Assembly: GCA_044222185.1 (NCBI GenBank)
Contig: JBGANV010000006.1
Location: 160,001 to 224,000, forward strand
Direction: 5' to 3'
Source of the DNA: Planctomycetota bacterium
GTDB lineage: Bacteria > Planctomycetota > GCA-002687715 > CAIWVZ01
DNA length: 64,000 nt
The position numbers and the translations under genes are program-made. Below are positions 1-64,000 of this stretch, in pieces (the first letter of the stretch is position 1; each line of letters begins with the position of its first letter). The notes beneath the pieces are model-generated. The model was not told where the DNA came from, did no database searches, and saw nothing but the letters and a program-made list of their open reading frames with translations.

Positions 1-1
1 C

Positions 2-307
2 GAGCTCGCCGCCGAGCACTTCGGTCGCGACGAGCGAGGGCAGAAGCGCGTTCGCGAGTTCCTCTCCTGGCACGTGGGGTTCTGGTGCCGGCACGTTCCG
101 CGGCGGCCCGACGGAACCTACCCGGCGATGCAGGAGCGCGAAGAGCACTTCGAGCCGCGTTCGGAGCTCGAGGGCCTCCTCAGCCGCAACGACCCCGCCG
201 CCTGCGAGTGGGTGACGACGCTGATCATCGACGGCATCGAGAAGGCCGGCCCGCCGCCGCCTCCGCCGTCCGGTGAGTCCGAGCGAGAGTTGATCCCCGA
301 AGGTTGA
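2..307 (+). CDS. C-terminal part of a tRNA-dihydrouridine synthase family protein, Dus3-like (5' truncated by window)
   Basis: Frame open from position 2: ELAAEHFGRDERGQKRVREFLSWHVGFWCRHVP...ERE..F.PRSELEGLL. This resembles the Dus3/DUS3L C-terminal pattern EHWG.D..G....R.FL..W..F..RY.P...ER....R..LE.L as recalled. Only the end of the gene is visible. Confidence 0.6.
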   Translation, partial: ELAAEHFGRDERGQKRVREFLSWHVGFWCRHVPRRPDGTYPAMQEREEHFEPRSELEGLLSRNDPAACEWVTTLIIDGIEKAGPPPPPPSGESERELIPEG

Positions 308-800
308 TCGGAGCGCCAAGCTCCGCTTGGCCGGACCGGCAAGGCTCCCGCCTTGCCGTGAACGTCGACGACCACCCGCTCGCCCCGATCCGTGTCACCT
401 CCCCCGATCAACGCAGTCCGCCAACCCGCGGCAGGGCAGGAGCCCTGCCAACCGGCCGCGTGGAACGCGGCGTTCCGCCTTGCGACGGTCGACGTGCGCC
501 CGCTCACCCCGCTGCGTGTCGCCACGAGCGTCGGAGCGCCAAGCTCCGCTTGGCCGGACCGGCAAGGCTCCCGCCTTGCCGTGAACGTCGACGACCACTC
601 GCTCGCCCCGATCCGTGTCACCTCCCCCGATCAACGCAATCCGCCAACCCGCGGCAGGGCAGGAGCCCTGCCAACCGGCCGCGTGGAACGCGGCGTTCCG
701 CCGTGCGACGGCCGACGTGCGTCCGCTCACCCCGACGCGTGTCACCTCCACCGAACGATGCAACCCGCCAACCCCGCGGCAGGGCTCGCGCCCTGCCGAA
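308..800. repeat. Tandem 223-bp repeat (2 copies plus a degenerate part) of inverted REP-like palindromes (BIME-like)
   Basis: tcggagcgccaagctccgcttggccggaccggcaaggctcccgccttgccg starts at 308 and 531. Each unit also has the inverted relative cggcagggcaggagccctgccaaccggccgcgtggaacgcggcgttccg. A partial hairpin cggcagggctcgcgccctgccg lies near 777-798. Confidence 0.85.
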
Positions 801-847
801 CCGCGCGCGCTGCGCTTTCTCGCGGGCCGTGGCACACTGGCGACATC

Positions 848-1678
848 ATGCCGCCAACACTTCGGCTGTCGTGCGCCCAGTGCGAGGTCGACCTCCTGGA
901 CGTTCCGCGCAACGTCGAGCGCGCCGTCGCGATCATCCGGGAGGAGGCCGCGCGGGGCGCGCAACTCGTCGTCTTCCCCGAGTTGTCGCTGACGGGCTAC
1001 GTCATGGAGACGAGGGACGACGCCGCGCGCGTCGCGCAGCCGGTGCCGGGTCCCGCGACCGCATCGATCGCCGCCGTCTGCCGCGAGACCGGCGTGTGGG
1101 CCGTCGTGGGGCTGATCGAGCGCGGCCCCGACGGCCGCCTCTTCAACGCGTCGGTCTTCATCGCCCCGGACGGCGTGCGGGCCACGTACCGCAAGACGCA
1201 TCTGCCGAAGATGGGGATCGACCGGTTCCTCGATCGCGGCGACGCGCTGCTGGACCCCATCGAGATCCACGGCGTGCGCGTCTCGTGCCTCATCTGCTAC
1301 GACGGCACGTTCCCCGAGCCGACGCGCGTCCTGGCGCTCCGCGGCGCGGACCTGGTGCTCTTGCCGACGAACTGGCCCGACGACGAGTGCGCCAAGGGAC
1401 ACTTCATGCCGGCGACGCGCGCACTGGAGAACGTGATCTGGTTCGCCGCAACCAATAGGGTGCGCACCGAGCGCGAGATCGAGTTCCGAGGTCAATCCTC
1501 GATCTGCGACCCCGGTGGGAAGGTCGTCGCCAAGGCCGGCGACGGGCCGTGCGTCATCCGCGCCGAAGTCGATGCGGCCGTCTCTCGGGCCAAGGTCCGC
1601 TCGACTCGCGACGGCGCCTTGTCCGTCGACCGCATGGGCGATCGGCGTCCCGACCTTTATCGCCTGATCACCGCGTAG
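848..1678 (+). CDS. Carbon-nitrogen hydrolase (nitrilase/amidase family)
   Basis: E-K-C triad motifs FPEL, YRKTHL, LICYD and the RP.LY C-terminus. Start set at ATG 848; the ORF extension from 392 is read-through of the repeat. Confidence 0.9.
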   Translation: MPPTLRLSCAQCEVDLLDVPRNVERAVAIIREEAARGAQLVVFPELSLTGYVMETRDDAARVAQPVPGPATASIAAVCRETGVWAVVGLIERGPDGRLFNASVFIAPDGVRATYRKTHLPKMGIDRFLDRGDALLDPIEIHGVRVSCLICYDGTFPEPTRVLALRGADLVLLPTNWPDDECAKGHFMPATRALENVIWFAATNRVRTEREIEFRGQSSICDPGGKVVAKAGDGPCVIRAEVDAAVSRAKVRSTRDGALSVDRMGDRRPDLYRLITA

Positions 1679-1690
1679 CGGCGGGGCGCG

Positions 1691-2410
1691 TCACACCGCG
1701 CGCTCCCACGCGCCGCTTTCCGAGAGCAGCTCGTGGGGGCGGAACTTCGTCTTGTAGGCCATGCGCGTGGAACCGGGCACGAAGTAACCGAGGTGCACCC
1801 AGCGGAATTCCAGCGTCCGCGCCAGGAATATCGACCAAAGGATGAACGCCGTGCCGAGCGAGCGGTCACGCAGCTCAGGGTCATATGCCGAGTAGACGAG
1901 AGAGAGCAGGTCGCTGCCCACGTCGACGATGCCGACGACGACGAGGCGTCCCTCGTGCCGTGCCGTGATCTCGATGCTCTCCACCGGCGAACGGTACAGT
2001 CCCTCCTCCAACTCGACGGGGTCGCTGCTCATCTGCCCGTCGTGGCGCGCCTCGAGGTACTTCTTGAACAGATCCGCGCGCTCGGCGTCGAAGTGCGGAG
2101 CGCCCATCATCACGTCGAGGTCGCGATTGCGCTCGAGCGCGCGCCGTTGGGCGCGATCGGGACGGAACTCGTTCACGGGGATTCGCAGCGAGCGACACGC
2201 GTTGCACCCGTCGCAATCGGTGCGATAGACGAATAGACCCGATCGGCGAAACCCGTGGTCGAGCAGCGAGGAGAATCCGTTGTCACCGGGCGGGAGGCGC
2301 GTCGCGTATGCGAAGCGCGCGCTCTTCCCGGGCAGGTACGGGCACGGGTGGGGCGGCCCCAGGACTACGGGGGCCGGGTCGCCGGGACCTTGTTGCGGAT
2401 GCTCAGACAC
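1691..2410 (-). CDS. bpt: Arginyl-tRNA-protein transferase family protein / Asp-Glu leucyltransferase (Ate/Bpt)
   Basis: HPCPYLPG, GFRRSG..YR..C..C..C..LR, YDP...RSLG, HLGY....RMAYK..F.P.E motifs. Confidence 0.88.
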   Translation of the reverse strand: MSEHPQQGPGDPAPVVLGPPHPCPYLPGKSARFAYATRLPPGDNGFSSLLDHGFRRSGLFVYRTDCDGCNACRSLRIPVNEFRPDRAQRRALERNRDLDVMMGAPHFDAERADLFKKYLEARHDGQMSSDPVELEEGLYRSPVESIEITARHEGRLVVVGIVDVGSDLLSLVYSAYDPELRDRSLGTAFILWSIFLARTLEFRWVHLGYFVPGSTRMAYKTKFRPHELLSESGAWERAV

Positions 2411-3377
2411 CCGATCGACTCCCCGCGAGTGTTTCGAGTTGCGTGTGATCGACGTTCGATCCCGTGAACACGACGACGGTGCCGAGGTCAGGGGTGACGA
2501 GTCCGTCGAGAATCGCCGCGAGCGTCACCGCGGCCGAACCCTCGAGCGCCACGCCGAGCGTTCGCCATGCGATGCCCATCGCTTCCGCGATGGCCGCTTC
2601 GCCGACCTCGTGGATGACGGGCACGTGAACGCGGCACGCTTCGAATGTGGACGCCGCGACGCCACCCTCCAATCCTTCGGCGAGCGTGGGCGCCGGAGGC
2701 CACGTCAGGTGAGGGAATCCGTCACGAAGCGACCGCGCCATGGCGGGGGACGCGGTCGACTGCGCTCCGACGATCTCCACGAGAGGGTGCGACGCGTGGA
2801 TGGTCAGCGCCATCCCGGTCGCGAGACCACCCCCGCCAACCGGGATCAGGACGCGCTCGACGTGCGGCAGTTGCGCGAGGATCTCGAGTCCGAGGGTCCC
2901 TCCGTTGCCCGCCTGTACGAGGGGGTCGTCGAACGCCGACACGAAGATCGCGTTGCGCTCGTCCGCCAGTCGCTTCGCCCGGACCTCGGCCGCGTCGTAG
3001 CCGGCCTGGTCGTGGATGATCAATTCGGCGCCGAGCTTTCGGATCCCCTCGCACTTCACGTTTGGCGTATCGCGGGGCACGACGACCGTCGCAACGATTC
3101 CGAGCTGTGCCGCGGCCCAGGCCACGCCCTTGCCGTGGTTGCCGTGCGACGCCGTGATGACGCCGGCCCGCGACTGATAGCGCTCGATGTACGCCAGCCT
3201 GGTCAGTGCTCCGCGGACCTTGAACGACCCCGTCGTCTGCAGATCGTCGCGTTTGACCCAGAACTCGTGGCCGCAGAGCGAGACTCGCTGGACCGGCGTT
3301 TGGGGGAGGGCCTCCAGCAGATTCGGGTGAAACTGCCGGGCGACGGCATCGATGGAAACCGAGGGTTCGGCGGTCAT
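2403..3377 (-). CDS. PLP-dependent threonine/serine dehydratase family protein
   Basis: LQTTGSFKVRGA (PLP lysine), ASHGNHG, PVGGGGL, TLAEG, TGSN. No ACT domain. Start ATG 3377 chosen. Confidence 0.88.
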   Translation of the reverse strand: MTAEPSVSIDAVARQFHPNLLEALPQTPVQRVSLCGHEFWVKRDDLQTTGSFKVRGALTRLAYIERYQSRAGVITASHGNHGKGVAWAAAQLGIVATVVVPRDTPNVKCEGIRKLGAELIIHDQAGYDAAEVRAKRLADERNAIFVSAFDDPLVQAGNGGTLGLEILAQLPHVERVLIPVGGGGLATGMALTIHASHPLVEIVGAQSTASPAMARSLRDGFPHLTWPPAPTLAEGLEGGVAASTFEACRVHVPVIHEVGEAAIAEAMGIAWRTLGVALEGSAAVTLAAILDGLVTPDLGTVVVFTGSNVDHTQLETLAGSRSGV

Positions 3378-3629
3378 GATCGGTCTCGCACATCCCCCGC
3401 GCGGCGAGGGCGGCGATGGTACCACGGCTCGAATCGGCCCGGATTTGCCCGGCTCGGGGGCCTTCGCGGCGCCCTCGAGCACCGCAGAGGCGCGCCTCGG
3501 GTCATCTTTCGTCGGTCATAACTATCGTACAGCAGCCAGATTAGGCTCCGAATCTCCGGCGCCGCCCACGTTCGCGTGAGCAAAAAAAATCGAGCGTGAA
3601 GTTTTCCTTCATGGCTGGGTTCAGGCGAG

Positions 3630-3852
3630 CCGATCAGTGGTCCAGCGACGGCCGCCTCGGCGTCCGGCGCGAAGAGAAGGGAACGGGCCGGTGGTTCTTG
3701 GTGATGCAGACACCGAGGGCCGCAAACCGGTCGACCTCGCGGGCGACACACCCGCGTGGTCATGGGGAAAACGACTCCGACGCAACGCTTCATCGAGTCG
3801 CGAACAACTCGTCAGTGTCAAGGAGAGGTCTCCCAGGACCTCTCCTTTTTTT
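3630..3852 (+). ncRNA. Candidate structured small RNA, family unknown
   Basis: Three consecutive hairpins (3686-3732, 3733-3761, 3772-3800), the first with several G-U pairs valid only on +, followed by a plus-strand terminator. No credible plus-strand CDS upstream. The 5' end is a guess. Confidence 0.4.
3820..3852 (+). terminator. Rho-independent terminator, plus-strand oriented
   Basis: aaggagaggtc-tcccag-gacctctcctt followed by a T run to 3852. Confidence 0.8.
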
Positions 3853-3921
3853 GTTCGGGCCGCGACGGCGCCCGTCGCACGCGGTCTCGGCGCTCGACGG
3901 GAGTCCACGCGCCTCCGCCCA

Positions 3922-6144
3922 TCACAGCTCGTCCGCCCCCATGTCGTTGTACAGCGCCGGTGGCGCACCATTGACATAGGGGCGCGCCTGAAGGTCGAAG
4001 TCGTCGACGATGTGTCCGATCGGGGGGTGGGCTCCGACGAGATTCACGCACGGCGATGTCGCGAGGATGTGGAGATCTCCCACGGACGCGTTCGCGAATA
4101 GCGGGTCGGCATTGATGTTGCCCGACGAGCCGAAGTAGCTCGCGTTGCAGTTGTAGAGGATCGACGTCGTGAAGTTCACGTCCACGATGTCGGCGGCAGG
4201 GTTCCCGCCAGCGTTGAACTTCGAGATGTTCCCGAACGCCACCGTGCCGACCCACGGCGGCATGTACCAGATCGTGTATTGGATCACGTCGCGCATCACG
4301 ATGCCCGCCACCGTCTGACCCACGATGCTGTTGTGGATGATGCCGGTGTTGCTTCGCACGTCCGGCAGGACCTCGTTCAGGAAGAGCGTTCGGCTTCGCG
4401 TGTGTTCGTTGATCCCGATCTGCTGGGATTCGAGCGTCGCCGTCGCGTTGTAGATGAAGTTGTTCCAGGCAAACGGCTGGGCGATCACCACGTCGTTTGC
4501 GAGATCGTCGGTTGGACTGAAGACGCGGGTGCGCGCCGGGCCCGTGGGCGGGAATCCCGTGACGTAGAGGTTGACCGTCGACATGGACGTGAAGTCCACG
4601 CCATTCACCGCGTTGCCGTGGATGCGGTTGCCCTTCACGCCCGGGTTGCCGCTGCCGTCGACGAGGCGTGCCGTGACGCCGTGACGGCCGTTCACGAAGA
4701 TCTCCGACTCCTGCACCGAGGAGTTGTTCCGAGTTTCGCGCATCGCTCCGGCGAAGTACCCGTTGTTCGAGAGCGGGAGGTACCAGTCGGACGAGACATA
4801 CACGCCGTCACGGGCGTTCGCCGTGATTCCCACGTTGGGATGTCCTGCGCTCGTGCCGCTCGCGTCGCACGAGTTCACACGCATGGCGAGCTGCCCGAAG
4901 TCGTACGTCCGTAGCGACACGCCGTGGCCGTCTTCCGGATAGATCGAGAACAGCGGTGCGAGCGTTCCGTTCGTCACGTACGAGCAATCGGTGATGACGG
5001 GGAAGAGGAAGTGCGGACTCATGGCTCCGTAGAAGGGGTTCAGGAGGAACTGACTCCAATACCCGTACTCGAACCACTGCTCGAACCAGAACTCGCCCGG
5101 GAGGAGCCCCAGGTGCGGCATGCCCTGTTCACCCGCGAACATCATCGTGCCGTCGAAGCCGCACTTCTCGAACCAGCACTGCTGGATCGTGAACGTGGCG
5201 TCCGTCATGCGCCCGAGCACGTCGACGTAGACCCCGTACAGCATGCCGTTCCGGCCGGGAAGCGACGTGTCCGCATTCCCCAGGAATTCGTTCTCGAGGA
5301 TGAGCGGCTGCAGCGTTCCCGTCTGGAAGATCTCCATGTAGATGCCCGCATCCGTGAAGACCGGCGAGCCCGTGATCACGTTGGTCGTGTCGCTGCTGAA
5401 TTTGCAGGTGTCGACTTGACCGGTGATCGCGCCGCCGCTGGCGATGTAGTAGCGGATGTGGTCTGCGAGGTTCGTGATCCCGCCGGCCCTCCCGCCACCG
5501 ATCCAGGTGGGCTGTGGGACGTTGGCGAATCGGCAGTCCGTCGTGAGCGCGTCGATCGTCGTCACCGGGCTCAGCGGGCTGAACGTCATGCCGACGGTCG
5601 TCTGGTTGAATCCGATCTGGCGGAACGTGGCCCCGACGGTTCCCGACGTGGTCGGGAACCATTCGATGCCCGTCGCGAAGGCCACGATCTTGATGCCCTT
5701 CAGCGTCGTGTTGCTCCGCGTGTGTGAGTCCGTGGGGTTCATGCGAAACGCCGTCGCATTCGTTCCGGCGGCAGCGCCGCTGAACACGGCCGGAGCCCGG
5801 CGCCCGAACGGATCCAGATCCGAGTTGGCGACGTCCCAGAAGATGTTCACGTTTCGGGGGATGACGATGGCGCCGGCCGTGCTCCAGTTCTCGACGGAGT
5901 CGCCGTGAACCACGACCTGGTTGATCGGTCCCAGGCGCCCGCGGATCGCGATGTCCTGGAGGGCATTCGGGCTGACGAGGTTGTGGAAGGCGATGGCCGA
6001 CCGCAGCGTGTTGAACGTCGTGCCGGATGGCGTGGCGAGGACGTCGACGGTCAACCGTGGCGGAGACTGGGCGGGAGCCTGGGTGAAGCACAACGAGAGG
6101 ACGAGTGCGCTCGCATGGAGCGCGGTGGCGAACGACCGTTTCAT
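3922..6144 (-). CDS. Secreted right-handed beta-helix (pectin lyase-like) protein with choice-of-anchor Q-like C-terminus
   Basis: Signal peptide (...QAPA|Q), beta-helix repeats (N..HGV, N.I..N), terminal NINADPLF...DLH....SPC.....D....R....DMGADE. Start MKRSF at 6144. Confidence 0.75.
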   Translation of the reverse strand: MKRSFATALHASALVLSLCFTQAPAQSPPRLTVDVLATPSGTTFNTLRSAIAFHNLVSPNALQDIAIRGRLGPINQVVVHGDSVENWSTAGAIVIPRNVNIFWDVANSDLDPFGRRAPAVFSGAAAGTNATAFRMNPTDSHTRSNTTLKGIKIVAFATGIEWFPTTSGTVGATFRQIGFNQTTVGMTFSPLSPVTTIDALTTDCRFANVPQPTWIGGGRAGGITNLADHIRYYIASGGAITGQVDTCKFSSDTTNVITGSPVFTDAGIYMEIFQTGTLQPLILENEFLGNADTSLPGRNGMLYGVYVDVLGRMTDATFTIQQCWFEKCGFDGTMMFAGEQGMPHLGLLPGEFWFEQWFEYGYWSQFLLNPFYGAMSPHFLFPVITDCSYVTNGTLAPLFSIYPEDGHGVSLRTYDFGQLAMRVNSCDASGTSAGHPNVGITANARDGVYVSSDWYLPLSNNGYFAGAMRETRNNSSVQESEIFVNGRHGVTARLVDGSGNPGVKGNRIHGNAVNGVDFTSMSTVNLYVTGFPPTGPARTRVFSPTDDLANDVVIAQPFAWNNFIYNATATLESQQIGINEHTRSRTLFLNEVLPDVRSNTGIIHNSIVGQTVAGIVMRDVIQYTIWYMPPWVGTVAFGNISKFNAGGNPAADIVDVNFTTSILYNCNASYFGSSGNINADPLFANASVGDLHILATSPCVNLVGAHPPIGHIVDDFDLQARPYVNGAPPALYNDMGADEL

Positions 6145-6313
6145 GGATAGGCACCTCCGGGCGGGTTTCCAGGGGATCACCATCGACGGGGAGTCGATGG
6201 ATCGACCGGTGCGCCCGCGGTGGGTGCGCCGCCCGATGGCGCCTACTTGGGTGGAACTCCTCGCGGATCGGACAGCAATCCGAACGCGGTCGTGTCCGGG
6301 AGGGCCTGAGACC

Positions 6314-6895
6314 TCACTCCACGAAGAGCGGCGGCGGCCCGAGCTTCGTCACGCGCGTAATGAGCCGCTGCCATCGCTTCTCGCATGCATCGGCGCTGAT
6401 GCCGAGGAGGTGCGCGGCCTCCGTGTGCGAGAGCCCTTCCAGCCCTCGATAGATGAGGAGCCGGCGGTCGTCCTCCTCGAGCACGCCAAGCTGGACGATG
6501 AACGCCGCCAGGTTCTCGTCGCGTGCGACGCGGCGGCTGACGCTGGTCACGTCGGCGGGAATCTCGGCGACGCGATCCCGGCTGGAGTCGTCCGGTCGCG
6601 CGGCACGCCGGCCACGGCGGGTCGCGTCCGCGAGGATCTCCTTCAGCACGAAGTTCGCCACGCCGAAGAGCCAGCGGCGGAAACTGCCCCGCGCCGGGTC
6701 GAACGCGGAGAACTTCCGGTACGCCCGGAAGCAGACCTCCTGCACCAGGTCCTCGGGTTCGAGCACGCCCTGGAGCGAACGTCGCACGCGGAGCACTGCC
6801 CACAGGTGGAGCGCGGGGGCGACGTCCTCGAAGAGTGCGCCGAACTTCGATGAGTCCAGGGACTGGGCGTCGGAGGACGACGGGGCGGAGGACAT
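6314..6895 (-). CDS. ECF RNA polymerase sigma factor, kinase-associated type
   Basis: EDLVQEV, SFRRWLFGVA (sigma2); L.EDDR.LL.YR.LEGLSHTEAA.LLG (sigma4). Confidence 0.9.
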   Translation of the reverse strand: MSSAPSSSDAQSLDSSKFGALFEDVAPALHLWAVLRVRRSLQGVLEPEDLVQEVCFRAYRKFSAFDPARGSFRRWLFGVANFVLKEILADATRRGRRAARPDDSSRDRVAEIPADVTSVSRRVARDENLAAFIVQLGVLEEDDRRLLIYRGLEGLSHTEAAHLLGISADACEKRWQRLITRVTKLGPPPLFVE

Positions 6896-6974
6896 CGCGG
6901 GAGTCTATCAGGCGGTTTCGAGCGGAGGGCTGTCCGAATCGCACGCCGACCTCCCAAGTATGCTCACGAGCGTC

Positions 6975-9479
6975 ATGGACGACGACGACCTCGACGACCG
7001 CCTCGATGTGGATGCACTCGAACGACTGCTCGACGGGAGTGGTGACGGCTCGAGCGGAGGTCTCGAGGCCTTCGCTGCCATGGGGGACGACCACGCCGCG
7101 GCCGCGCGGCGCGTTCGCCGTGCGAAGGAGGACCGCTCGGAGTCGGGAGACGGGGATGCGACGCCGCGGTTCGGTCGCTTCCGGCTTCTCGCCGAGCTTG
7201 GTTGCGGCGGACAAGGAGAGGTGTGGCTCGCCGAAGACGGAGAACTGAACCGTCGCGTGGCGCTGAAGATCCTCCACCGGGGCTTCGGCGCGCATGAAGA
7301 CGCGTTGCTGCGCTTCCGTCGCGAAGCGGAGGCGGCGTCGCGTCTGGACCATCCCGGACTGTGTGGCGTGTTCGACATCGGCCGCTCCGACAGCCGAGCC
7401 TGGATGGCGATGCGGTACGTGGAGGGACTCACGCTGGCGCAGCGCCTCGCGCAGGAGAAAGGCCTTCCGACGCGCGCGGCGATCGACGAGTGGACCCGGG
7501 TCGTCGAGGAAGCGTCGCGCGCCGTGCATGCCGCCCACGAGGCTGGAGTCGTGCACCGCGATTTGAAGCCGTCGAACGTCGTCATCGACAAGGATGGACA
7601 CCCCGTGGTGCTCGACTTCGGGCTGGCGCGGCTCACGGACGCGGGTGAAATCACGCTGACTGCACCCGGCGCCGTCGTGGGCACTCCGTCCTACATGGCG
7701 CCCGAGCGTCTCGATGGCGCGGCCGGCGTCGACCGCCGCGCCGACGTGTATGCGCTGGGTGCGATCCTCTACCGAGCGTTGACGGGGCGCGCGCCACGCG
7801 AGGGGAGCACCTTCGCCGCCGTGCGCGAGCACGCATTCGATGCGATCACTCCGCCTCGGCGGCTGAATGCCGCGGTGCCACGCGCCTTGGAGGCTGCGAC
7901 GCTGGCCGCGCTGAGTGCCGACCTCGCGCATCGGTATGCGACGGCCCTCGACCTGGCGGAGGACCTGCGGCGCGCTCGTCTCGGCGAGCCCGTCCTCGCC
8001 ACGCGCCCGGGGCCGATCGCGCGGCTTTCGTCCTGGGTTCGCCGCAACCGCGCGCTGGCCTTCGCCATCCTCGGTCTCATCGTGGCGCTGATCCTGGCGC
8101 TCGCGGCGACGCGGACGGCGATTCGAGAGGCGCGCACCGGCGCTCACGCGTTGCAGCAACGAGACCAGGCGGCCGACCTCCTCGCCCTTCGCGCCATGCT
8201 CGCGCGCGAGCGGACGCTCTACCCGATCGAACCCGGCCTCGTCGAACCGGCGACGCGCTGGCTCGACGAGGCCGCGCCCCTCATCGCGCGCGCGCCGCTC
8301 CATCGCGAGGCCCGCGCGGAGATCCGCGCCGGCGCCGGCGCCGCGCCGGACGATCCCAATCCCCGGTTCGCGCGTCGCGAAGATGCGTACTTCGATGAGG
8401 TCCTGGGCGACGTCCTCTCCTCGATCGATCGCCTGGCGGCTGCGTCGGCCGAGGTCGCGCGTCGCCGCGATCGGGCCAGCACGGTGCGCGCGCGCTCGCT
8501 GGAAGGGGATCAGGCCGGGGCATGGGCGGCGGCTGCTGCGCGCGTCGCCGCAAAGCCCGAATATGACGGCCTCGTGCTCACGCCGCAGCTGGGCCTCGTT
8601 CCGCTCGGACCGGATCCCGCGAGCGGGTACGAGGAGTTCGCCCACGTGGAGACGGGCGACGTCCCGGGCGCTGGCCCCAGCGGGAAGCGCCCGCCACTCG
8701 ACGTCGCCGATGCGGTGATCCTGGTTCTTCTGCCCGGCGGTTCGTTCGTGATGGGCGCGGATGCCGACGATCCGTTCCTGGACAAGACGTACGAGATTCC
8801 CGCATTCCCGGTCAAGCTCGCGCCGTTCTTCCTCGGGAAGTACGAGTTGACCCAGGCGCAGTGGCTGCGGATGTCCGGCGGACCGAACCCGTCGTACTAC
8901 TTCCCAGGCACGGACCACGGTCGGGAGAGCGCTCCGTCGGAGGAGATCACTCTGCTCCATCCCGCGGAGTCCATGTCGTGGCCGGCAGCCGTCGAGATCC
9001 TGGCGCGCGTCGGACTCATGCTCCCCACGGAAGCCCAGTGGGAATACGCATGTCGCGCGGGAACGACGACGCCCTGGTCGGCCGGCCGCGAGCGCTCCGA
9101 TTGCGCGGGTTTCTGCAACGTCGCGGGAAGCGAGAGCCCGCGGTCGCGCTGGCTCTTCGATTACGAGCCCGCGTTCAACGACCGCTACAAGCTCCACACG
9201 CCCATAGGCCTGTATCGTCCAAACCCGTTCGGCCTCCATGACATGCACGGCAACGTAGGGGAGTGGTGTCGGGATGCGCTGCTTCGGCGGTATGCCGATG
9301 CCCGCCCGGCCCCAGGCGACGGTCTGTTGACGCCCCGACGGCTCGACGGAAACCGGGTCATTCGTGGCGGGTCATTCCAACTCGACCTCAACTACTGCCG
9401 ATCGTCGGCGCGGACGTTCATGCCCGAGGACGCGCCTCGGCGGGATTTGGGAGTCCGGGTCTCGGCCCCACTGCGCTGA
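6975..9479 (+). CDS. Ser/Thr protein kinase with TM helix and C-terminal FGE-sulfatase (SUMF1) domain
   Basis: LGCGGQGEV, VALK, HRDLKPSN, DFG, YMAPE; TM ALAFAILGLIVALILALAA; FGE motifs LPTEAQWEYACRAG, PNPFGLHDMHGNVGEW, RVIRGGSF. Start 6975 (alternative 6960). Confidence 0.9.
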   Translation: MDDDDLDDRLDVDALERLLDGSGDGSSGGLEAFAAMGDDHAAAARRVRRAKEDRSESGDGDATPRFGRFRLLAELGCGGQGEVWLAEDGELNRRVALKILHRGFGAHEDALLRFRREAEAASRLDHPGLCGVFDIGRSDSRAWMAMRYVEGLTLAQRLAQEKGLPTRAAIDEWTRVVEEASRAVHAAHEAGVVHRDLKPSNVVIDKDGHPVVLDFGLARLTDAGEITLTAPGAVVGTPSYMAPERLDGAAGVDRRADVYALGAILYRALTGRAPREGSTFAAVREHAFDAITPPRRLNAAVPRALEAATLAALSADLAHRYATALDLAEDLRRARLGEPVLATRPGPIARLSSWVRRNRALAFAILGLIVALILALAATRTAIREARTGAHALQQRDQAADLLALRAMLARERTLYPIEPGLVEPATRWLDEAAPLIARAPLHREARAEIRAGAGAAPDDPNPRFARREDAYFDEVLGDVLSSIDRLAAASAEVARRRDRASTVRARSLEGDQAGAWAAAAARVAAKPEYDGLVLTPQLGLVPLGPDPASGYEEFAHVETGDVPGAGPSGKRPPLDVADAVILVLLPGGSFVMGADADDPFLDKTYEIPAFPVKLAPFFLGKYELTQAQWLRMSGGPNPSYYFPGTDHGRESAPSEEITLLHPAESMSWPAAVEILARVGLMLPTEAQWEYACRAGTTTPWSAGRERSDCAGFCNVAGSESPRSRWLFDYEPAFNDRYKLHTPIGLYRPNPFGLHDMHGNVGEWCRDALLRRYADARPAPGDGLLTPRRLDGNRVIRGGSFQLDLNYCRSSARTFMPEDAPRRDLGVRVSAPLR

Positions 9480-9609
9480 CGCCGATTCTCGTCGGATTTC
9501 TCTTGGGTCGTGTCCGCCACGGGCTGGTCGTTCATCAAGTATGCTCCGGCGCAACGTCGTCCCGGGCCGTCAGCCCCCGATCGGTGCCCCGGCGAGGCGC
9601 AGTGTTTCC

Positions 9610-11262
9610 ATGACCACGAATCCATCGTTGTGCGTCGCCGTGTTTCTCACGATCGCGTCTTTGCTCGTGGCGCAGGACGACATCAAGCTGCCGTTCTATG
9701 GCGTGTTCGGACCCGAGTCGCCAGAGCTCACATCCGCTGGTCTGGGAACGGGCGACATCGTCAAGCGGCAGACGAGCGATGGACAGGCCGCGTCGCCGGT
9801 GCTTCGCGGAGCGGCCGCGGCATTCGCGTTTCCTCCGCAGGTCGATCCGGCGTCGATCGAGATCAATTCGATCGCGTATGCGAACGACGTCTTTTCCGCG
9901 TGGGGACCGTGGGCTCAGCTTCCGACGGCCGTCAAGCTCCGCCGGACGACCATCTCGTTCACCGTCACGCCGGGCTCGTCCGTGACCTATCCCACGGGTA
10001 GCGCCGTTCCCATCTGTTCCGGTGCGCCCGAGTCGGCGCAGATCTACTCCGTCATCACGAACACGGCGGCTCCCGGCGACGGTACGCAGTCGTTCTCCGC
10101 GGGCGCCGCCGTCGCGGACGACTGCGGCTTGGGCACGACCACCGCGGGAAAGCCCACGGTGCTCGCCGCACTGGCCGTCGAGCCTCGCGATTCCGCGACC
10201 GGCGGCGTGCCGGTCTACTTCACGTTGAGCCGCGCGTGCTGTGCGCGACTTCGCCAGGACCCCTCGCTGCCCTATGCGAATGCGCACCCGTGCGACATCT
10301 GGTTTGCCGATGGGATCCAACCACCGGTCATCATCTGCGACATGGACCAGCGGGGACTGCTCGCTCCGGACGACTCCATCGACGCGCTCGCGATGTCGAA
10401 CGCGGGCAACTGCGTCTTCAGCCTCGACGCCGCGTCGCCGACCGTCGTGGGCCACGCGCGCTGGGTCGACGCGTGGTATCCGTCCGCGACGATCGCGGGA
10501 TCGCTGGACCATCTCTCGACGATCATCGATCAGAACACGTTGATCGGCTTCGTGCCGTCGAGTGTCACCGCACTCGAAACCTGGATCACACCGCCGCCCA
10601 ACTACGCGTTCGGCAGCCTCTTCCTCTGGTTCGATCCGTATTGGCTCGGGCTCGAAGGCCAGGGTTCCACTTCGGACGACCTGAACGGCATCGAGATCGT
10701 CGATCCGCCCCAGATGGAAGGGTACGGCGGCTCGATGCCGCTTCGCGGGTCGCCGGGCGATTCGGCTCAGCAGCGTCTGTGTCTCTTTGCGCAGGGAGTT
10801 GCCGGCGACGGCGGGGGCGTCGTACCGGTCCCGGCGCGCGTCGGCGAGCCGATCCACATCCAAGTCGTGCTCCCTGGCGTCATCAACGGTCGACCGCTGC
10901 TCAATTGGGTTCTGTGGATCCGCACCGGCCGCTCGAGCGAGAACACCTTCGGCCTCGTCACGCCGCCAGGCGGAAACACGGCGCCGTTCGCCATGTTCTT
11001 CAATCCGTTCCTCGGGCCGGCGATGCCGGTGTTCGGGACGAGGTCGGGCGTGAACTATGCACTGGGACCCGCGGGGTTGCTGCCGACCGGGACGCTCGCG
11101 AATGCGATGGCGATCCCGAGCGGATTCGCCGCCGGCTCCTACACCCTGCAGATCCTGGCCGTGACGACGGCGCCGAGTGGGGCGTACCCCCTGAAGGGCT
11201 ACTCGTCGAATTGCGTGCAGTTGGACGTCTCGCCGGTCGGGGCGCACATCGCCCTGAATTGA
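9610..11262 (+). CDS. Secreted protein of unknown function with the shared C-terminal domain
   Basis: Signal peptide (LLVA|Q), D.IDAL/DDLNG motifs, C-terminus IPSGFAAGSYTLQ...SSNCVQLDV. Confidence 0.75.
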   Translation: MTTNPSLCVAVFLTIASLLVAQDDIKLPFYGVFGPESPELTSAGLGTGDIVKRQTSDGQAASPVLRGAAAAFAFPPQVDPASIEINSIAYANDVFSAWGPWAQLPTAVKLRRTTISFTVTPGSSVTYPTGSAVPICSGAPESAQIYSVITNTAAPGDGTQSFSAGAAVADDCGLGTTTAGKPTVLAALAVEPRDSATGGVPVYFTLSRACCARLRQDPSLPYANAHPCDIWFADGIQPPVIICDMDQRGLLAPDDSIDALAMSNAGNCVFSLDAASPTVVGHARWVDAWYPSATIAGSLDHLSTIIDQNTLIGFVPSSVTALETWITPPPNYAFGSLFLWFDPYWLGLEGQGSTSDDLNGIEIVDPPQMEGYGGSMPLRGSPGDSAQQRLCLFAQGVAGDGGGVVPVPARVGEPIHIQVVLPGVINGRPLLNWVLWIRTGRSSENTFGLVTPPGGNTAPFAMFFNPFLGPAMPVFGTRSGVNYALGPAGLLPTGTLANAMAIPSGFAAGSYTLQILAVTTAPSGAYPLKGYSSNCVQLDVSPVGAHIALN

Positions 11263-11409
11263 CGCGCGGCGGTCGTTCGCCCGCAGCGACGCTCAGACTC
11301 GGTTCCGTGAAGGGTTCATGTAGTCGGCCCACCCGATCGGCGCGTCTTCGCTTATGCTGCGGGCGGCTCGCTGCGCGTCGCAGCGCGCGGCGACGAAGGG
11401 GGCTGTGTC

Positions 11410-13899
11410 ATGGCGATGCGTGCGGGGCTGGGCGTCATCGCGGTCGTGGCGATCGCCGCGGGCGTGTGGTTCCTGCTCGGTGGCGCGGAGCAAGCGCCGC
11501 GGACGCTCGCGAAGCCGGTCGGTGAGCCCGCGGCTGTCGTTGGCGATACGGCGTCGCGACCGGCACCAACTTCGCGCGCCACCGCGTCCGCGATCGTCCC
11601 CAATCCGCTCGTGGATCGCGCGGCCGACGCCGCGGCCGCTCGCGCGGGGCGGTGCGAGTTCCGCATCGTCCAGCCGGACGGAACGCCGGCCTCAGCTGCG
11701 CGATGCGTGCTCGGGAGGAAGCGCGAGCGATTGGGGTTTGCCGACTGCGACGCGAACGGCGTCGCGGCGTTCACGCCGTCGGACGGGGAGGCGTGGCTGC
11801 TCGTGAATCCGCCGGCGCGGCCGAGGGCCCGCTACGTGGTCGTTCCCAGCGCGGGGCGGCACGTGATCGATTTGCCTGACGGGGTTGCCGTTCGCGGGCA
11901 CGTCGTCGTGGACGGGCGCACTCCGGACGAACCGATCGAGCTTCGTCTCAGCGGCGCCGAGGTTCCGCTCGATGGCCCCGTCTTCGAGGGTTCGTACCTG
12001 GCGGCGTTCGGGCCGGATGCGCCGCCAACGATCCGGCCCTGGATGTGCGCGACGACAGCCCCGGACGGTTCGTTCACGTTCTTCGGCATCCCGAATAGCG
12101 CGCGGCAGCTCCACGTGGATACGGTGTCCGATCACTTCGACGTGCCGCCGCAGGTCGCCGCGCGGACGCATCTCGCGAACGTGATTCCTCTGGATCCGTC
12201 GATCGCCGACAACCTCGTCGAACTCACGCGCATGCCCGTTTGGACCGGCCGCATCGTGCGACCCACGGGAGAGCCGGTCGCCGACGCCGTCGTCTCGACG
12301 ACGAGGATCTCTCCGACGTCGCGCGCGAACCTCTTCCGGACGAAATCCGACGGACGGTTCTCGGTCCCAGTGAATCCGCCGAGAGTCGTCGGCGACGGGG
12401 GGCAGATGCGTCGGGACGTCAAGGGGTTCCTCTGGTGCGCCGAGTCGCCGACGTCACCCGTGCACCAGACGACGCACGGGGTCGACGGGGCTCGCGTTCG
12501 TGACGTCGGAGACGTCGTGCTCCCGGCGTCCGCGCGCATCGCATTGCGCCTGCGCGATGCGGCCGGCGCACCGATCGAAGGCGGTCGCGCGGTGCGACCC
12601 GACGGATTCAACTTCCCGGTCCAGGGCCTGAAGTCCGATGGGGCCGGACGCCTCGAGATCTCGATCGACAGATTCCCCAGCGAGGTGGTCGTCGGGGCTG
12701 CGGGCTTTCACGACCAGATCGTCGACATCGCTGGCGGAACCGCCTCGCCGATCGAAGTGACGCTGGTTCGTGGCGGCCACCTCGACGTCGATGTGCGTCG
12801 ACGCGATGGCGCGCCGGAGCGACGGGTGACGCTCGAACTTTTGGGACCTCGGAAGGCCTTCGAGAGCGAGCGCCTCGGGATCGCACGTTTCCTCGCGTCT
12901 GGATTCTCCACCACACCCCGCGACGGCAAGCTCTCGGGCGAGCCTGACGCGGACGGTCGGTTGACCTTCGCAGGCCTCGTGGAGAATTCCACGTACACCG
13001 TCACCGCCAGTGATTCCTTCGGCGCGGTGCTCGCAACGCAGGAGGTGACGTTGACCGCGGAGTCGCGCCCGACCGCGCTCCTCACCGTCGCGCTCGGATC
13101 GCGGAAATTCGCCTGCCGCGTCTTCGATGCGAAGGGCGTCGCGAGGAAGGACGCATCCATTCGGCTCTCGAACCCGAGCTTCGGTGGGCCCTATGGGTTG
13201 ATCGGCTCCGGCGTGAACCTCACGGCGAATGACGACGGCGTTTACCGCGCGTCGGACATCAGCCTCGACACCGTCGACCTCGACGTCGCGTGTCCGGGGT
13301 GCGGGCGGCTCTTCCACGCGGGCATCGACTTGACCGGTGACGACGAGATCCGCGACATCCACCTCTCCGACCCGCGTACCGTCGTATTCGAGGTCGTGGA
13401 TCCTGCTGGTGCGAGCGTCGCCTTCGAGCAATTCGAGGCGAGCTTCGAGGGTCGTCCGCTTGGGTCCGGTGTGACGGTGAAGCGCCGCGAGGGCAAGGCA
13501 ACCGTCTCCGGCATCTCCGCCGGCAAGCTCAAGGTGCGCCTTCGCGTGGCGCGCACCGACTACGACTTCGAGTTCGACACGTCGCAGCCGACGCGGCGGA
13601 TCGTGCTCACGAATCCCGGACGGGTCCTCGTGCACGTCGATCCTCCCGTCGACCGCGAGCCGGGCGCACGGTGGATGATCGAACTGGTCCCCGAACAAGG
13701 CGGGGCGCGCTACTCGGACCTCGTGGCACGCCGGGCGTCCGATCCCACGGATCAACTCCAGTTCGGCAGTGTTCTTCCCGGCCGTTACACGGCTCGGCTC
13801 GTCCACCTCGTCGCGAACGTCTCGCTGGGTTCATCGCCCCCGATGACCGTCGACGTCGAATCCGGCAAGCAGGCCGAGGTCTCCGTGAAGCGGCCCTGA
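11410..13899 (+). CDS. Membrane-anchored CarboxypepD_reg-like (prealbumin-fold) repeat protein, paralog 1
   Basis: N-terminal TM, Pro/Ala linker, repeated G.V...G.P..GA.V / T..DG.F / PG.Y motifs. Confidence 0.8.
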   Translation: MAMRAGLGVIAVVAIAAGVWFLLGGAEQAPRTLAKPVGEPAAVVGDTASRPAPTSRATASAIVPNPLVDRAADAAAARAGRCEFRIVQPDGTPASAARCVLGRKRERLGFADCDANGVAAFTPSDGEAWLLVNPPARPRARYVVVPSAGRHVIDLPDGVAVRGHVVVDGRTPDEPIELRLSGAEVPLDGPVFEGSYLAAFGPDAPPTIRPWMCATTAPDGSFTFFGIPNSARQLHVDTVSDHFDVPPQVAARTHLANVIPLDPSIADNLVELTRMPVWTGRIVRPTGEPVADAVVSTTRISPTSRANLFRTKSDGRFSVPVNPPRVVGDGGQMRRDVKGFLWCAESPTSPVHQTTHGVDGARVRDVGDVVLPASARIALRLRDAAGAPIEGGRAVRPDGFNFPVQGLKSDGAGRLEISIDRFPSEVVVGAAGFHDQIVDIAGGTASPIEVTLVRGGHLDVDVRRRDGAPERRVTLELLGPRKAFESERLGIARFLASGFSTTPRDGKLSGEPDADGRLTFAGLVENSTYTVTASDSFGAVLATQEVTLTAESRPTALLTVALGSRKFACRVFDAKGVARKDASIRLSNPSFGGPYGLIGSGVNLTANDDGVYRASDISLDTVDLDVACPGCGRLFHAGIDLTGDDEIRDIHLSDPRTVVFEVVDPAGASVAFEQFEASFEGRPLGSGVTVKRREGKATVSGISAGKLKVRLRVARTDYDFEFDTSQPTRRIVLTNPGRVLVHVDPPVDREPGARWMIELVPEQGGARYSDLVARRASDPTDQLQFGSVLPGRYTARLVHLVANVSLGSSPPMTVDVESGKQAEVSVKRP

Positions 13900-14039
13900 C
13901 CGGGCGCATCCCATCGAACTGAGGCGCGCCGGTCGCCAGTCGCCGCCAGCGCTGAAAGTCGGCTTGATCGCGGGCTCTCGTGTATGTTGGTGTCGCCTCG
14001 CTGCGAATTGCGGCTGGCGGCGGACAAGGAGGCCATGTC

Positions 14040-16526
14040 ATGGCGATGCGCGTGAGCCTGGCAGTCGTTGCAGTCGTGGTCATCGCGGTCGGTGCGTGGT
14101 TTGCGCTCGGCGGCACGGAGCACGGACCGCAGACCCGCGCGCAACCGAGCGTCGAGCCCGCCGCGGTTCCGTTGGACGTGGAACCGCACCCCGTTCCCAC
14201 CTCCCGGTCTTCGGCAGGCGCCGTCACGGTGAATCCGATCGTCGATCGCTCAGCAGACGCGGCCGCCGTGCGCGCGGGTCGGTGTGAGTTCCGGGTCGTC
14301 CAGCCCGACGGGGCGCCGGCGGTCGGCGCCCAATGTGCACTTGGGCGGAAGAAGCTCTTGCGCGGGACGTCCGACTGTGATGCGAATGGCGTCGCGACGT
14401 TCGAGCCGTCGGAGGACGAAGCGTGGCTCATCGTCGTCGCGCCCACGCGGCCCATGGCCGGCTTCGTCGTCACGCCGCGCGCAGGGCGGCACGTGGTGGA
14501 TCTGCCCGACGGCGCCGTCGTTTGCGGCCACGTCACGGTCGACGGGCGACCGCCGCAGGAGCCGATCGTTCTCCGCCTCAGCGGTGGTGAGCCGCGGCTC
14601 GATGCCCCGATCTTCGAGGGATGGAACGGCGCACTGTTTGGACGCGACACGCCCCGCGTGATGGAGACGTCCTGTCGTGCGACGACCGCGCCCGACGGTT
14701 CGTTCGCGTTCTCTGGCGTTCCCAAGGACTACCGGGAACTTCACGTCGCGCCGCTCTCGGACTTTTTCGAAGTCCCGCTGCGCGTCGTAGAGCGCACCCA
14801 TCTCGTCAACGTCATCCCGGTCGACCCTGCGTCTCCGGACAACCTGATCGAGCTGACACGCGCTCCCGTGTGGACGGGGCGCGTCGTTCGTCCGACGGGC
14901 GAGCCGGTCGCCGGTGCGCTGGTGTCGACGGACATGATCATCGGACCGTCGCTCGACCACGTTATCCGGACGAAGGTCGACGGACGGTTTACCGTTCCCG
15001 TGCGCTTGCCGACCGTCGTCGGGGGCGCCGATGGGACGGGGAAGGTCCTGAGCGTGACTCTCTATTGTGCGGACTCGTTATCGGCCCCCGTGCATGGCAC
15101 GAAGCACATCAACGGCGCGACGCTCTCCCGAGACCTCGGCGACGTCGTCCTGCCCGCGCCGACCCGGATCACCCTGAGCGTGCGGGACGGCACGGGGTCG
15201 CCGATTGCAGGGGCCCGCGTGGGGCGACCTCGGGGACTCAGCATTCCGGTCCCCGTAGTGAAGTCCGATGCCGAGGGCCGGCTCGAGCTCCCGATGGACG
15301 AGTTCCCCGGTTCGTTGATCGTCGGTGCGGCAGGGTTTCACGACCTCAATGTCGAGATTCCGGAGGCGGTCACGGATCCCATCCCGCTGACCTTGCGACG
15401 TGGCGGGCACATCGACGTCGAGGTCCGCCGCCCCGATGGTGGTCCCGAGCGTCGCTACATGGTCGAGTTGGCTGGCTCACGAACGGCATTCGAAGACGGG
15501 GTTCTGGTGATTGCGCGCCACCTCGCTGGCGGGGCGAACAGCGGGCCCTTCGAGGGGAAGGCCACGGGATCGCCGAACGCCGAGGGCCAGATCACCTTCG
15601 CTGGCCTCGTGGACGGCTCGACGTTCACCGTCGACGCCGTCGACCCGTTCGGAACCAAGGTCGCGAGCCGAGACGTGGCGCTGTCGGCGGAGTCTCGGCC
15701 GACCGTGGTCCTGACCGTCTCTCCAGGGACGCGAAAGTTCGCGTGCCGCGTGTTCGACCTCAAAGGGGTGGCGCGGGCGGACGCGTCGGTTCTCCTGACG
15801 AAGCCGGGCGCGAAGGACGTCATGCGTGCCGGTAGGTTGTACGTCAAGGCGGATGTCGACGCCGTTTACCGTCAATCGGACATGGGCATCGATCGCGTGG
15901 ACGTCGAGGTGTCCTGCCAGGGGTGCGGGCGGCTCGTGCAGAACGGCATCGACCTCACCGACGACGAAGAGGTCCGCGACTTCCACCTCTCCGAAGCGCG
16001 CTCCGTCGAATTCGAGGTCGTGGACTCGAGCGGGGAGCCCGTCGTCTTCGAAGCCTTCGAGGCGAGCTACGAAGGGCACAGCCTCGCGTTCGGCGGCGTG
16101 CAGATCGTCCGCCGCGAGGGCAAGGCGACCGTCTCGGGAGTCTCTGCAGGCAAGCTCAACGTCCGCGTTCGCGTGGCGCGCACCGACCATGACTTCGAGT
16201 TCGACACGTCCCAGTCGAAGCAGAGGATCGTCCTCGACCGCCCAGGGCAGGTTCTCGTCCACGTCGATCCACCCATCGAGCGGAAGCCCGGCGAACGCTG
16301 GATGATCGAACTGGTCCGCAGCGAGGACAAGAAACGCTACTCGGACCTCGTCGCGCGGCGCGACTCCGATCCCACGGATCGGTTCGAGTTTCGCAGCGTT
16401 CTTCCCGGTCGCTACGCCGCCCGCCTCGTCCGGCTCGTCGAGAACCGCACGGACGGCTCCTCGTCCCCAGTCAGCGTCGACGTCGCATCCGGCAAGCAGG
16501 CCGAGGTCACGGTGAAGCGGCCGTGA
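14040..16526 (+). CDS. Membrane-anchored CarboxypepD_reg-like repeat protein, paralog 2 (tandem duplicate)
   Basis: Colinear with 11410-13899 from MAMR to SGKQAEV.VKRP; start ATG 14040 by homology. Confidence 0.8.
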   Translation: MAMRVSLAVVAVVVIAVGAWFALGGTEHGPQTRAQPSVEPAAVPLDVEPHPVPTSRSSAGAVTVNPIVDRSADAAAVRAGRCEFRVVQPDGAPAVGAQCALGRKKLLRGTSDCDANGVATFEPSEDEAWLIVVAPTRPMAGFVVTPRAGRHVVDLPDGAVVCGHVTVDGRPPQEPIVLRLSGGEPRLDAPIFEGWNGALFGRDTPRVMETSCRATTAPDGSFAFSGVPKDYRELHVAPLSDFFEVPLRVVERTHLVNVIPVDPASPDNLIELTRAPVWTGRVVRPTGEPVAGALVSTDMIIGPSLDHVIRTKVDGRFTVPVRLPTVVGGADGTGKVLSVTLYCADSLSAPVHGTKHINGATLSRDLGDVVLPAPTRITLSVRDGTGSPIAGARVGRPRGLSIPVPVVKSDAEGRLELPMDEFPGSLIVGAAGFHDLNVEIPEAVTDPIPLTLRRGGHIDVEVRRPDGGPERRYMVELAGSRTAFEDGVLVIARHLAGGANSGPFEGKATGSPNAEGQITFAGLVDGSTFTVDAVDPFGTKVASRDVALSAESRPTVVLTVSPGTRKFACRVFDLKGVARADASVLLTKPGAKDVMRAGRLYVKADVDAVYRQSDMGIDRVDVEVSCQGCGRLVQNGIDLTDDEEVRDFHLSEARSVEFEVVDSSGEPVVFEAFEASYEGHSLAFGGVQIVRREGKATVSGVSAGKLNVRVRVARTDHDFEFDTSQSKQRIVLDRPGQVLVHVDPPIERKPGERWMIELVRSEDKKRYSDLVARRDSDPTDRFEFRSVLPGRYAARLVRLVENRTDGSSSPVSVDVASGKQAEVTVKRP

Positions 16527-16538
16527 CCTTCCCGTGCT

Positions 16539-17384
16539 TCATCGTTCGGTGGCGCTCGGCGACTGCCGGCCGGTGGATACGACGGCGACGAGAACGCCGG
16601 TGATGGCCCCCGCGACGTAGCCGAGGAGGCTCAGCGGCGCGAAGTCATCAGGCGTCTCACCCCGCAACGCGAACTGGGTCATCACGAAGGCTCCGATCCA
16701 ATTCACCGTGTACACGACTCCGCGAGGGTGGGGCGGTTTCATCGTGAGGATGATCACGGCTCCCGCGGCGACGACGCCAGAGACGGCTCCTGCGGCACCG
16801 ACGAGCGCGAGCGTCGGATCCTCGGTGACGAACGCATGGACGATGCCGCTCGTGACCGACGACGCGATCAGCGTCGCCATCAGCCACCAGCGGCTCTTGT
16901 GCGTCTCGAGGACGATTCCGAACGGCACGAGGAAGACCAGGATGCACGCGAGCTGGTTGAACGTCGCCTGGACTAGCCCATGCGTCACGAGGCCGAGCGC
17001 GCGGCCCTGGCGCACCGCGCTCGGGACGAGCTTCAGGGCCCACGCCGTCCTCGCGAAATCCTCCGTGTGGGCAGCAACGGTGGCCGCCGCACACGCGATC
17101 GAAACGAGAGCCGTGAGGAACCATCGCGGCGCCGGCCGCGGCGTCGGGTCGGGAATGGCGGGCGGGAACGTGGGGTTGCGAGAGAAGAACTGACCCTCGA
17201 AATGCTTGCCATCGCGGCGCAGATGGCGCAGCCGCCACGCGTGACGTTCTTCGGGCGAGAGGCTCGAGAGGCGGATCCCCGCGTCGTCCGGCGTGTCGTC
17301 CGATCCTCTCTCGGGTTCGGACGCGTCGTTCCCTCGTCTCGCTGCATCGCCCTCGCTCATCGGCGCGCCTTCCTGCACGATCAT
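16539..17384 (-). CDS. Rhomboid-fold membrane protein lacking catalytic residues (pseudoprotease)
   Basis: Rhomboid-like TM pattern, but GASG reads GAAG and the TM6 His is absent (LLGYVAG). ATG 17384 overlaps the upstream TGA (ATGA); alternative start 17360. Confidence 0.7.
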   Translation of the reverse strand: MIVQEGAPMSEGDAARRGNDASEPERGSDDTPDDAGIRLSSLSPEERHAWRLRHLRRDGKHFEGQFFSRNPTFPPAIPDPTPRPAPRWFLTALVSIACAAATVAAHTEDFARTAWALKLVPSAVRQGRALGLVTHGLVQATFNQLACILVFLVPFGIVLETHKSRWWLMATLIASSVTSGIVHAFVTEDPTLALVGAAGAVSGVVAAGAVIILTMKPPHPRGVVYTVNWIGAFVMTQFALRGETPDDFAPLSLLGYVAGAITGVLVAVVSTGRQSPSATER

Positions 17385-18526
17385 CGGCCGGCTTCGCGTG
17401 CGGTCCGACGATTCTCGCCGTAACGGAACGCCGCACCAAGCAGGAGCCCGACTCCCGCGCCGCCCAGGTGGGCCAGCGCGCTCACGGCGGACTGTCGCGA
17501 CATCTGGAGCTGAAGTCCCCAGATCTGGCTCGCGATCCACACGACGAACTGCCCGAGGATGTTCACGCCGCCGATGAGGAAGCTGTTCGTGGCCACCTTG
17601 GCCGCGGGCCGCATGACGACGAGCGCGGCGAAGAGGCCGGCGATCCCGCCGCTCGCGCCGATCATGGGCACGGTGCGCTCGGGCGCGAGGATCGCATGTG
17701 AGACGGCCGCACCGACGACGGATGCTCCCAGGATCGCGAGGAGCCGCCGATGCCCCGCGAGGTTCTCGATGGTCGCCCCGAGCGGCAAGAACACGAGCAT
17801 GTTTCCCAGGAGGTGCGCGACGTTCGCATGCAGGAAGAAGTGGCTGACGAGTCCGAAGACGTTCCCCCGGAACAGATCGGACGGAACCAGCCCTGCGCGG
17901 GCGATGGCTCCGGCCTTGTCGACGGACAGCGCGACGCCGCTCGTCACGCAGACGATCAGCGTCAACCCGAGAGTCACGGGCGCAGCACGAAGCTGGGCGC
18001 GGACCCCGTTCGAGCGGGGGAAATTGAGCAGGAATGCGATGGCTTCGCCGCCCGCCTCGTCGATCGCGTCCTGTCGCAGCAGCGCCACGCGGCGAGCGGA
18101 CTTCGATGCGCGCTCGACCTTCGTCGGGCGGCGGGCGCACGTCGCATCGGTCATGGCCGCGCGCACGGCCGCGAGCTCGGCGCGGTCGAACCACAAGAGG
18201 TCGCAAGGCGTGCACGCGTCGAGCGACACGAGACCGGCGCTTCCTCGCACGCGCGCCGTCCGCATGGGCTCGGCGCAACGCGGACACGGCCGGTGCGCGG
18301 CGGTCGCGTCACCGAATGCCGTTCGGAGTTCGTCGATCGCCTGAGACGGTGCCAGCGTGCGCAGCGACACGAAGGGCACGATCTGGGATCGGCACGCATC
18401 GCAGAGCCACAGCTCGGGCAACGAACCGATGAGGCGGCCTTCGATCCGCCGCATCGGATGACGGCAGTCCGGGCACTCGAACGTGCGTGCCTCGCGGCGA
18501 TCGATCACCGGTTCGAGTGCAGACAC
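17381..18526 (-). CDS. Rhomboid intramembrane serine protease with N-terminal zinc ribbons
   Basis: CPDC..CDAC and CPRC..CTPC pairs, HFFLHA...HLLGNM, IGASG, AHLGG. Confidence 0.88.
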   Translation of the reverse strand: MSALEPVIDRREARTFECPDCRHPMRRIEGRLIGSLPELWLCDACRSQIVPFVSLRTLAPSQAIDELRTAFGDATAAHRPCPRCAEPMRTARVRGSAGLVSLDACTPCDLLWFDRAELAAVRAAMTDATCARRPTKVERASKSARRVALLRQDAIDEAGGEAIAFLLNFPRSNGVRAQLRAAPVTLGLTLIVCVTSGVALSVDKAGAIARAGLVPSDLFRGNVFGLVSHFFLHANVAHLLGNMLVFLPLGATIENLAGHRRLLAILGASVVGAAVSHAILAPERTVPMIGASGGIAGLFAALVVMRPAAKVATNSFLIGGVNILGQFVVWIASQIWGLQLQMSRQSAVSALAHLGGAGVGLLLGAAFRYGENRRTAREAGR

Positions 18527-18535
18527 GGACGCGAA

Positions 18536-19114
18536 CTACGATCCGATGTTGATGTCGTAGGCCTGCGTGAGCACGAACGGCCCCGCGCATGCCGGTCCCG
18601 GGAACACCACGGCCTGGCTCGAAAGTCGAAGGCAGGTGAACGGCGGGAGGGGCGGCATCGTGAACGTGACGGTGAACACTCCGGCCGTGTTGGTCGTCCC
18701 GGAGAGCAGCACGCTGAGCGGGCAGGTGAAATCCAGGTCCACAGACTGGTTGGTGCTCGCGCCACATGCCGTGAACGGGATTGGCAGGCACGTAGGTCCC
18801 AGCGGTGCGAAGCACGGGATGCATGGACAGGGGTCCGTGAAGATCGTCACCTGGCCGCCCGGCACGCACGTCACCGTGAGTGTGAACGTCCCGCCGCCGG
18901 AGAGGTCGAAGAACATGGGAGTGCAGGACGTGCTGCCCGAGACACCGCCCAGGCCCGGCGTGGTCCCCGGCGGCCAGCAGATGGATGGCGTCGTGCCGCA
19001 GCCGACACAGGTGACGGTGAAGTCGTTCACGAGCGGCACGCCCGTGGTCTGTCCGACGACGCTCGAAGACGCGATCAGCGTTGCGGCGAGGATCGCCACG
19101 ATCCGGCATTTCAT
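18536..19114 (-). CDS. Small secreted Cys/Pro/Thr-rich protein made largely of the shared C-terminal domain
   Basis: Signal peptide (VVG|Q), ggag RBS, 13 Cys in the mature part, ends MPPLPPFTCLRLSSQAVV...LTQAYDINIGS. Confidence 0.75.
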   Translation of the reverse strand: MKCRIVAILAATLIASSSVVGQTTGVPLVNDFTVTCVGCGTTPSICWPPGTTPGLGGVSGSTSCTPMFFDLSGGGTFTLTVTCVPGGQVTIFTDPCPCIPCFAPLGPTCLPIPFTACGASTNQSVDLDFTCPLSVLLSGTTNTAGVFTVTFTMPPLPPFTCLRLSSQAVVFPGPACAGPFVLTQAYDINIGS

Positions 19115-19286
19115 GTCGCTCTCCATCGGGGGATGTGGATTCATCGGCGACGAAGCCTTCGTCCGGCGCCGGAACTCGCACGACCCGTGCCGTCGAGTTC
19201 GCGTGGCGAGCGTACCAGAACGCGGCCCGAACGTGATGTTTCCCGCCGGCGCGCCTTTCGCCGGCCGGCGGAATGGATCGGCCCCG

Positions 19287-20612
19287 TCACATGCGGCGAA
19301 CCGAGATCCCGGTCGCCTTGGCGCGTCCGCCAACGCATCCGACCCCGATCGGTGCGGGCGCCGGATCGATCGCTCCCTCGACACCGAGGGCACCGTTGAT
19401 CCACACGCTGGCCTTGCCGCCTCTGCGGCGCAGCACGATTTCCACCGGCGCCTCGCCGAGCGTGATCGCGGGGTTCACGCCCACCGCCGTGGCGTCGCTG
19501 TAGAGGAAGAGCCCCTGACCCTTCAGCAGCAGCGCCTGACACTTGGGACCGATCTGGAGTTGCACCCCATAGCAGCCGTCGTCGGCGGCGAGCGTGGTCC
19601 GCACGATCGCGTCGGCGACCGCGTCCGCGCCAGTGCGCGCGATGCACCAATCACCCTGCGACTTCTCGCCGGTGAGGACGAGCGTGGGGCGAGCCGTCGC
19701 CTTCGGGTCCCATGCGCCAGGGTCGCCCGCGGGGATCGCCACCCGATCGAGGGACTTCCACTGGGACGCGGGACCCAGGATCGCGTCGGTGAGCTTCGCC
19801 TCCGGCGACTTCTTCAATGCCGCTGACGGCCCATCCGCGCGTTCTTCGAGCAACGAGACGAGTCCGGGGCGGAGCCGGACCTTCTCCAGCCGCGCGTGCC
19901 ACGCCTTCTCGATGGCCGCGAGGTCGGCGCCGAACGCCTCCTTCGCGGGTACTCCCCGGTAGTAGCCGCGTGTCTTCGGCGCGCCGTACGTGTCGAGGAG
20001 GAATCGCATGTAACTGCCGCCGATGTCGTAGCCGTTGACTCCAGGGTGACTGGCGAGCCACGCGTAGAAGTCGTTCAGCCCGTTGAGTTCCGTCAGCGAC
20101 GGAAGCTGCCCCCGCTTCTTGTAGAACGCAGCTACGGCGTCAACGTGAACGCCGTGCACGTAGCGGAGCACCGCGTTCGCGAGGCCTTCGGCGAAGAAGA
20201 GGTTGCGGGTTTCCGGGCCACGCTCGGTGAACTTCTCGGCGACGACGTGCACGAGCTCGTGGACGCGCGTCTGGTCGTTGTCGCGGGGCACGTGCGACTC
20301 GAGCGGGATCGAGAACCCCTCTGCGCCCGTTTTCGTGATCTTCTGCAACTCGGCCACGTCGTCGTAGACGAACAGCTTGATGACGTGGGGGAAGTCCGGC
20401 AGCGCCAGCTCCTTCAGGATCATGGCGAGATCGGTCTCGACCATCGCCACCACCCGGTCGATCGACGCCTCCGCGTGCGAGTCCGGGCGAAAGTGGATTT
20501 CGAAGTGCTTCGTCTTCTCGACGCCGGTGAGCACCTTCGCCGCATCGCCCTGGGCGGCGGCCTGGGTGGTGAGGATTGCGACGGCGAGCAGGACGGCGAG
20601 CGGTCTGTTCAT
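19287..20612 (-). CDS. Secreted gluzincin-like Zn metallopeptidase (MA clan) with C-terminal beta-sandwich
   Basis: Signal peptide (AAA|Q), HELVH plus FFAEGLA third ligand, beta-rich C-terminus. Start MNRPL at 20612. Confidence 0.72.
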   Translation of the reverse strand: MNRPLAVLLAVAILTTQAAAQGDAAKVLTGVEKTKHFEIHFRPDSHAEASIDRVVAMVETDLAMILKELALPDFPHVIKLFVYDDVAELQKITKTGAEGFSIPLESHVPRDNDQTRVHELVHVVAEKFTERGPETRNLFFAEGLANAVLRYVHGVHVDAVAAFYKKRGQLPSLTELNGLNDFYAWLASHPGVNGYDIGGSYMRFLLDTYGAPKTRGYYRGVPAKEAFGADLAAIEKAWHARLEKVRLRPGLVSLLEERADGPSAALKKSPEAKLTDAILGPASQWKSLDRVAIPAGDPGAWDPKATARPTLVLTGEKSQGDWCIARTGADAVADAIVRTTLAADDGCYGVQLQIGPKCQALLLKGQGLFLYSDATAVGVNPAITLGEAPVEIVLRRRGGKASVWINGALGVEGAIDPAPAPIGVGCVGGRAKATGISVRRM

Positions 20613-20680
20613 TGGCGGTGACCTCGCGTGCGTTGGACGCAGCTTAGTCGAGGACGTTCCGCCAGGTCGCCACGCGCTCG

Positions 20681-23302
20681 TCACTTTCGTTCGCGTTCGG
20701 GCAGCGCGGCCGATGCATCGAGCGTTCGCTCGATCGGCTCGACGCCTACAACCTCCAGGACTCCGAGGTCTTGCGCCACGACTCTGCGGGTGACGCCGAT
20801 GGGGCCGTCGTTCCGCCAGCCGACGAGCTGGATCCGCCAGACGCCCTTGGGGATGCCGCTCACACGGAAGCGTCCGTCAGGCCCGACCCTCGCGTCGGCC
20901 TCGGTCTCGGGCGGCAGCGCATGGCGCGACGGGTCGACGACGTCGACGAGATTCACGTAGGGCGCGTTGCCGAGCACGGTGAGCGCATCCGTGGCGCCCT
21001 CCGGCCCGACCTTCCCAGTGAAGATGCCGCCGGCCTCGGCGACCACCGTGACCGTCTCTCCCTGGTCACCCACGCGGAACGGCCCCATGCGTTTCGCGAC
21101 GACTCCCGCGCCCCGCAGCAGGACGTCGAACGCGGTTCCGCTCGCGAGGTGAAGCGTCACGCGGCCCTCCGCATCGGTCCGACCACCGCCCAGTGCCATG
21201 AGCGAGTCACCCGGATCTGGCGGTGTGTCCTGCCGATGGCGCATGAGTGCCATCGTCACTCCCTCGATCGCGCTTCCGCCAGTCGTCGTGACGCGGACCG
21301 TGACGCCAACCGGCGCCGCCAGTTCCACGGTGATCTCTCCCGTTCCAGACTGCGGGATCACGACGCTCGCAAGAGCGCTCTCGCCATCCGCGCCTGTGAC
21401 GAGCACGTCCACGTCACCCCGAGGCAATCCACCGGCACGCGCGACGCCGCGCTCGTGATTCGCCATGGCGATGACGGCCTCCCAGGCGCGGACCTGCTTC
21501 GCGCCGTCGGACCGGCGGGCGCGGGCGCGCGCACTGAAGCGCGTCACCGGCGTGCCGTCTGGCCGGAGTACCCGGATGTCGAGAGTGGCCGCGCGTCTCA
21601 GGGCGATGCGGACGTTCGTCCGACCCCAGCCGATGGGCTCTGGCGATTCCCACGCCTCGAATCCCGTCGGTTCAGGGACGACGAGACGGACGGCGATCTC
21701 CCGTTGCCCGTTGCCGGCGAGGATGAACGTGCCATCCTCCGCGCTGCCGGTCGCGCCCAACACGTTGCCCGCGCCGTCGCGGCCTTCGATCGCATGGTGT
21801 CCCGCCGGTCGGCCGAACTCGTCCACCACGATTCCCGTGATGGTGTCCGCTGGATCGGGGAGTCTCACGACGACCGTGAGCTCGAGCTCGCTCCCGTCAT
21901 CCGCGACGGAGAACGACGACCTTCCCTGGATCCAGGCCGGCCCGGTGATCTGCGTGAGATAGTCGCCCGGCGCGAGCGCGCGGCCGAAGTCGAAGTGCCC
22001 GCTCGCATCGCTCACGGCGCGCACGGTTCGCGCCGACCACCGCACGGCGAGGCGGGTTCCGACGGCGACGGCGGTGACTTCGCGTCCCGCCACGGGCCGA
22101 CCTCCCATGTCGCGCAGCGTGCCCCACACGCGCTGGCCGCGTGCGAGTCGGATCTCCCCGAGGTTGCCTCGATCGGGGCCCGTCGCATTCAGGATGCACG
22201 GACCGACGGGAACGCGGTCGGGGTGTTTGACCTCGACGGCGAACATACGGCTCCTCGATCCGGCGAAGGGGATGGTGAAGGCTCCGTCCGTTCCCGTCGT
22301 CACGGGCGGTGGTGCGACCCAGAACACGGGGCTCGAGTCCGTGGCGACGGGTTCGTTCCAGGAGGGGACGTGGACGACGGTGACCGTGCAGCCGGCGAGC
22401 GGGAGATCCGACTCGGCGGCCACGCATCGTCCGCTGGCCGTGAGTCGATCGAGGCCGGCCTCGATCGCTGGCTTGCCTCCCTCGACCGTGGGATCGCGGA
22501 ACGGAACGACCTTCACGGACGTGGAGTCGTCGTGCGGCGACGTGGCGATCACTCCAGCCGAATCGCTGCTTGCGGGCGGCGTCGGCGCCACGGGACCTGG
22601 AGGATCGCCCGCGCGATCGAGCGTCCAGTAACCGAGCGGCAGGAGGACGAGCAGCGCCAGGGCGATCAACACGTTCCGCGTGGTCATGGCGAGGAGTCCC
22701 GTGGCCGGGACCAGGCTGGCGGTCGCTACGCCCCGCGTGCCGACGTGGCCCACGAGCATCGCGAGCGAGACTCGCCAGTCCGATCCGTTTGGCCCGTGGT
22801 CCAGCCGATCGCGGAGCATTTCGAACGCTCGCCGCAGGCGCGAGCGCACGGTCGCCTCGGGGATTCCCGCATGCGCCGCGATCTGCGCCGGGGAGAGCTC
22901 CTCGAAGAACCGGCTGAACACGCAGCCCTTGTACGGTTCGGGCAGCGACATCAGCCCGTCGACGAGACGGCGGAGCGTGTCTTCCCGTTCGACGCTGGAG
23001 GTCTCCGGCGGCACCGCTTCGGGGCGAGCCGCGGCGCCCTCACGGGCGGTTCGACGGGCCTCGGCGCGACGCAGGTGACTCACGGCCCCCCGCGCCACGT
23101 GCCCGAGCCATGCGAGAGGGTTGCGCACGACCCGGATGGGCGCGGCGAGCACCGTCATCCACGTCTGCTGTTCGACGTCGTCGGCGAGCGACGGATCGCC
23201 CACGAGTCGACGCGCCACCGCGCGTACGAATCGCGTGTGCTCCAGGAGCTCCGCTTGCGTCAGCGTCTTCGTCACCCCGTGCTGCTCATTTCGATCGGCC
23301 AT
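20681..23302 (-). CDS. ECF sigma factor fused through a TM helix to extracytoplasmic CarboxypepD_reg-like repeats
   Basis: ADDVEQQTW, AWL..VAR, LPEPY....RFFEELSPAQIA...IPEATVRSRLRRA; TM VLIALALLVLLPLGYW; then repeated G...D..G.P domains. Confidence 0.88.
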   Translation of the reverse strand: MADRNEQHGVTKTLTQAELLEHTRFVRAVARRLVGDPSLADDVEQQTWMTVLAAPIRVVRNPLAWLGHVARGAVSHLRRAEARRTAREGAAARPEAVPPETSSVEREDTLRRLVDGLMSLPEPYKGCVFSRFFEELSPAQIAAHAGIPEATVRSRLRRAFEMLRDRLDHGPNGSDWRVSLAMLVGHVGTRGVATASLVPATGLLAMTTRNVLIALALLVLLPLGYWTLDRAGDPPGPVAPTPPASSDSAGVIATSPHDDSTSVKVVPFRDPTVEGGKPAIEAGLDRLTASGRCVAAESDLPLAGCTVTVVHVPSWNEPVATDSSPVFWVAPPPVTTGTDGAFTIPFAGSRSRMFAVEVKHPDRVPVGPCILNATGPDRGNLGEIRLARGQRVWGTLRDMGGRPVAGREVTAVAVGTRLAVRWSARTVRAVSDASGHFDFGRALAPGDYLTQITGPAWIQGRSSFSVADDGSELELTVVVRLPDPADTITGIVVDEFGRPAGHHAIEGRDGAGNVLGATGSAEDGTFILAGNGQREIAVRLVVPEPTGFEAWESPEPIGWGRTNVRIALRRAATLDIRVLRPDGTPVTRFSARARARRSDGAKQVRAWEAVIAMANHERGVARAGGLPRGDVDVLVTGADGESALASVVIPQSGTGEITVELAAPVGVTVRVTTTGGSAIEGVTMALMRHRQDTPPDPGDSLMALGGGRTDAEGRVTLHLASGTAFDVLLRGAGVVAKRMGPFRVGDQGETVTVVAEAGGIFTGKVGPEGATDALTVLGNAPYVNLVDVVDPSRHALPPETEADARVGPDGRFRVSGIPKGVWRIQLVGWRNDGPIGVTRRVVAQDLGVLEVVGVEPIERTLDASAALPERERK

Positions 23303-23390
23303 TCCATCGGGATTAGAGCCCGCCGATGGCAGGACGGATCACACGTCACTCGGATTTCCACGCCCGCCACCAGTCTTCGGCCGGCGGGGC

Positions 23391-26300
23391 TCAGCGCCGA
23401 TACGTGATCCGTGTCTCCTCACCGGATTTGATCGTGATGGATTGGCGGATCGTCCAACTCGGTCGACCCTCGGTCGGGCCCAAGCGCAACTGCCAGTCTC
23501 CGGGGGCAAGCGAGGGGACGAGGCACGCCGGCGTAGACGGGTTCACGGTCTCGATTCGCATTGGAACGTGTTGTGTGATGGGCACCAGCTCGAGTTCGAG
23601 CTCGGCGTCGGCGGGGCAGTCGACTCGCTCGATCGTGACGCGGAGGGACCCGTTGCGAACGACACGAACGATCCCGACGTCCGCATCGCGGCCCCTCGGC
23701 AACTCGACGCCTCGGAGCAGGACGGGGACGTGCCCCGACACCGCGACGGCGATGTCATACACGCCGGGCTCGTATCCCCCGAAACAGTACCCGTCCTTCG
23801 TCTGGATCAGCGGAGTGGTGAAGGCTGAGTCCGCAGCCGCACCCGGGACGGTGAGCGTGACGTCGCCCGCGACCGAGGGAGGGGACGCCGGCGCGACGTC
23901 GGCACCTCGGATCGTCATGGTCGCGCGGGGCGCGCGAACGAGCTCGAGCTGCAGGTTCTGACGGGGCCCGCGGACGACGACATGTCCGCGCTGCGGATCC
24001 GGGCGCAACGTCGGGTGGATGACGGTGAGCTCGACGGGACGGTCTCCGCGGATCTGCATGGAGAACATGCCAGCCTCGTCGACGGAGCCCGTGCCCTTGA
24101 GCTCCGTCGCCCCACACAACACCGGCAGCGCCGGGTCTTCGACCGACCACGCCACCTGCGTGTCGATCAGCGCTTCGCCGTCGGGGACGATGACCCGGCC
24201 TTCGACGAAGAAGATGTGAGAGAGATCCCACGAGACCTCGACGGTCGTCGCGGGCGAGGTCAGGTCGAGCAGGGGCCCGGGGGTCCCCGTGGTCGTTTCG
24301 AACGCGCGGTATCGGCCGAGCGGGAGGTCGGCCCATTCCGCGCGGAAATGGGCAGACGAGGTGTCGTCGATCATCGGCCTCGACATCGGTCCAAACTTGG
24401 CGCCGTGAGGCGCCGACGGCCCTGACTCGAGCTGGCAGAGGACGAGATCGACCGCGCGGCTCGATGGCAGCGTGACGGCGATCGCCACCTTCGCGGCCGC
24501 ACCGATGCCGACGTCGAAACGCAGCTTGCGATCCGGAGGAATCGGCCGCTCCGGGAACATGGCCGGCGGGAGATCGCCACCCGTGCAGGTGACGGCCGGG
24601 ATCGAGCCCTCGGGCGGGATCCACCACGAGAAGTGGAGCGTGCCCGACGCGGGATCCTCGGACCAGTCGGTTGCGAACGTCACGGGGTCGTCGGGGAGGA
24701 ACTCGAAGTCGGCGGGAAGGCGTGGCTTCCCGTCGACCGTCACGTGGACGGTGGTGTCGACTCGGACTCCGAGGTCGATCGTGACGGTCGTCTCGGGCGC
24801 CGTCACGGGGTTCACGGTCACGCAGCGGTCGCCGAGCCTGGGAAGCAACGGTGCCTGTGCCACCTGCAGAGATCGCGTCCCGCCGGGTGGGACGTCTTCG
24901 TCCGTCGGCGGCGCCCGGAGTGCGAGCGCCGCCGGTCTCACGCTGATGCTGCACGGGCGGGGGAAGGTCGATTCGAAGATCACGGTCCCCGCCGCATCCG
25001 TGATGCCCCAGCTCGGCGACGAATCCGACGCATCACGAAGCACGATCACACCGGGCACCGGGTGCCCTTCGGCGACGACCTTGGCGATGACGCGGGCCGG
25101 CGCGACGAAACGGACGGGTTCTCCCGTGGACTGCCAGTCCGTGTGCGCCACGACGGCCTGCCGGCCATCGGCTGCGGTGGCGACACCCGCGGTACCCCAG
25201 CCCTCTCCGCGTTCGAACGTCTCGCACACGAGGAATTCCCCCTCCACGTGAGCTGCAAGCACCCGCGCCGCCGGATTCGACGGGTGCTCGACGGAAATCC
25301 GACACGCGCTCCCGTCCGGCGGTGGCGCGCCGCCGGTCGTGTCGATGGGCCAGCGCGCGCCGAGTTCGTCGGGTGACGGGTCGAGCTTGACCGTGAGGGA
25401 GCGCTCCTTCCCGAGATCGAACCACTCCTGCGCCTCCGGTGCCACCCAGCCGGGGGCCCGGAGGATGCGGACGCTCACGGGCCAGGAGGCCGGAACGCCG
25501 TCGATGCGGGCGGTCCCCGTCGCATCGGTTGGCACGCCCGAGCTGAACCAATAGCCGGAGCTTCGAAGGGACGCGACGTCCCCTCGACCGGCGTAGAGCG
25601 TCACGCCGGGAATCGGCGCGCCTCCCTTCGAGGAAATCACTCGAACGGTCAGGGGCGCCACGGGCTCGAGGTCGAAGACGCAGGTGTCGGTCCCGTCCGA
25701 CTCGCCGAGGACCCGCGTGGCGCACCGACCATCTCGCGCGCGCACGTGTACGCACGGCGAGTCGTCGTAGGCCCAGGCGAACTGGAACAGGCCCGCGGAG
25801 TCCGTTGCGCCACTGAGGAACGCGGAACGTTCGCTGCCTGTGAACAGCGTATGCAGCTCGGTGGCGACGCGGATCGACGCGCCGGCGACCGCGTCGTTTC
25901 CGCTGGTTACTCGGATGGTGAACGGTCGCAGGTTCCGCAGAGCGAGGGTCCCGAAATCCCAGAACGGCGCCCCGCGAGGTTCGAGCCTCCAATACAGGAT
26001 GCGCCCGTGGCCTCGGCCGTCGGTGGCGAAAACCTGGATGTACGCGTCGTCGGTTCGATCGGGCTCGGGCAACCAGAAGTCGAAGTTCCCATTCGAATCC
26101 GTCGCGGCGGTGACGGTCTCGACACCCGCGGTGGCGCCCTTGACCTCGACGCCGGCCAACGGGAAGCGGTCGTCGTCGACGAATCGTCCGGTCAGGTGGA
26201 GGCCCGACCCGGACCGGGTGACGGGCTCCGTTGCAGGGTCGAACGGCGCCGTGCGGACCGTGCGGTCCGCGGCATTCTTCCGATCACCGGTTGCCGTCTC

Positions 26301-26447
26301 GTGCGACCTCTCTGCGAGCGGCGTGGGGGCATCGGGCGCCAGGACGCAATCGCGGCCGTCGTCCCGAAGGAGTGCGATCGCGAGCGCGAGAACGAACGCC
26401 GTCGCGCCGACGATCGCGAGCGCCTTCCGTGTCGCCGTCGCGGCCAT
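23391..26447 (-). CDS. Membrane-anchored CarboxypepD_reg-like repeat protein
   Basis: N-terminal TM, LTGRFVDDDRFPLAGVEV, TDSNGNF, TDATG, PGVY repeats. Start 26447 (alternative 26459). Confidence 0.78.
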   Translation of the reverse strand: MAATATRKALAIVGATAFVLALAIALLRDDGRDCVLAPDAPTPLAERSHETATGDRKNAADRTVRTAPFDPATEPVTRSGSGLHLTGRFVDDDRFPLAGVEVKGATAGVETVTAATDSNGNFDFWLPEPDRTDDAYIQVFATDGRGHGRILYWRLEPRGAPFWDFGTLALRNLRPFTIRVTSGNDAVAGASIRVATELHTLFTGSERSAFLSGATDSAGLFQFAWAYDDSPCVHVRARDGRCATRVLGESDGTDTCVFDLEPVAPLTVRVISSKGGAPIPGVTLYAGRGDVASLRSSGYWFSSGVPTDATGTARIDGVPASWPVSVRILRAPGWVAPEAQEWFDLGKERSLTVKLDPSPDELGARWPIDTTGGAPPPDGSACRISVEHPSNPAARVLAAHVEGEFLVCETFERGEGWGTAGVATAADGRQAVVAHTDWQSTGEPVRFVAPARVIAKVVAEGHPVPGVIVLRDASDSSPSWGITDAAGTVIFESTFPRPCSISVRPAALALRAPPTDEDVPPGGTRSLQVAQAPLLPRLGDRCVTVNPVTAPETTVTIDLGVRVDTTVHVTVDGKPRLPADFEFLPDDPVTFATDWSEDPASGTLHFSWWIPPEGSIPAVTCTGGDLPPAMFPERPIPPDRKLRFDVGIGAAAKVAIAVTLPSSRAVDLVLCQLESGPSAPHGAKFGPMSRPMIDDTSSAHFRAEWADLPLGRYRAFETTTGTPGPLLDLTSPATTVEVSWDLSHIFFVEGRVIVPDGEALIDTQVAWSVEDPALPVLCGATELKGTGSVDEAGMFSMQIRGDRPVELTVIHPTLRPDPQRGHVVVRGPRQNLQLELVRAPRATMTIRGADVAPASPPSVAGDVTLTVPGAAADSAFTTPLIQTKDGYCFGGYEPGVYDIAVAVSGHVPVLLRGVELPRGRDADVGIVRVVRNGSLRVTIERVDCPADAELELELVPITQHVPMRIETVNPSTPACLVPSLAPGDWQLRLGPTEGRPSWTIRQSITIKSGEETRITYRR

Positions 26448-26523
26448 GGGGCGCATCATACTGAAGCGCGGCTACGACTGTTCCGGATAGCTCGGCCGAG
26501 CGGCGGTTTGCTGCGCGACGTCG

Positions 26524-26793
26524 TCGCGGAGGAGTGCGAGTCGCCAACCGCGGCAAGGCAGGAGCCTTGCCGATCCAGCCAGGCAGAGCCTGGCGTTCCG
26601 GCGCTGGGATCGCCGCATTTCACGTGGCTGGCTGGCAGGCACCAGCCCAGCCGCGAGTGGCGGCATGCGCGTTTCGTTGAGGGTGACGATCGACGATCGA
26701 CAGTCACGCGTGATCGCGGAGGAGTGCGAGTCGCCAATCGCGGCAAGGCAGGAGCCTTGCCGATCCAGCCAGGCAGAGCCTGGCGTTCCGGCG
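26524..26793. repeat. Two 80-bp direct repeats with REP-like palindromes, same family as 308-800
   Basis: tcgcggaggagtgcgagtcgccaa[c/t]cgcggcaaggcaggagccttgccgatccagccaggcagagcctggcgttccggcg at 26524-26603 and 26714-26793 (one mismatch). Confidence 0.85.
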
Positions 26794-26852
26794 TCCTTTC
26801 CGGGCGCGGCCCTTTGACGGGCTCCGTCAGCCCGTGGTAAGCCAGCGGCCTC

Positions 26853-28547
26853 ATGAAGCTCATCATTGCGGTGATCGCCGTCACGGCGATGGCGCTCGGC
26901 CAGGTCGCGGGCGTGCCCGTGCTCGGGAAGCACGGGATGGTCGTCTCGGCTTCGGCCGCGGCGACGGACGCGGGAGTGGAGATCCTGAAGGCCGGCGGCA
27001 CGGCCGTCGACGCGGCGGTGGCCGTGGGATTCGCGCTCGCCGTCACGCTGCCGGAAGCCGGCAACCTGGGCGGCGGCGGATTCATCGTGGCGCGGCTGGC
27101 CGGCGGATCGGAAGTGGCTCTCGACTTCCGCGAGATGGCGCCCAAGGCGGCGACGGCCGATCGGTATCTCGACGAGAACGGGCATGCCGATACGCGTCGT
27201 TCACGGGCCGGCGGGCTGGCTTCTGGCGTTCCCGGCTCCGTCGCCGGACTGTGCCGTTTCCTCGAGAAGCACGGGACGCTTCCGCTGAAACAGGTGATGG
27301 CTCCGGCGATCCGACTTGCTTTCGACGGTTGGCCCATCACGCAAGGGCTCGTGCGCGAGCTGAACGCGAAGCCCACGCGCGAGTTGCTCGGAGCCTTCGC
27401 CGAGAGCCAACGCATCTTCCTCGCGGGCGCCGGCGCGCTCGAAGCGGGACAGCCGTTCAAGCAGCCCGAACTCGCGCGGACACTCACGCTCATCGCCGAG
27501 AAGGGGCCGGACGTCTTCTACCGGGGCGAGATCGCCGAACTCGTCGTCGCGGAGATGAAGCGATGTGGCGGCGCGATCACCCTGGAGGACATGGCGGGCT
27601 ACGTCGTGAAGGAGCGCACTCCGCTCACGACTCAGTATCGCGGCCGCCGCGTCATCACGATGCCGCCGCCGTCGTCGGGAGGCGTGGCGCTGATCGAGAT
27701 GCTGAACCTGCTCGAGCCTCAACCGGTCGCCGCCATGGGATTCGGTTCCGAGCGGGGGACGCACGTGCTCGCGGAAGTCATGCGCCGCGCGTTCTTCGAT
27801 CGCGCCACGTGGCTCGGCGATCCGGATTTCGCGAGCGTCCCCGCGCACGGGCTGACGTCGCGCACCTACGCCGCCGTCGTGCGGGGAACCCTCGGCGAGA
27901 CCGCCGCGGCCTCGCTTCCACTCAAGCTCCCGGACCCATTCGCTTTCGAGAAGAGCGAGACGACACACTTCTCCGTCGTCGACGACGACGGGAACGCGGT
28001 CGCGTGCACGACGACGTTGAACGGGGGATTCGGGTCGGGGGTCACCGTCACGGGTGCGGGGTTCCTGCTCAACAACGAGATGGACGATTTCGCGGTGACG
28101 CACGGCGTCCCCAACATGTTCAACCTGATCCAGAGCGACCGGAACAAGATCGAGGCGGGGAAGCGGCCGTTGTCGTCGATGACGCCCACGATCCTCGTGA
28201 AGGACGGCAAGGTCGAACTGGTCGTGGGGAGCCCGGGTGGGCCCACGATCATCAACACGGTGTTGCAGATCGTGCTCGACGTCGTCGATCACGAGATGAC
28301 GGTGAGCCAGGCCGTGGCGGCGCCGCGCATCCATCACCAGTGGTTGCCGGACCGTCTCGAGGTCGAGCCCTTCGGCCTGGCGCCTGAAGTGATCGCGGGT
28401 CTCGAGCGGCGCGGTCACAAGGTGGTGGTCCGCGGCAAGCTCGGCGCGCCGCAGTTCCAGGGCGATGCCCAGGTGATCGGGCGCTTCGGATCCCGTTGGG
28501 CCGGCGCCGCCGACCCGCGTCACGAAGGCAAGGCCGCCGGGTTCTGA
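26853..28547 (+). CDS. ggt: Gamma-glutamyltransferase
   Basis: GG.AVDAAVA, GNLGGGGF, DFRE.AP, TTHFS nucleophile, LLNNEMDDF, KRPLSSM, GSPGG, ADPR. Confidence 0.96.
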   Translation: MKLIIAVIAVTAMALGQVAGVPVLGKHGMVVSASAAATDAGVEILKAGGTAVDAAVAVGFALAVTLPEAGNLGGGGFIVARLAGGSEVALDFREMAPKAATADRYLDENGHADTRRSRAGGLASGVPGSVAGLCRFLEKHGTLPLKQVMAPAIRLAFDGWPITQGLVRELNAKPTRELLGAFAESQRIFLAGAGALEAGQPFKQPELARTLTLIAEKGPDVFYRGEIAELVVAEMKRCGGAITLEDMAGYVVKERTPLTTQYRGRRVITMPPPSSGGVALIEMLNLLEPQPVAAMGFGSERGTHVLAEVMRRAFFDRATWLGDPDFASVPAHGLTSRTYAAVVRGTLGETAAASLPLKLPDPFAFEKSETTHFSVVDDDGNAVACTTTLNGGFGSGVTVTGAGFLLNNEMDDFAVTHGVPNMFNLIQSDRNKIEAGKRPLSSMTPTILVKDGKVELVVGSPGGPTIINTVLQIVLDVVDHEMTVSQAVAAPRIHHQWLPDRLEVEPFGLAPEVIAGLERRGHKVVVRGKLGAPQFQGDAQVIGRFGSRWAGAADPRHEGKAAGF

Positions 28548-28571
28548 TTCGCGAATCGAGGGAGACTCACC

Positions 28572-29024
28572 GTGCCGACGCGTCGTCAGAAGTCGACCGA
28601 CAAGAGCTGGTACGCCGGCGGCCTGCGCTTTCAGTGCACGCAGTGCGGCAACTGCTGCAAGAACCACGGCGAGTACTCCTACGTCTACCTCTCGAAGGTC
28701 GAGCTGGACGCGATCCCCAAGTTCCTCGGGATCACGAAGAAGGAGTTCCTCGCGCAGTACTGCATCAAGGAGCCCGGCTCGCTCGTGAGCTTGCGGATGG
28801 ATCAGCCAGCGTGCCCGTTCCTCCATGCGGACAATCGTTGCGCGATCTACCCCGTGCGACCCAAGCAGTGCGCGACCTGGCCGTTCTGGGAGCACAACCT
28901 CGTGCCGCAAGTGTGGAACGGACCCGTGAAGGAGTGCTGCCCCGGGATCGACAAGGGCCAGCTCTACTCCGCGGACGAGATCACGCGCACGGCGCGTGAA
29001 ACCGAAGCCTGGTACGAAGTGTGA
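28572..29024 (+). CDS. YkgJ family cysteine-cluster protein
   Basis: F.CTQCGNCC, CPFL....C.IY..RP.QC.TWPFW, CPG. Confidence 0.88.
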   Translation: MPTRRQKSTDKSWYAGGLRFQCTQCGNCCKNHGEYSYVYLSKVELDAIPKFLGITKKEFLAQYCIKEPGSLVSLRMDQPACPFLHADNRCAIYPVRPKQCATWPFWEHNLVPQVWNGPVKECCPGIDKGQLYSADEITRTARETEAWYEV

Positions 29025-29028
29025 CGAG

Positions 29029-31326
29029 TCAGGGCGAGCGCCCGACCGTCGCGCGGAAGAACCTCCACGGAGATCGGGCAACCACGGCGAGTCCGTCCGC
29101 CCCCATGGCTTCGATGCGGACACCGATGACGAAGTAGACGTTCGCGTCTCCCGAGCTCAATTGCGCCATGTCCGCGTCGTTCACCGGCCGCCCGTCGGAC
29201 CACGCGACGCTCTCGACAGGCGTGGGCGATGCCATGCGGAACTCCAGCTCGTCGCCGTGGCGATCGAGAAACCGGACCGCGGTCCGGTAGGCGAGCATCA
29301 GTTGACCGGTGGGCGGTCGAACGGATGCGGAGACGATGACTCGCAGCTCCGATGCGCCCTCTGGGACGCGGAAGCGGATCGGCGCATGCATCAGGTCCTC
29401 GACGGGTAGCGACTCCACCGGGGACACGATGGTGATCGTGGGAAGTGACGCCAGAACGGTTGGCGGTGAGGTGAATGCGGCTCCGTCGAGTCGCACCTCG
29501 CGCAGGGCGACGGCCATCGGCCAGTCCGCACCGGCGGGCGCCCCGACCGTGACGGGCTGCTTCGCGGACGCCCGCAGGGCGTCGACGCCGATGCGCGCCG
29601 TCTTGTTTCCTGTTTCGGTAACCCACGTGAGCACGACGGGCTCGGTTCGGCCCTCGTCGCACCGGGCTTGCAGAAGGACCCCGCCGACGGCGCGAGACGG
29701 AGGCGGTGCATCGAAGACCGCCGCACGGCCGCCACGGTCGAGCCGTGTCGACGCGCCGCCGACAGTGAACGGCGGGAGGGGCCTGCACACGGGCACGAGC
29801 CGATCCCCATCGGCCTTCAGCACGTGGATCGGACCCGGGAATTCGGCGAGCTCGGGCAAGGCGTCGATCGACGCGAGGTCGGGGCGGCACAAGACCGCAG
29901 CCGGAGCGCGGCGGAACGGCGGTCTCATGGCGAAGCGCATGAACGTGGAGATCATGGGTACGCCGCCCCGCAGGAATTCCGGATCGATCACCACGACCAA
30001 GGCGTCCGGTGTCGCGCTGACCTGTGCCTCGATGGATTCGAGCCGGCCCCGAACGGCGTCACCCACGTCGAGTTCGCTCCGAGCGTAATGGAGAGCGACG
30101 TCGGCGGAGATCGCGATGAATGGCAGCAGGCCGGCAATGGCGGCTCGGCGCGCGCGTCGGGCCTCGACGCCGCCAACCGTCAGGCCGATGAATCCACTCA
30201 GTGCGCAGGTCGCCGGGTAGTACGCGCGGCCGTGCAGGTTCTGGTCCGTGAGCGGGAGCAGAAGCAGGGGAACCAGCGTGAAGATGACGGCGCACGCGCC
30301 GACGACGAACAGGACCACGCCTCGTCGTCCCTTCGACAGCGCCGCCAGGCCCGTCGGGACCACGAGTGCGATCGCTGCGGCCGTCGAGAGGCCTGCGAAC
30401 TTCATCGCCGAGTCGCCACCGAACCAGGTCGCGAGTCGCGGGGCGAGGGATGCGAACTCGGGCGCGCGGTTCCAAGGCACCAGCAACGTGCGAAACGCGG
30501 CCCAAAGACCCGATGCGACGCCTCCATCGAGGTGGATCGACGAACCCAGATACGTTCCCACGATTCCCTGCACGTAGGTCGCTCGGACGAGCAACGCGAG
30601 AACCATGGATCCCGTCGTGACGACCAGCGCCGTCCACGCAATCGGGCGCCCCCGCACGTGGTCCAGGCCGACGCGGCAAGCGAGCGCGGCGGGGACGAGG
30701 AACAGTGCCGTTTCCTTCGCGAGCTGCGCCAGCACGATGCAAAGTCCCACGTGGATGAGTGTGGCGTTGCGACGAGACTCGGCATGTCGCAGGAGCTGTA
30801 GCGTCGCGAGCAGCATCCAGAGGACCGCGAGCTCGTCGCCCATGGCCGACGCCCAACTCGTGGCCTGCGAACCACCGGGAAGCACCGCGAAGGCGACGCC
30901 AGCCATGACTCCCGCTGTACGCCTCGAAAGCCGCGCGACGATCCGCAGCAGGAGCACGGCCCCCGCCCCGTGGATTGCGAGCATCGCGGCGTGGAACACC
31001 GTCGGGTCGGCAAACCCTCCGCACACTTTCAGCAGGACCCACCACGTCGCCCACATGACCGGGCGAAAGTAGTACCGGTTGTCCGGTTTGGGGGTGTCGC
31101 CAGCCGAGGGCGCCTGGAACATGGCGGCGAGAGTGGGGTCGTCGAAGGGGGCGAACGGCTCCAGGCCAAGCAGCGCGCCGGCACGCGGAATGGTGAAGTA
31201 GTCGTCGAACTGGAACGGCATCCGCACGCTCCACCCGTGACTGAGCAAGGCGAGCGCGAAAACGATGACGGCCGCAGGGCGAAGCGACGGGTTCTCAGCG
31301 GGTGGCTGCTGGTCTCTGCCTTCCAT
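29029..31326 (-). CDS. Polytopic membrane protein, probable GT-C (PMT-like) glycosyltransferase with periplasmic C-terminus
   Basis: F..DDY after TM1, YYFRP, FH...L..H, AKETA, R..YP; roughly 10 TM helices. Confidence 0.65.
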   Translation of the reverse strand: MEGRDQQPPAENPSLRPAAVIVFALALLSHGWSVRMPFQFDDYFTIPRAGALLGLEPFAPFDDPTLAAMFQAPSAGDTPKPDNRYYFRPVMWATWWVLLKVCGGFADPTVFHAAMLAIHGAGAVLLLRIVARLSRRTAGVMAGVAFAVLPGGSQATSWASAMGDELAVLWMLLATLQLLRHAESRRNATLIHVGLCIVLAQLAKETALFLVPAALACRVGLDHVRGRPIAWTALVVTTGSMVLALLVRATYVQGIVGTYLGSSIHLDGGVASGLWAAFRTLLVPWNRAPEFASLAPRLATWFGGDSAMKFAGLSTAAAIALVVPTGLAALSKGRRGVVLFVVGACAVIFTLVPLLLLPLTDQNLHGRAYYPATCALSGFIGLTVGGVEARRARRAAIAGLLPFIAISADVALHYARSELDVGDAVRGRLESIEAQVSATPDALVVVIDPEFLRGGVPMISTFMRFAMRPPFRRAPAAVLCRPDLASIDALPELAEFPGPIHVLKADGDRLVPVCRPLPPFTVGGASTRLDRGGRAAVFDAPPPSRAVGGVLLQARCDEGRTEPVVLTWVTETGNKTARIGVDALRASAKQPVTVGAPAGADWPMAVALREVRLDGAAFTSPPTVLASLPTITIVSPVESLPVEDLMHAPIRFRVPEGASELRVIVSASVRPPTGQLMLAYRTAVRFLDRHGDELEFRMASPTPVESVAWSDGRPVNDADMAQLSSGDANVYFVIGVRIEAMGADGLAVVARSPWRFFRATVGRSP

Positions 31327-31596
31327 CTTTCGGCGCGATCTTACACGCCGCCGTCACGGGCCGCCGCCTCGGGGATTCTGCCGCTTGTCGAAGCTCGCGG
31401 GATCTATGAACCTTCTGTGCCCGTGCAACCGCGACACGCCCGCTGCGCCCCCCAGTGGATGTGGAGCGTGGGTCTGGCCGAAAAACGGCTGGTGGCGCCA
31501 CGTGCGCCAGGAGCCGGCCGGTTCGGCTGGCCACATCACGCGGATCGACGGTCGAGGTCGTCCTCGTCGCGCCGTCGTCCGTCTGGAGTCGACTTC

Positions 31597-32931
31597 GTGA
31601 CACAACAACGGCGTCCATCGTGCGCGGTTCGGTACGCGGTTCCCGTCGCCCTCGCGCTGACGGCGTGGGTCTCGCCGTGGCTCGCCGCCCAGTCGTCCGC
31701 TTCCGACGGAACGACGCCCACGATCACCATCCGGTCGGGCACGGCCGTTCTGACCGTTCCCTGGAAGGACGACGTGGCACTCGCCGAGGGGATTCGCCAG
31801 CTTTCGGGAGCCGGCGGCGGGAGCATCGAGTTCTCGGCGGGCACCTACGAGTTCGGCCGCGGGATGAACGTCCACACGATCAAGAACGTGGCGCTCGTCG
31901 GGCGGCCGGGCGTCGTCTTCCGCATGCGCAAGCTCACCGAGTGGGGGCTCATCAAGACCATCGGTTCCCACGCACCCGACGAGAAGCTCTTCGAGGTGGA
32001 CCGCCCGGACCTCATGACCGTCGGGGCGCGCTACCAGCTCTTCTACCCGGATCAGCACGGGAACCGGTTCTTCGAGTGCCTCGTGTCCGGGATCGAAGGC
32101 TCGAAGATCAAGCTGTCGATCGCGAACGTCACTCACCCGAGCGTTCCCGTGATCGGCCCGGGCGCCTTCGTCGTCCCAGAGATCAACTTCCTCGACGGAT
32201 GGCAGTGCAGCGACATCCAGATTCGGGACATCACCTTCGACGGTGGCGTGTCGATCGGCGACGTCAAGCTGAACGGGCAGCCGTTCTATGGGCACACGAC
32301 GCACTGCGGACTGGTCTTCCGCAACGCGTACAAGGGGACGACTCCACGGCCTGCGGGACGCAACATCCGGATCGAGGGGTGCTCGTTCCGCAATTTCCTC
32401 GGGCGCGGCGCCGCGATCTACAACACCTCCGACGTGACGGTGCGCGACTGCGAGTTCGAGTCCATCCGCACGGAGGGGTTGGAGATCGATCACTGGTCGC
32501 TGGGCGCGACGATCGTCGGCTGCTCGTTCCGCGAGTGCGGAAGTTGCATGCAATTGAACGACTGCAACGAGACGATCGTCACGGGGTGTCGGTTCTCCGA
32601 CTCGGGACGCGGGATCTACGTCCTGGATGCTCTGCACGATCTCACGACGAATCGCGAGCTGTCGATCACGGGCAACATCTTCACGCGGATGCGCGACGGG
32701 GCCGTCGTGTTGGATCCCCATGCCGACGCGAACGTGATCGCCTCCAACGTGTTTCGCGACTGCGTGCCGCGCGCCGTCGAGATCGGCGGCGACCGAGTCG
32801 TCTGCACGGGCAACGTCATCACCGGATCGACGGAGTGCGGCGTGAAGGTCACCGGCAAGGACTGCGTGGTCGAGAGCAACTCGATCGTCGCGCCGGCCCA
32901 AGGCGCCGGGTTCGTCGCCATCAAACGGTGA
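31597..32931 (+). CDS. Secreted right-handed parallel beta-helix protein (pectin lyase-like)
   Basis: ggag RBS then GTG 31597, signal (LAA|Q), GGG.I.F.AGTY, repeated I.GC.F / I.GN.F rungs. Confidence 0.8.
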   Translation: MTQQRRPSCAVRYAVPVALALTAWVSPWLAAQSSASDGTTPTITIRSGTAVLTVPWKDDVALAEGIRQLSGAGGGSIEFSAGTYEFGRGMNVHTIKNVALVGRPGVVFRMRKLTEWGLIKTIGSHAPDEKLFEVDRPDLMTVGARYQLFYPDQHGNRFFECLVSGIEGSKIKLSIANVTHPSVPVIGPGAFVVPEINFLDGWQCSDIQIRDITFDGGVSIGDVKLNGQPFYGHTTHCGLVFRNAYKGTTPRPAGRNIRIEGCSFRNFLGRGAAIYNTSDVTVRDCEFESIRTEGLEIDHWSLGATIVGCSFRECGSCMQLNDCNETIVTGCRFSDSGRGIYVLDALHDLTTNRELSITGNIFTRMRDGAVVLDPHADANVIASNVFRDCVPRAVEIGGDRVVCTGNVITGSTECGVKVTGKDCVVESNSIVAPAQGAGFVAIKR

Positions 32932-32943
32932 GGCGCGGCGCGA

Positions 32944-35900
32944 TCACAGCCCGGCCTTCACCTCGGCGGGCGGAAGGGCGAAGAGTGGAACGATCACCGG
33001 CTCCTCGCGTTGGAGCAGGTGATAGGTGAGGACGGCGGAGTAGCTGGCGGCGATCGGCGGGAGGATCCCGAGAACGTCGAGGTCCGTCGATTCTCCGGCG
33101 CGCAATCCGCCAGATGGCAGCGAGGCGAAGATCACGCGCGGAGCGGGAACGAAAGTGCCGTCCGCGTCCTTGAACCGCCACTGGAGTTGCGGTGCGTGAA
33201 GCGACTCGCCGCCCGGGAGGTAGCGCCCCGACGCGTTCGTCACGACGAAACGCGCGTGGAACATCTGTCCGGCGGCCATCGCGGGGAGCGCGGCTCCTCC
33301 GCCCTGGCGCGCGGTCAGGAGCACGGACGGTGCGGACTCGGCGGGCCTGGTCTCCAGTCCGGCCAGGAGTCGCGCGAGCTCGGCCTCGGCTTCCGGTCGC
33401 CTGGGGCCCGCAGCGCGGAGCCGCGCGATCCCGCGCTCGCACTCGGCGCGGTTCCCGGATTCGCGCGCGGCGCGCACGAGCAGCCACCAGCCGCTGCCGA
33501 CCATGGCGTCGTCCGCTTCGCCCAGATCGCGGAACGATGCGACGGCCGTCGCGGCGTCGTGATACATGAGCGCGGTCCGCGCCCCGACGATCGCCTCGAA
33601 GACGCGGGCGGCATGGGCCTGTTCACCAGCGCCGAAGCGCGCGTCGAAAGCCGCGCGGGCCGCCGGAGCCGCGATCGGGTCCGACCCGTTCATGAGGTGG
33701 AGCAGCGCCGCACCCGTGTCGGGCGTCGGCGGCAGGCGTTCGGCCGCTTGTTCGAGACCGCGTTGGACCCACGTGTTCGCCCAGATCTCGCGCCACGAAT
33801 TCAGCATCCGCTCGATCGGCGTGGGATCGCCCAGCCGAGCGAGGCCGTCGATGGCGCGCCGCACGATGCCCGGGTGCCATTCGACGTCGAGGGCCATCCG
33901 TAGGACGTCGGTTCCGGACGGATCGCCGAGGGAAGCCAGGGCCGAGGCGGCGAGGATCCGCGTTTCGATCAGCCCGCCCTCCAATGCGATCCGCAGTTCG
34001 GGGAGCACTTCCTTCATGCCGTGTTCGGCCATGTAGGCGGCGGCGGCGAAGCGCGCTTCGAGCACGGTGATGCGGTTCGCCTGCTCGCGCACGAATGGCA
34101 GCCGTGCGGGATCGTTCATGAACGCGAGGAAGTGCAAGAGCGGAAGGTGCAGGGGAGAGTCGGGCGGGAGCGCGGGCATCCGCCTGACGACCACTTCGGA
34201 CATGCGACGCAGCGCGTCCTGTCCGAGGAGCGGCTTGCGGCTCTCCTCCTGCTCGATCGCGGGCGACTCGATGATCTTCATCAGGGCCGTGACGAGCGTA
34301 CCGAAGGCGCTTCCATCGTCGGCCTCGAGTCGATCGACGAGGGCTTCGAATCGTTTCTTCAGCGAGCCGCGCTCGTCTCCGGCGTTCGACGGGCGGTCGC
34401 CGTTCCAGTAGGCGTCGATCTTCGCGTCGAAAGCGTCCAGGAGGGCGAGCAGGCGCTGTGCCTCCGCGTCGTTCTCGTCGAAGATGTCGCGCAGTTCACC
34501 CGGGTCGGCTCGCAGATCGTACGACTCCCAGACGTTGGCGTGCGGCTTCCAGATCAGCTTGCGATCACCGGACCAGACGGCACGCTCCCAGGACCTGGGC
34601 CATCGCGCGGGCTCGGCAGTGCGCTCCGCGTAGGCGGCGTCGGGCCAGGCGCAGCGCACGCCGGCGATCAGCGGAGTGAGATCCCGGCCGAGCCGCTGGA
34701 AGCCATCCTCGACACCCACGAGGGACAACGTCGTACGCGACACGTCCGACAGAGAGACCCACGAGTCGAACGTCTGAGGCGGGAGTCCCGGGATGCGGAT
34801 CATCAGAGGAACGCGGACCTGGTGATCGTGAAGGCTCGATCCGTGCTCGCGATTGTTGTGCTCGCCGAAGCCTTCGCCGTGATCGCCGAAGAGGACGACG
34901 ATCGTGTTCTTGTCGAGCCCCAGCTTCGCCATCTCGGCGAACAGCCGGCCGATCTGTTCGTCGGCGAAGGCGATCTCTCCGTCGTAGACGTCCTTGGGTG
35001 TCCTGCCGAAGTCGTGTGCCTGGTGGAAGTAGTACGGCGCGTGCGGCTCCATGTAGTGCAGCCACAGGAAGAACGGCCTCGAACCCTCGGAGCCGTATTG
35101 GCGCATGAGGGCCAGCCCCTGATCCGTCACCTCGTTGGCACGAAGCTCTTCGTCGCGATGGCCCGGGTTCATCACGGCGAAGCCCGCCTTCGATGCCGCG
35201 AGCGGCGGCTGATCCTGCACGATCTTGTAAAACGCCGTGACGCCGATCGTCTGGCGTCCGGCGAGTGCCAGGCGGCTCGGCACCGAGAAGTCCGCAGGAA
35301 CGGGGAACTTGACGCCGTACTCGGCTGCGTACGCCGGGGTCACGCGTGCGAAGAGTCCCGTCATGAGGCTCGAGTATCCCGCGGCGCTCGCCGGAGCCGG
35401 TGAGATCGCGCGGCGGAACCAGCTCGACTGCCTCGCGAACGCGTCGATGTTGGGCGACGTCTCGCGCGGGTAGCCGTAGGCATGGATGTGGTCCGCGCGG
35501 AGGGCGTCGACCGCGAGCCACAGCACGTTCAGATTCCGCCGGCCGGGAAGCCTGGCGTCGAGGACGCGCGCGACTTCCCCGGCATCGTAGACGGGATCGA
35601 CGGAGATCGGCTCGGCGGCGGCTGCGCGCCGCGGTCGCTCGATCGGTGCGTAGGGGGAGAGCAGCCACTCGGCCGCCGTCATCGACTCTGCCGCGACGGG
35701 GATGGGCGTGTTGGCGATCGCGGATCGGATGGCGTGAGCGTCTGGCCGACCTCGCTCGCCAGCTTGCGCGGCGATCGCCGCGCCGAGCGCGAGCAGGACC
35801 AGGACGGCCTCGGTGGTCGGGCGTGTCCGGAAACCGGCGAGCAGCAGCCGCGCGGCAGCGGATGCGGCGATCCACGCACCGAGGATCAGCTGGAGCTTGA

Positions 35901-36423
35901 TCCAGGGATAGGCCCCGAAACGGTTGAGCTCGACCCAGGCGAACGCGACGGCACCGGCGACGCCGACCATCGCAGCCACCGTGCGCCACCGCAGGGCCGC
36001 GCGCTCGAGTCGGCGCAGGGCCATGAGCCCGACGACCACGCCGAGCGCACCGAGGACTCGCAGCGCCCAGGCTGCGAGGGGTGCCCAGCTCCGCGTTCGG
36101 ACCCAGTTCCCCGAGAACGTGCCCGCATTCAGCCAGATGAACACCGCCGCTGGCGCCACGGCCGAGATCACGCCCGCGATGGACGAGCGACCCCGGCGCC
36201 GCTGGCTCACGGCGAGGGCGGTGAGTGCGGCGACGACGATCCCCAGCGCGCACCCCGAGATCAGGGCACAGGCCAGGGCGTATCTCCAAGCGCTTGCGAC
36301 GCGCTCACCGTCCGTCACGAGGAACCCGGCGGCGACCGCGATGACGGCGCCTGCGCAGCTCGAAACGAGCATGCGAACCGCAGCGGAGAAACTGCCGGAT
36401 GATGACGGGGGCGCTTCGGGCAT
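32944..36423 (-). CDS. Membrane-bound sulfatase-like / LTA-synthase-like transferase with HEAT repeats and C-terminal Ig-like domain
   Basis: About 7 N-terminal TMs, NV.W..VDALRADH, YGY.R.TSPNID, FFLWLHYMEPHAPY, YDGEI..AD, GDHGE, HG, RVPL; HEAT-like helices. Start 36423 (alternative 36453). Confidence 0.8.
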   Translation of the reverse strand: MPEAPPSSSGSFSAAVRMLVSSCAGAVIAVAAGFLVTDGERVASAWRYALACALISGCALGIVVAALTALAVSQRRRGRSSIAGVISAVAPAAVFIWLNAGTFSGNWVRTRSWAPLAAWALRVLGALGVVVGLMALRRLERAALRWRTVAAMVGVAGAVAFAWVELNRFGAYPWIKLQLILGAWIAASAAARLLLAGFRTRPTTEAVLVLLALGAAIAAQAGERGRPDAHAIRSAIANTPIPVAAESMTAAEWLLSPYAPIERPRRAAAAEPISVDPVYDAGEVARVLDARLPGRRNLNVLWLAVDALRADHIHAYGYPRETSPNIDAFARQSSWFRRAISPAPASAAGYSSLMTGLFARVTPAYAAEYGVKFPVPADFSVPSRLALAGRQTIGVTAFYKIVQDQPPLAASKAGFAVMNPGHRDEELRANEVTDQGLALMRQYGSEGSRPFFLWLHYMEPHAPYYFHQAHDFGRTPKDVYDGEIAFADEQIGRLFAEMAKLGLDKNTIVVLFGDHGEGFGEHNNREHGSSLHDHQVRVPLMIRIPGLPPQTFDSWVSLSDVSRTTLSLVGVEDGFQRLGRDLTPLIAGVRCAWPDAAYAERTAEPARWPRSWERAVWSGDRKLIWKPHANVWESYDLRADPGELRDIFDENDAEAQRLLALLDAFDAKIDAYWNGDRPSNAGDERGSLKKRFEALVDRLEADDGSAFGTLVTALMKIIESPAIEQEESRKPLLGQDALRRMSEVVVRRMPALPPDSPLHLPLLHFLAFMNDPARLPFVREQANRITVLEARFAAAAYMAEHGMKEVLPELRIALEGGLIETRILAASALASLGDPSGTDVLRMALDVEWHPGIVRRAIDGLARLGDPTPIERMLNSWREIWANTWVQRGLEQAAERLPPTPDTGAALLHLMNGSDPIAAPAARAAFDARFGAGEQAHAARVFEAIVGARTALMYHDAATAVASFRDLGEADDAMVGSGWWLLVRAARESGNRAECERGIARLRAAGPRRPEAEAELARLLAGLETRPAESAPSVLLTARQGGGAALPAMAAGQMFHARFVVTNASGRYLPGGESLHAPQLQWRFKDADGTFVPAPRVIFASLPSGGLRAGESTDLDVLGILPPIAASYSAVLTYHLLQREEPVIVPLFALPPAEVKAGL

Positions 36424-36546
36424 TGGCGGCGGCGTGCGGGGGTCGGGGAGCATACCAGTCCCGCCGGCGCTCGATCGATCCTCACGAAGCCGCGCGTGCT
36501 GCGCGAGCGTGAAAAACTTCGTGTATGTTCCCGCTGTGCATCGGTG

Positions 36547-37152
36547 ATGAGCGAAAACAACCCTGATTCCACCGCGACCCGGTCCCTGATCCTGCGCGCG
36601 AAGGGCGGTGAGCGCGAGGCGTTCGAGGCCCTGTTCGCCACCGCGGCGCCACGGGTCGCGGCCTACGTCGAGGTTCGCCTGGGGCTCGAGCTGCGGTCGC
36701 GGCTCGAGGTGGGTGACGTCCTCCAGGAGACGTGGCTGGCCGCCGTCGCCGGCCTTCGCGAATTCGAACCCGCCGGTCCCGGCGCCTTTCTTCGGTGGCT
36801 CTGCCGCATCGCGGAACACCGGATCCGGGACCTGGCGGAGCATTTCGACGCACAGAAACGTCGTGGCGAGGTGCAGTGCGGCTCGGCGATCGACGTCGCA
36901 TTCCGCGAATCCATGACCGGGATCACGACCGCCGCGATCCGCGACGAAACCCGCGGCCGACTCGTGCTGGCGCTCGCCGAGCTCGACGCGGACCTGCGAG
37001 CGGTCGTCCTCGCGCGGTTCTTCCGCGGCCTCACGCTGGAGGAGATCGCAGCCGAGTCCGGTCGCAGCCTGGCGACGATTCACAGGCAGCTTGGGCGTGC
37101 CGTCGTCCGGCTCGGCACGCGTCTCAGGGATCTGGCGGAGGACGTGTCGTGA
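36547..37152 (+). CDS. ECF RNA polymerase sigma factor, kinase-associated type
   Basis: T..LILRA..G.REAFE.LF, DVLQET, FLRWL..IA, R.VV.ARFF.GLTLEEIA. Confidence 0.9.
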   Translation: MSENNPDSTATRSLILRAKGGEREAFEALFATAAPRVAAYVEVRLGLELRSRLEVGDVLQETWLAAVAGLREFEPAGPGAFLRWLCRIAEHRIRDLAEHFDAQKRRGEVQCGSAIDVAFRESMTGITTAAIRDETRGRLVLALAELDADLRAVVLARFFRGLTLEEIAAESGRSLATIHRQLGRAVVRLGTRLRDLAEDVS

Positions 37153-40100
37153 CCGACGGCCAATCCACGGGTGGCGAATCCGATCACGAAGAAGCCCTCG
37201 GACGGCTGACGGATGCGCTCGCGCAGGAGTCGGACCTCGCGCAGGGCGTCGACGAGACGGAATGGGCCGAGCGCTTCGGCGTCGGCGCCGAGGACGTGGC
37301 GCGATGTCTCGATGCCGTGCGCGCCATGAAGGGGATCTCCGCGGTGGGTCGGCCCCCGCGCGACGAGCTCCCGCCGCCTACGCTCCCGGACGATTACGAA
37401 CTCCTCGGCGAGATTGGCCGCGGCGGAATGGGCGTCGTCTACCGCGTGCGACAGAAGTCCCTCGACCGGATGCTCGCCCTGAAGGTGCTGCGCCCCGGCG
37501 ACATCGTGTTCGGTGATGCCCTGCGCCGGTTCCGCAAGGAGGCGCGCAGCCTCGCGCGGCTGCGCCATCCGCACCTCGTGTCGGTCCACGAGGTGGGGGA
37601 GACCGACGGTCACGTCTACTACACGATGGATCTCGTCGAGGGCGACTCCCTCGCGGCCCTCGTCGCCCGCAAGGAAGTGACGCCGACCCGTGCCGTGCGC
37701 ATCCTCCGCGAGATCACGAGCGCCATCGCGTACGTCCACGAACAAGGACTCATCCACCGAGACCTGAAGCCCGCGAACGTCCTCATCGACCGCGAGGGAC
37801 GGGGGTTCGTCGTCGACTTCGGCCTGGCGCGAGACGCGGACGCGAGCGCGCCTGCTGCGATCGGACCGGTCGCGGGGCGCACGCTCACCGGTCAGCTCCT
37901 GGGTACGCCTGCATACATGAGTCCGGAGCAGGCCCGCGGCGACGGCGCGCGGGTCGGCGAAGCCAGTGACATCTACGGGCTCGGCGCGATCCTCTACGAG
38001 TGCCTCGCCGGGCGTCCTCCGTTCAGCTCGGCGTCGCTCGCCGACCTCGTGCACGCCGTCGTACATCTCGACCCGACGCCGCCCCGGCGGATCGACCCCA
38101 AGGTGCCACCGGACCTGGAGCTCATCGCGTCCAAGGCGATGGCGAAGGAGCCGGAGCGCCGCTACGCCACGGCGCGTGCGCTCCTCGACGACCTGGAACG
38201 CTTCGAGGACGGCAGACCGATTCGCGCACGCCCCGACGGCGCGGGATACCGCATCGCGCGCACGTGGGCGAGGCACCGGGCCACGGTGATGATGGCCACG
38301 GTCATCGTGATCCTGCTCGGGGTGAGTCTCGTGCGAGGCGGCGGACACGCCGCCTCGGTTGAGCCGCTGCTCAAGGCGGCGCTCGACCTGCGCAACGACG
38401 GGCATTCGCAAGTCGCCGTCGGCCTGCTCGAGCGCGCGCTCGCGGAGGATCCGCCCGCCGAAGTGGCGGACCGGCTGCGGGCGGCCTGGATCGCCTGTCG
38501 CATCGACGTGGCACGCGGTCCCACGGGGGGGCTCGCTGGAAGCGAGTCCCTCGCGATCCTCGAGCAGACGGAGGCCCGGTGGCGCACGGAGTTCGAGTCG
38601 CAGCCGCCAGGTGTCGATCTCCGCATCGCGCAGGAAGCGTTGCGTGTCGCACGCATCACGGGTGACGCGGTCGCGGAGTCGCGGTTGCGTGCGGCGGTGG
38701 CCGCGCGGCAGGAAACGATGCTCTCGACGCGGCGCAAGCTCACCGATGGCGGCATCGAATCCCTCGACTTCACGCCACCGCAGGCGGACACCGCGACGCC
38801 CGTGGGGACGCTGCGGGAGCTCCTTCAGTCCAGGGGGGACGCCCTCGCCGACGACGTCGATCGCGTCTCGGATGGAGACGTGACGCGGCTCGCGATTGCG
38901 CTGACGAGTGAACCGCTCGGCGAGATGCCGGAGTGGTTGGCGGCGCATCCCCGCGCGGCCCGGTCGCTCCTGCTCGCCATCGCAGCGCGCCCGGCGCCAC
39001 GATCGGCAGTCTTCGATGCTGCCAGGTGGTCGATCGGACTCCTCGACGACCTGGCGAGCGTGTTCGGCGACGACGACTTCCAGGCGAAGGCCGCGGCCCT
39101 CGCCGAGAGTCACGACATCGGTCATGTCGGACGTGCTGCCGCCTTGAGGATGCTCGCCGTCGCGGCCGACCTTCCCATGCAACCACCGTGGGGCCGGCGC
39201 GGGCACCAGGTCGACGAGGTCCAGGCACGCGCGATCCTCGATGGCTGGCGATCGCTGCGTGGGCTGTCTCGGTCTGACGCACTGCGCCGGCGGATCCACC
39301 TCTTCCTCGAGCATGCGCCTCTCGACGGCGACCCCTCCTGGATGAGCCAGTGGATCGAAGAACATTCCGCGGGTCGCCTGTCCGCGGCGTGGGCGGGGAA
39401 GAATGATGATCGAGTCGCGCTTCTGGCCGCGTGGGCACGCATGGGCAGTTCCGACCCTGCCGATTGGTTCGCGTCAGCGCTCGGCCTCGATTCCGTCGCC
39501 GCCCGCGACCGAGTGCGCCTGGCTTCGCTCCTGCGCACCGAAACGGGGTCGCGTCGCGTCTGGGTGCATCACCTGCTGTGTCTCGCGACGCCGCATGGAG
39601 AGCCCGTCGCCGCCCGTCGCGTGGGTTCCGCCGACGACGACGCCCTCGTCGAGCGTTGGGCGAGCCTTCGCGGCGTGGGATTCCAGGAGCCGCTCCGCGT
39701 GCGGCTCGCCGAGATCTCGTGGTCGGACGCGTCCGAGAGTCCCGCGCTGCGTTTCGACGAGTCGGGGTTGCTTTGGATGTCGGAAGACCTCGCCCTGACG
39801 GGTGTCGTCCACCCGCTTCCGGCGGGGTTGTCCGCGGCCCGGCGCACCGCGTTCGGGCAGCCGCCGCAGGTCTCGGTCGCAGGCGTCGTCGCTCGCGCCG
39901 TCCGTGACGTCGACGGACTCCGCGTGCAGCTCGCGCCGCTCGATCCGCAACGCTCGGCGCTGCGACTTTCTTCGGTGCGCGTCGGCGACGTCGTCTCGAC
40001 GGGCGCGCGCTTCTGGGCCATGGGGCATTCCGACCGCGGCCCTTCCTTCCTCGTCGTCGAAGACGGTGCGGCCGTCGACCCACCGGCGAGCGTGACGCGT

Positions 40101-41330
40101 TGGCAGCACGCCGTCGCGGCAGCGGTGACCGCGCGCGCGGCCGAGCTTCGCCATGCGCATGCCTGCGGTGACCGATTTCGCCAGGCGCGCGCGATGGAGG
40201 CGTCGTGGCAACTCTGCAGGGTGCTGATCGTCCTCCCCGTGGCGGAGGCCGCGCCCGGGCTGCGCGGACTCTGGGATACGCTCGAGCCCCTGATCGGGTC
40301 GGGGCCGCCGCAGTTGGTCGCCAGCGCCACGCGCTTCACGCAATTCGTTTCGGTGGCGCGGTTGCGCTGCGGCGACGCGAGCGTGTTCGATCGACCGGGG
40401 ATCACTCCGGCCGCGATCGCGTCGGTCATTCACGATCCGGATCGGCGGTTCCTCGTGCGGGTGGTCCTGGAGGGGCATTCGGACGCGGGTCGCGCGTTCG
40501 CCGCATCCGCGTTCGCGCCGGAACGGTTGCCGGACGAGCTGAGGTTCACCCTGGGCCGGGCCATCGGGGAGGGGCGCGTGCCGGATGCGGCGAGCGGCTT
40601 GCGCGCGCTCGTCATGCCGGCGCGCCTCCATCAGTTCTTCGCGTGCTCGACGTTGGAAGCAGGCCTGCTCGGACTCCTCGTACTCGCAGCTTTCGGCGCC
40701 GCCGTCGTTCCCGCGGCTCGGGGCTCCAGGGCGCTTGCGGCGGGCATTACGCTGATCGCGGCGGCGTTCTTCTGGAAGCTCGACCCGCACGTGCGATTCT
40801 CGGCTGTGGGCGTGTGCACCCTCTCGGCCGTCGCGGCGGCGGCCACACTGCGTCAGACCGGGGTCGTCCTGCGGTGGTGGTGCTGGAGTTCACCGGTTGC
40901 GTTCATCGTGGCGCTCGGCGTCGCCGTCGGATCGGTCGTGGTTTCTTCCGCCGAGGCCTGGCTCGTGGCTGCGGGCGCCATCTTCTCGATCGGCGTGCTT
41001 TCGCAGGCATTGGTCGCCGCGGCGGTGATGGGCGCCGATGGCCGACGGGCACGCGCCCGGGTTCTCGTCGCGATCGGGGCCCTCGGCATCATGGCGACGC
41101 TCGTCGTCTGGGTCATCGGCCCAGCGACGAGCGAGTCCCCGTCCGGGGCGCGCGCCGCCGCGCGTGCCATCGGCGAGATCACTCAATCGGTGCTCTTCGA
41201 AACCGTCGTGATCCTCGCGACGACTGCCGTGGCGCAGGCCGCGGGCCTCGGATCACGAACGCTCGCGGGCGCGCCCGTCGAGACGAGCGAGCTCCGGAAG
41301 AAGCTCCTCGCTCACGGGCAGAAGCTCTGA
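37149..41330 (+). CDS. Ser/Thr protein kinase with long helical extension and polytopic C-terminal membrane domain
   Basis: IGRGGMGVVY, ALK, HRDLKPAN, DFG, GTPAYMSPEQ; GTG start overlaps the ECF stop (GTGA); several hydrophobic helices in the last ~230 aa. Confidence 0.85.
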   Translation: MTDGQSTGGESDHEEALGRLTDALAQESDLAQGVDETEWAERFGVGAEDVARCLDAVRAMKGISAVGRPPRDELPPPTLPDDYELLGEIGRGGMGVVYRVRQKSLDRMLALKVLRPGDIVFGDALRRFRKEARSLARLRHPHLVSVHEVGETDGHVYYTMDLVEGDSLAALVARKEVTPTRAVRILREITSAIAYVHEQGLIHRDLKPANVLIDREGRGFVVDFGLARDADASAPAAIGPVAGRTLTGQLLGTPAYMSPEQARGDGARVGEASDIYGLGAILYECLAGRPPFSSASLADLVHAVVHLDPTPPRRIDPKVPPDLELIASKAMAKEPERRYATARALLDDLERFEDGRPIRARPDGAGYRIARTWARHRATVMMATVIVILLGVSLVRGGGHAASVEPLLKAALDLRNDGHSQVAVGLLERALAEDPPAEVADRLRAAWIACRIDVARGPTGGLAGSESLAILEQTEARWRTEFESQPPGVDLRIAQEALRVARITGDAVAESRLRAAVAARQETMLSTRRKLTDGGIESLDFTPPQADTATPVGTLRELLQSRGDALADDVDRVSDGDVTRLAIALTSEPLGEMPEWLAAHPRAARSLLLAIAARPAPRSAVFDAARWSIGLLDDLASVFGDDDFQAKAAALAESHDIGHVGRAAALRMLAVAADLPMQPPWGRRGHQVDEVQARAILDGWRSLRGLSRSDALRRRIHLFLEHAPLDGDPSWMSQWIEEHSAGRLSAAWAGKNDDRVALLAAWARMGSSDPADWFASALGLDSVAARDRVRLASLLRTETGSRRVWVHHLLCLATPHGEPVAARRVGSADDDALVERWASLRGVGFQEPLRVRLAEISWSDASESPALRFDESGLLWMSEDLALTGVVHPLPAGLSAARRTAFGQPPQVSVAGVVARAVRDVDGLRVQLAPLDPQRSALRLSSVRVGDVVSTGARFWAMGHSDRGPSFLVVEDGAAVDPPASVTRWQHAVAAAVTARAAELRHAHACGDRFRQARAMEASWQLCRVLIVLPVAEAAPGLRGLWDTLEPLIGSGPPQLVASATRFTQFVSVARLRCGDASVFDRPGITPAAIASVIHDPDRRFLVRVVLEGHSDAGRAFAASAFAPERLPDELRFTLGRAIGEGRVPDAASGLRALVMPARLHQFFACSTLEAGLLGLLVLAAFGAAVVPAARGSRALAAGITLIAAAFFWKLDPHVRFSAVGVCTLSAVAAAATLRQTGVVLRWWCWSSPVAFIVALGVAVGSVVVSSAEAWLVAAGAIFSIGVLSQALVAAAVMGADGRRARARVLVAIGALGIMATLVVWVIGPATSESPSGARAAARAIGEITQSVLFETVVILATTAVAQAAGLGSRTLAGAPVETSELRKKLLAHGQKL

Positions 41331-41356
41331 GATGGCGGTCTGCGCGACCCGCGCAT

Positions 41357-42223
41357 TCAGCCCTGTGCGAACTGGGGTCGCGCCATGGCGCGTCCGTCGG
41401 GCAGCGCGCTCGCGAGAAGTTCGATCCATCGGAGTTCGAGCTCGCTCGCGAGGCGTCGGCTCTCGCCGTGGAGGCTCGCCCAAAGCCAGATCTCGCGTTC
41501 GAGGCCGGATCCGTCGACCCCCACGCGAAGGACGCCGTCACTGGGACCGTCGAGGGTCCCGGAGAACTCGAACGGCGGTTCGTTCGTGAGAACCTCGCCC
41601 TGGAGCGCGTCACCCTGGCTCGTCGTGATCGCGTAGCGGCCGCCCGGCGGCGCTCCGTCGATGGCGCCCGACGCGATCAGGCCGCGGCTGCCGAAGAGGC
41701 GGGGCCAGATCTCGCCTGGCGATTCGTGGACTCGTCGACGTGCCCACGCCACCGAACGCTCCGCCCCGCGATGAAGTTCCAGATAGCGCGCGAGCGAGCC
41801 GAGCTCGAAAGTCCAGCCGCGACGCGTGCCGTCGTACTCGTCGTCCCAGTTCGCGCCGCGCCCGAAGCCGGAGTGCACGAGCCGGAGGATCGTCGTGTCT
41901 CCGCGCGCTTCGAGAACGTAGTCGACGGCGAGCGGCAGCACGCCTTGGCGTCCGTCCACCGCCTTCTCCGCGTGGAAGGGCCAGCGCATCCGCAGGTGCC
42001 GGAGCGGTTCCCAGATCTCGATGGGGCTGTCTCTCTCCCACGGTGGCCCCCACGACAGCCAGATCGCTCCGCCGACTCCGGGTCGAACGCTCGCTTTCAG
42101 TGGGAACCAGCGCTCCAGTTCGCGTGCATCCGTCAGTGCTTTCCAGACGGCCTCGATGGGTGCGCGGATCTCGACGCTCGTCTCGATGGTGCGGTCGCCG
42201 TCGCGCGTTGGCTCTTTCGTCAT
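41357..42223 (-). CDS. SRPBCC/AHSA1 domain protein (tandem domains)
   Basis: IETSVEIRAPIEAVWKALTD..L.RWF, T.LRLVHSGF, GW...L..L..YLE. Confidence 0.85.
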   Translation of the reverse strand: MTKEPTRDGDRTIETSVEIRAPIEAVWKALTDARELERWFPLKASVRPGVGGAIWLSWGPPWERDSPIEIWEPLRHLRMRWPFHAEKAVDGRQGVLPLAVDYVLEARGDTTILRLVHSGFGRGANWDDEYDGTRRGWTFELGSLARYLELHRGAERSVAWARRRVHESPGEIWPRLFGSRGLIASGAIDGAPPGGRYAITTSQGDALQGEVLTNEPPFEFSGTLDGPSDGVLRVGVDGSGLEREIWLWASLHGESRRLASELELRWIELLASALPDGRAMARPQFAQG

Positions 42224-42876
42224 GGTCGTGTCTTCCTCGCCTTCTTGATGGCGTCGCGTGGTTGCGTCCTGCCCGGTCTCTCCGCGTTCGTGTGGGGCGG
42301 CGCCGGGTAGCCTCCGATGAGAAACCGGAACGTCCGACCCCCGGGTGCGTCCGCGTCGTGAAACCGGGTGACGAGGCGTGCCGCGGCGGTCGAAAGCTCT
42401 CGAGCGAAGGCGTTTCGATCCTCCGCGTCGCGGAAGCGGACGTCGCACTCGAGCGTGAACGTGGCGACTTTCTTGCCCGCGGATCGGGCCTTCTCGCCGA
42501 CGGTGGCCAGGTCGCGGATGAGGCGCGATGCCGTGGCGACGAGGTAGGCGGCCGAGAACCGGTCTTCGATGCGTTCGGGGTCGGCCGACATGATCCCGGC
42601 CACGGCGGGGTCGATCAGGTACGACCGCGCGGTCGCGCGAACGATGCGCTCGACGCAGTTGCCCTTCTTGCGCTCCTCGACCAGTTCGACGAGGCCGGCG
42701 TCTTCCAGCGCGCGCAGATGGTAGTTGAGTTTCTGCCGTGCGAGCCCGAGCTTGCGGGCGAGTCCCGAGGCCGAATCGGCCACGCGCAGCTCTTCGAGCA
42801 TGCTTCGACGGATGGGGTGGAGCACCGTCGCCGTCGCGGTGTTGCCGAGTATGCGGACGCTGGCGGGATCACCCAT
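42220..42876 (-). CDS. ArsR-like winged-helix transcriptional regulator
   Basis: LHPIRR.MLE.L...SASGLARKLGLARQKLNYHLRALE.AGLV; 4-nt overlap with the SRPBCC gene. Confidence 0.88.
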   Translation of the reverse strand: MGDPASVRILGNTATATVLHPIRRSMLEELRVADSASGLARKLGLARQKLNYHLRALEDAGLVELVEERKKGNCVERIVRATARSYLIDPAVAGIMSADPERIEDRFSAAYLVATASRLIRDLATVGEKARSAGKKVATFTLECDVRFRDAEDRNAFARELSTAAARLVTRFHDADAPGGRTFRFLIGGYPAPPHTNAERPGRTQPRDAIKKARKTRP

Positions 42877-42883
42877 GGGCGGT

Positions 42884-42912
42884 AGTGTCGCACCGACAAT
42901 AAAAGTTGTCAA
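42884..42912 (-). promoter_or_regulatory. Sigma70-type promoter with overlapping palindromic operator
   Basis: Minus strand TTGACA (42912-42907), 17 nt, GACACT (42889-42884), 7 nt, ATG. Inverted repeat GACAA-N6-TTGTC at 42895-42910. Confidence 0.75.
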
Positions 42913-43513
42913 GACTGTCGATGTTGTCGGATCGGTTGGCGTGCTCGGCATGGTCGGCGCGGCTGGCGCGGTCGCCCGCCCGCTCGTCGTCCCGGGGCCG
43001 CGGACACGCCGGTCCGGCGCGCGACGGCGACAGCCCGCAGGGGCGCGTCTCCTTCCGCCTCGGGGAGCCCTCGATGGACGGGGTGCCATCAGGCGGCGGA
43101 ATGCCGTCGACGCGGCGACGCGCCGCGACGCCCCCGAGGCTCCCGTTCGATCGGGTGAGATTCGAGCTGCTCAGGCATGCGCCGCGCGAGGCCGTGCCTT
43201 GCAGTTGCGTTGCGTCGACCCGGCTCGCGGTCGACCTGACGCGCCGACGCTCAGCTCGACTCCATCGACCCGTGCGCTGGCCACCCGGGCGGCGGGTCCG
43301 CGACCGACGCACGCGTCCCGCGTACCGGAGATTTCGCGGCGGTGCTCGAGCTGCGCCGTATCATCGGACGCGCCGGGGCGCCGGCTGCCTCGACGCACCT
43401 GTGTTCCCGGACGAGGTTCCGCGCGGTGCGGATTCCAACACGAAAGGACTGAGGTCCGTGAACCTCGTCGACGAAACACCTCGGTGTTCACCGAGGGGAG
43501 AACGGAAGCCATC

Positions 43514-44908
43514 ATGACGCGCATGCAATGCTGGTTCGTGCTCGTTTGCCTCGCGGTCGCGTCGACTTCATTCGCCACCGACCTCGTCGTGGGCCCGCCC
43601 GGCAGCGGCGCGGCGTATTCGACGGTGCAGGCGGCCGTCGCGGCGGCGCTCCCGAACGATCGCATCCTCATCCTTCCGGGTACCTACGTAGGTGCCGTGT
43701 TCGTCGACAAGGCGCTGGAGATCATCGGATCGGGAGCCGGGGCCACGATCCTGCGGTCGCAGGCCACGACCTCTCCTGGCGTGATTGCACCGCCATTCGT
43801 GGTCGCGAACCTGGCAGCCGGGGAGCGCATCAGGGTTTCCGGGCTCACCATGGCGATCCAGGGGCTGTCCCTGGCGCCGCTCCCCTTCCTCATGCAGGTC
43901 CGGAACTGCCTCGGCCGTGTCGAGCTGTGTGACCTCACGATGAACGCAACCGGTCTGCCGAAAGTCCCCGTCGGAATGGCCGCCGGCGCGCTTTCGATCC
44001 AGGATTGCAGCGTGGTGGTCGGCTCGCACCTCGTGACGTCCGCGGTCGAAACCGTTTTCCCGATCCCGATCGGCGGAAGCGCGGCTCAGGCCGATGGAGT
44101 CGCGGGGCTGATCGTCGAACGATCAGGTGTGACCCTGGACGACGCGTCGTTGGGAGGTACGGCGACCACGATTCCCGTGAGCGCGTTCGGCGGAGACGGC
44201 GGCCCCGGCATCGTCGCCATCGATTCGGTCGTCCAACTCGGGCGCTCGTCCGTTCGGGGCGGACCAAGCGGCGGGCGGCAGCCCGGAGTGGCCGGGATCG
44301 GCGGCGCGGGCATTCGCGCGGTGCGAAGCCAGCTGCTCGTCCACGGCGGTCCGAACAACCTCGTCCGGGGAGCCGCCGGGTTCGAATACGGCTCGCCCGG
44401 CGCGGCGAGCCTCGGGACGCCGGCTCCCGCGATCGCACTCGACGGTGCGAGCTCGATGTCCCATGCGAGCGACGCCGCCTTGATCGGGGGGGCCGGCACC
44501 GCGAACCAGCCAGCGGCGGCGGCGATTGCAGCGGCGCCGGGAGCGACGACGTTCCCGATCGCATCGCGTTTGCCGACGGTCGCCATGACTCCTGCGACGG
44601 TGCTCATGGGCGGCCTGTTGACGGTCGAGATCGCCGGCGAGCCTCTCGTGGATCACATTCGCGTGCTGACGCTCGTGACGTCGGCGGCCGTGACGTTCCC
44701 CGGCGTGTCGGGCGCACTGCTCATCGATCCCGCGGCGGCGATCGTCATCCACGTGGATCCCCTGGACGCGTCGGGTGTCGGGACGGTTCCGCTTCCCGTG
44801 CCCGTCGTGCCCGCGTTGAACGGGATCCAGCTCGTGGAGCAGGCGGCGCAGGTGCTGCCCTCAGGCCTCGCCCTCTCGCCGCCCGTCCTCGCGACCGTCG
44901 TGCTTTGA
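43514..44908 (+). CDS. Secreted beta-helix-like Gly-rich protein with the shared C-terminal domain
   Basis: Signal peptide, YSTVQAAV.AA...D.I.I.PGTY beta-helix cap, GG.GG.G repeats, ends VPVVPALNGIQLVEQAA...LSPPVLATVVL. Confidence 0.8.
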   Translation: MTRMQCWFVLVCLAVASTSFATDLVVGPPGSGAAYSTVQAAVAAALPNDRILILPGTYVGAVFVDKALEIIGSGAGATILRSQATTSPGVIAPPFVVANLAAGERIRVSGLTMAIQGLSLAPLPFLMQVRNCLGRVELCDLTMNATGLPKVPVGMAAGALSIQDCSVVVGSHLVTSAVETVFPIPIGGSAAQADGVAGLIVERSGVTLDDASLGGTATTIPVSAFGGDGGPGIVAIDSVVQLGRSSVRGGPSGGRQPGVAGIGGAGIRAVRSQLLVHGGPNNLVRGAAGFEYGSPGAASLGTPAPAIALDGASSMSHASDAALIGGAGTANQPAAAAIAAAPGATTFPIASRLPTVAMTPATVLMGGLLTVEIAGEPLVDHIRVLTLVTSAAVTFPGVSGALLIDPAAAIVIHVDPLDASGVGTVPLPVPVVPALNGIQLVEQAAQVLPSGLALSPPVLATVVL

Positions 44909-44924
44909 GCCGCGTGATCCGCGA

Positions 44925-47900
44925 TCAGTCGCGGATCACCGGGATGAATTCGAGGGGGTCGATGACGCCGCCGGCTTCGCGGCGCTCTTCCTCCTCTTCG
45001 TCCAGCATCATCTCCGCGTCCTCGTCGTCTTCGGCCTCGCCGTTCAACGTCGTCGCGATCTCGACCGGCATGGTCGGATCAGGCTCGATGCGCAGCGGCT
45101 TCTCCTGCTCATGGCCGTCGACGACGAGAATCACGCGATAGGTGCCGAACGGCACGGAGCGGCCTCCGCGACCGAAGCCGCCGGGTCCGCCGCCGAAGCC
45201 GCCCGGTGCTCCACCGCCCTGGCCGAACCGCGCACGCGCCGGGCGCGAGGCGGGCTGCGTGTCCGGCTGCGTCGTCGCGCGGCTCGCGGGTGCTTCGGCC
45301 GTGGGCGTCTCGCCGCCGGCCGCCCCACGACGTCCGCCGGCTCCGCGCCGTCCGCCGCCCGCGCCTCGAGCTGCGGGCGGCTCGTTCGCGGCAGCCGGGG
45401 CCTCGCCCGCGCCGCCGCCAGGGCCGCGTTGCGGGCCACGACCCGACAGGTCCCACGTGACCTGCTGGAGCCCCGGCGCCGTCTTGCCCTCGAGCTCGCG
45501 CAGCGTCGTCCCCGTGTAGTCGACGATCTTCACGGTGACCTTCTCTGCCTTGCTCGTCAGCGAGTAGGCGATGGTCGCCCCGCGACCTGGGTTCTCTCCC
45601 GTGAATCGCTGGCTGCCGCCACCACCGCCGCGTGAAGGCTCGGAGTGCCAGCGGACGACGGGCGTCGGCTCGTACAGCGTGGCGGGCGCATTCACCGCCG
45701 CCGCCGTCATCTGGCGGAGCGCCCCGATGTCGGTCACCCAGAGGCTCCGACCGTGCGTGGCGACGACGACGTCGCTGCCGTTCGGTTGGAACGCGAATTC
45801 GTGGATGGCGACCGTCGGCAGGTTGGCGTTGATCCTCGTCCAGGTCTTGCCCCGATCGAGCGATGCCCACGCGGCGAATTCCGTCCCGCAGAACAGGAGG
45901 TTCTCGTTCTTGGGATCCTCGCGCAGGCAACGTGACGAGCCGACTGGCAAGTTGGCGCGCAGGGGCTGCCACGTCGCGCCGAAGTCCTCCGTGACGTAGA
46001 CGTACGGCTGATCGTCGTCGCTACGGTGCGCGTCGAACGCCACGTAGCAGCGGCCCTCGGCGTAACGAGAGGCCTCGAGAGTGGCGACCCATCGGGCACC
46101 GGGAAGTCCAATCTTCTCGGTCACGTTCGTCCAGTTGACGCCGGCGTCCTTCGTGACCCACACGTAGCCGTCGTCGGTGCCGCACCACAGCACGTCGGAG
46201 TTCATCGGTGACTCGGAGACGGCCGTCGCGGTTCCGCGTCCCGTGCGCGAGATCTCCGGGGAGATCACCTTGAGATCATCGCCCCGTTTCAGCGAGCGGA
46301 AGATGTAGTTGCCGCCGCAGTAGAAGACGCCGGGATTGTGCGAGGACACGATGAACGGCGTGTTCCAGTTGAAGCGATAACGCTGGCCGCGCTTGGGCCG
46401 CGGCGCAATGCGGCTCGACTCGCCGGTCTTGATGTTGCGGCGCGACATGGCGCCGTCCTGGCTCTCCGAGTAGACGATGTCCGGATCGAACGGGTCGATG
46501 CGGCAAACGAAGCCATCGCCGCCACCGACGGAGATCCAGTCCTCGTTCAGGATGCCGTCGCCCGAGAGCGTGCGTGCCGGTCCGCCCCAACTGCCGTTGT
46601 CCTGGAGGCCGCCGTACACGTGGTACGGCCGGCGCGAGTCGACGGCCACGTGATAGAACTGGCCGAGCGCCATGTGATTCAGGTGCTCCCACGTCTTCAT
46701 GCGGTCCCACGTGGCGTAGTAGCCGCCGTCGCATCCCGTGATCATGTGGCGACCGTCGCGCCCGTCGATCCACAGCGCATGGAAGTCGGCGTGGACGCGG
46801 TTGCCGCCGTCGGCAGTGAAGGTCTTCCCGCCGTTCGAGGAGCGATGCATCGACACGCCCGCCACGTAGATGTATCGGTCGTCGCTGGGATCCACGCGGA
46901 TCTGGCTGAAGTACATGGGGCGCGGGTTCAGGCTGTTGATGCGAGTCCACGATTCGCCGCCGTCCGTCGAGCGGTAGATGCCGCCGTACTCGTGGCCGGA
47001 ATCACCCTGCGAGGCCTGAACGTTCGGCATCTGCCCCGCGTACATGAAGCCATACGGCCGCAAGCGGGTCGCCGCCGCCGATTCCAGCTTCACCGGGATC
47101 TCCTTCAACTGCTTCTCACGCTCGACCTTCACCGTGACGGTGTCGCCTTCCTTCTTGGCTCCGAGAAGCTCGGTGAATCCCTCTGCGGTCGTGATCGCCT
47201 TGCCGTCGCACTCCTTGATGACGTCGCCGTCCATCAGCCCGGCCTTGTCGGCGGATCCGTCCTCCGTGACGCGCATGATCGTCGGACCCACGTTGTCCTG
47301 CTCGCGCACGAAGGCTCCGAAGTACGCGCCGAGGACGCCGCCGCCGGTGCCGCCGAACGCGCCCATGCGTCCGCCGCCGCCACCACCACCGGGGCCGCCG
47401 GGGCCGCCCGCGGCGCGTTCGATCAGGGTCGCCGTGAGCTGGACCGTCTCACCACCACGGCCGACAGTCAGCGTGATCTTGTCGCCGGGCTTCTGCACGC
47501 GAACGAGCTCGGAGAGCTGCTCGGAGTTCGTGACGGTCTCGTCCCCGAACGCGCGGAGAACGTCGTCGACCTTGACCCCCGCGCGATCGCCCGGGCTGTC
47601 TTCCGCCACGGTCGTGACGCGGAGTCCGTCGGGAACCTCCTCGCCGTTGATGCCGAGGTACGGCGCGGCGGGTCCGACCGAGGCCGTTGCGGCGACGCTC
47701 AGCGGGCGCTCTTCGAGCTTCACGTCGAACGAAAGCGTCTCGTCGCCGCGGACGACCTTGACGGGGAGGACGTCGCCAGGCTGCCGCGCACGGATCTCCT
47801 CCGAGAGGGGAGCCCAGGCGTCGATGGTCCGCTTCCCGACGGCCGTCACCAGGTCGTCGGCCTTCAGTCCCGCGGCCCGTGCCGGGCTCTTCGGCGTGAT

Positions 47901-49052
47901 GCTCGTGAGCCGGGCACCGCCGTCGGCGTCTTCGCCCTGGACGCCGAGCCAGGCTTTCGACGCCTGCGGTCCCATTCCGATCTTCTCGCAGTCGATGATC
48001 GCGTAGACGATGTTCGGGTTCTTGCGATACCACTCGACGTCGGTGCGGCCGAACTTGCTCGACGGAAGTCCCTTCGTCAGGTGCTTGAACGTGCGACCGC
48101 CGTCGGTCGTCTTGTAGAAGCCGGCGTGCTCACCCCATTTGAACGACGGGTCGTAGCCGTCATACCCCTCGGGGATCGGCGGCGTGCCCCGGTGGCTGTC
48201 GAAGCCGTCGCGCTCGCGCGCCCACATGGCGACGATCAGCGTGTCCGGATCGGCCGGGCTCATGGCGATGTCGATGACACCCGTGCGGTCGTCCAGGTAG
48301 AGGATCTTCTGCCAGGTCTTGCCGCCGTCCGTCGTCTTGTAGAGGCCACGGTCTTCGTTCGGCCCGTACAGGCGGCCGAGCGCGCCGACGTACACGACGT
48401 CCGGGTTCGTGGGGTGGATCGCGATGCGACCCGTCTGCCAGGTCTTCTTCAGACCCATGTTCGTCCAGGTCTTGCCGCCGTCGACCGACTTGTAGACCCC
48501 GTCGCCGTAGCTCACCGAGTTTCGCGGGTTCCCTTCACCCGTGCCAACCCAGACGATGTTCTTGTCCGACTGCGAAACGGCGACGTCGCCGATGGACACG
48601 GTGGACTCGCGGTCGAACTGGTGCTCGAACGTGACGCCGTTGTTCGTCGTCTTCACGAGGCCGCCTGATGCAGTCGCGACCCAGAACGTGGAAGGGTCGG
48701 GCTCGAACACCGAGATGGCCGTGATGCGACCGCCCATGCCCGCGGGTCCGATGGATCGCCACTTCAGCGTCTTCGCCCAGTCGTCCGGCAGCACGGCGGC
48801 AGCGTTGGCGTCGACCCGCGGCGTGGTGCTCGTGGGCGCGCGCTTCTCCATCTCGTCGACGCGCTTCTTGATCGCCTCCAGCTCCTTCTTGACGTCCTCG
48901 ATCTCGCGATCGGTGCGAGGCGTCGTCCGGGGCCGGGCGTCCGGCGCCTCCTCCTGGGCGCGGAGGTTCGCGACGAGCGAGAGGGCGACGAGAGCGGCAA
49001 TGAGAGGCCGGATGGCTCGCACCTTTGCGGCGCGAGCGAGCGTCGTTTTCAT
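44925..49052 (-). CDS. Secreted VPS10/BNR (Asp-box) beta-propeller protein with three inserted PDZ domains
   Basis: WRSIGPA.MGGRI, repeated S.DGG.TW Asp-boxes, GLQDNGSW, ATHGRS.W; three [LF]G...[SG][PS]..AG....D.I PDZ units at about 47085-47957; FlgD-like C-terminus. Start 49052 (alternative 49061). Confidence 0.85.
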   Translation of the reverse strand: MKTTLARAAKVRAIRPLIAALVALSLVANLRAQEEAPDARPRTTPRTDREIEDVKKELEAIKKRVDEMEKRAPTSTTPRVDANAAAVLPDDWAKTLKWRSIGPAGMGGRITAISVFEPDPSTFWVATASGGLVKTTNNGVTFEHQFDRESTVSIGDVAVSQSDKNIVWVGTGEGNPRNSVSYGDGVYKSVDGGKTWTNMGLKKTWQTGRIAIHPTNPDVVYVGALGRLYGPNEDRGLYKTTDGGKTWQKILYLDDRTGVIDIAMSPADPDTLIVAMWARERDGFDSHRGTPPIPEGYDGYDPSFKWGEHAGFYKTTDGGRTFKHLTKGLPSSKFGRTDVEWYRKNPNIVYAIIDCEKIGMGPQASKAWLGVQGEDADGGARLTSITPKSPARAAGLKADDLVTAVGKRTIDAWAPLSEEIRARQPGDVLPVKVVRGDETLSFDVKLEERPLSVAATASVGPAAPYLGINGEEVPDGLRVTTVAEDSPGDRAGVKVDDVLRAFGDETVTNSEQLSELVRVQKPGDKITLTVGRGGETVQLTATLIERAAGGPGGPGGGGGGGRMGAFGGTGGGVLGAYFGAFVREQDNVGPTIMRVTEDGSADKAGLMDGDVIKECDGKAITTAEGFTELLGAKKEGDTVTVKVEREKQLKEIPVKLESAAATRLRPYGFMYAGQMPNVQASQGDSGHEYGGIYRSTDGGESWTRINSLNPRPMYFSQIRVDPSDDRYIYVAGVSMHRSSNGGKTFTADGGNRVHADFHALWIDGRDGRHMITGCDGGYYATWDRMKTWEHLNHMALGQFYHVAVDSRRPYHVYGGLQDNGSWGGPARTLSGDGILNEDWISVGGGDGFVCRIDPFDPDIVYSESQDGAMSRRNIKTGESSRIAPRPKRGQRYRFNWNTPFIVSSHNPGVFYCGGNYIFRSLKRGDDLKVISPEISRTGRGTATAVSESPMNSDVLWCGTDDGYVWVTKDAGVNWTNVTEKIGLPGARWVATLEASRYAEGRCYVAFDAHRSDDDQPYVYVTEDFGATWQPLRANLPVGSSRCLREDPKNENLLFCGTEFAAWASLDRGKTWTRINANLPTVAIHEFAFQPNGSDVVVATHGRSLWVTDIGALRQMTAAAVNAPATLYEPTPVVRWHSEPSRGGGGGSQRFTGENPGRGATIAYSLTSKAEKVTVKIVDYTGTTLRELEGKTAPGLQQVTWDLSGRGPQRGPGGGAGEAPAAANEPPAARGAGGGRRGAGGRRGAAGGETPTAEAPASRATTQPDTQPASRPARARFGQGGGAPGGFGGGPGGFGRGGRSVPFGTYRVILVVDGHEQEKPLRIEPDPTMPVEIATTLNGEAEDDEDAEMMLDEEEEERREAGGVIDPLEFIPVIRD

Positions 49053-49230
49053 TGGGGTCATGGGCGCAGACTCCCCGAAAGTCGGGAACCAATTCCTTTC
49101 ATCGGGGTCGACACTCTAAACCCGAGATGCGCGAACGGTCGAGAGGGTCGTTCCGTTCTGCGAGGTCGCCGTACGGGGACGGGCGAAGCTCGATACGATC
49201 GCCCCCGTTCCCGAGTGCCTGGAGGACGCC

Positions 49231-50994
49231 ATGAGATCGAAGCTTCCGAGGGTGGAAGGGCCGCAGATTCTGGGATTTCTGAGCAGGTTCCTTCTCATGA
49301 CGGTGGTCGTCACCGTCGCGCTCGCGCAGAAGCCCGACCCCCGATTCATGGCCGATTTCGACTCCCTGGCGAAGACGGTCAAGGAGCACGGCGCCGCGGT
49401 CGTGTCGAAGAAGATCGACTGGGACGCGGTCTGCGCCACCTTCAAGCCGCGCTTCGCGGCATGCACCGACGACGTCACCTGTGTTCGTCTCGCCATGGAG
49501 ATGCTCGCGACGCTCCGCGACAGTCACACGGGGATCACGAAGTCCGCGATCAAGAACGATGCCTTGCCGTCCAAGTGGACCGGGCTCTTCGGAGGCGGTC
49601 TCTGGCTTGGTTGGGAGCAGGGCCGTTGTGTCGTGCGCGGCGTGATGAAGGGACACCCGATCGAGGCGAGCGTGCCGCTCGGGTCCGTGCTGCTCTCGAT
49701 CGCGGGCGAGCCGGCGTGGATCGCGCTCGAGCGGGAGCGGCGGCGTTGCGCGGTGTTCATGGGGATCTCCAGCGATCACAGCTTCTTCGCGTCGCTGGGG
49801 AACCGCATGCTGCCTTTCGGCGACAAGTCGCAGCTCTCGTGCGTCTTCCTCGGGCCCGATGGAAAGGCAAAGACGGTCGACGTTCCGCGCTGGGGTCCGG
49901 GCGGCAAGGCGTTCTACCCGGACGAGGTCTTCCTGCCGGAAGGTGTCGCACACGCGGCGGGCGCGTGCTCGAAGATCCTCACTGGTCCCGCGGGCATGAA
50001 GCTCGGCTACCTGAAGGTGACGGGGTCCATGGACGGTGCGACGGTCACGGCGTTTCACGCCGCCTTCGACGCGCTGAAGGGAATGGACGCCCTCCTGCTC
50101 GACTGTCGCATGATGGGTGGTGGCAGCGACGACTCGGCGTGGCAGATGTGCGGTCGGCTCTTTTCGGCGCCGCGGTCCAACGGCAACCAGCGGACGCTTT
50201 CGCCCACGGGAAGTTGGCAGTTCGACGGCCCCGCCGTGATGCTGCAGGACGAGAGCGAGGTCTCGTCCGCGGAGACGTTCACCTGGGCGCTGAGCGAAAC
50301 GGGCCGCGTGATCTCGGTCGGCCGGACCACGGGTGGTTGGGGGATCATCCCGAATGGGTTCGAACTGCCATCCGGGCTCGCGAGCTATCGCCTCGGCGTC
50401 AACGATCGCGGAACATCGATCCGGGGGATCCACACCGAGGGCGTGGGATGGCCGGCGGACGTCACCGTGCCGCTGGGCCCGAAGGTCTGCGCCGTGGCCG
50501 ATGCACCGCGAGCCATCGGTACCGCCGTGCTCGCGTGCCTTCGCACGGGCGCCGCGGTGGAGGAGACACGCAAGGCGTTCCATGCGCTCGCCGAGGGCGA
50601 CGGCGCGCCGCTGCGGACGCTGTCACAAAAGCTCGGGAAGAAGCCCGGCGTGGATCTGGAGGCGTTGGCGAAGCTCTTCGCCGACGACCTCAAGGCCGAG
50701 ATCGCGAGCGAGATCGCCGCACTCAAGACCGATCAGACGGCGCTCCCCGACGTGGCGAACTGCGCGAAACGCCTTCCGCGCCTCGCGGCCCGGGCGAAGG
50801 CCGCGGGAGGCGCCGGTACCGTCGCCGACCTCGAATCCTCGATGAAGGCGCTGCGGAACGAACAACTCGCGCAGGACGCGTGGCTCGCGCTCTCCGACCC
50901 GTTCTCCCCGGATGCGGCGGTCAAAAAGGCCTTCCTGGCCAAGCATGGCGGGACGAAGACGGGTGTCTTCCTCCGCGAGCACCTTTGGAAGTGA
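49231..50994 (+). CDS. S41 family peptidase (tail-specific-protease-like)
   Basis: L.DSHT, GYL.V, LLLD.R..GGG, SSAETF, GRTT.G, EG.G..ADV. Confidence 0.78.
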   Translation: MRSKLPRVEGPQILGFLSRFLLMTVVVTVALAQKPDPRFMADFDSLAKTVKEHGAAVVSKKIDWDAVCATFKPRFAACTDDVTCVRLAMEMLATLRDSHTGITKSAIKNDALPSKWTGLFGGGLWLGWEQGRCVVRGVMKGHPIEASVPLGSVLLSIAGEPAWIALERERRRCAVFMGISSDHSFFASLGNRMLPFGDKSQLSCVFLGPDGKAKTVDVPRWGPGGKAFYPDEVFLPEGVAHAAGACSKILTGPAGMKLGYLKVTGSMDGATVTAFHAAFDALKGMDALLLDCRMMGGGSDDSAWQMCGRLFSAPRSNGNQRTLSPTGSWQFDGPAVMLQDESEVSSAETFTWALSETGRVISVGRTTGGWGIIPNGFELPSGLASYRLGVNDRGTSIRGIHTEGVGWPADVTVPLGPKVCAVADAPRAIGTAVLACLRTGAAVEETRKAFHALAEGDGAPLRTLSQKLGKKPGVDLEALAKLFADDLKAEIASEIAALKTDQTALPDVANCAKRLPRLAARAKAAGGAGTVADLESSMKALRNEQLAQDAWLALSDPFSPDAAVKKAFLAKHGGTKTGVFLREHLWK

Positions 50995-51184
50995 GGGGCG
51001 CCCGGCGGGTTCCGCCCGTTTCCCTCGGGGGCATCGGGGCGGGCGCGCATCGACTCTCGCGGCAGGGGGACGCGAGGCGACGCCCACCGTCCATTCGCCC
51101 AGGGCGGATTCCCGCCCGCAGATGCAGGTCGCGCCTCCTTCGGTCCGCCTCGGGCGTAGGATTGGGGGCCGATCGGAGTTTGCA

Positions 51185-52243
51185 ATGAACTCACGGTGTC
51201 TGTTTCCGATCTGGGTGATCGTCCTCGTCGTGTCGGCTCGCGGGCAGGGACTAGTCCTCTCCGACGGTGCCTTCTCCGCGTGGAGCTCCGTGTTCGTCGT
51301 GAGCGCCCCCTTCGCGCCGGTGCCCCCCGCACCCGGATCCACGAGCCAGTTCACCGTCGTGAGCGGCGGCAACCCCGGAGCCGCCGCGCGCGTGTCGAAC
51401 ACGGTGGCGACGAACGCGACGATCAGTCACATCCTCATCAACCCGCAAGCCGTCTACGACCCAGCACTCAATGGACCCCTCCTCGGTTCGACGCTCAGAT
51501 TGGATGCGAAGGGGATCTCCTTCACCTTCAACGGCGCCGGGCAGGGCGTTGGGCTGGCGTGCGAGCAGGGCGGGCTTTTGTACGTGAGCGCAGCCGGCAC
51601 CGTCTCCGGCCAGCTCGTGGGGACCTGGGTCTCGCTCCCGCCCGTCACGACCCTGCCGAACCAGTTCGTCGCGGTCGTTCCCGGCTCTCCGCCGCTCGAC
51701 ACGAGCACGTCGGGGTCGCCGATCACGTTCGGATTCGTCGCATCGAACTCGACGTGTCAGAACTGCTCGGGGTACATGACGGTCGTCGCCTACGACAATT
51801 GGACCGTCACGACGGAGAACGCCCCGATCTTCGCCGGAAGTGGCAGTGATCTCCGCCTGCGAACCAGTGTGTCCGCGGTTCCAGCGACGACCCAGTCGAT
51901 CCAGTCGGCGTCGGCCCTCGCTCCGCTCACCGTCGTCCTCGACTCACCGCTCGGCACGCTGGCCGGCTCACCGCTGATCCTCGGCGCGAGTCTCCTCCCG
52001 ACGGGTGCTCCTCCGGCCGCCGCGCCGCCGCTGTGGCTCGACCTGCAGTTCGTGGCGATCCTCGTCGATGGCCTGCAGGCGACGCCTCTTGGCCCGGCGC
52101 AGGTGCTCAGCCCGCTGGGCAATTCGTTCGGCTACGTGATCCCGCCCGGACTTGGCGGAGCCAGCGTCTGGATCCAGGCGGCCGTGGTGCCAGCGTCGGG
52201 CGGCGTGTTCTTCACCGACGCGCATGAAATCCGCGTGCTCTGA
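51185..52243 (+). CDS. Secreted protein with the shared C-terminal domain
   Basis: Signal peptide (ARG|Q), GGNPG and DN motifs, ends IPPGLGGASVWIQAAV...FTDAHEIRVL. Confidence 0.78.
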   Translation: MNSRCLFPIWVIVLVVSARGQGLVLSDGAFSAWSSVFVVSAPFAPVPPAPGSTSQFTVVSGGNPGAAARVSNTVATNATISHILINPQAVYDPALNGPLLGSTLRLDAKGISFTFNGAGQGVGLACEQGGLLYVSAAGTVSGQLVGTWVSLPPVTTLPNQFVAVVPGSPPLDTSTSGSPITFGFVASNSTCQNCSGYMTVVAYDNWTVTTENAPIFAGSGSDLRLRTSVSAVPATTQSIQSASALAPLTVVLDSPLGTLAGSPLILGASLLPTGAPPAAAPPLWLDLQFVAILVDGLQATPLGPAQVLSPLGNSFGYVIPPGLGGASVWIQAAVVPASGGVFFTDAHEIRVL

Positions 52244-52303
52244 CGACGCACGCCGAAGCGTCCCCGCGGGCGCTGCAGAACGACGCGGCGGCGAGTTTCC
52301 CGA

Positions 52304-52957
52304 TCACTCCGGCCGGCGCACGCCGTTCACCGCGACCTCGTAGGCGTGCGTGATGTCGCGCTCGTTCGAGACGGCGATCCCCAGGTCCCGGATGAGTCCG
52401 TTGTCCAGGCCGTAGATCCAGCCGTGGATCGCCAGAGGCTGACCGCGGATCCACGCGTCGCGGACGGCCGTGGTGTTGCACACGTTCACGACCTGCTCGA
52501 TCACGTGCAGTTCGCACAGCCGATCGACGCACGTCTTCTTCGCGATGAACTGCGTGAGGAGTTCCCGGTGCTTCTCGCGCACGTCGCGGATGTGCCCGAG
52601 CCAGTTGTCGATGAGCCCGAGCCGAAGCCCCTCGTAGGCTGCCTGAACGCCACCGCAGCCGTAATGCCCGCACACGATCACGTTGCTCACCTTCAGCACG
52701 TCGATGGCGAACTGGAGCGTGGAGAGACAGTTCAGGTCCGTGTGCGAGACCACGTTCGCCACGTTTCGGTGCACGAAGATCTCGCCGGGAAGCAGCCCGA
52801 CCACCTGGTTGGCGGGGACGCGGCTGTCGGAGCAGCCTATCCACATGTAACCCGGCGCCTGCTGGTGCGAGAGCGTGGTGAAGAACGTGGGGTCCGCGCG
52901 GCGGACGCCCTCCGACCACTGCCTGTTCCGTTCGAGGAGCTGGTTGATGGTGTGCAT
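52304..52957 (-). CDS. can: Beta-class carbonic anhydrase
   Basis: WIGCSDSRVPAN, FVHRNVAN, GHYGCGG. Confidence 0.93.
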   Translation of the reverse strand: MHTINQLLERNRQWSEGVRRADPTFFTTLSHQQAPGYMWIGCSDSRVPANQVVGLLPGEIFVHRNVANVVSHTDLNCLSTLQFAIDVLKVSNVIVCGHYGCGGVQAAYEGLRLGLIDNWLGHIRDVREKHRELLTQFIAKKTCVDRLCELHVIEQVVNVCNTTAVRDAWIRGQPLAIHGWIYGLDNGLIRDLGIAVSNERDITHAYEVAVNGVRRPE

Positions 52958-52973
52958 GGGATGTGCCTGCGCC

Positions 52974-53822
52974 TCAGCGGGATCGGCGCCACCATGCGCC
53001 GGTCCAGTCGACCACGTGGATCGGATCGGTGATCCCCTGTTCGCGGCGGTAGTCCTCGATCGCCTGCTTGCACGCCGGGACGGCGCCGTAGTCGTCGACG
53101 ATGACGAAGCCGCCGGGCGAAACCTTGGGGTAGAGCGGGCGCAGGGCATCCATCGTCGACCCATACATGTCGCCGTCCAACCGGAGCACGGCAAGCTTGT
53201 CGATGGGTGCCTTGGCGAGGGTGTCCGAAAACCACCCCTTCAGGAATCGCACGCGGTCATCGAGCAGGCCGTACCGTTCGAAATTCGCGCGTACCGTCTC
53301 GATCGTGATCGCGAGCTGCTTCCACGTGTGATGGCGATCTCCCGCGTCGGCGGGGTACTTCACGGCGTCCGGCGGCGGCAGTCCCTCGAACGAATCCGCA
53401 AGCCACACGGTGCGGGTGCGATCCCCGAGCGCGGCGAGGACACCGCGCATGAAGATGGACGCGCCCCCGCGCCAGACTCCCGTCTCGATCAAGTCGCCGG
53501 GGACGTTCTCGCGGATCACGGTCGTGATGCACTCCTGGAGATTGCCCAGGCGCTTCAAGCCGATCATGGTCTCCGCCTCGGCCGGCCAGTCCCGGCCCTC
53601 TGCGCGCAGCGCCGGGTCGAAGCGTGACTTCCGCACCACGTGCAGATCCCGGCGCACCATCAGGAGGCGCAGGAGCCCAAGCAGCCCGCGGCGGACCGGC
53701 CCCTTCGGCGGCTTGATCGGATCGAACGTCTCGCCGAACGCGTGGCGCGTGAGCGTCTTCTTCAGCAGGTCCAGGTAGAGATCGGCGGCCGTGCGTGCCG
53801 GGGTGGGTTCAGTCTGCGTCAT
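52974..53822 (-). CDS. TylF/MycF/NovP family O-methyltransferase
   Basis: TMIG.KRL.NL, PGDLIETGVWRGG, ADSFEGLP, GWF.DTL, RLDGDMY.ST, IVDDY. Confidence 0.92.
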   Translation of the reverse strand: MTQTEPTPARTAADLYLDLLKKTLTRHAFGETFDPIKPPKGPVRRGLLGLLRLLMVRRDLHVVRKSRFDPALRAEGRDWPAEAETMIGLKRLGNLQECITTVIRENVPGDLIETGVWRGGASIFMRGVLAALGDRTRTVWLADSFEGLPPPDAVKYPADAGDRHHTWKQLAITIETVRANFERYGLLDDRVRFLKGWFSDTLAKAPIDKLAVLRLDGDMYGSTMDALRPLYPKVSPGGFVIVDDYGAVPACKQAIEDYRREQGITDPIHVVDWTGAWWRRSR

Positions 53823-53965
53823 GGGGTCGGCGCAGGATATCCAGAATCGGGCGCCACGTCGCCGGTGATCGGGCCCGTGGTTCTTCCGGGACGCGTCGCG
53901 TGTGACTGCATCACCCCGGGTATTCTGGCCGCGCGGCGGAGCCCCATCCCCGCGTTGGAACCTGC

Positions 53966-56386
53966 ATGAACCGATCCTCCCGGCATCCGATGTGGTCGCG
54001 TGGCGCCGCCGCCAAAGCCCGGTGCTCGTGGGCGCCACTGCTGATCCTGCTCGTCCTCGCGAGCCTGGCGGCGGCTCAGGACTCCCGGCCGTGGCGGGAT
54101 TGCAACCGCGACGGGGTGCGCGACGCCTACGAGGATCCAACGCTCGCTCCAGAACGGCGAATCGACGATCTGCTCCGGCGCATGACCGTCGACGAGAAGA
54201 CCTGCCAGATGGCGACGCTCTACGGGTTCGGCGCCGTGCTCAAGGATCAGCTCCCAACGGACGCGTGGTCGAGCGAGATCTGGAAGGACGGGATCGCCAA
54301 CATCGACGAGCATCTGAACGGCTTTCGCAAGGAAACGCCGCACGACTGGCCGCCGTCCGCGCACGCCCGGGCCATCAATGCGGTTCAGCGCTGGTTCGCC
54401 GAGAAGACGCGGCTGGGCATCCCCGTGGATTTCACGAACGAGGGCATCCGCGGGCTCTCCGCGGCCCAGTCGACGTGCTTCCCCAATCAACTCGGCATGG
54501 GCGCGACGTGGGACCGGGCGCTCGTGCGACGTCAGGGCGAGATCGTCGGCGCCGAGGCGCGGGCCTTCGGGTTCACCAACGTCTACGCCCCGATCCTCGA
54601 CGTCGCGCGCGATCAGCGGTGGGGTCGGTTCGAGGAGACGTACGGCGAGGACCCGTTCCTCGTTGCGGAACTCGGAATCGAGATGACGCGAGGAATGCAG
54701 AGCCGTCGGTGCGTGTCGACGCCCAAGCACTTCGCCGTGTACAGCGCGAGCAAGGGAGCGCGCGAGGACTACTCGCGCACCGATCCACAGGTGTCGCCGC
54801 ACGAGGTGGAGAACGTGCTCGTCTACCCGTTCCGCCGCGTCTTCTCCGAGGCCGGCGCCCTGGGTGTGATGAGTTCCTACAACGACTATGCGGGGACTCC
54901 GATCACGGGCAGCCGCCATTGGCTGACGGACCGCCTGCGCGGCGAGTTCGGGTTCGAGGGATACGTGGTCTCCGATTCGGACGCGGTGGAGTACATCCAC
55001 TCGAAGCACCACGTGGCGAAGGACTATCGCGAGGCGGTGAAGCAGGCCGTGCTCGCCGGTCTGAACGTGCGAACCACGTTCACGCCGCCGCAGGACTTCA
55101 TCCGTCCGCTGCGGGACCTGGTCGCCACGGGGGAGGTTCCCATGGCGATTCTCGATGCCCGCGTGCGCGACGTTCTCCGGGTGAAGTTCTGGCTCGGACT
55201 GTTCGACGACCCGTACGTCGTGGATCCGGCCGCCAGCGACGCCGTCGTGCGCAGCGCCGATCATCTGGCGATCGCCCGGCGCGCGGCGGGGGAGAGCCTC
55301 ACGCTCTTGAAGAACGAGAGCGCACGCCTGCCGCTCGACCTGAAACACGTGAAACGTATCGCGGTGATCGGCCCGAACGCCAAGGACGAATCGCTCGCGC
55401 GCAAGCAATACGGCCCAAACCGCATGCCCGTCACGACGGTGTTCGATGCGATCGCGGCGCGAGTGGGAGAGAAGGCTGCCGTCGTTCACGAGAAGGGCTG
55501 CGACGCAGTCGACGCAAATTTCCCGGAGTCGGAGGTGTTGCCGGTGCCGCTCGATGCCGGCGAGGTTGCAGCCATCGAGAGCGCCGTCGCCGCTGCGCGC
55601 GGTGCGGACGTCGCGGTCCTCGTCCTCGGCGATTCCGTCCGCACGACCGGAGAGAGCCACAGCCGCACCAGCCTCGACCTGCCCGGGCGGCAGGAAGTGC
55701 TGCTCGAACGTGTGTACGCCACGGGGACCCCCGTCGTGCTCGTCCTCATGAGCGGGAGGCCCGTGACGATCAACTTCGCGCACAAGCACGTGCCCGCGAT
55801 CCTCGCCGCGTGGCTGCCCGGTGCCGAGGGTGGTGCCGCGATCGCCTCCGTGCTCTTCGGCGACGAGGATGCCTCGGGGCGCTCGCCGTGCACGTGGATC
55901 CGCACGGTTGGGCAGATTCCCTACAACTTCCCCACGAAGCCGGCGGCGAATTTCGACCCCATGCGGAAGTACACCGCTCACGTCGGCGGGGTGCTCTGGC
56001 CGTTCGGGCACGGTCTTTCCTACACGACGTTCGACTTCTCCGACCTTTCCATCGAACCGCGAACGCCGGCCCCCGATCAGTCGGTGACGGTCGAGTTTTC
56101 CGTGCGGAACACGGGTGCCCGCGACGGTGTCGCGGTGCCCCAGCTCTACGTTCGCGATCTCGTGAGCTCCGTGACCACTTACGAGCAGTGCCTGCGGGGG
56201 TTCGACCGCCTGCATCTGGCTCCGGGAGAGTCGCGGCGAGTGACGTTCACGCTCGCTCCGGCGCACCTCGAAGTCATCGGTCCGGACGGCCACCGCGCGG
56301 TGGAGCCGGGCGAATTCGAGGTCCAGATCGGCGCGTCGTCGGCCGATATCCGCCTGAAGGGAAAGTTCGAATCCGTCGTCCATTGA
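53966..56386 (+). CDS. Secreted glycoside hydrolase family 3 (beta-glucosidase/xylosidase, BglX-like) with Fn3-like C-terminus
   Basis: TRLGIP, RDQRWGR.EE.YGEDP, KHF, GYVVSD nucleophile, LLKN, PFGHGLSYT, VPQLY. Confidence 0.93.
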   Translation: MNRSSRHPMWSRGAAAKARCSWAPLLILLVLASLAAAQDSRPWRDCNRDGVRDAYEDPTLAPERRIDDLLRRMTVDEKTCQMATLYGFGAVLKDQLPTDAWSSEIWKDGIANIDEHLNGFRKETPHDWPPSAHARAINAVQRWFAEKTRLGIPVDFTNEGIRGLSAAQSTCFPNQLGMGATWDRALVRRQGEIVGAEARAFGFTNVYAPILDVARDQRWGRFEETYGEDPFLVAELGIEMTRGMQSRRCVSTPKHFAVYSASKGAREDYSRTDPQVSPHEVENVLVYPFRRVFSEAGALGVMSSYNDYAGTPITGSRHWLTDRLRGEFGFEGYVVSDSDAVEYIHSKHHVAKDYREAVKQAVLAGLNVRTTFTPPQDFIRPLRDLVATGEVPMAILDARVRDVLRVKFWLGLFDDPYVVDPAASDAVVRSADHLAIARRAAGESLTLLKNESARLPLDLKHVKRIAVIGPNAKDESLARKQYGPNRMPVTTVFDAIAARVGEKAAVVHEKGCDAVDANFPESEVLPVPLDAGEVAAIESAVAAARGADVAVLVLGDSVRTTGESHSRTSLDLPGRQEVLLERVYATGTPVVLVLMSGRPVTINFAHKHVPAILAAWLPGAEGGAAIASVLFGDEDASGRSPCTWIRTVGQIPYNFPTKPAANFDPMRKYTAHVGGVLWPFGHGLSYTTFDFSDLSIEPRTPAPDQSVTVEFSVRNTGARDGVAVPQLYVRDLVSSVTTYEQCLRGFDRLHLAPGESRRVTFTLAPAHLEVIGPDGHRAVEPGEFEVQIGASSADIRLKGKFESVVH

Positions 56387-56530
56387 ATACCGGGGCGGCG
56401 ACCCGCCAGAATCGGCGCCGCCCGAGGGAGGCGGCCTCTCGAGACCGCCGTATCCCCCATCGATCGCAACCCGTTCGGCGACTTCGTGAGCACGAACGCC
56501 GGGAGCCGGGTTCAGACAGAAAGGACTTCC

Positions 56531-57970
56531 GTGATCGTCACAGGCTCAACCCGTTCGTTGGTGTTCGTGAGCGCTTGCGCCGCGTTGGCCTTGTCGCTGC
56601 CGCTGTTCGCGCAGGAGACCCGGCCTGCGGGTGAGACGCCCGAGACACCGAAGGAGCCGAAGGCCGCGGCTCCGACGGGCACGGGAGTCGATGCGTACAA
56701 GGCCATGCAGACTGCGCTCGCCAACGTGAAGACGGCGAGCTACGTCTCGCGGATCAAGGCGACGGGGTCCATCGCCGACGAGGCGCAGGCTCAGCCCTCG
56801 CGGGTCATCGTGGAGCGGGGGAAGGCTGGTGCCAGCCCCAACGTGTTCCCCGGCAAGTTCCACATCGTGGCGCTCCCTGCCGCTGGCGCGGCGCCTGCCC
56901 CTGGGGCGACTCCGGCGGGCGAGTCGCGTCCCGCGAGTCAGCCCTCGGTCGTCCTCACGGAGTGCGCCTTCGACGGCAAGCTGTTCCGCACGGTGAAACC
57001 CGACCGGAAGACCGTCTTCGAGCGCTCCGTCGGCGGCAACGACGAGGAAGGATTCTTCTTCGACCCGGCCATGCAGATCCTGATGCCCGAGTACTCCATG
57101 GCATCCGAAATGGCGGCCATGGCGCCATCGACGGTCAGTCTCGCGGGGACGATCGACATCGGCGGCGTCGCCTGCGACGTGCTCGCCATCGAGCGGAAGC
57201 TCGTCTTCGAGGGAATCGATCCAGCCGAACTGCCGCCGGGGCTGCCCTCGACGATCAAGTCGAAGCTCTACGTCGGCAAGGATGATCACCTTCCGCGCGG
57301 CAGTGTGCAGAACATGTTGATCCTCGGCACGGATGACGACGAGAACGGGGGCGCAGAGCCGCCGAGCGTCACGATGACGATCTCCGAGCTGAAGGTGAAC
57401 GTCGAAGTCGATGCCAAGACGTTCTCCGTCGCCGTGCCGGCAGGGTTCGAAGTGAAACCGCTCGAAATGCCGACGGGTGGCATGGGCGGCGACGAGGGCG
57501 ATGAAGAGGGCGATGGCGAAGAGGCTGTTTCCGCCAAGGTGCGAGTCGGAGACACGGCGCCGGCGTGGTCCCTGAAGGATGCGGACGGCAAGGAGTGGAA
57601 GCTCTCCGACCTGAAGGGCAAGGTCGTCGTCCTCGACTTCTGGGCTACGTGGTGCGGACCCTGCAAGCAGGCCATGCCGGGGATGCAGAAGCTCCACGAG
57701 AAGTTCAAGGATCGGGGCGTCGTCGTCATGGGCGTGAACGTCCACGACGATGGCGATGCGGCGGGCTACATGAAGAAGCAGGGCTACACCTACACGTGCC
57801 TTCTGAAGGGCGACAGCGTCGCCGAGGCGTTCGGTGTAGGACCGATCCCGCAGTTCTTCGTGATCGGCGTCGACGGCAAGGTCATCCACCACGCCGTGGG
57901 CTTCAATCCGAGCGCCGAGTCGGCCCTCGCCGACGTGATCGAGAAGCACCTGAAGGCCCAGACGAAGTAG
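56531..57970 (+). CDS. TlpA-like thiol-disulfide oxidoreductase with N-terminal LolA-like domain
   Basis: G..APAWSL, GKVVVLDFWATWCGPC; aagga RBS before GTG 56531 (alternative 56486); N-domain ends in a LolA-like F..P.G motif. Confidence 0.85.
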   Translation: MIVTGSTRSLVFVSACAALALSLPLFAQETRPAGETPETPKEPKAAAPTGTGVDAYKAMQTALANVKTASYVSRIKATGSIADEAQAQPSRVIVERGKAGASPNVFPGKFHIVALPAAGAAPAPGATPAGESRPASQPSVVLTECAFDGKLFRTVKPDRKTVFERSVGGNDEEGFFFDPAMQILMPEYSMASEMAAMAPSTVSLAGTIDIGGVACDVLAIERKLVFEGIDPAELPPGLPSTIKSKLYVGKDDHLPRGSVQNMLILGTDDDENGGAEPPSVTMTISELKVNVEVDAKTFSVAVPAGFEVKPLEMPTGGMGGDEGDEEGDGEEAVSAKVRVGDTAPAWSLKDADGKEWKLSDLKGKVVVLDFWATWCGPCKQAMPGMQKLHEKFKDRGVVVMGVNVHDDGDAAGYMKKQGYTYTCLLKGDSVAEAFGVGPIPQFFVIGVDGKVIHHAVGFNPSAESALADVIEKHLKAQTK

Positions 57971-58448
57971 GTCGGCGGAGCCGCGCGCGTTCGGGTCGCA
58001 GTTCGTTTGCGACGGCTTGCGGGACGGTTCCATCCCGCCGCGCGCGCCCGGCCATGGGCGGTGCGGAGCGCCGCAGGTCATGGACGCTCCCTGGTCGCGG
58101 GGTGGCACTGCCCCGCCCAGAACCCGTCGCGCACTTCGAGTCACGTCGGGGTAACGGCCGCAGGTACGCACCGGAGCTCACGTCACGCGGGCGAGCCTGA
58201 TCCAGGTTGCACGCGATCACGCGCAGTGCCCGGACGACGGCGCCGCGCGCCACTCCCAGCCGCGCGACGGCGCCGCGACAGCCGCACCGGCACCACGGAT
58301 TCCGGGCGCGCGTCCCGGCTCCGCAGGTGAGGCCCGGTTGCGGCCTCCCGTTTGCGATGCGACGCCTGCACCCCATGTCCCTCACCATCTCGACGTGCGA
58401 CACGTTGCAGCACTCGTCATGCAGTCGTGTCTCGAAAGGGTCTGGACG

Positions 58449-61418
58449 ATGATTCACAACCGCATCCGCCGGCCGCTGGGTCGGCTCACGAGTTTCCTTG
58501 CTGCATTGACGGCCATCACGGCGTGCGCCGCGGCACAGCAGCCGTACACCCTCGCCACGATCCCGGTTCCCGCCGACACCCTGCGGAACATCGGGTCGTC
58601 GTTCAGCTCGGCGGGCGACGTCAACGGTGACGGTGCGCCTGACATCCTTGCAGGGTCCCCTTACAACGATTCCCCCTCAGGCGATCCGATCACGGACTCG
58701 ATCACGTTCAGTGGGGCACCAGGCGCCGGCTTCGAGATCTGGACCCCTTCCACCGGCGCGATCGTGAGGTCGGTGATCGATCCCAGCTACTCCACGAGGG
58801 GGTTCGCCCTGATCAACCTCGGCGACGTCGACAACGACGGGCGGCCCGACCACGCGGTCAGCAACCCCACGTTCACGGCGGGAACGGGGATCAACTTCGC
58901 GGGGCGTGTGGACGCCTACTCGGGCGCCAATGGGAACGTCCTGTGGTCGTTCGTCTCCACCGTGCCCGGCAGCCAGGCCGGGGCATCGCTCGCTCGCATC
59001 GCGGACGTGGACCAGGACGGGACCGCGGACCTCTTGATCGGGTCCCCCGGGATGAGCGGCGTCGCGGGTCGAGTGTTCGTCGTGTCTGGACGAACTGGTG
59101 TCCTGCTTCGCGTGCACGGCGGCGGCACGGGCGACGCGCTCGGGTGGGGCACGTCGGACGTCGGCGACGTCGACGGCGACGCAGTGTCCGACTACGCCGC
59201 CGGTGCGCCGCAGACGGCCGTGCTCGGCGCGACCCAGCCTGCCGGATACGTGCGGATCTGGTCCGGCGCCAGCGGAGCCGCGGTTCGCACGATCGCGGGC
59301 GTGTCATCGTTCGATCGCTTTGGCCGCGCCCTCGCGCCCGCGGGCGACCTGAACGGCGACGCCGTTCCCGACCTCTTCGTCGGCGCTCCGGCCCGATTCG
59401 GCCAGGCCCTACCGGGTCGTGTGGTCGCCATCAGCGGGGCCAACGGCAGCACGCTCTTCAGCGTGTCGCGCAACGTCGCTGGCGACCGTTTCGGATGGAG
59501 CCTCGCCGCCGTCGGAGACCGCAATGGCGACGGCCGTGTCGACTGCGCCGTTGGGACGACCGTCGGAGTGGTCGAAGTGCGATCAGGGCTTCTCGGCGGC
59601 GTGATCGCGACGCAGACGGGGATCCTCTCGCAGACGACCTCGCTGACGGGCGTCGTCGTGCGGCCCGTGGCCATCGACGACGTGAGCGGAGACTCCGTTG
59701 GCGACCTGGTCGTCGGCGCGCCGAACGCTGGCGAGAACGGCCTCGCTGCGGTCTTCTCAACTCTCTTCGGTTCGCCGTTCGCGTCCCGCGTGGGTGACGA
59801 CGTGCAGGGGAGTGCCAGCTCCGCTGCGGCCGTCGGCGATCTGGACGGGGACGGCATCCGGGATCTCGCCATCGGCAACGCGCTCCGCAACGGGCCCGGG
59901 CTGGGGAATGTGGGAAGCGTGCTGCTGTGGTCGACGGGCGCCCAAGCGCCGATCGCGTCCGTCTTCGGGACCAGCAGCGAGGCTCGTTTCGGATCCGGCC
60001 TCGCGACGCTCGACGATGTCGATCACGACGGCGTAGAGGACTTCATCGTCGGGGCGATCAACGGATCGGGCGCCGTCACGTGTCATTCCGGTGCGACGCG
60101 GGCGCTGCTCTACACGGTCAACGGGCCGATCTTCGGCGGGGCGTTCGGCCTCACGCTCACGCGGTTGTCCGATGTCGACGGAGACAACGTTCGCGACTTC
60201 GCCGTTGGCGCGCCCTACACAGCGGTTCCCGGCGTGGGCGCGACGACCGGGCAGGTCTACATCTGTTCGGGGCAGACCGGCGCGATCCTGCGCGTGATCA
60301 GCGGGCTGGTGGCTGGCGAGTTCTTCGGCGCCACGATCGCCGACATCGGTGACGTGAACGGCGACGGAATCGCCGACATCCTCGTCGGCGCTCCCTACGC
60401 GAGCCCGGCGGGTGTGAGCTTCGCCGGCGTCGCGCGCATCGTCTCGGTTGGGAGCGGCGCGGTCCTGCGCACGCACGCGGGCTCGGGGCCCGGCATCGCG
60501 CTCGGATACGGGGTGTGCGGCGTCGGCGATGCCGACGGTGACTCGGTCGGTGACTACGCGATTGCATCGCCGGCGAACACGGCGTCCGGCGCATCGTCCG
60601 CTGGACCGGTCGTGATCCGCTCCGGGCTCACCGGCGCTCTGATCCGTTCGATCGCGCCGTCTCCGATCCCGCCCGGCTTCGTCGTGAACGACGAGTTCGG
60701 CCGCGGCCTCGCGAACGCGGGGGACCTCGACGGCGACGGTCAGGCGGACATCTGCCTTGGGGCCGCGCCCTGGCTCGGGTTCCCGCCGGTGCAGTCGCGC
60801 GAGATCCACGCCTACTCGGTGGCGACGGGCGCGCTCATCGCACGGCAGACGGCGTCGGGCGGGTTCGTGCCCTTCACTCCCGCCGTGAACGCCACGGGAT
60901 TCGATCTATCCGGCGATGGTGCTCCCGACTGGCTCACCGTCGAGTATCCGACGACGACGTCGACCAGCGTGCGGATCATGTCGCGGACCGGCGTGCCGAC
61001 GGGCTCGACGACCGCGGGCATCGGTTGCAATCTGGCCGCTGGTCAGCCTCCCGTGCTGCAGAGCGGTGGCGGCGACATCGTCGCGTCGATCGGTGCGCCC
61101 GTGTTCGACCTCATGTTGAGTCGGGCGGAGCCGCTCCGGTCGGGGCTCCTCACGATCGGTGGGAGCAACACCTCGATCGGTGCGCTCGCGCTCCCGCTCG
61201 ATCTCACGATCATGGGCATCCCCGGCTGCACGCTCTACGACTCCGCGGACGGATACCTCCCGCTCACGACGACGGCAGCCGGGCTGCGGGGGATCCGGGC
61301 ACCGCTTCCCGTCCAGCCGTCGCTTGCCGGCGCGATCGTGCACCTCCAGATCTTCATGGCGGACGCGACGGGTGCCGTCGTCTCGTCGACGAACGGCCTG
61401 ACGCTCGTCGTCCAGTGA
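58449..61418 (+). CDS. Secreted FG-GAP (integrin-alpha-like) repeat protein with the shared C-terminal domain
   Basis: More than 10 GD.[ND]GDG..D...GAP repeats; ends LPVQPSLAGAIVHLQ...SSTNGLTLVVQ. Confidence 0.88.
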   Translation: MIHNRIRRPLGRLTSFLAALTAITACAAAQQPYTLATIPVPADTLRNIGSSFSSAGDVNGDGAPDILAGSPYNDSPSGDPITDSITFSGAPGAGFEIWTPSTGAIVRSVIDPSYSTRGFALINLGDVDNDGRPDHAVSNPTFTAGTGINFAGRVDAYSGANGNVLWSFVSTVPGSQAGASLARIADVDQDGTADLLIGSPGMSGVAGRVFVVSGRTGVLLRVHGGGTGDALGWGTSDVGDVDGDAVSDYAAGAPQTAVLGATQPAGYVRIWSGASGAAVRTIAGVSSFDRFGRALAPAGDLNGDAVPDLFVGAPARFGQALPGRVVAISGANGSTLFSVSRNVAGDRFGWSLAAVGDRNGDGRVDCAVGTTVGVVEVRSGLLGGVIATQTGILSQTTSLTGVVVRPVAIDDVSGDSVGDLVVGAPNAGENGLAAVFSTLFGSPFASRVGDDVQGSASSAAAVGDLDGDGIRDLAIGNALRNGPGLGNVGSVLLWSTGAQAPIASVFGTSSEARFGSGLATLDDVDHDGVEDFIVGAINGSGAVTCHSGATRALLYTVNGPIFGGAFGLTLTRLSDVDGDNVRDFAVGAPYTAVPGVGATTGQVYICSGQTGAILRVISGLVAGEFFGATIADIGDVNGDGIADILVGAPYASPAGVSFAGVARIVSVGSGAVLRTHAGSGPGIALGYGVCGVGDADGDSVGDYAIASPANTASGASSAGPVVIRSGLTGALIRSIAPSPIPPGFVVNDEFGRGLANAGDLDGDGQADICLGAAPWLGFPPVQSREIHAYSVATGALIARQTASGGFVPFTPAVNATGFDLSGDGAPDWLTVEYPTTTSTSVRIMSRTGVPTGSTTAGIGCNLAAGQPPVLQSGGGDIVASIGAPVFDLMLSRAEPLRSGLLTIGGSNTSIGALALPLDLTIMGIPGCTLYDSADGYLPLTTTAAGLRGIRAPLPVQPSLAGAIVHLQIFMADATGAVVSSTNGLTLVVQ

Positions 61419-61427
61419 CCCCGCGGC

Positions 61428-61453
61428 GACCCGTGCAGTCACCTGCACGGGTC
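61428..61453. terminator. Perfect 11-bp hairpin between convergent genes, probable bidirectional terminator
   Basis: gacccgtgcag-tcac-ctgcacgggtc; no U-tract. Confidence 0.55.
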
Positions 61454-61471
61454 ATCGGCGCCGCGTGCGGG

Positions 61472-63952
61472 TCAGTCGGGTTCGAACACGCGCATGCGGC
61501 GGAAGCGCGCCTTCCCGCCGCCCATGAGCAGGCCGAAGTTGCCGCCGCTACCGATCCCGGGAATCGCCTGCTTGAACAGCGGCTTGCCGTTCAACGTGGC
61601 GTCGAGAACGTCGCCGTCGACAGTGATCTCGATCCTGAACCAGGTGGCGAGTTCCTTCTCGCTCCAGGGCTTTCGCCCGAGGATCGACCACGCGCCGTTC
61701 TGGTGTGACGAGAGGTCCACGCTGCCCGACTTGGGGAGCACGATGATCGCGCGGAAGTCCTCTTCGCCGCGGACACCGAAGCAGACGCCAAGCAGCTTGC
61801 AGCCGCTGGCATCCGGCGACATCTGGGCCGAGAACGTGTATCCAGCCTTCGCCGGCGTTCGCGCGTGGAGCATCCGGTAGTCGATCTTGTTGCTCTCGTT
61901 CGGTCCCGTCGTCGACGGTGCGTAGTCGGAGACCAGGTCCTCGCCCTCGACCTTCCAGGTGTTGTCGTCGGCGTTGGCCCACGTCCAGTCGCGAACGTCC
62001 CGTTCGTTGAAGAGCAGTCGCCAGGTGCGGAGCGTGGCGCCCGTCTTCGCGCGGATCTCGGCCGCGCGCCGAGCGAGTTCCGTCGGGCGCCGGCCCAGGC
62101 CCTTTGCTCGCTCCAGGCACTGGAGGGCGCACATGCCGAACTTCTCCGACTCGTAGGTGGCGGCGAGAGCGAGGTAACGATCGACGGCCTCGTTCTCGGC
62201 CTTGCGTCGCTGCCCGAACTCGGGATCGACCTTCGACAGATCGTTCAGCGCGCGCTGCAAGCGCTTGTCCTTGGGATCGAGGACCCCGTCCGTCCTCTCC
62301 ACGAACCGCCCGAAACGGTCGGCCGAAATCGAGCGCAGATTCAGGTCCAGCGCGAGGGCGCCGCTTTCATAGAGCACGTCGAGGTCGTCAGGCCGGCGCG
62401 CGGCGACGCGATCGTAGATCCGCAATGCGGTCTTCTTGTTCTTGCCGGTTGCGATGGCGCGCGCCCTGGCGAGATCACGGTCGGACGGGTCGAGGCGACC
62501 GGACTGGACGGCGTCCACGTCCTCGATGAACGCCTGCCACGCCGACTCGAAGGTCGCGAGGTCGGTGACGCCGGCGACCTTCGCCGCCTGGACGACTTGC
62601 TTGTTGAAGTCCTCCACGTGGGCTGCGCCGTCCTGCGGTTGCTTCCAGCCCTGGGTCATCATGGCCGTGAGCGCAGGGCGGTACGGGTTCTGCCCCGCGT
62701 CGTCTTCGAAATTCCACAGGAAGTAGATGAGAGCCCAACCGTAGGCGTAGTGCGTTCCCGTGTAGTTCGCGAGGCCGCCCTGCGTCGTGAGGAGCGTCTG
62801 CAGACTGAACCTCCCGGGCGTGGCGCGGTGCGCGAGGAACGTCTCGAGGCGGTACGAGTAGCGAGGCACGAGGTTCATCCGCACGTTGCGGTTGGACAGC
62901 AGCGTCGTGCCCTCGAAGTAGGAGGCCGTGCCCTCGTTCATCCACGGCGGCTGCCAACCCCTGGAGATGATCGACGTGAACTGATGGCTCGCCTCGTGCG
63001 CGAGGGTTTCGATCATCGACCCGATGGAACCGCCGGTCGGCCGCGGGTCGTAGGTCACGATCTCCTTGCCGCCGAAGTAGCCGCCGGACGTCTTCAGATC
63101 CGGTGGCGCAACGGACACGAACTCGTCATGCGTCGCGTAGACCTTGACCTCGACCTTCGGCACGGCCTTCTTGGGGTCGATGCCGTAGAACGTGCGGTAG
63201 AAGCGGTGCAGCGGCTCGATGACGATCGCCACCGTTTCCATCACTTCGTACCCGGCGTTGGTGCGGATCGTGTAGTGCTCGGTTTCCTTGACCCAGGCGT
63301 TTTCCCATTGCCGGTGTTCGGCGTCGGCGCGCTCGATCCATGCCGCGGAAACACCCTTCAGCGGATCCTCGCCGCCGAGCGCGTCCTCGACGGCCACTTC
63401 GTCGCCGCCGTTTCGTCGGATGTCGGCGACGATCTGTTCGACCTCGGGTGTCGATCCGCGGATCGCCTTCAGGTGCTCGAGGACGCGCAGCGCACTGAGA
63501 TGCATGCCGCGCTTGCGGTACGACTTCGCCTGCTCGAGGAGCATGGTGGGAAGCCGGCCGACGGGGTTCTCGTTCTCCTTTGCGTGCGGATCGACTGCGG
63601 CGACGATGCCGGCCGCTTCGACGCGCAGGGCCTTCTCCTCGGGGAGGGGATCGAGGAGTGCATCGAACACGCCGATGGCCGTGCGAGCGTGGAACGCCGC
63701 GGGATCGGCGAGCCCGAGCTTCTGCTCGACGCGTGCGAGAGCCACCAACCCGGGGATGTGGCGCGGCGCGCGCTCGAGAACGAACTGGAGGTTCATTCGG
63801 GCCTCGTCGAGGCGGCCCTCGGTTTCGAGCGCGGTGCCGAGCCGCAGGTACTTCTCCGCGAACGGCGCGCGCTGGCTTTCGCGCGACTCCGCCGACTGCG
63901 CGGCAACCGACGCGGCGATCACCGTGAGGATCAAGGGAACCCGGAAATTCAT
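61472..63952 (-). CDS. Secreted TPR + DUF1570-like Zn metallopeptidase + DUF1080-like beta-sandwich protein
   Basis: Signal (VAA|Q), TPR helices, LAHEASHQF, PPWMNEGTASYFE, YAYGWAL.YFL, W..LFN.RD..DW. Confidence 0.8.
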   Translation of the reverse strand: MNFRVPLILTVIAASVAAQSAESRESQRAPFAEKYLRLGTALETEGRLDEARMNLQFVLERAPRHIPGLVALARVEQKLGLADPAAFHARTAIGVFDALLDPLPEEKALRVEAAGIVAAVDPHAKENENPVGRLPTMLLEQAKSYRKRGMHLSALRVLEHLKAIRGSTPEVEQIVADIRRNGGDEVAVEDALGGEDPLKGVSAAWIERADAEHRQWENAWVKETEHYTIRTNAGYEVMETVAIVIEPLHRFYRTFYGIDPKKAVPKVEVKVYATHDEFVSVAPPDLKTSGGYFGGKEIVTYDPRPTGGSIGSMIETLAHEASHQFTSIISRGWQPPWMNEGTASYFEGTTLLSNRNVRMNLVPRYSYRLETFLAHRATPGRFSLQTLLTTQGGLANYTGTHYAYGWALIYFLWNFEDDAGQNPYRPALTAMMTQGWKQPQDGAAHVEDFNKQVVQAAKVAGVTDLATFESAWQAFIEDVDAVQSGRLDPSDRDLARARAIATGKNKKTALRIYDRVAARRPDDLDVLYESGALALDLNLRSISADRFGRFVERTDGVLDPKDKRLQRALNDLSKVDPEFGQRRKAENEAVDRYLALAATYESEKFGMCALQCLERAKGLGRRPTELARRAAEIRAKTGATLRTWRLLFNERDVRDWTWANADDNTWKVEGEDLVSDYAPSTTGPNESNKIDYRMLHARTPAKAGYTFSAQMSPDASGCKLLGVCFGVRGEEDFRAIIVLPKSGSVDLSSHQNGAWSILGRKPWSEKELATWFRIEITVDGDVLDATLNGKPLFKQAIPGIGSGGNFGLLMGGGKARFRRMRVFEPD

Positions 63953-64000
63953 GGGCGGCATGTTACGCGGCCTCGCCGCGCGCGGCCCGGGCTGACGGCG

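Follow-up and report, generated by a model that had tools for sequence, protein, structure and literature searches.

Three secreted proteins encoded in the 64,000-nucleotide stretch of Planctomycetota DNA analysed here (the window) end in copies of one domain family, and a fourth probably carries a further copy, as judged from its sequence matches. The domain is an autonomous, extracytoplasmic and lineage-specific beta-sandwich of about 120 amino acids, and it represents an unnamed family without a counterpart in Pfam, NCBIfam or the PDB. Across the sampled records, this large family belongs to uncultured Planctomycetota, whose genomes carry several copies each, with the domain attached C-terminally to unrelated Sec-exported passengers. 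The explanation developed here, to which we give about an even chance as a whole, is that proteins E, B, C and probably D share this domain and that it serves as an address or anchor module after Sec export. An earlier note on this DNA had assigned one common C-terminal domain to five proteins (A to E); the family profile matches E, B and C, is borderline for D, which remains a probable member, and does not match A, for which the assignment is unsupported. The genes and domain copies are as follows.

Gene A, 9610..11262, plus strand: secreted orphan protein of 550 aa.
Claimed tail of A, 10840-11259, plus strand: family membership without support.
Gene B, 18536..19114, minus strand: Cys-rich secreted protein of 192 aa, consisting of almost only a signal peptide and a divergent domain copy (translation; GC3, 0.87).
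Divergent domain copy in B, 18542..18904, minus strand: residues about 71-191.
Gene C, 43514..44908, plus strand: signal peptide, beta-helix-like N-terminal part and divergent Cys-free domain copy (translation).
Divergent domain copy in C, 44564..44905, plus strand: residues about 351-464.
Gene D, 51185..52243, plus strand: secreted protein of 352 aa and unknown family, with a probable, strongly diverged domain copy (translation).
Probable domain copy in D, 51947..52240, plus strand: boundaries approximate, the matched part being residues 269-337.
Gene E, 58449..61418, plus strand: protein of 989 aa with a signal peptide, about 11 FG-GAP repeats and the canonical C-terminal domain.
Canonical domain copy in E, 61026..61415, plus strand: 130 aa from the first conserved Cys to the stop codon, containing LPLDL...GIPGC (alignment A1).

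Translation reproduces all five ORFs together with the C-terminal peptides quoted in the earlier note. The GC3 values of the A to E frames are 0.84-0.87 (0.86 in E), compared with 0.58-0.77 in the overlapping alternative ORFs. Gene E matches FG-GAP in Pfam (1.4e-48), and the N-terminal part of C gives weak NosD/pectinesterase matches (about 1e-4, NCBIfam). A hydrophobic N-terminal segment is present in all five proteins according to a hydropathy heuristic, consistent with the Sec signals attributed to them, and their description as Lys-poor is likewise accurate, with Lys contents of 0-0.9% versus 2.8% in 20 other genes and no Lys among the 989 residues of E. The last 45 amino acids of A to E reach a maximum 17-residue hydropathy of 0.98-1.65, and none of the five contains a TM-like stretch. 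At the C-terminal end of the family proteins, the 17-residue hydropathy stays below 2.0 in all 149, and basic residues in the last eight positions number 0 or 1. The earlier distinction from PEP-CTERM, LPXTG and GlyGly-CTERM proteins by the lack of a C-terminal TM helix was thus borne out (TM-like stretches in 0/5 window and 0/149 family proteins).

The tail of E retrieved 876 cluster representatives at E<=1e-3 using phmmer, in agreement with the many relatives that had been expected. The family HMM matches E at 8.7e-49, a value that is not independent because the HMM was made from E's own phmmer matches. Alignment A1 reveals a canonical form with an [FY]-G-x-G-C start, a central LPLDL...G-x-P-G-C loop and a C-terminal part reading P-x-L-x-G-x5-Q ... 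S/T-N-G, in which the last strand runs to the stop codon. The conserved columns P95, G102 and Q108 coincide with the pattern that the earlier note had read from the letters (hydrophobic-P, L-x-G, an invariant Q, S/T-N and a last strand). The AlphaFold model of the E domain is an eight-strand beta-sandwich (pLDDT, 87.5; pTM, 0.79), and the former wording "Pro/Gly-rich beta domain" understated what is a compact, well-predicted fold, usually with a Cys pair. This pair (GxGC ... GxPGC) occurs in 103 of the 136 family proteins bearing the central motif, and its two Cys are probably disulfide-bonded, which would tie the N-terminal segment to the central loop. Protein E has both the Cys pair and the LPLDL loop, and D keeps PLWLDL. 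The conserved pattern is missing from the tails of B and A, and the tails of C and D are free of Cys; in the last 130 aa, there are 0 Cys in C, 0 in D, 10 in a different pattern in B and 1 in A.

Searches for known counterparts of the domain gave no named family. None of 38 domain sequences matched a Pfam or NCBIfam family at E<=0.1, and nothing below E 0.28 was found in the PDB by sequence, which upholds the earlier claim that the family is undescribed. A Foldseek search of the PDB with the E model gave nothing at E<=1e-3, with best TM scores of 0.50-0.54. Its weak matches (TM, 0.4-0.54) were GbpA, Amuc_1438, a pectate lyase Fn3 domain, a GH158 Ig-like domain and Fn3 domains; the match to Akkermansia Amuc_1438 (8df2) had an E of 0.01 and a TM of 0.47-0.49, and that to the integrin headpiece (9cz7_A) was weak, with a TM of 0.29. 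In the full-text literature searched, the domain family is not described, and the sole related item is a remark on an Akkermansia C-terminal domain.

Membership of the other window proteins was evaluated with an HMM built from 280 family sequences, with A to D all left out, against 620 six-frame ORFs of the window; 2000 composition-preserving shuffles of each tail served as a control. Protein B ranked just below E (E, 1.1e-4) and C came next (E, 1.5e-4), both in register at the extreme C-terminus, and none of the 2000 shuffles reached the score of either. The tail of B also matches alignment A1 by hhalign (P, 2.5e-4; 109 columns, reaching up to the C-terminus) and the family member P0122 by phmmer (E, 0.003). 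Residues 351-445 of C match the family ORF L106 (phmmer E, 1.4e-4), and hhalign gives P 0.002 for C. For D, the profile match is weak (HMM E, 1.9; hhalign P, 0.026; 78 of 2000 shuffles as good), and D matches the family member L089 in register by phmmer (E, 0.0077), in an alignment that takes in PLWLDL versus PLPLDL and IPPGLGG.....QAAV. In E, B, C and D alike, at most a few residues lie between the end of the match and the stop codon. Compared all against all by phmmer and blastp, the five tails reach only 5-6 bits at best, which is not significant, so the link among them is visible via family profiles only; the expectation that the tails align significantly fails pairwise and holds for B and C through the family profile. 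The copies in B, C and D evolve fast and no longer have the conserved Cys pair; if the LPLDL/PGC loop, which they also lack in its canonical form, is the recognised feature, their function may differ.

The tail of A finds no match to the family by hhalign, and 548 of 2000 shuffles score equally well. An Atlas search with it gave no lead (best score, 0.79; recognition, 1811), and its single-sequence AlphaFold model is unusable (pLDDT, 39.4). Protein A bears only the relaxed motif PSGFAAGSYTLQ, which was loosened after A had been seen and which occurs in 0.6-4% of control C-termini. Word-indexed homologue searches with the A, C and D tails, covering 5.8 billion protein clusters, yielded nothing but the query itself, so sub-family profiles could not be built for these tails, and just 3 of 280 family sequences qualify as "IPxGLxG" variants, too few for a sub-family HMM.

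The domain is overwhelmingly terminal. In 138 of 150 proteins, the gap between the end of its envelope and the C-terminus is no more than 25 aa (median gap, 2), and in 105 of 110 closed genomic ORFs among the matches listed, no more than 6 residues separate it from the stop; the first figure describes the best 150 of 876 matches and the second describes loci chosen by a strict motif, and weaker members may differ. In three carriers (P0043, L022 and L061) the domain stands ahead of other domains, and C-terminal placement is therefore not obligatory; the earlier expectation that it is always terminal holds for most proteins and not for all. Passengers are as unrelated as had been claimed. Among 90 full-length carriers, FG-GAP was found in 34 and the leading Kelch model in 13, beta-propellers thus making up about half, and CHRD, DUF4397, CARDB, LamG, C-type lectin, PD40 (2/90), trypsin-like (2/90), SASA esterase, CBM96, LTD and M4 peptidase (1/90) domains were found in one or two carriers each. 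P0055, P0064 and B consist of a signal peptide and the domain, with no passenger. Signal-peptide-like N-termini were recognised in 65 of the 90 carriers by a crude hydropathy rule, and "always signal-bearing" thus applies to most carriers and not to all.

Genomic loci were collected using a degenerate DNA pattern for LPLDLxxxGxPGC, which gave at least 121 loci. The pattern detects canonical copies only, and both the taxonomic range and the copy numbers are thus minimum estimates. Among the matches listed, the HMM confirmed 117 of 121 motif loci, and the MAGs that carry these 117 copies are all labelled as Planctomycetota, as a planctomycete subgroup or as "bacterium". One MAG holds at least 7 loci. 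Flanks of up to 2 kb per side were searched around 76 family loci; the 143 flanking ORFs gave no cluster larger than 2, and each Pfam family detected was confined to at most 2 of 125 flanking ORFs. Neither a translocon nor a sortase-like protease or docking partner turned up among 27 window ORFs or in the flanks of the 76 loci, and the Pfam scan of the 27 window ORFs showed no T9SS component. In the window, rhomboid genes adjoin B, and the Pfam scan places a gene for an S41 C-terminal-processing-type peptidase directly upstream of D; neither is recurrent around the 76 loci, and both were rejected as general partners.

The carriers resemble several known systems in architecture. The C-terminal domain (CTD) known from type IX secretion (the T9SS), whose models we take to be Por_Secre_tail, PF18962 / TIGR04183, is likewise a beta-sandwich, about 80-130 aa long, and sits at the very end of Sec-exported proteins, with many unrelated passengers and many copies per genome within one bacterial lineage. 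However, no T9SS CTD model matched the five window proteins (E<=1) or the 38 domain sequences (E<=0.1), none appeared among the 44 Foldseek matches listed for the E model, the host of the present domain belongs to Planctomycetota rather than Bacteroidota, and the GxGC, LPLDL..GxPGC and LxGx5Q motifs are peculiar to the present family. Akkermansia is a member of the PVC superphylum. In one report, the final domain of the Akkermansia muciniphila sulfatase Amuc0953 is proposed to be T9SS-CTD-like (PMC13524802). That proposal carries the same idea as the T9SS-CTD analogue of the earlier note, but it concerns another organism and a single protein and is likened here by description, the weak Foldseek match of the E model to another Akkermansia protein, Amuc_1438, being the sole hint of a link. 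LPXTG, PEP-CTERM, GlyGly-CTERM and MYXO-CTERM signals are also C-terminal tags common to many unrelated secreted proteins per genome; they comprise a motif, a TM helix and a basic tail within about 25-35 aa, whereas the present domain is folded, about 120 aa long and free of a TM-like stretch or basic tail. Dockerin, SLH and PPC (pre-peptidase C-terminal, presumably PF04151) domains are terminal modules on diverse secreted passengers that act in docking or in transit and processing. They differ from the present domain in that no sequence match was found (PF04151 was absent from the window proteins, the carriers and the 38 domain sequences by Pfam), repeated Ca-binding loops were not seen in the family alignment, and no cohesin-like partner is known for it. 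Ig-like domains follow beta-propellers in the integrin alpha "thigh" domain and the galactose oxidase C-terminal domain. These are beta-sandwiches directly behind FG-GAP or Kelch propellers, as in many present carriers, but the present domain also occurs behind non-propeller passengers and alone.

A putative sorting or anchoring role fits the architecture of the carriers. Once exported by Sec, the passengers would share the domain as an address or anchor: either it would be recognised, like the T9SS CTD, by a machine for outer-membrane export or attachment, or it would dock the passenger onto a cell-surface component in the manner of a dockerin or SLH domain, and the specific activity would be supplied by the passenger. 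A further proposal, tentative and rather unlikely in our view, is that the domain is the cargo tag of an as yet unknown pathway of outer-membrane export or surface attachment that is confined to a clade of uncultured Planctomycetota, an independent invention of T9SS logic, with the copies in B, C and D (and perhaps A) that lack the Cys pair being rapidly diverging cargo. A competing reading, possible although on balance doubtful, is that the domain is an ordinary accessory Ig/Fn3-like module, structural or carbohydrate- or protein-binding, which has no trafficking role and was spread by domain shuffling in one clade, its end placement reflecting easier terminal addition or the capping of beta-propellers. 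The generic accessory beta-sandwiches returned by Foldseek (TM, 0.4-0.54) agree with this reading, as do the stand-alone and occasional internal copies and the absence of a conserved partner gene in the flanks of 76 loci. The passengers lend it further weight, since more than half of the identifiable ones are beta-propellers (FG-GAP, 34; Kelch, 13; PD40, 2 of 90), which elsewhere are trailed by a purely structural Ig-like domain. However, accessory Ig-like families are usually internal or in tandem, whereas the present domain occurs singly and reaches to within 6 aa of the stop in 105 of 110 cases among the matches listed, and it follows a dozen or more unrelated types of passenger.

The extreme C-terminal placement would also suit a pro-domain or intramolecular chaperone that, like PPC, is removed following export and that aids folding or keeps the passenger inactive in transit. 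The few peptidase carriers (trypsin-like, 2/90; M4, 1/90) and the S41 peptidase gene upstream of D point the same way, but most passengers are non-enzymatic propellers or lectins, PF04151 is not matched and S41 peptidases are not recurrent neighbours, and we consider this reading improbable. It is very improbable that the likeness of the window tails merely reflects chance or the Ala/Gly/Pro/Val-rich composition of a high-GC genome, with a real domain in E only. The insignificant pairwise comparisons, the tails of A, C and D that find only themselves, the frequency of the relaxed motif in control C-termini (0.6-4%) and the selection of five proteins by eye from about 30 genes would be expected under chance; against it, B and C score at E of about 1e-4 among 620 ORFs, in register and unmatched by any of 2000 shuffles, and reciprocal single-sequence matches lead to family members. 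For A and, to a lesser degree, D, the chance reading stays open.

Protein transport to and across the outer layers of Planctomycetota is poorly understood. A large, passenger-independent and almost always terminal family in one clade is the typical first signature of systems such as LPXTG, PEP-CTERM and the T9SS CTD. The window tails also illustrate that, in a high-GC genome, C-terminal motifs spotted by eye can be genuine even though profiles alone detect them. Even as a mere accessory Ig-like module, the domain would make up a sizeable family that Pfam and NCBIfam lack and that merits its own model. If it is a tag, it would mark the set of surface and secreted cargo of its host organisms and would offer a handle on the corresponding machinery by phylogenetic profiling.

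Translation of the window yielded five ORFs encoding secreted proteins (A to E), with the C-termini that the earlier note had quoted in claiming one shared C-terminal domain for all of them.

Secreted-protein ORFs A to E
9610-11262, + strand: A, 550 aa
18536-19114, - strand: B, 192 aa
43514-44908, + strand: C, 464 aa
51185-52243, + strand: D, 352 aa
58449-61418, + strand: E, 989 aa

GC3 was 0.84 to 0.87 in all five frames versus 0.58 to 0.77 in overlapping alternative ORFs. As had been noted, all five are Lys-poor, carry a hydrophobic N-terminal segment consistent with a Sec signal (hydropathy heuristic), and lack a TM-like C-terminus. E contains 0 lysine and 46 Arg in 989 residues. A may begin at an in-frame ATG further upstream (window 9541-9609, +; MLRRNVV...), which would extend its signal peptide by an Arg-rich n-region absent from the annotated start at 9610. 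The only Pfam match among A to E was to the FG-GAP repeats in E, the N-terminus of C gave weak beta-helix matches in NCBIfam, and none of the tails was covered by a Pfam or NCBIfam match.

The 130-aa tail of E (61026-61415) retrieved 876 cluster representatives at E<=1e-3 (1.84 billion searched), in line with the many relatives that had been expected, and E is certainly a member of this family. The alignment of family domain sequences shows a consensus start of [FY]GxGCxGxxGxPxL, a strand pair, and GxSxTxW; a middle of LPLDLxxxGxPGCxL and three strands; and an end of iPxxPxLxGxxxxxQxxVxDP..N, S-N-G, and the last strand. The motif described in the earlier note corresponds exactly to the final third of the domain, which is conserved. 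With this alignment, AlphaFold predicted an eight-strand beta-sandwich (pLDDT 87.5, pTM 0.79), in which strands 3 and 4 are connected by the LPLDL...PGC segment, a loop that includes a short helix. Both Cys motifs occur together in 103 of 136 proteins having the central motif; the two Cys may thus form a disulfide, from which an extracytoplasmic location would follow. A sub-group (P0052, P0079, P0093, P0142, L038, and others) extends about 35 to 42 aa past the usual last strand, with the pattern ..G.....GF...GRG.V.Q...W, more suggestive of two extra strands than of a separate domain.

A Foldseek search of PDB gave no match at E<=1e-3, the weak matches being only generic accessory Ig/Fn3-like sandwiches (TM 0.4 to 0.54), and PDB sequence and profile searches gave no match. 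The proposed comparison with Pfam/TIGRFAM returned no characterized family, since no Pfam or NCBIfam model covered the domain in 38 sequences. In the ESM Atlas, all of the 30 closest clusters are "hypothetical protein" entries without a name, most commonly from Planctomycetota, and a full-text literature search found no description of the family.

Compared directly with each other, the tails of A to E showed no significant similarity, so the shared domain could not be confirmed from the window alone. A profile of 280 family sequences, with A to D excluded, was run against the window's complete set of 620 six-frame ORFs: B (E 1.1e-4) and C (E 1.5e-4) ranked next after E, in register at the very C-terminus, and 0 of 2000 shuffled tails scored as well for either. 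hhalign aligned 109 columns for B (P 2.5e-4) and 33 for C (P 0.002), and reverse phmmer searches with full-length B and C matched the C-terminal domains of family members. Membership of B and C is thus supported at the sequence level. D matched the profile weakly (E 1.9; 78 of 2000 shuffles as good; hhalign P 0.026) and aligned in register with family member L089 (phmmer E 0.0077), pairing PLWLDL with PLPLDL and IPPGLGGxxxxxQAAV with IPAGLGGxxxxxQAAV; it probably belongs to the family. The tail of A gained no statistical support from hhalign, profile, shuffles, or phmmer, its Atlas features yielded no lead (0.79), and its single-sequence AlphaFold model was unusable (pLDDT 39.4). A carries a relaxed motif found in 77 of 105 family C-termini versus 5 of 122, 2 of 316, and 22 of 1358 control C-termini, which is not independent evidence because the motif was loosened after A had been seen and the five proteins were chosen by eye. 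Word-indexed homologue searches of 5.8 billion protein clusters with the tails of A, C, and D each retrieved nothing beyond the query protein. The claim of a domain common to five proteins therefore stands for E, B, and C, probably for D, and is not shown for A.

The domain was expected always to be terminal, and this largely held: it ends no more than 6 residues before the stop codon in 105 of 110 closed ORFs at the genomic loci described below, and among the best 150 of 876 matches the gap between envelope and protein end has a median of 2 residues and is at most 25 residues in 138. In most of the exceptions it is followed by an extension of about 30 to 50 aa resembling additional strands, and by further domains only in P0043, L022, and L061. 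The other domains of 90 full-length carriers are, as claimed, unrelated: the Pfam scan found no family common to all, with FG-GAP in 34, the leading Kelch model in 13, and CHRD, DUF4397, CARDB, LamG, C-type lectin, PD40, trypsin-like, SASA esterase, CBM96, LTD, and M4 peptidase in 1 or 2 each. Proteins consisting of a signal peptide and the domain alone also exist, B being one. By a crude hydropathy rule, the expected signal-peptide-like N-terminus was present in 65 of the 90 carriers. Zero lysine also occurs in 6 of 102 carriers of at least 250 aa; K is 1.18% in carriers versus 2.12% in genomic neighbors, and R 5.4% versus 9.8%, about half.

A degenerate DNA pattern for LPLDLxxxGxPGC, which is biased towards canonical copies, found at least 121 loci in a species-representative genome collection. 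HMM confirmed 117 of the 121 listed; the other four (Rubrivivax, Mycobacterium, Rhizobium, and Solirubrobacterales), the only listed loci from other phyla, failed and were rejected as chance matches. The 117 confirmed loci listed are all MAG records labeled Planctomycetota, a planctomycete subgroup, or "bacterium," with no cultured isolates among them. Even with this strict pattern, single MAGs have up to at least 7 loci. Pairs of family genes are often separated by no more than a few kilobases on one contig (L046/L047, L056/L057, L004/L017, and L024/L094), and this spacing, like the four or five copies in 52 kb of the window, suggests local duplication. At 76 loci, the flanking ORFs, taken from as much as 2 kb to either side, had no family in common; the largest cluster comprised 2 of 143 ORFs, and each Pfam family occurred in at most 2 of 125.

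The window has a G+C content of 69%, and its gene content looks planctomycete-like, with DUF1570, a 3-keto-disaccharide hydrolase (DUF1080-type) domain, sulfatases, ECF sigma factors, and Ser/Thr kinases fused to FGE-sulfatase domains (Pfam scan). Further genes of the window are as follows.

Other genes in the window
6453-9479, + strand: large Ser/Thr protein kinase with a C-terminal FGE-sulfatase (formylglycine-generating-enzyme-like) fusion
11410-13899 and 13980-16526, + strand: tandem paralogous CarboxypepD_reg proteins with nearly identical C-termini
16539 to about 17380, - strand: second rhomboid-domain ORF, downstream of the next
17381-18526, - strand: zinc-ribbon and rhomboid protease gene, same strand as B and 10 bp downstream of it
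20681-26459, - strand: remainder of the four large CarboxypepD_reg proteins; at 20681-23302, an ECF-type sigma-70 domain at the start is fused to a CarboxypepD_reg/Big_1 part
36732-41330, + strand: large Ser/Thr protein kinase
44925-49061, - strand: 1378-aa protein between C and D, with several PDZ, Sortilin/BNR repeats, and a FlgD-Ig-like domain
49231-50994, + strand: S41 (C-terminal-processing type) peptidase, 190 bp upstream of D

Rhombosortases of the rhomboid family process GlyGly-CTERM signals. B, however, lacks a TM tail, and in the Pfam scan of flanking ORFs rhomboids did not recur near family genes elsewhere, so they were rejected as general partners. The position of the S41 gene is suggestive of tail processing; in the Pfam scan of flanking ORFs, S41 peptidases were not recurrent beside family genes in other genomes.

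The short TM-containing signals PEP-CTERM, LPXTG, GlyGly-CTERM, and MYXO-CTERM are excluded, as this domain has no TM-like C-terminus; the first three had already been excluded in the earlier note. The T9SS CTD is the closest analogue by logic, although its Pfam and NCBIfam sequence models do not match the family. According to PMC13524802, a 2026 paper on Akkermansia sulfatases, the last domain of Amuc0953 resembles a T9SS CTD in an AF3 model, and a comparable system may exist. Thus, CTD-like tags beyond Bacteroidota have already been suggested in print, though not the domain family described here.

The main rival reading, to which we give appreciable but lesser weight, takes the domain for an ordinary Ig-like module with an accessory or binding function and no part in trafficking; it is favored by the numerous propeller passengers, the generic fold matches, the rare instances of an internal domain, and the absence of a partner gene from the flanks. 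A PPC-like pro-domain is improbable. Pure chance resemblance remains an explanation for A and, less so, D only.

The domain is a lineage-specific, autonomous beta-sandwich, nearly always terminal on unrelated signal-peptide-bearing proteins and present in several copies per genome. There is about an even chance that, after Sec export, the domain acts as an address or anchor shared by these proteins. The passenger protein would first be exported by Sec, and the domain would then either be recognized by an export or attachment machine, following the logic of the T9SS CTD, or dock onto a surface component, as dockerin or SLH modules do.
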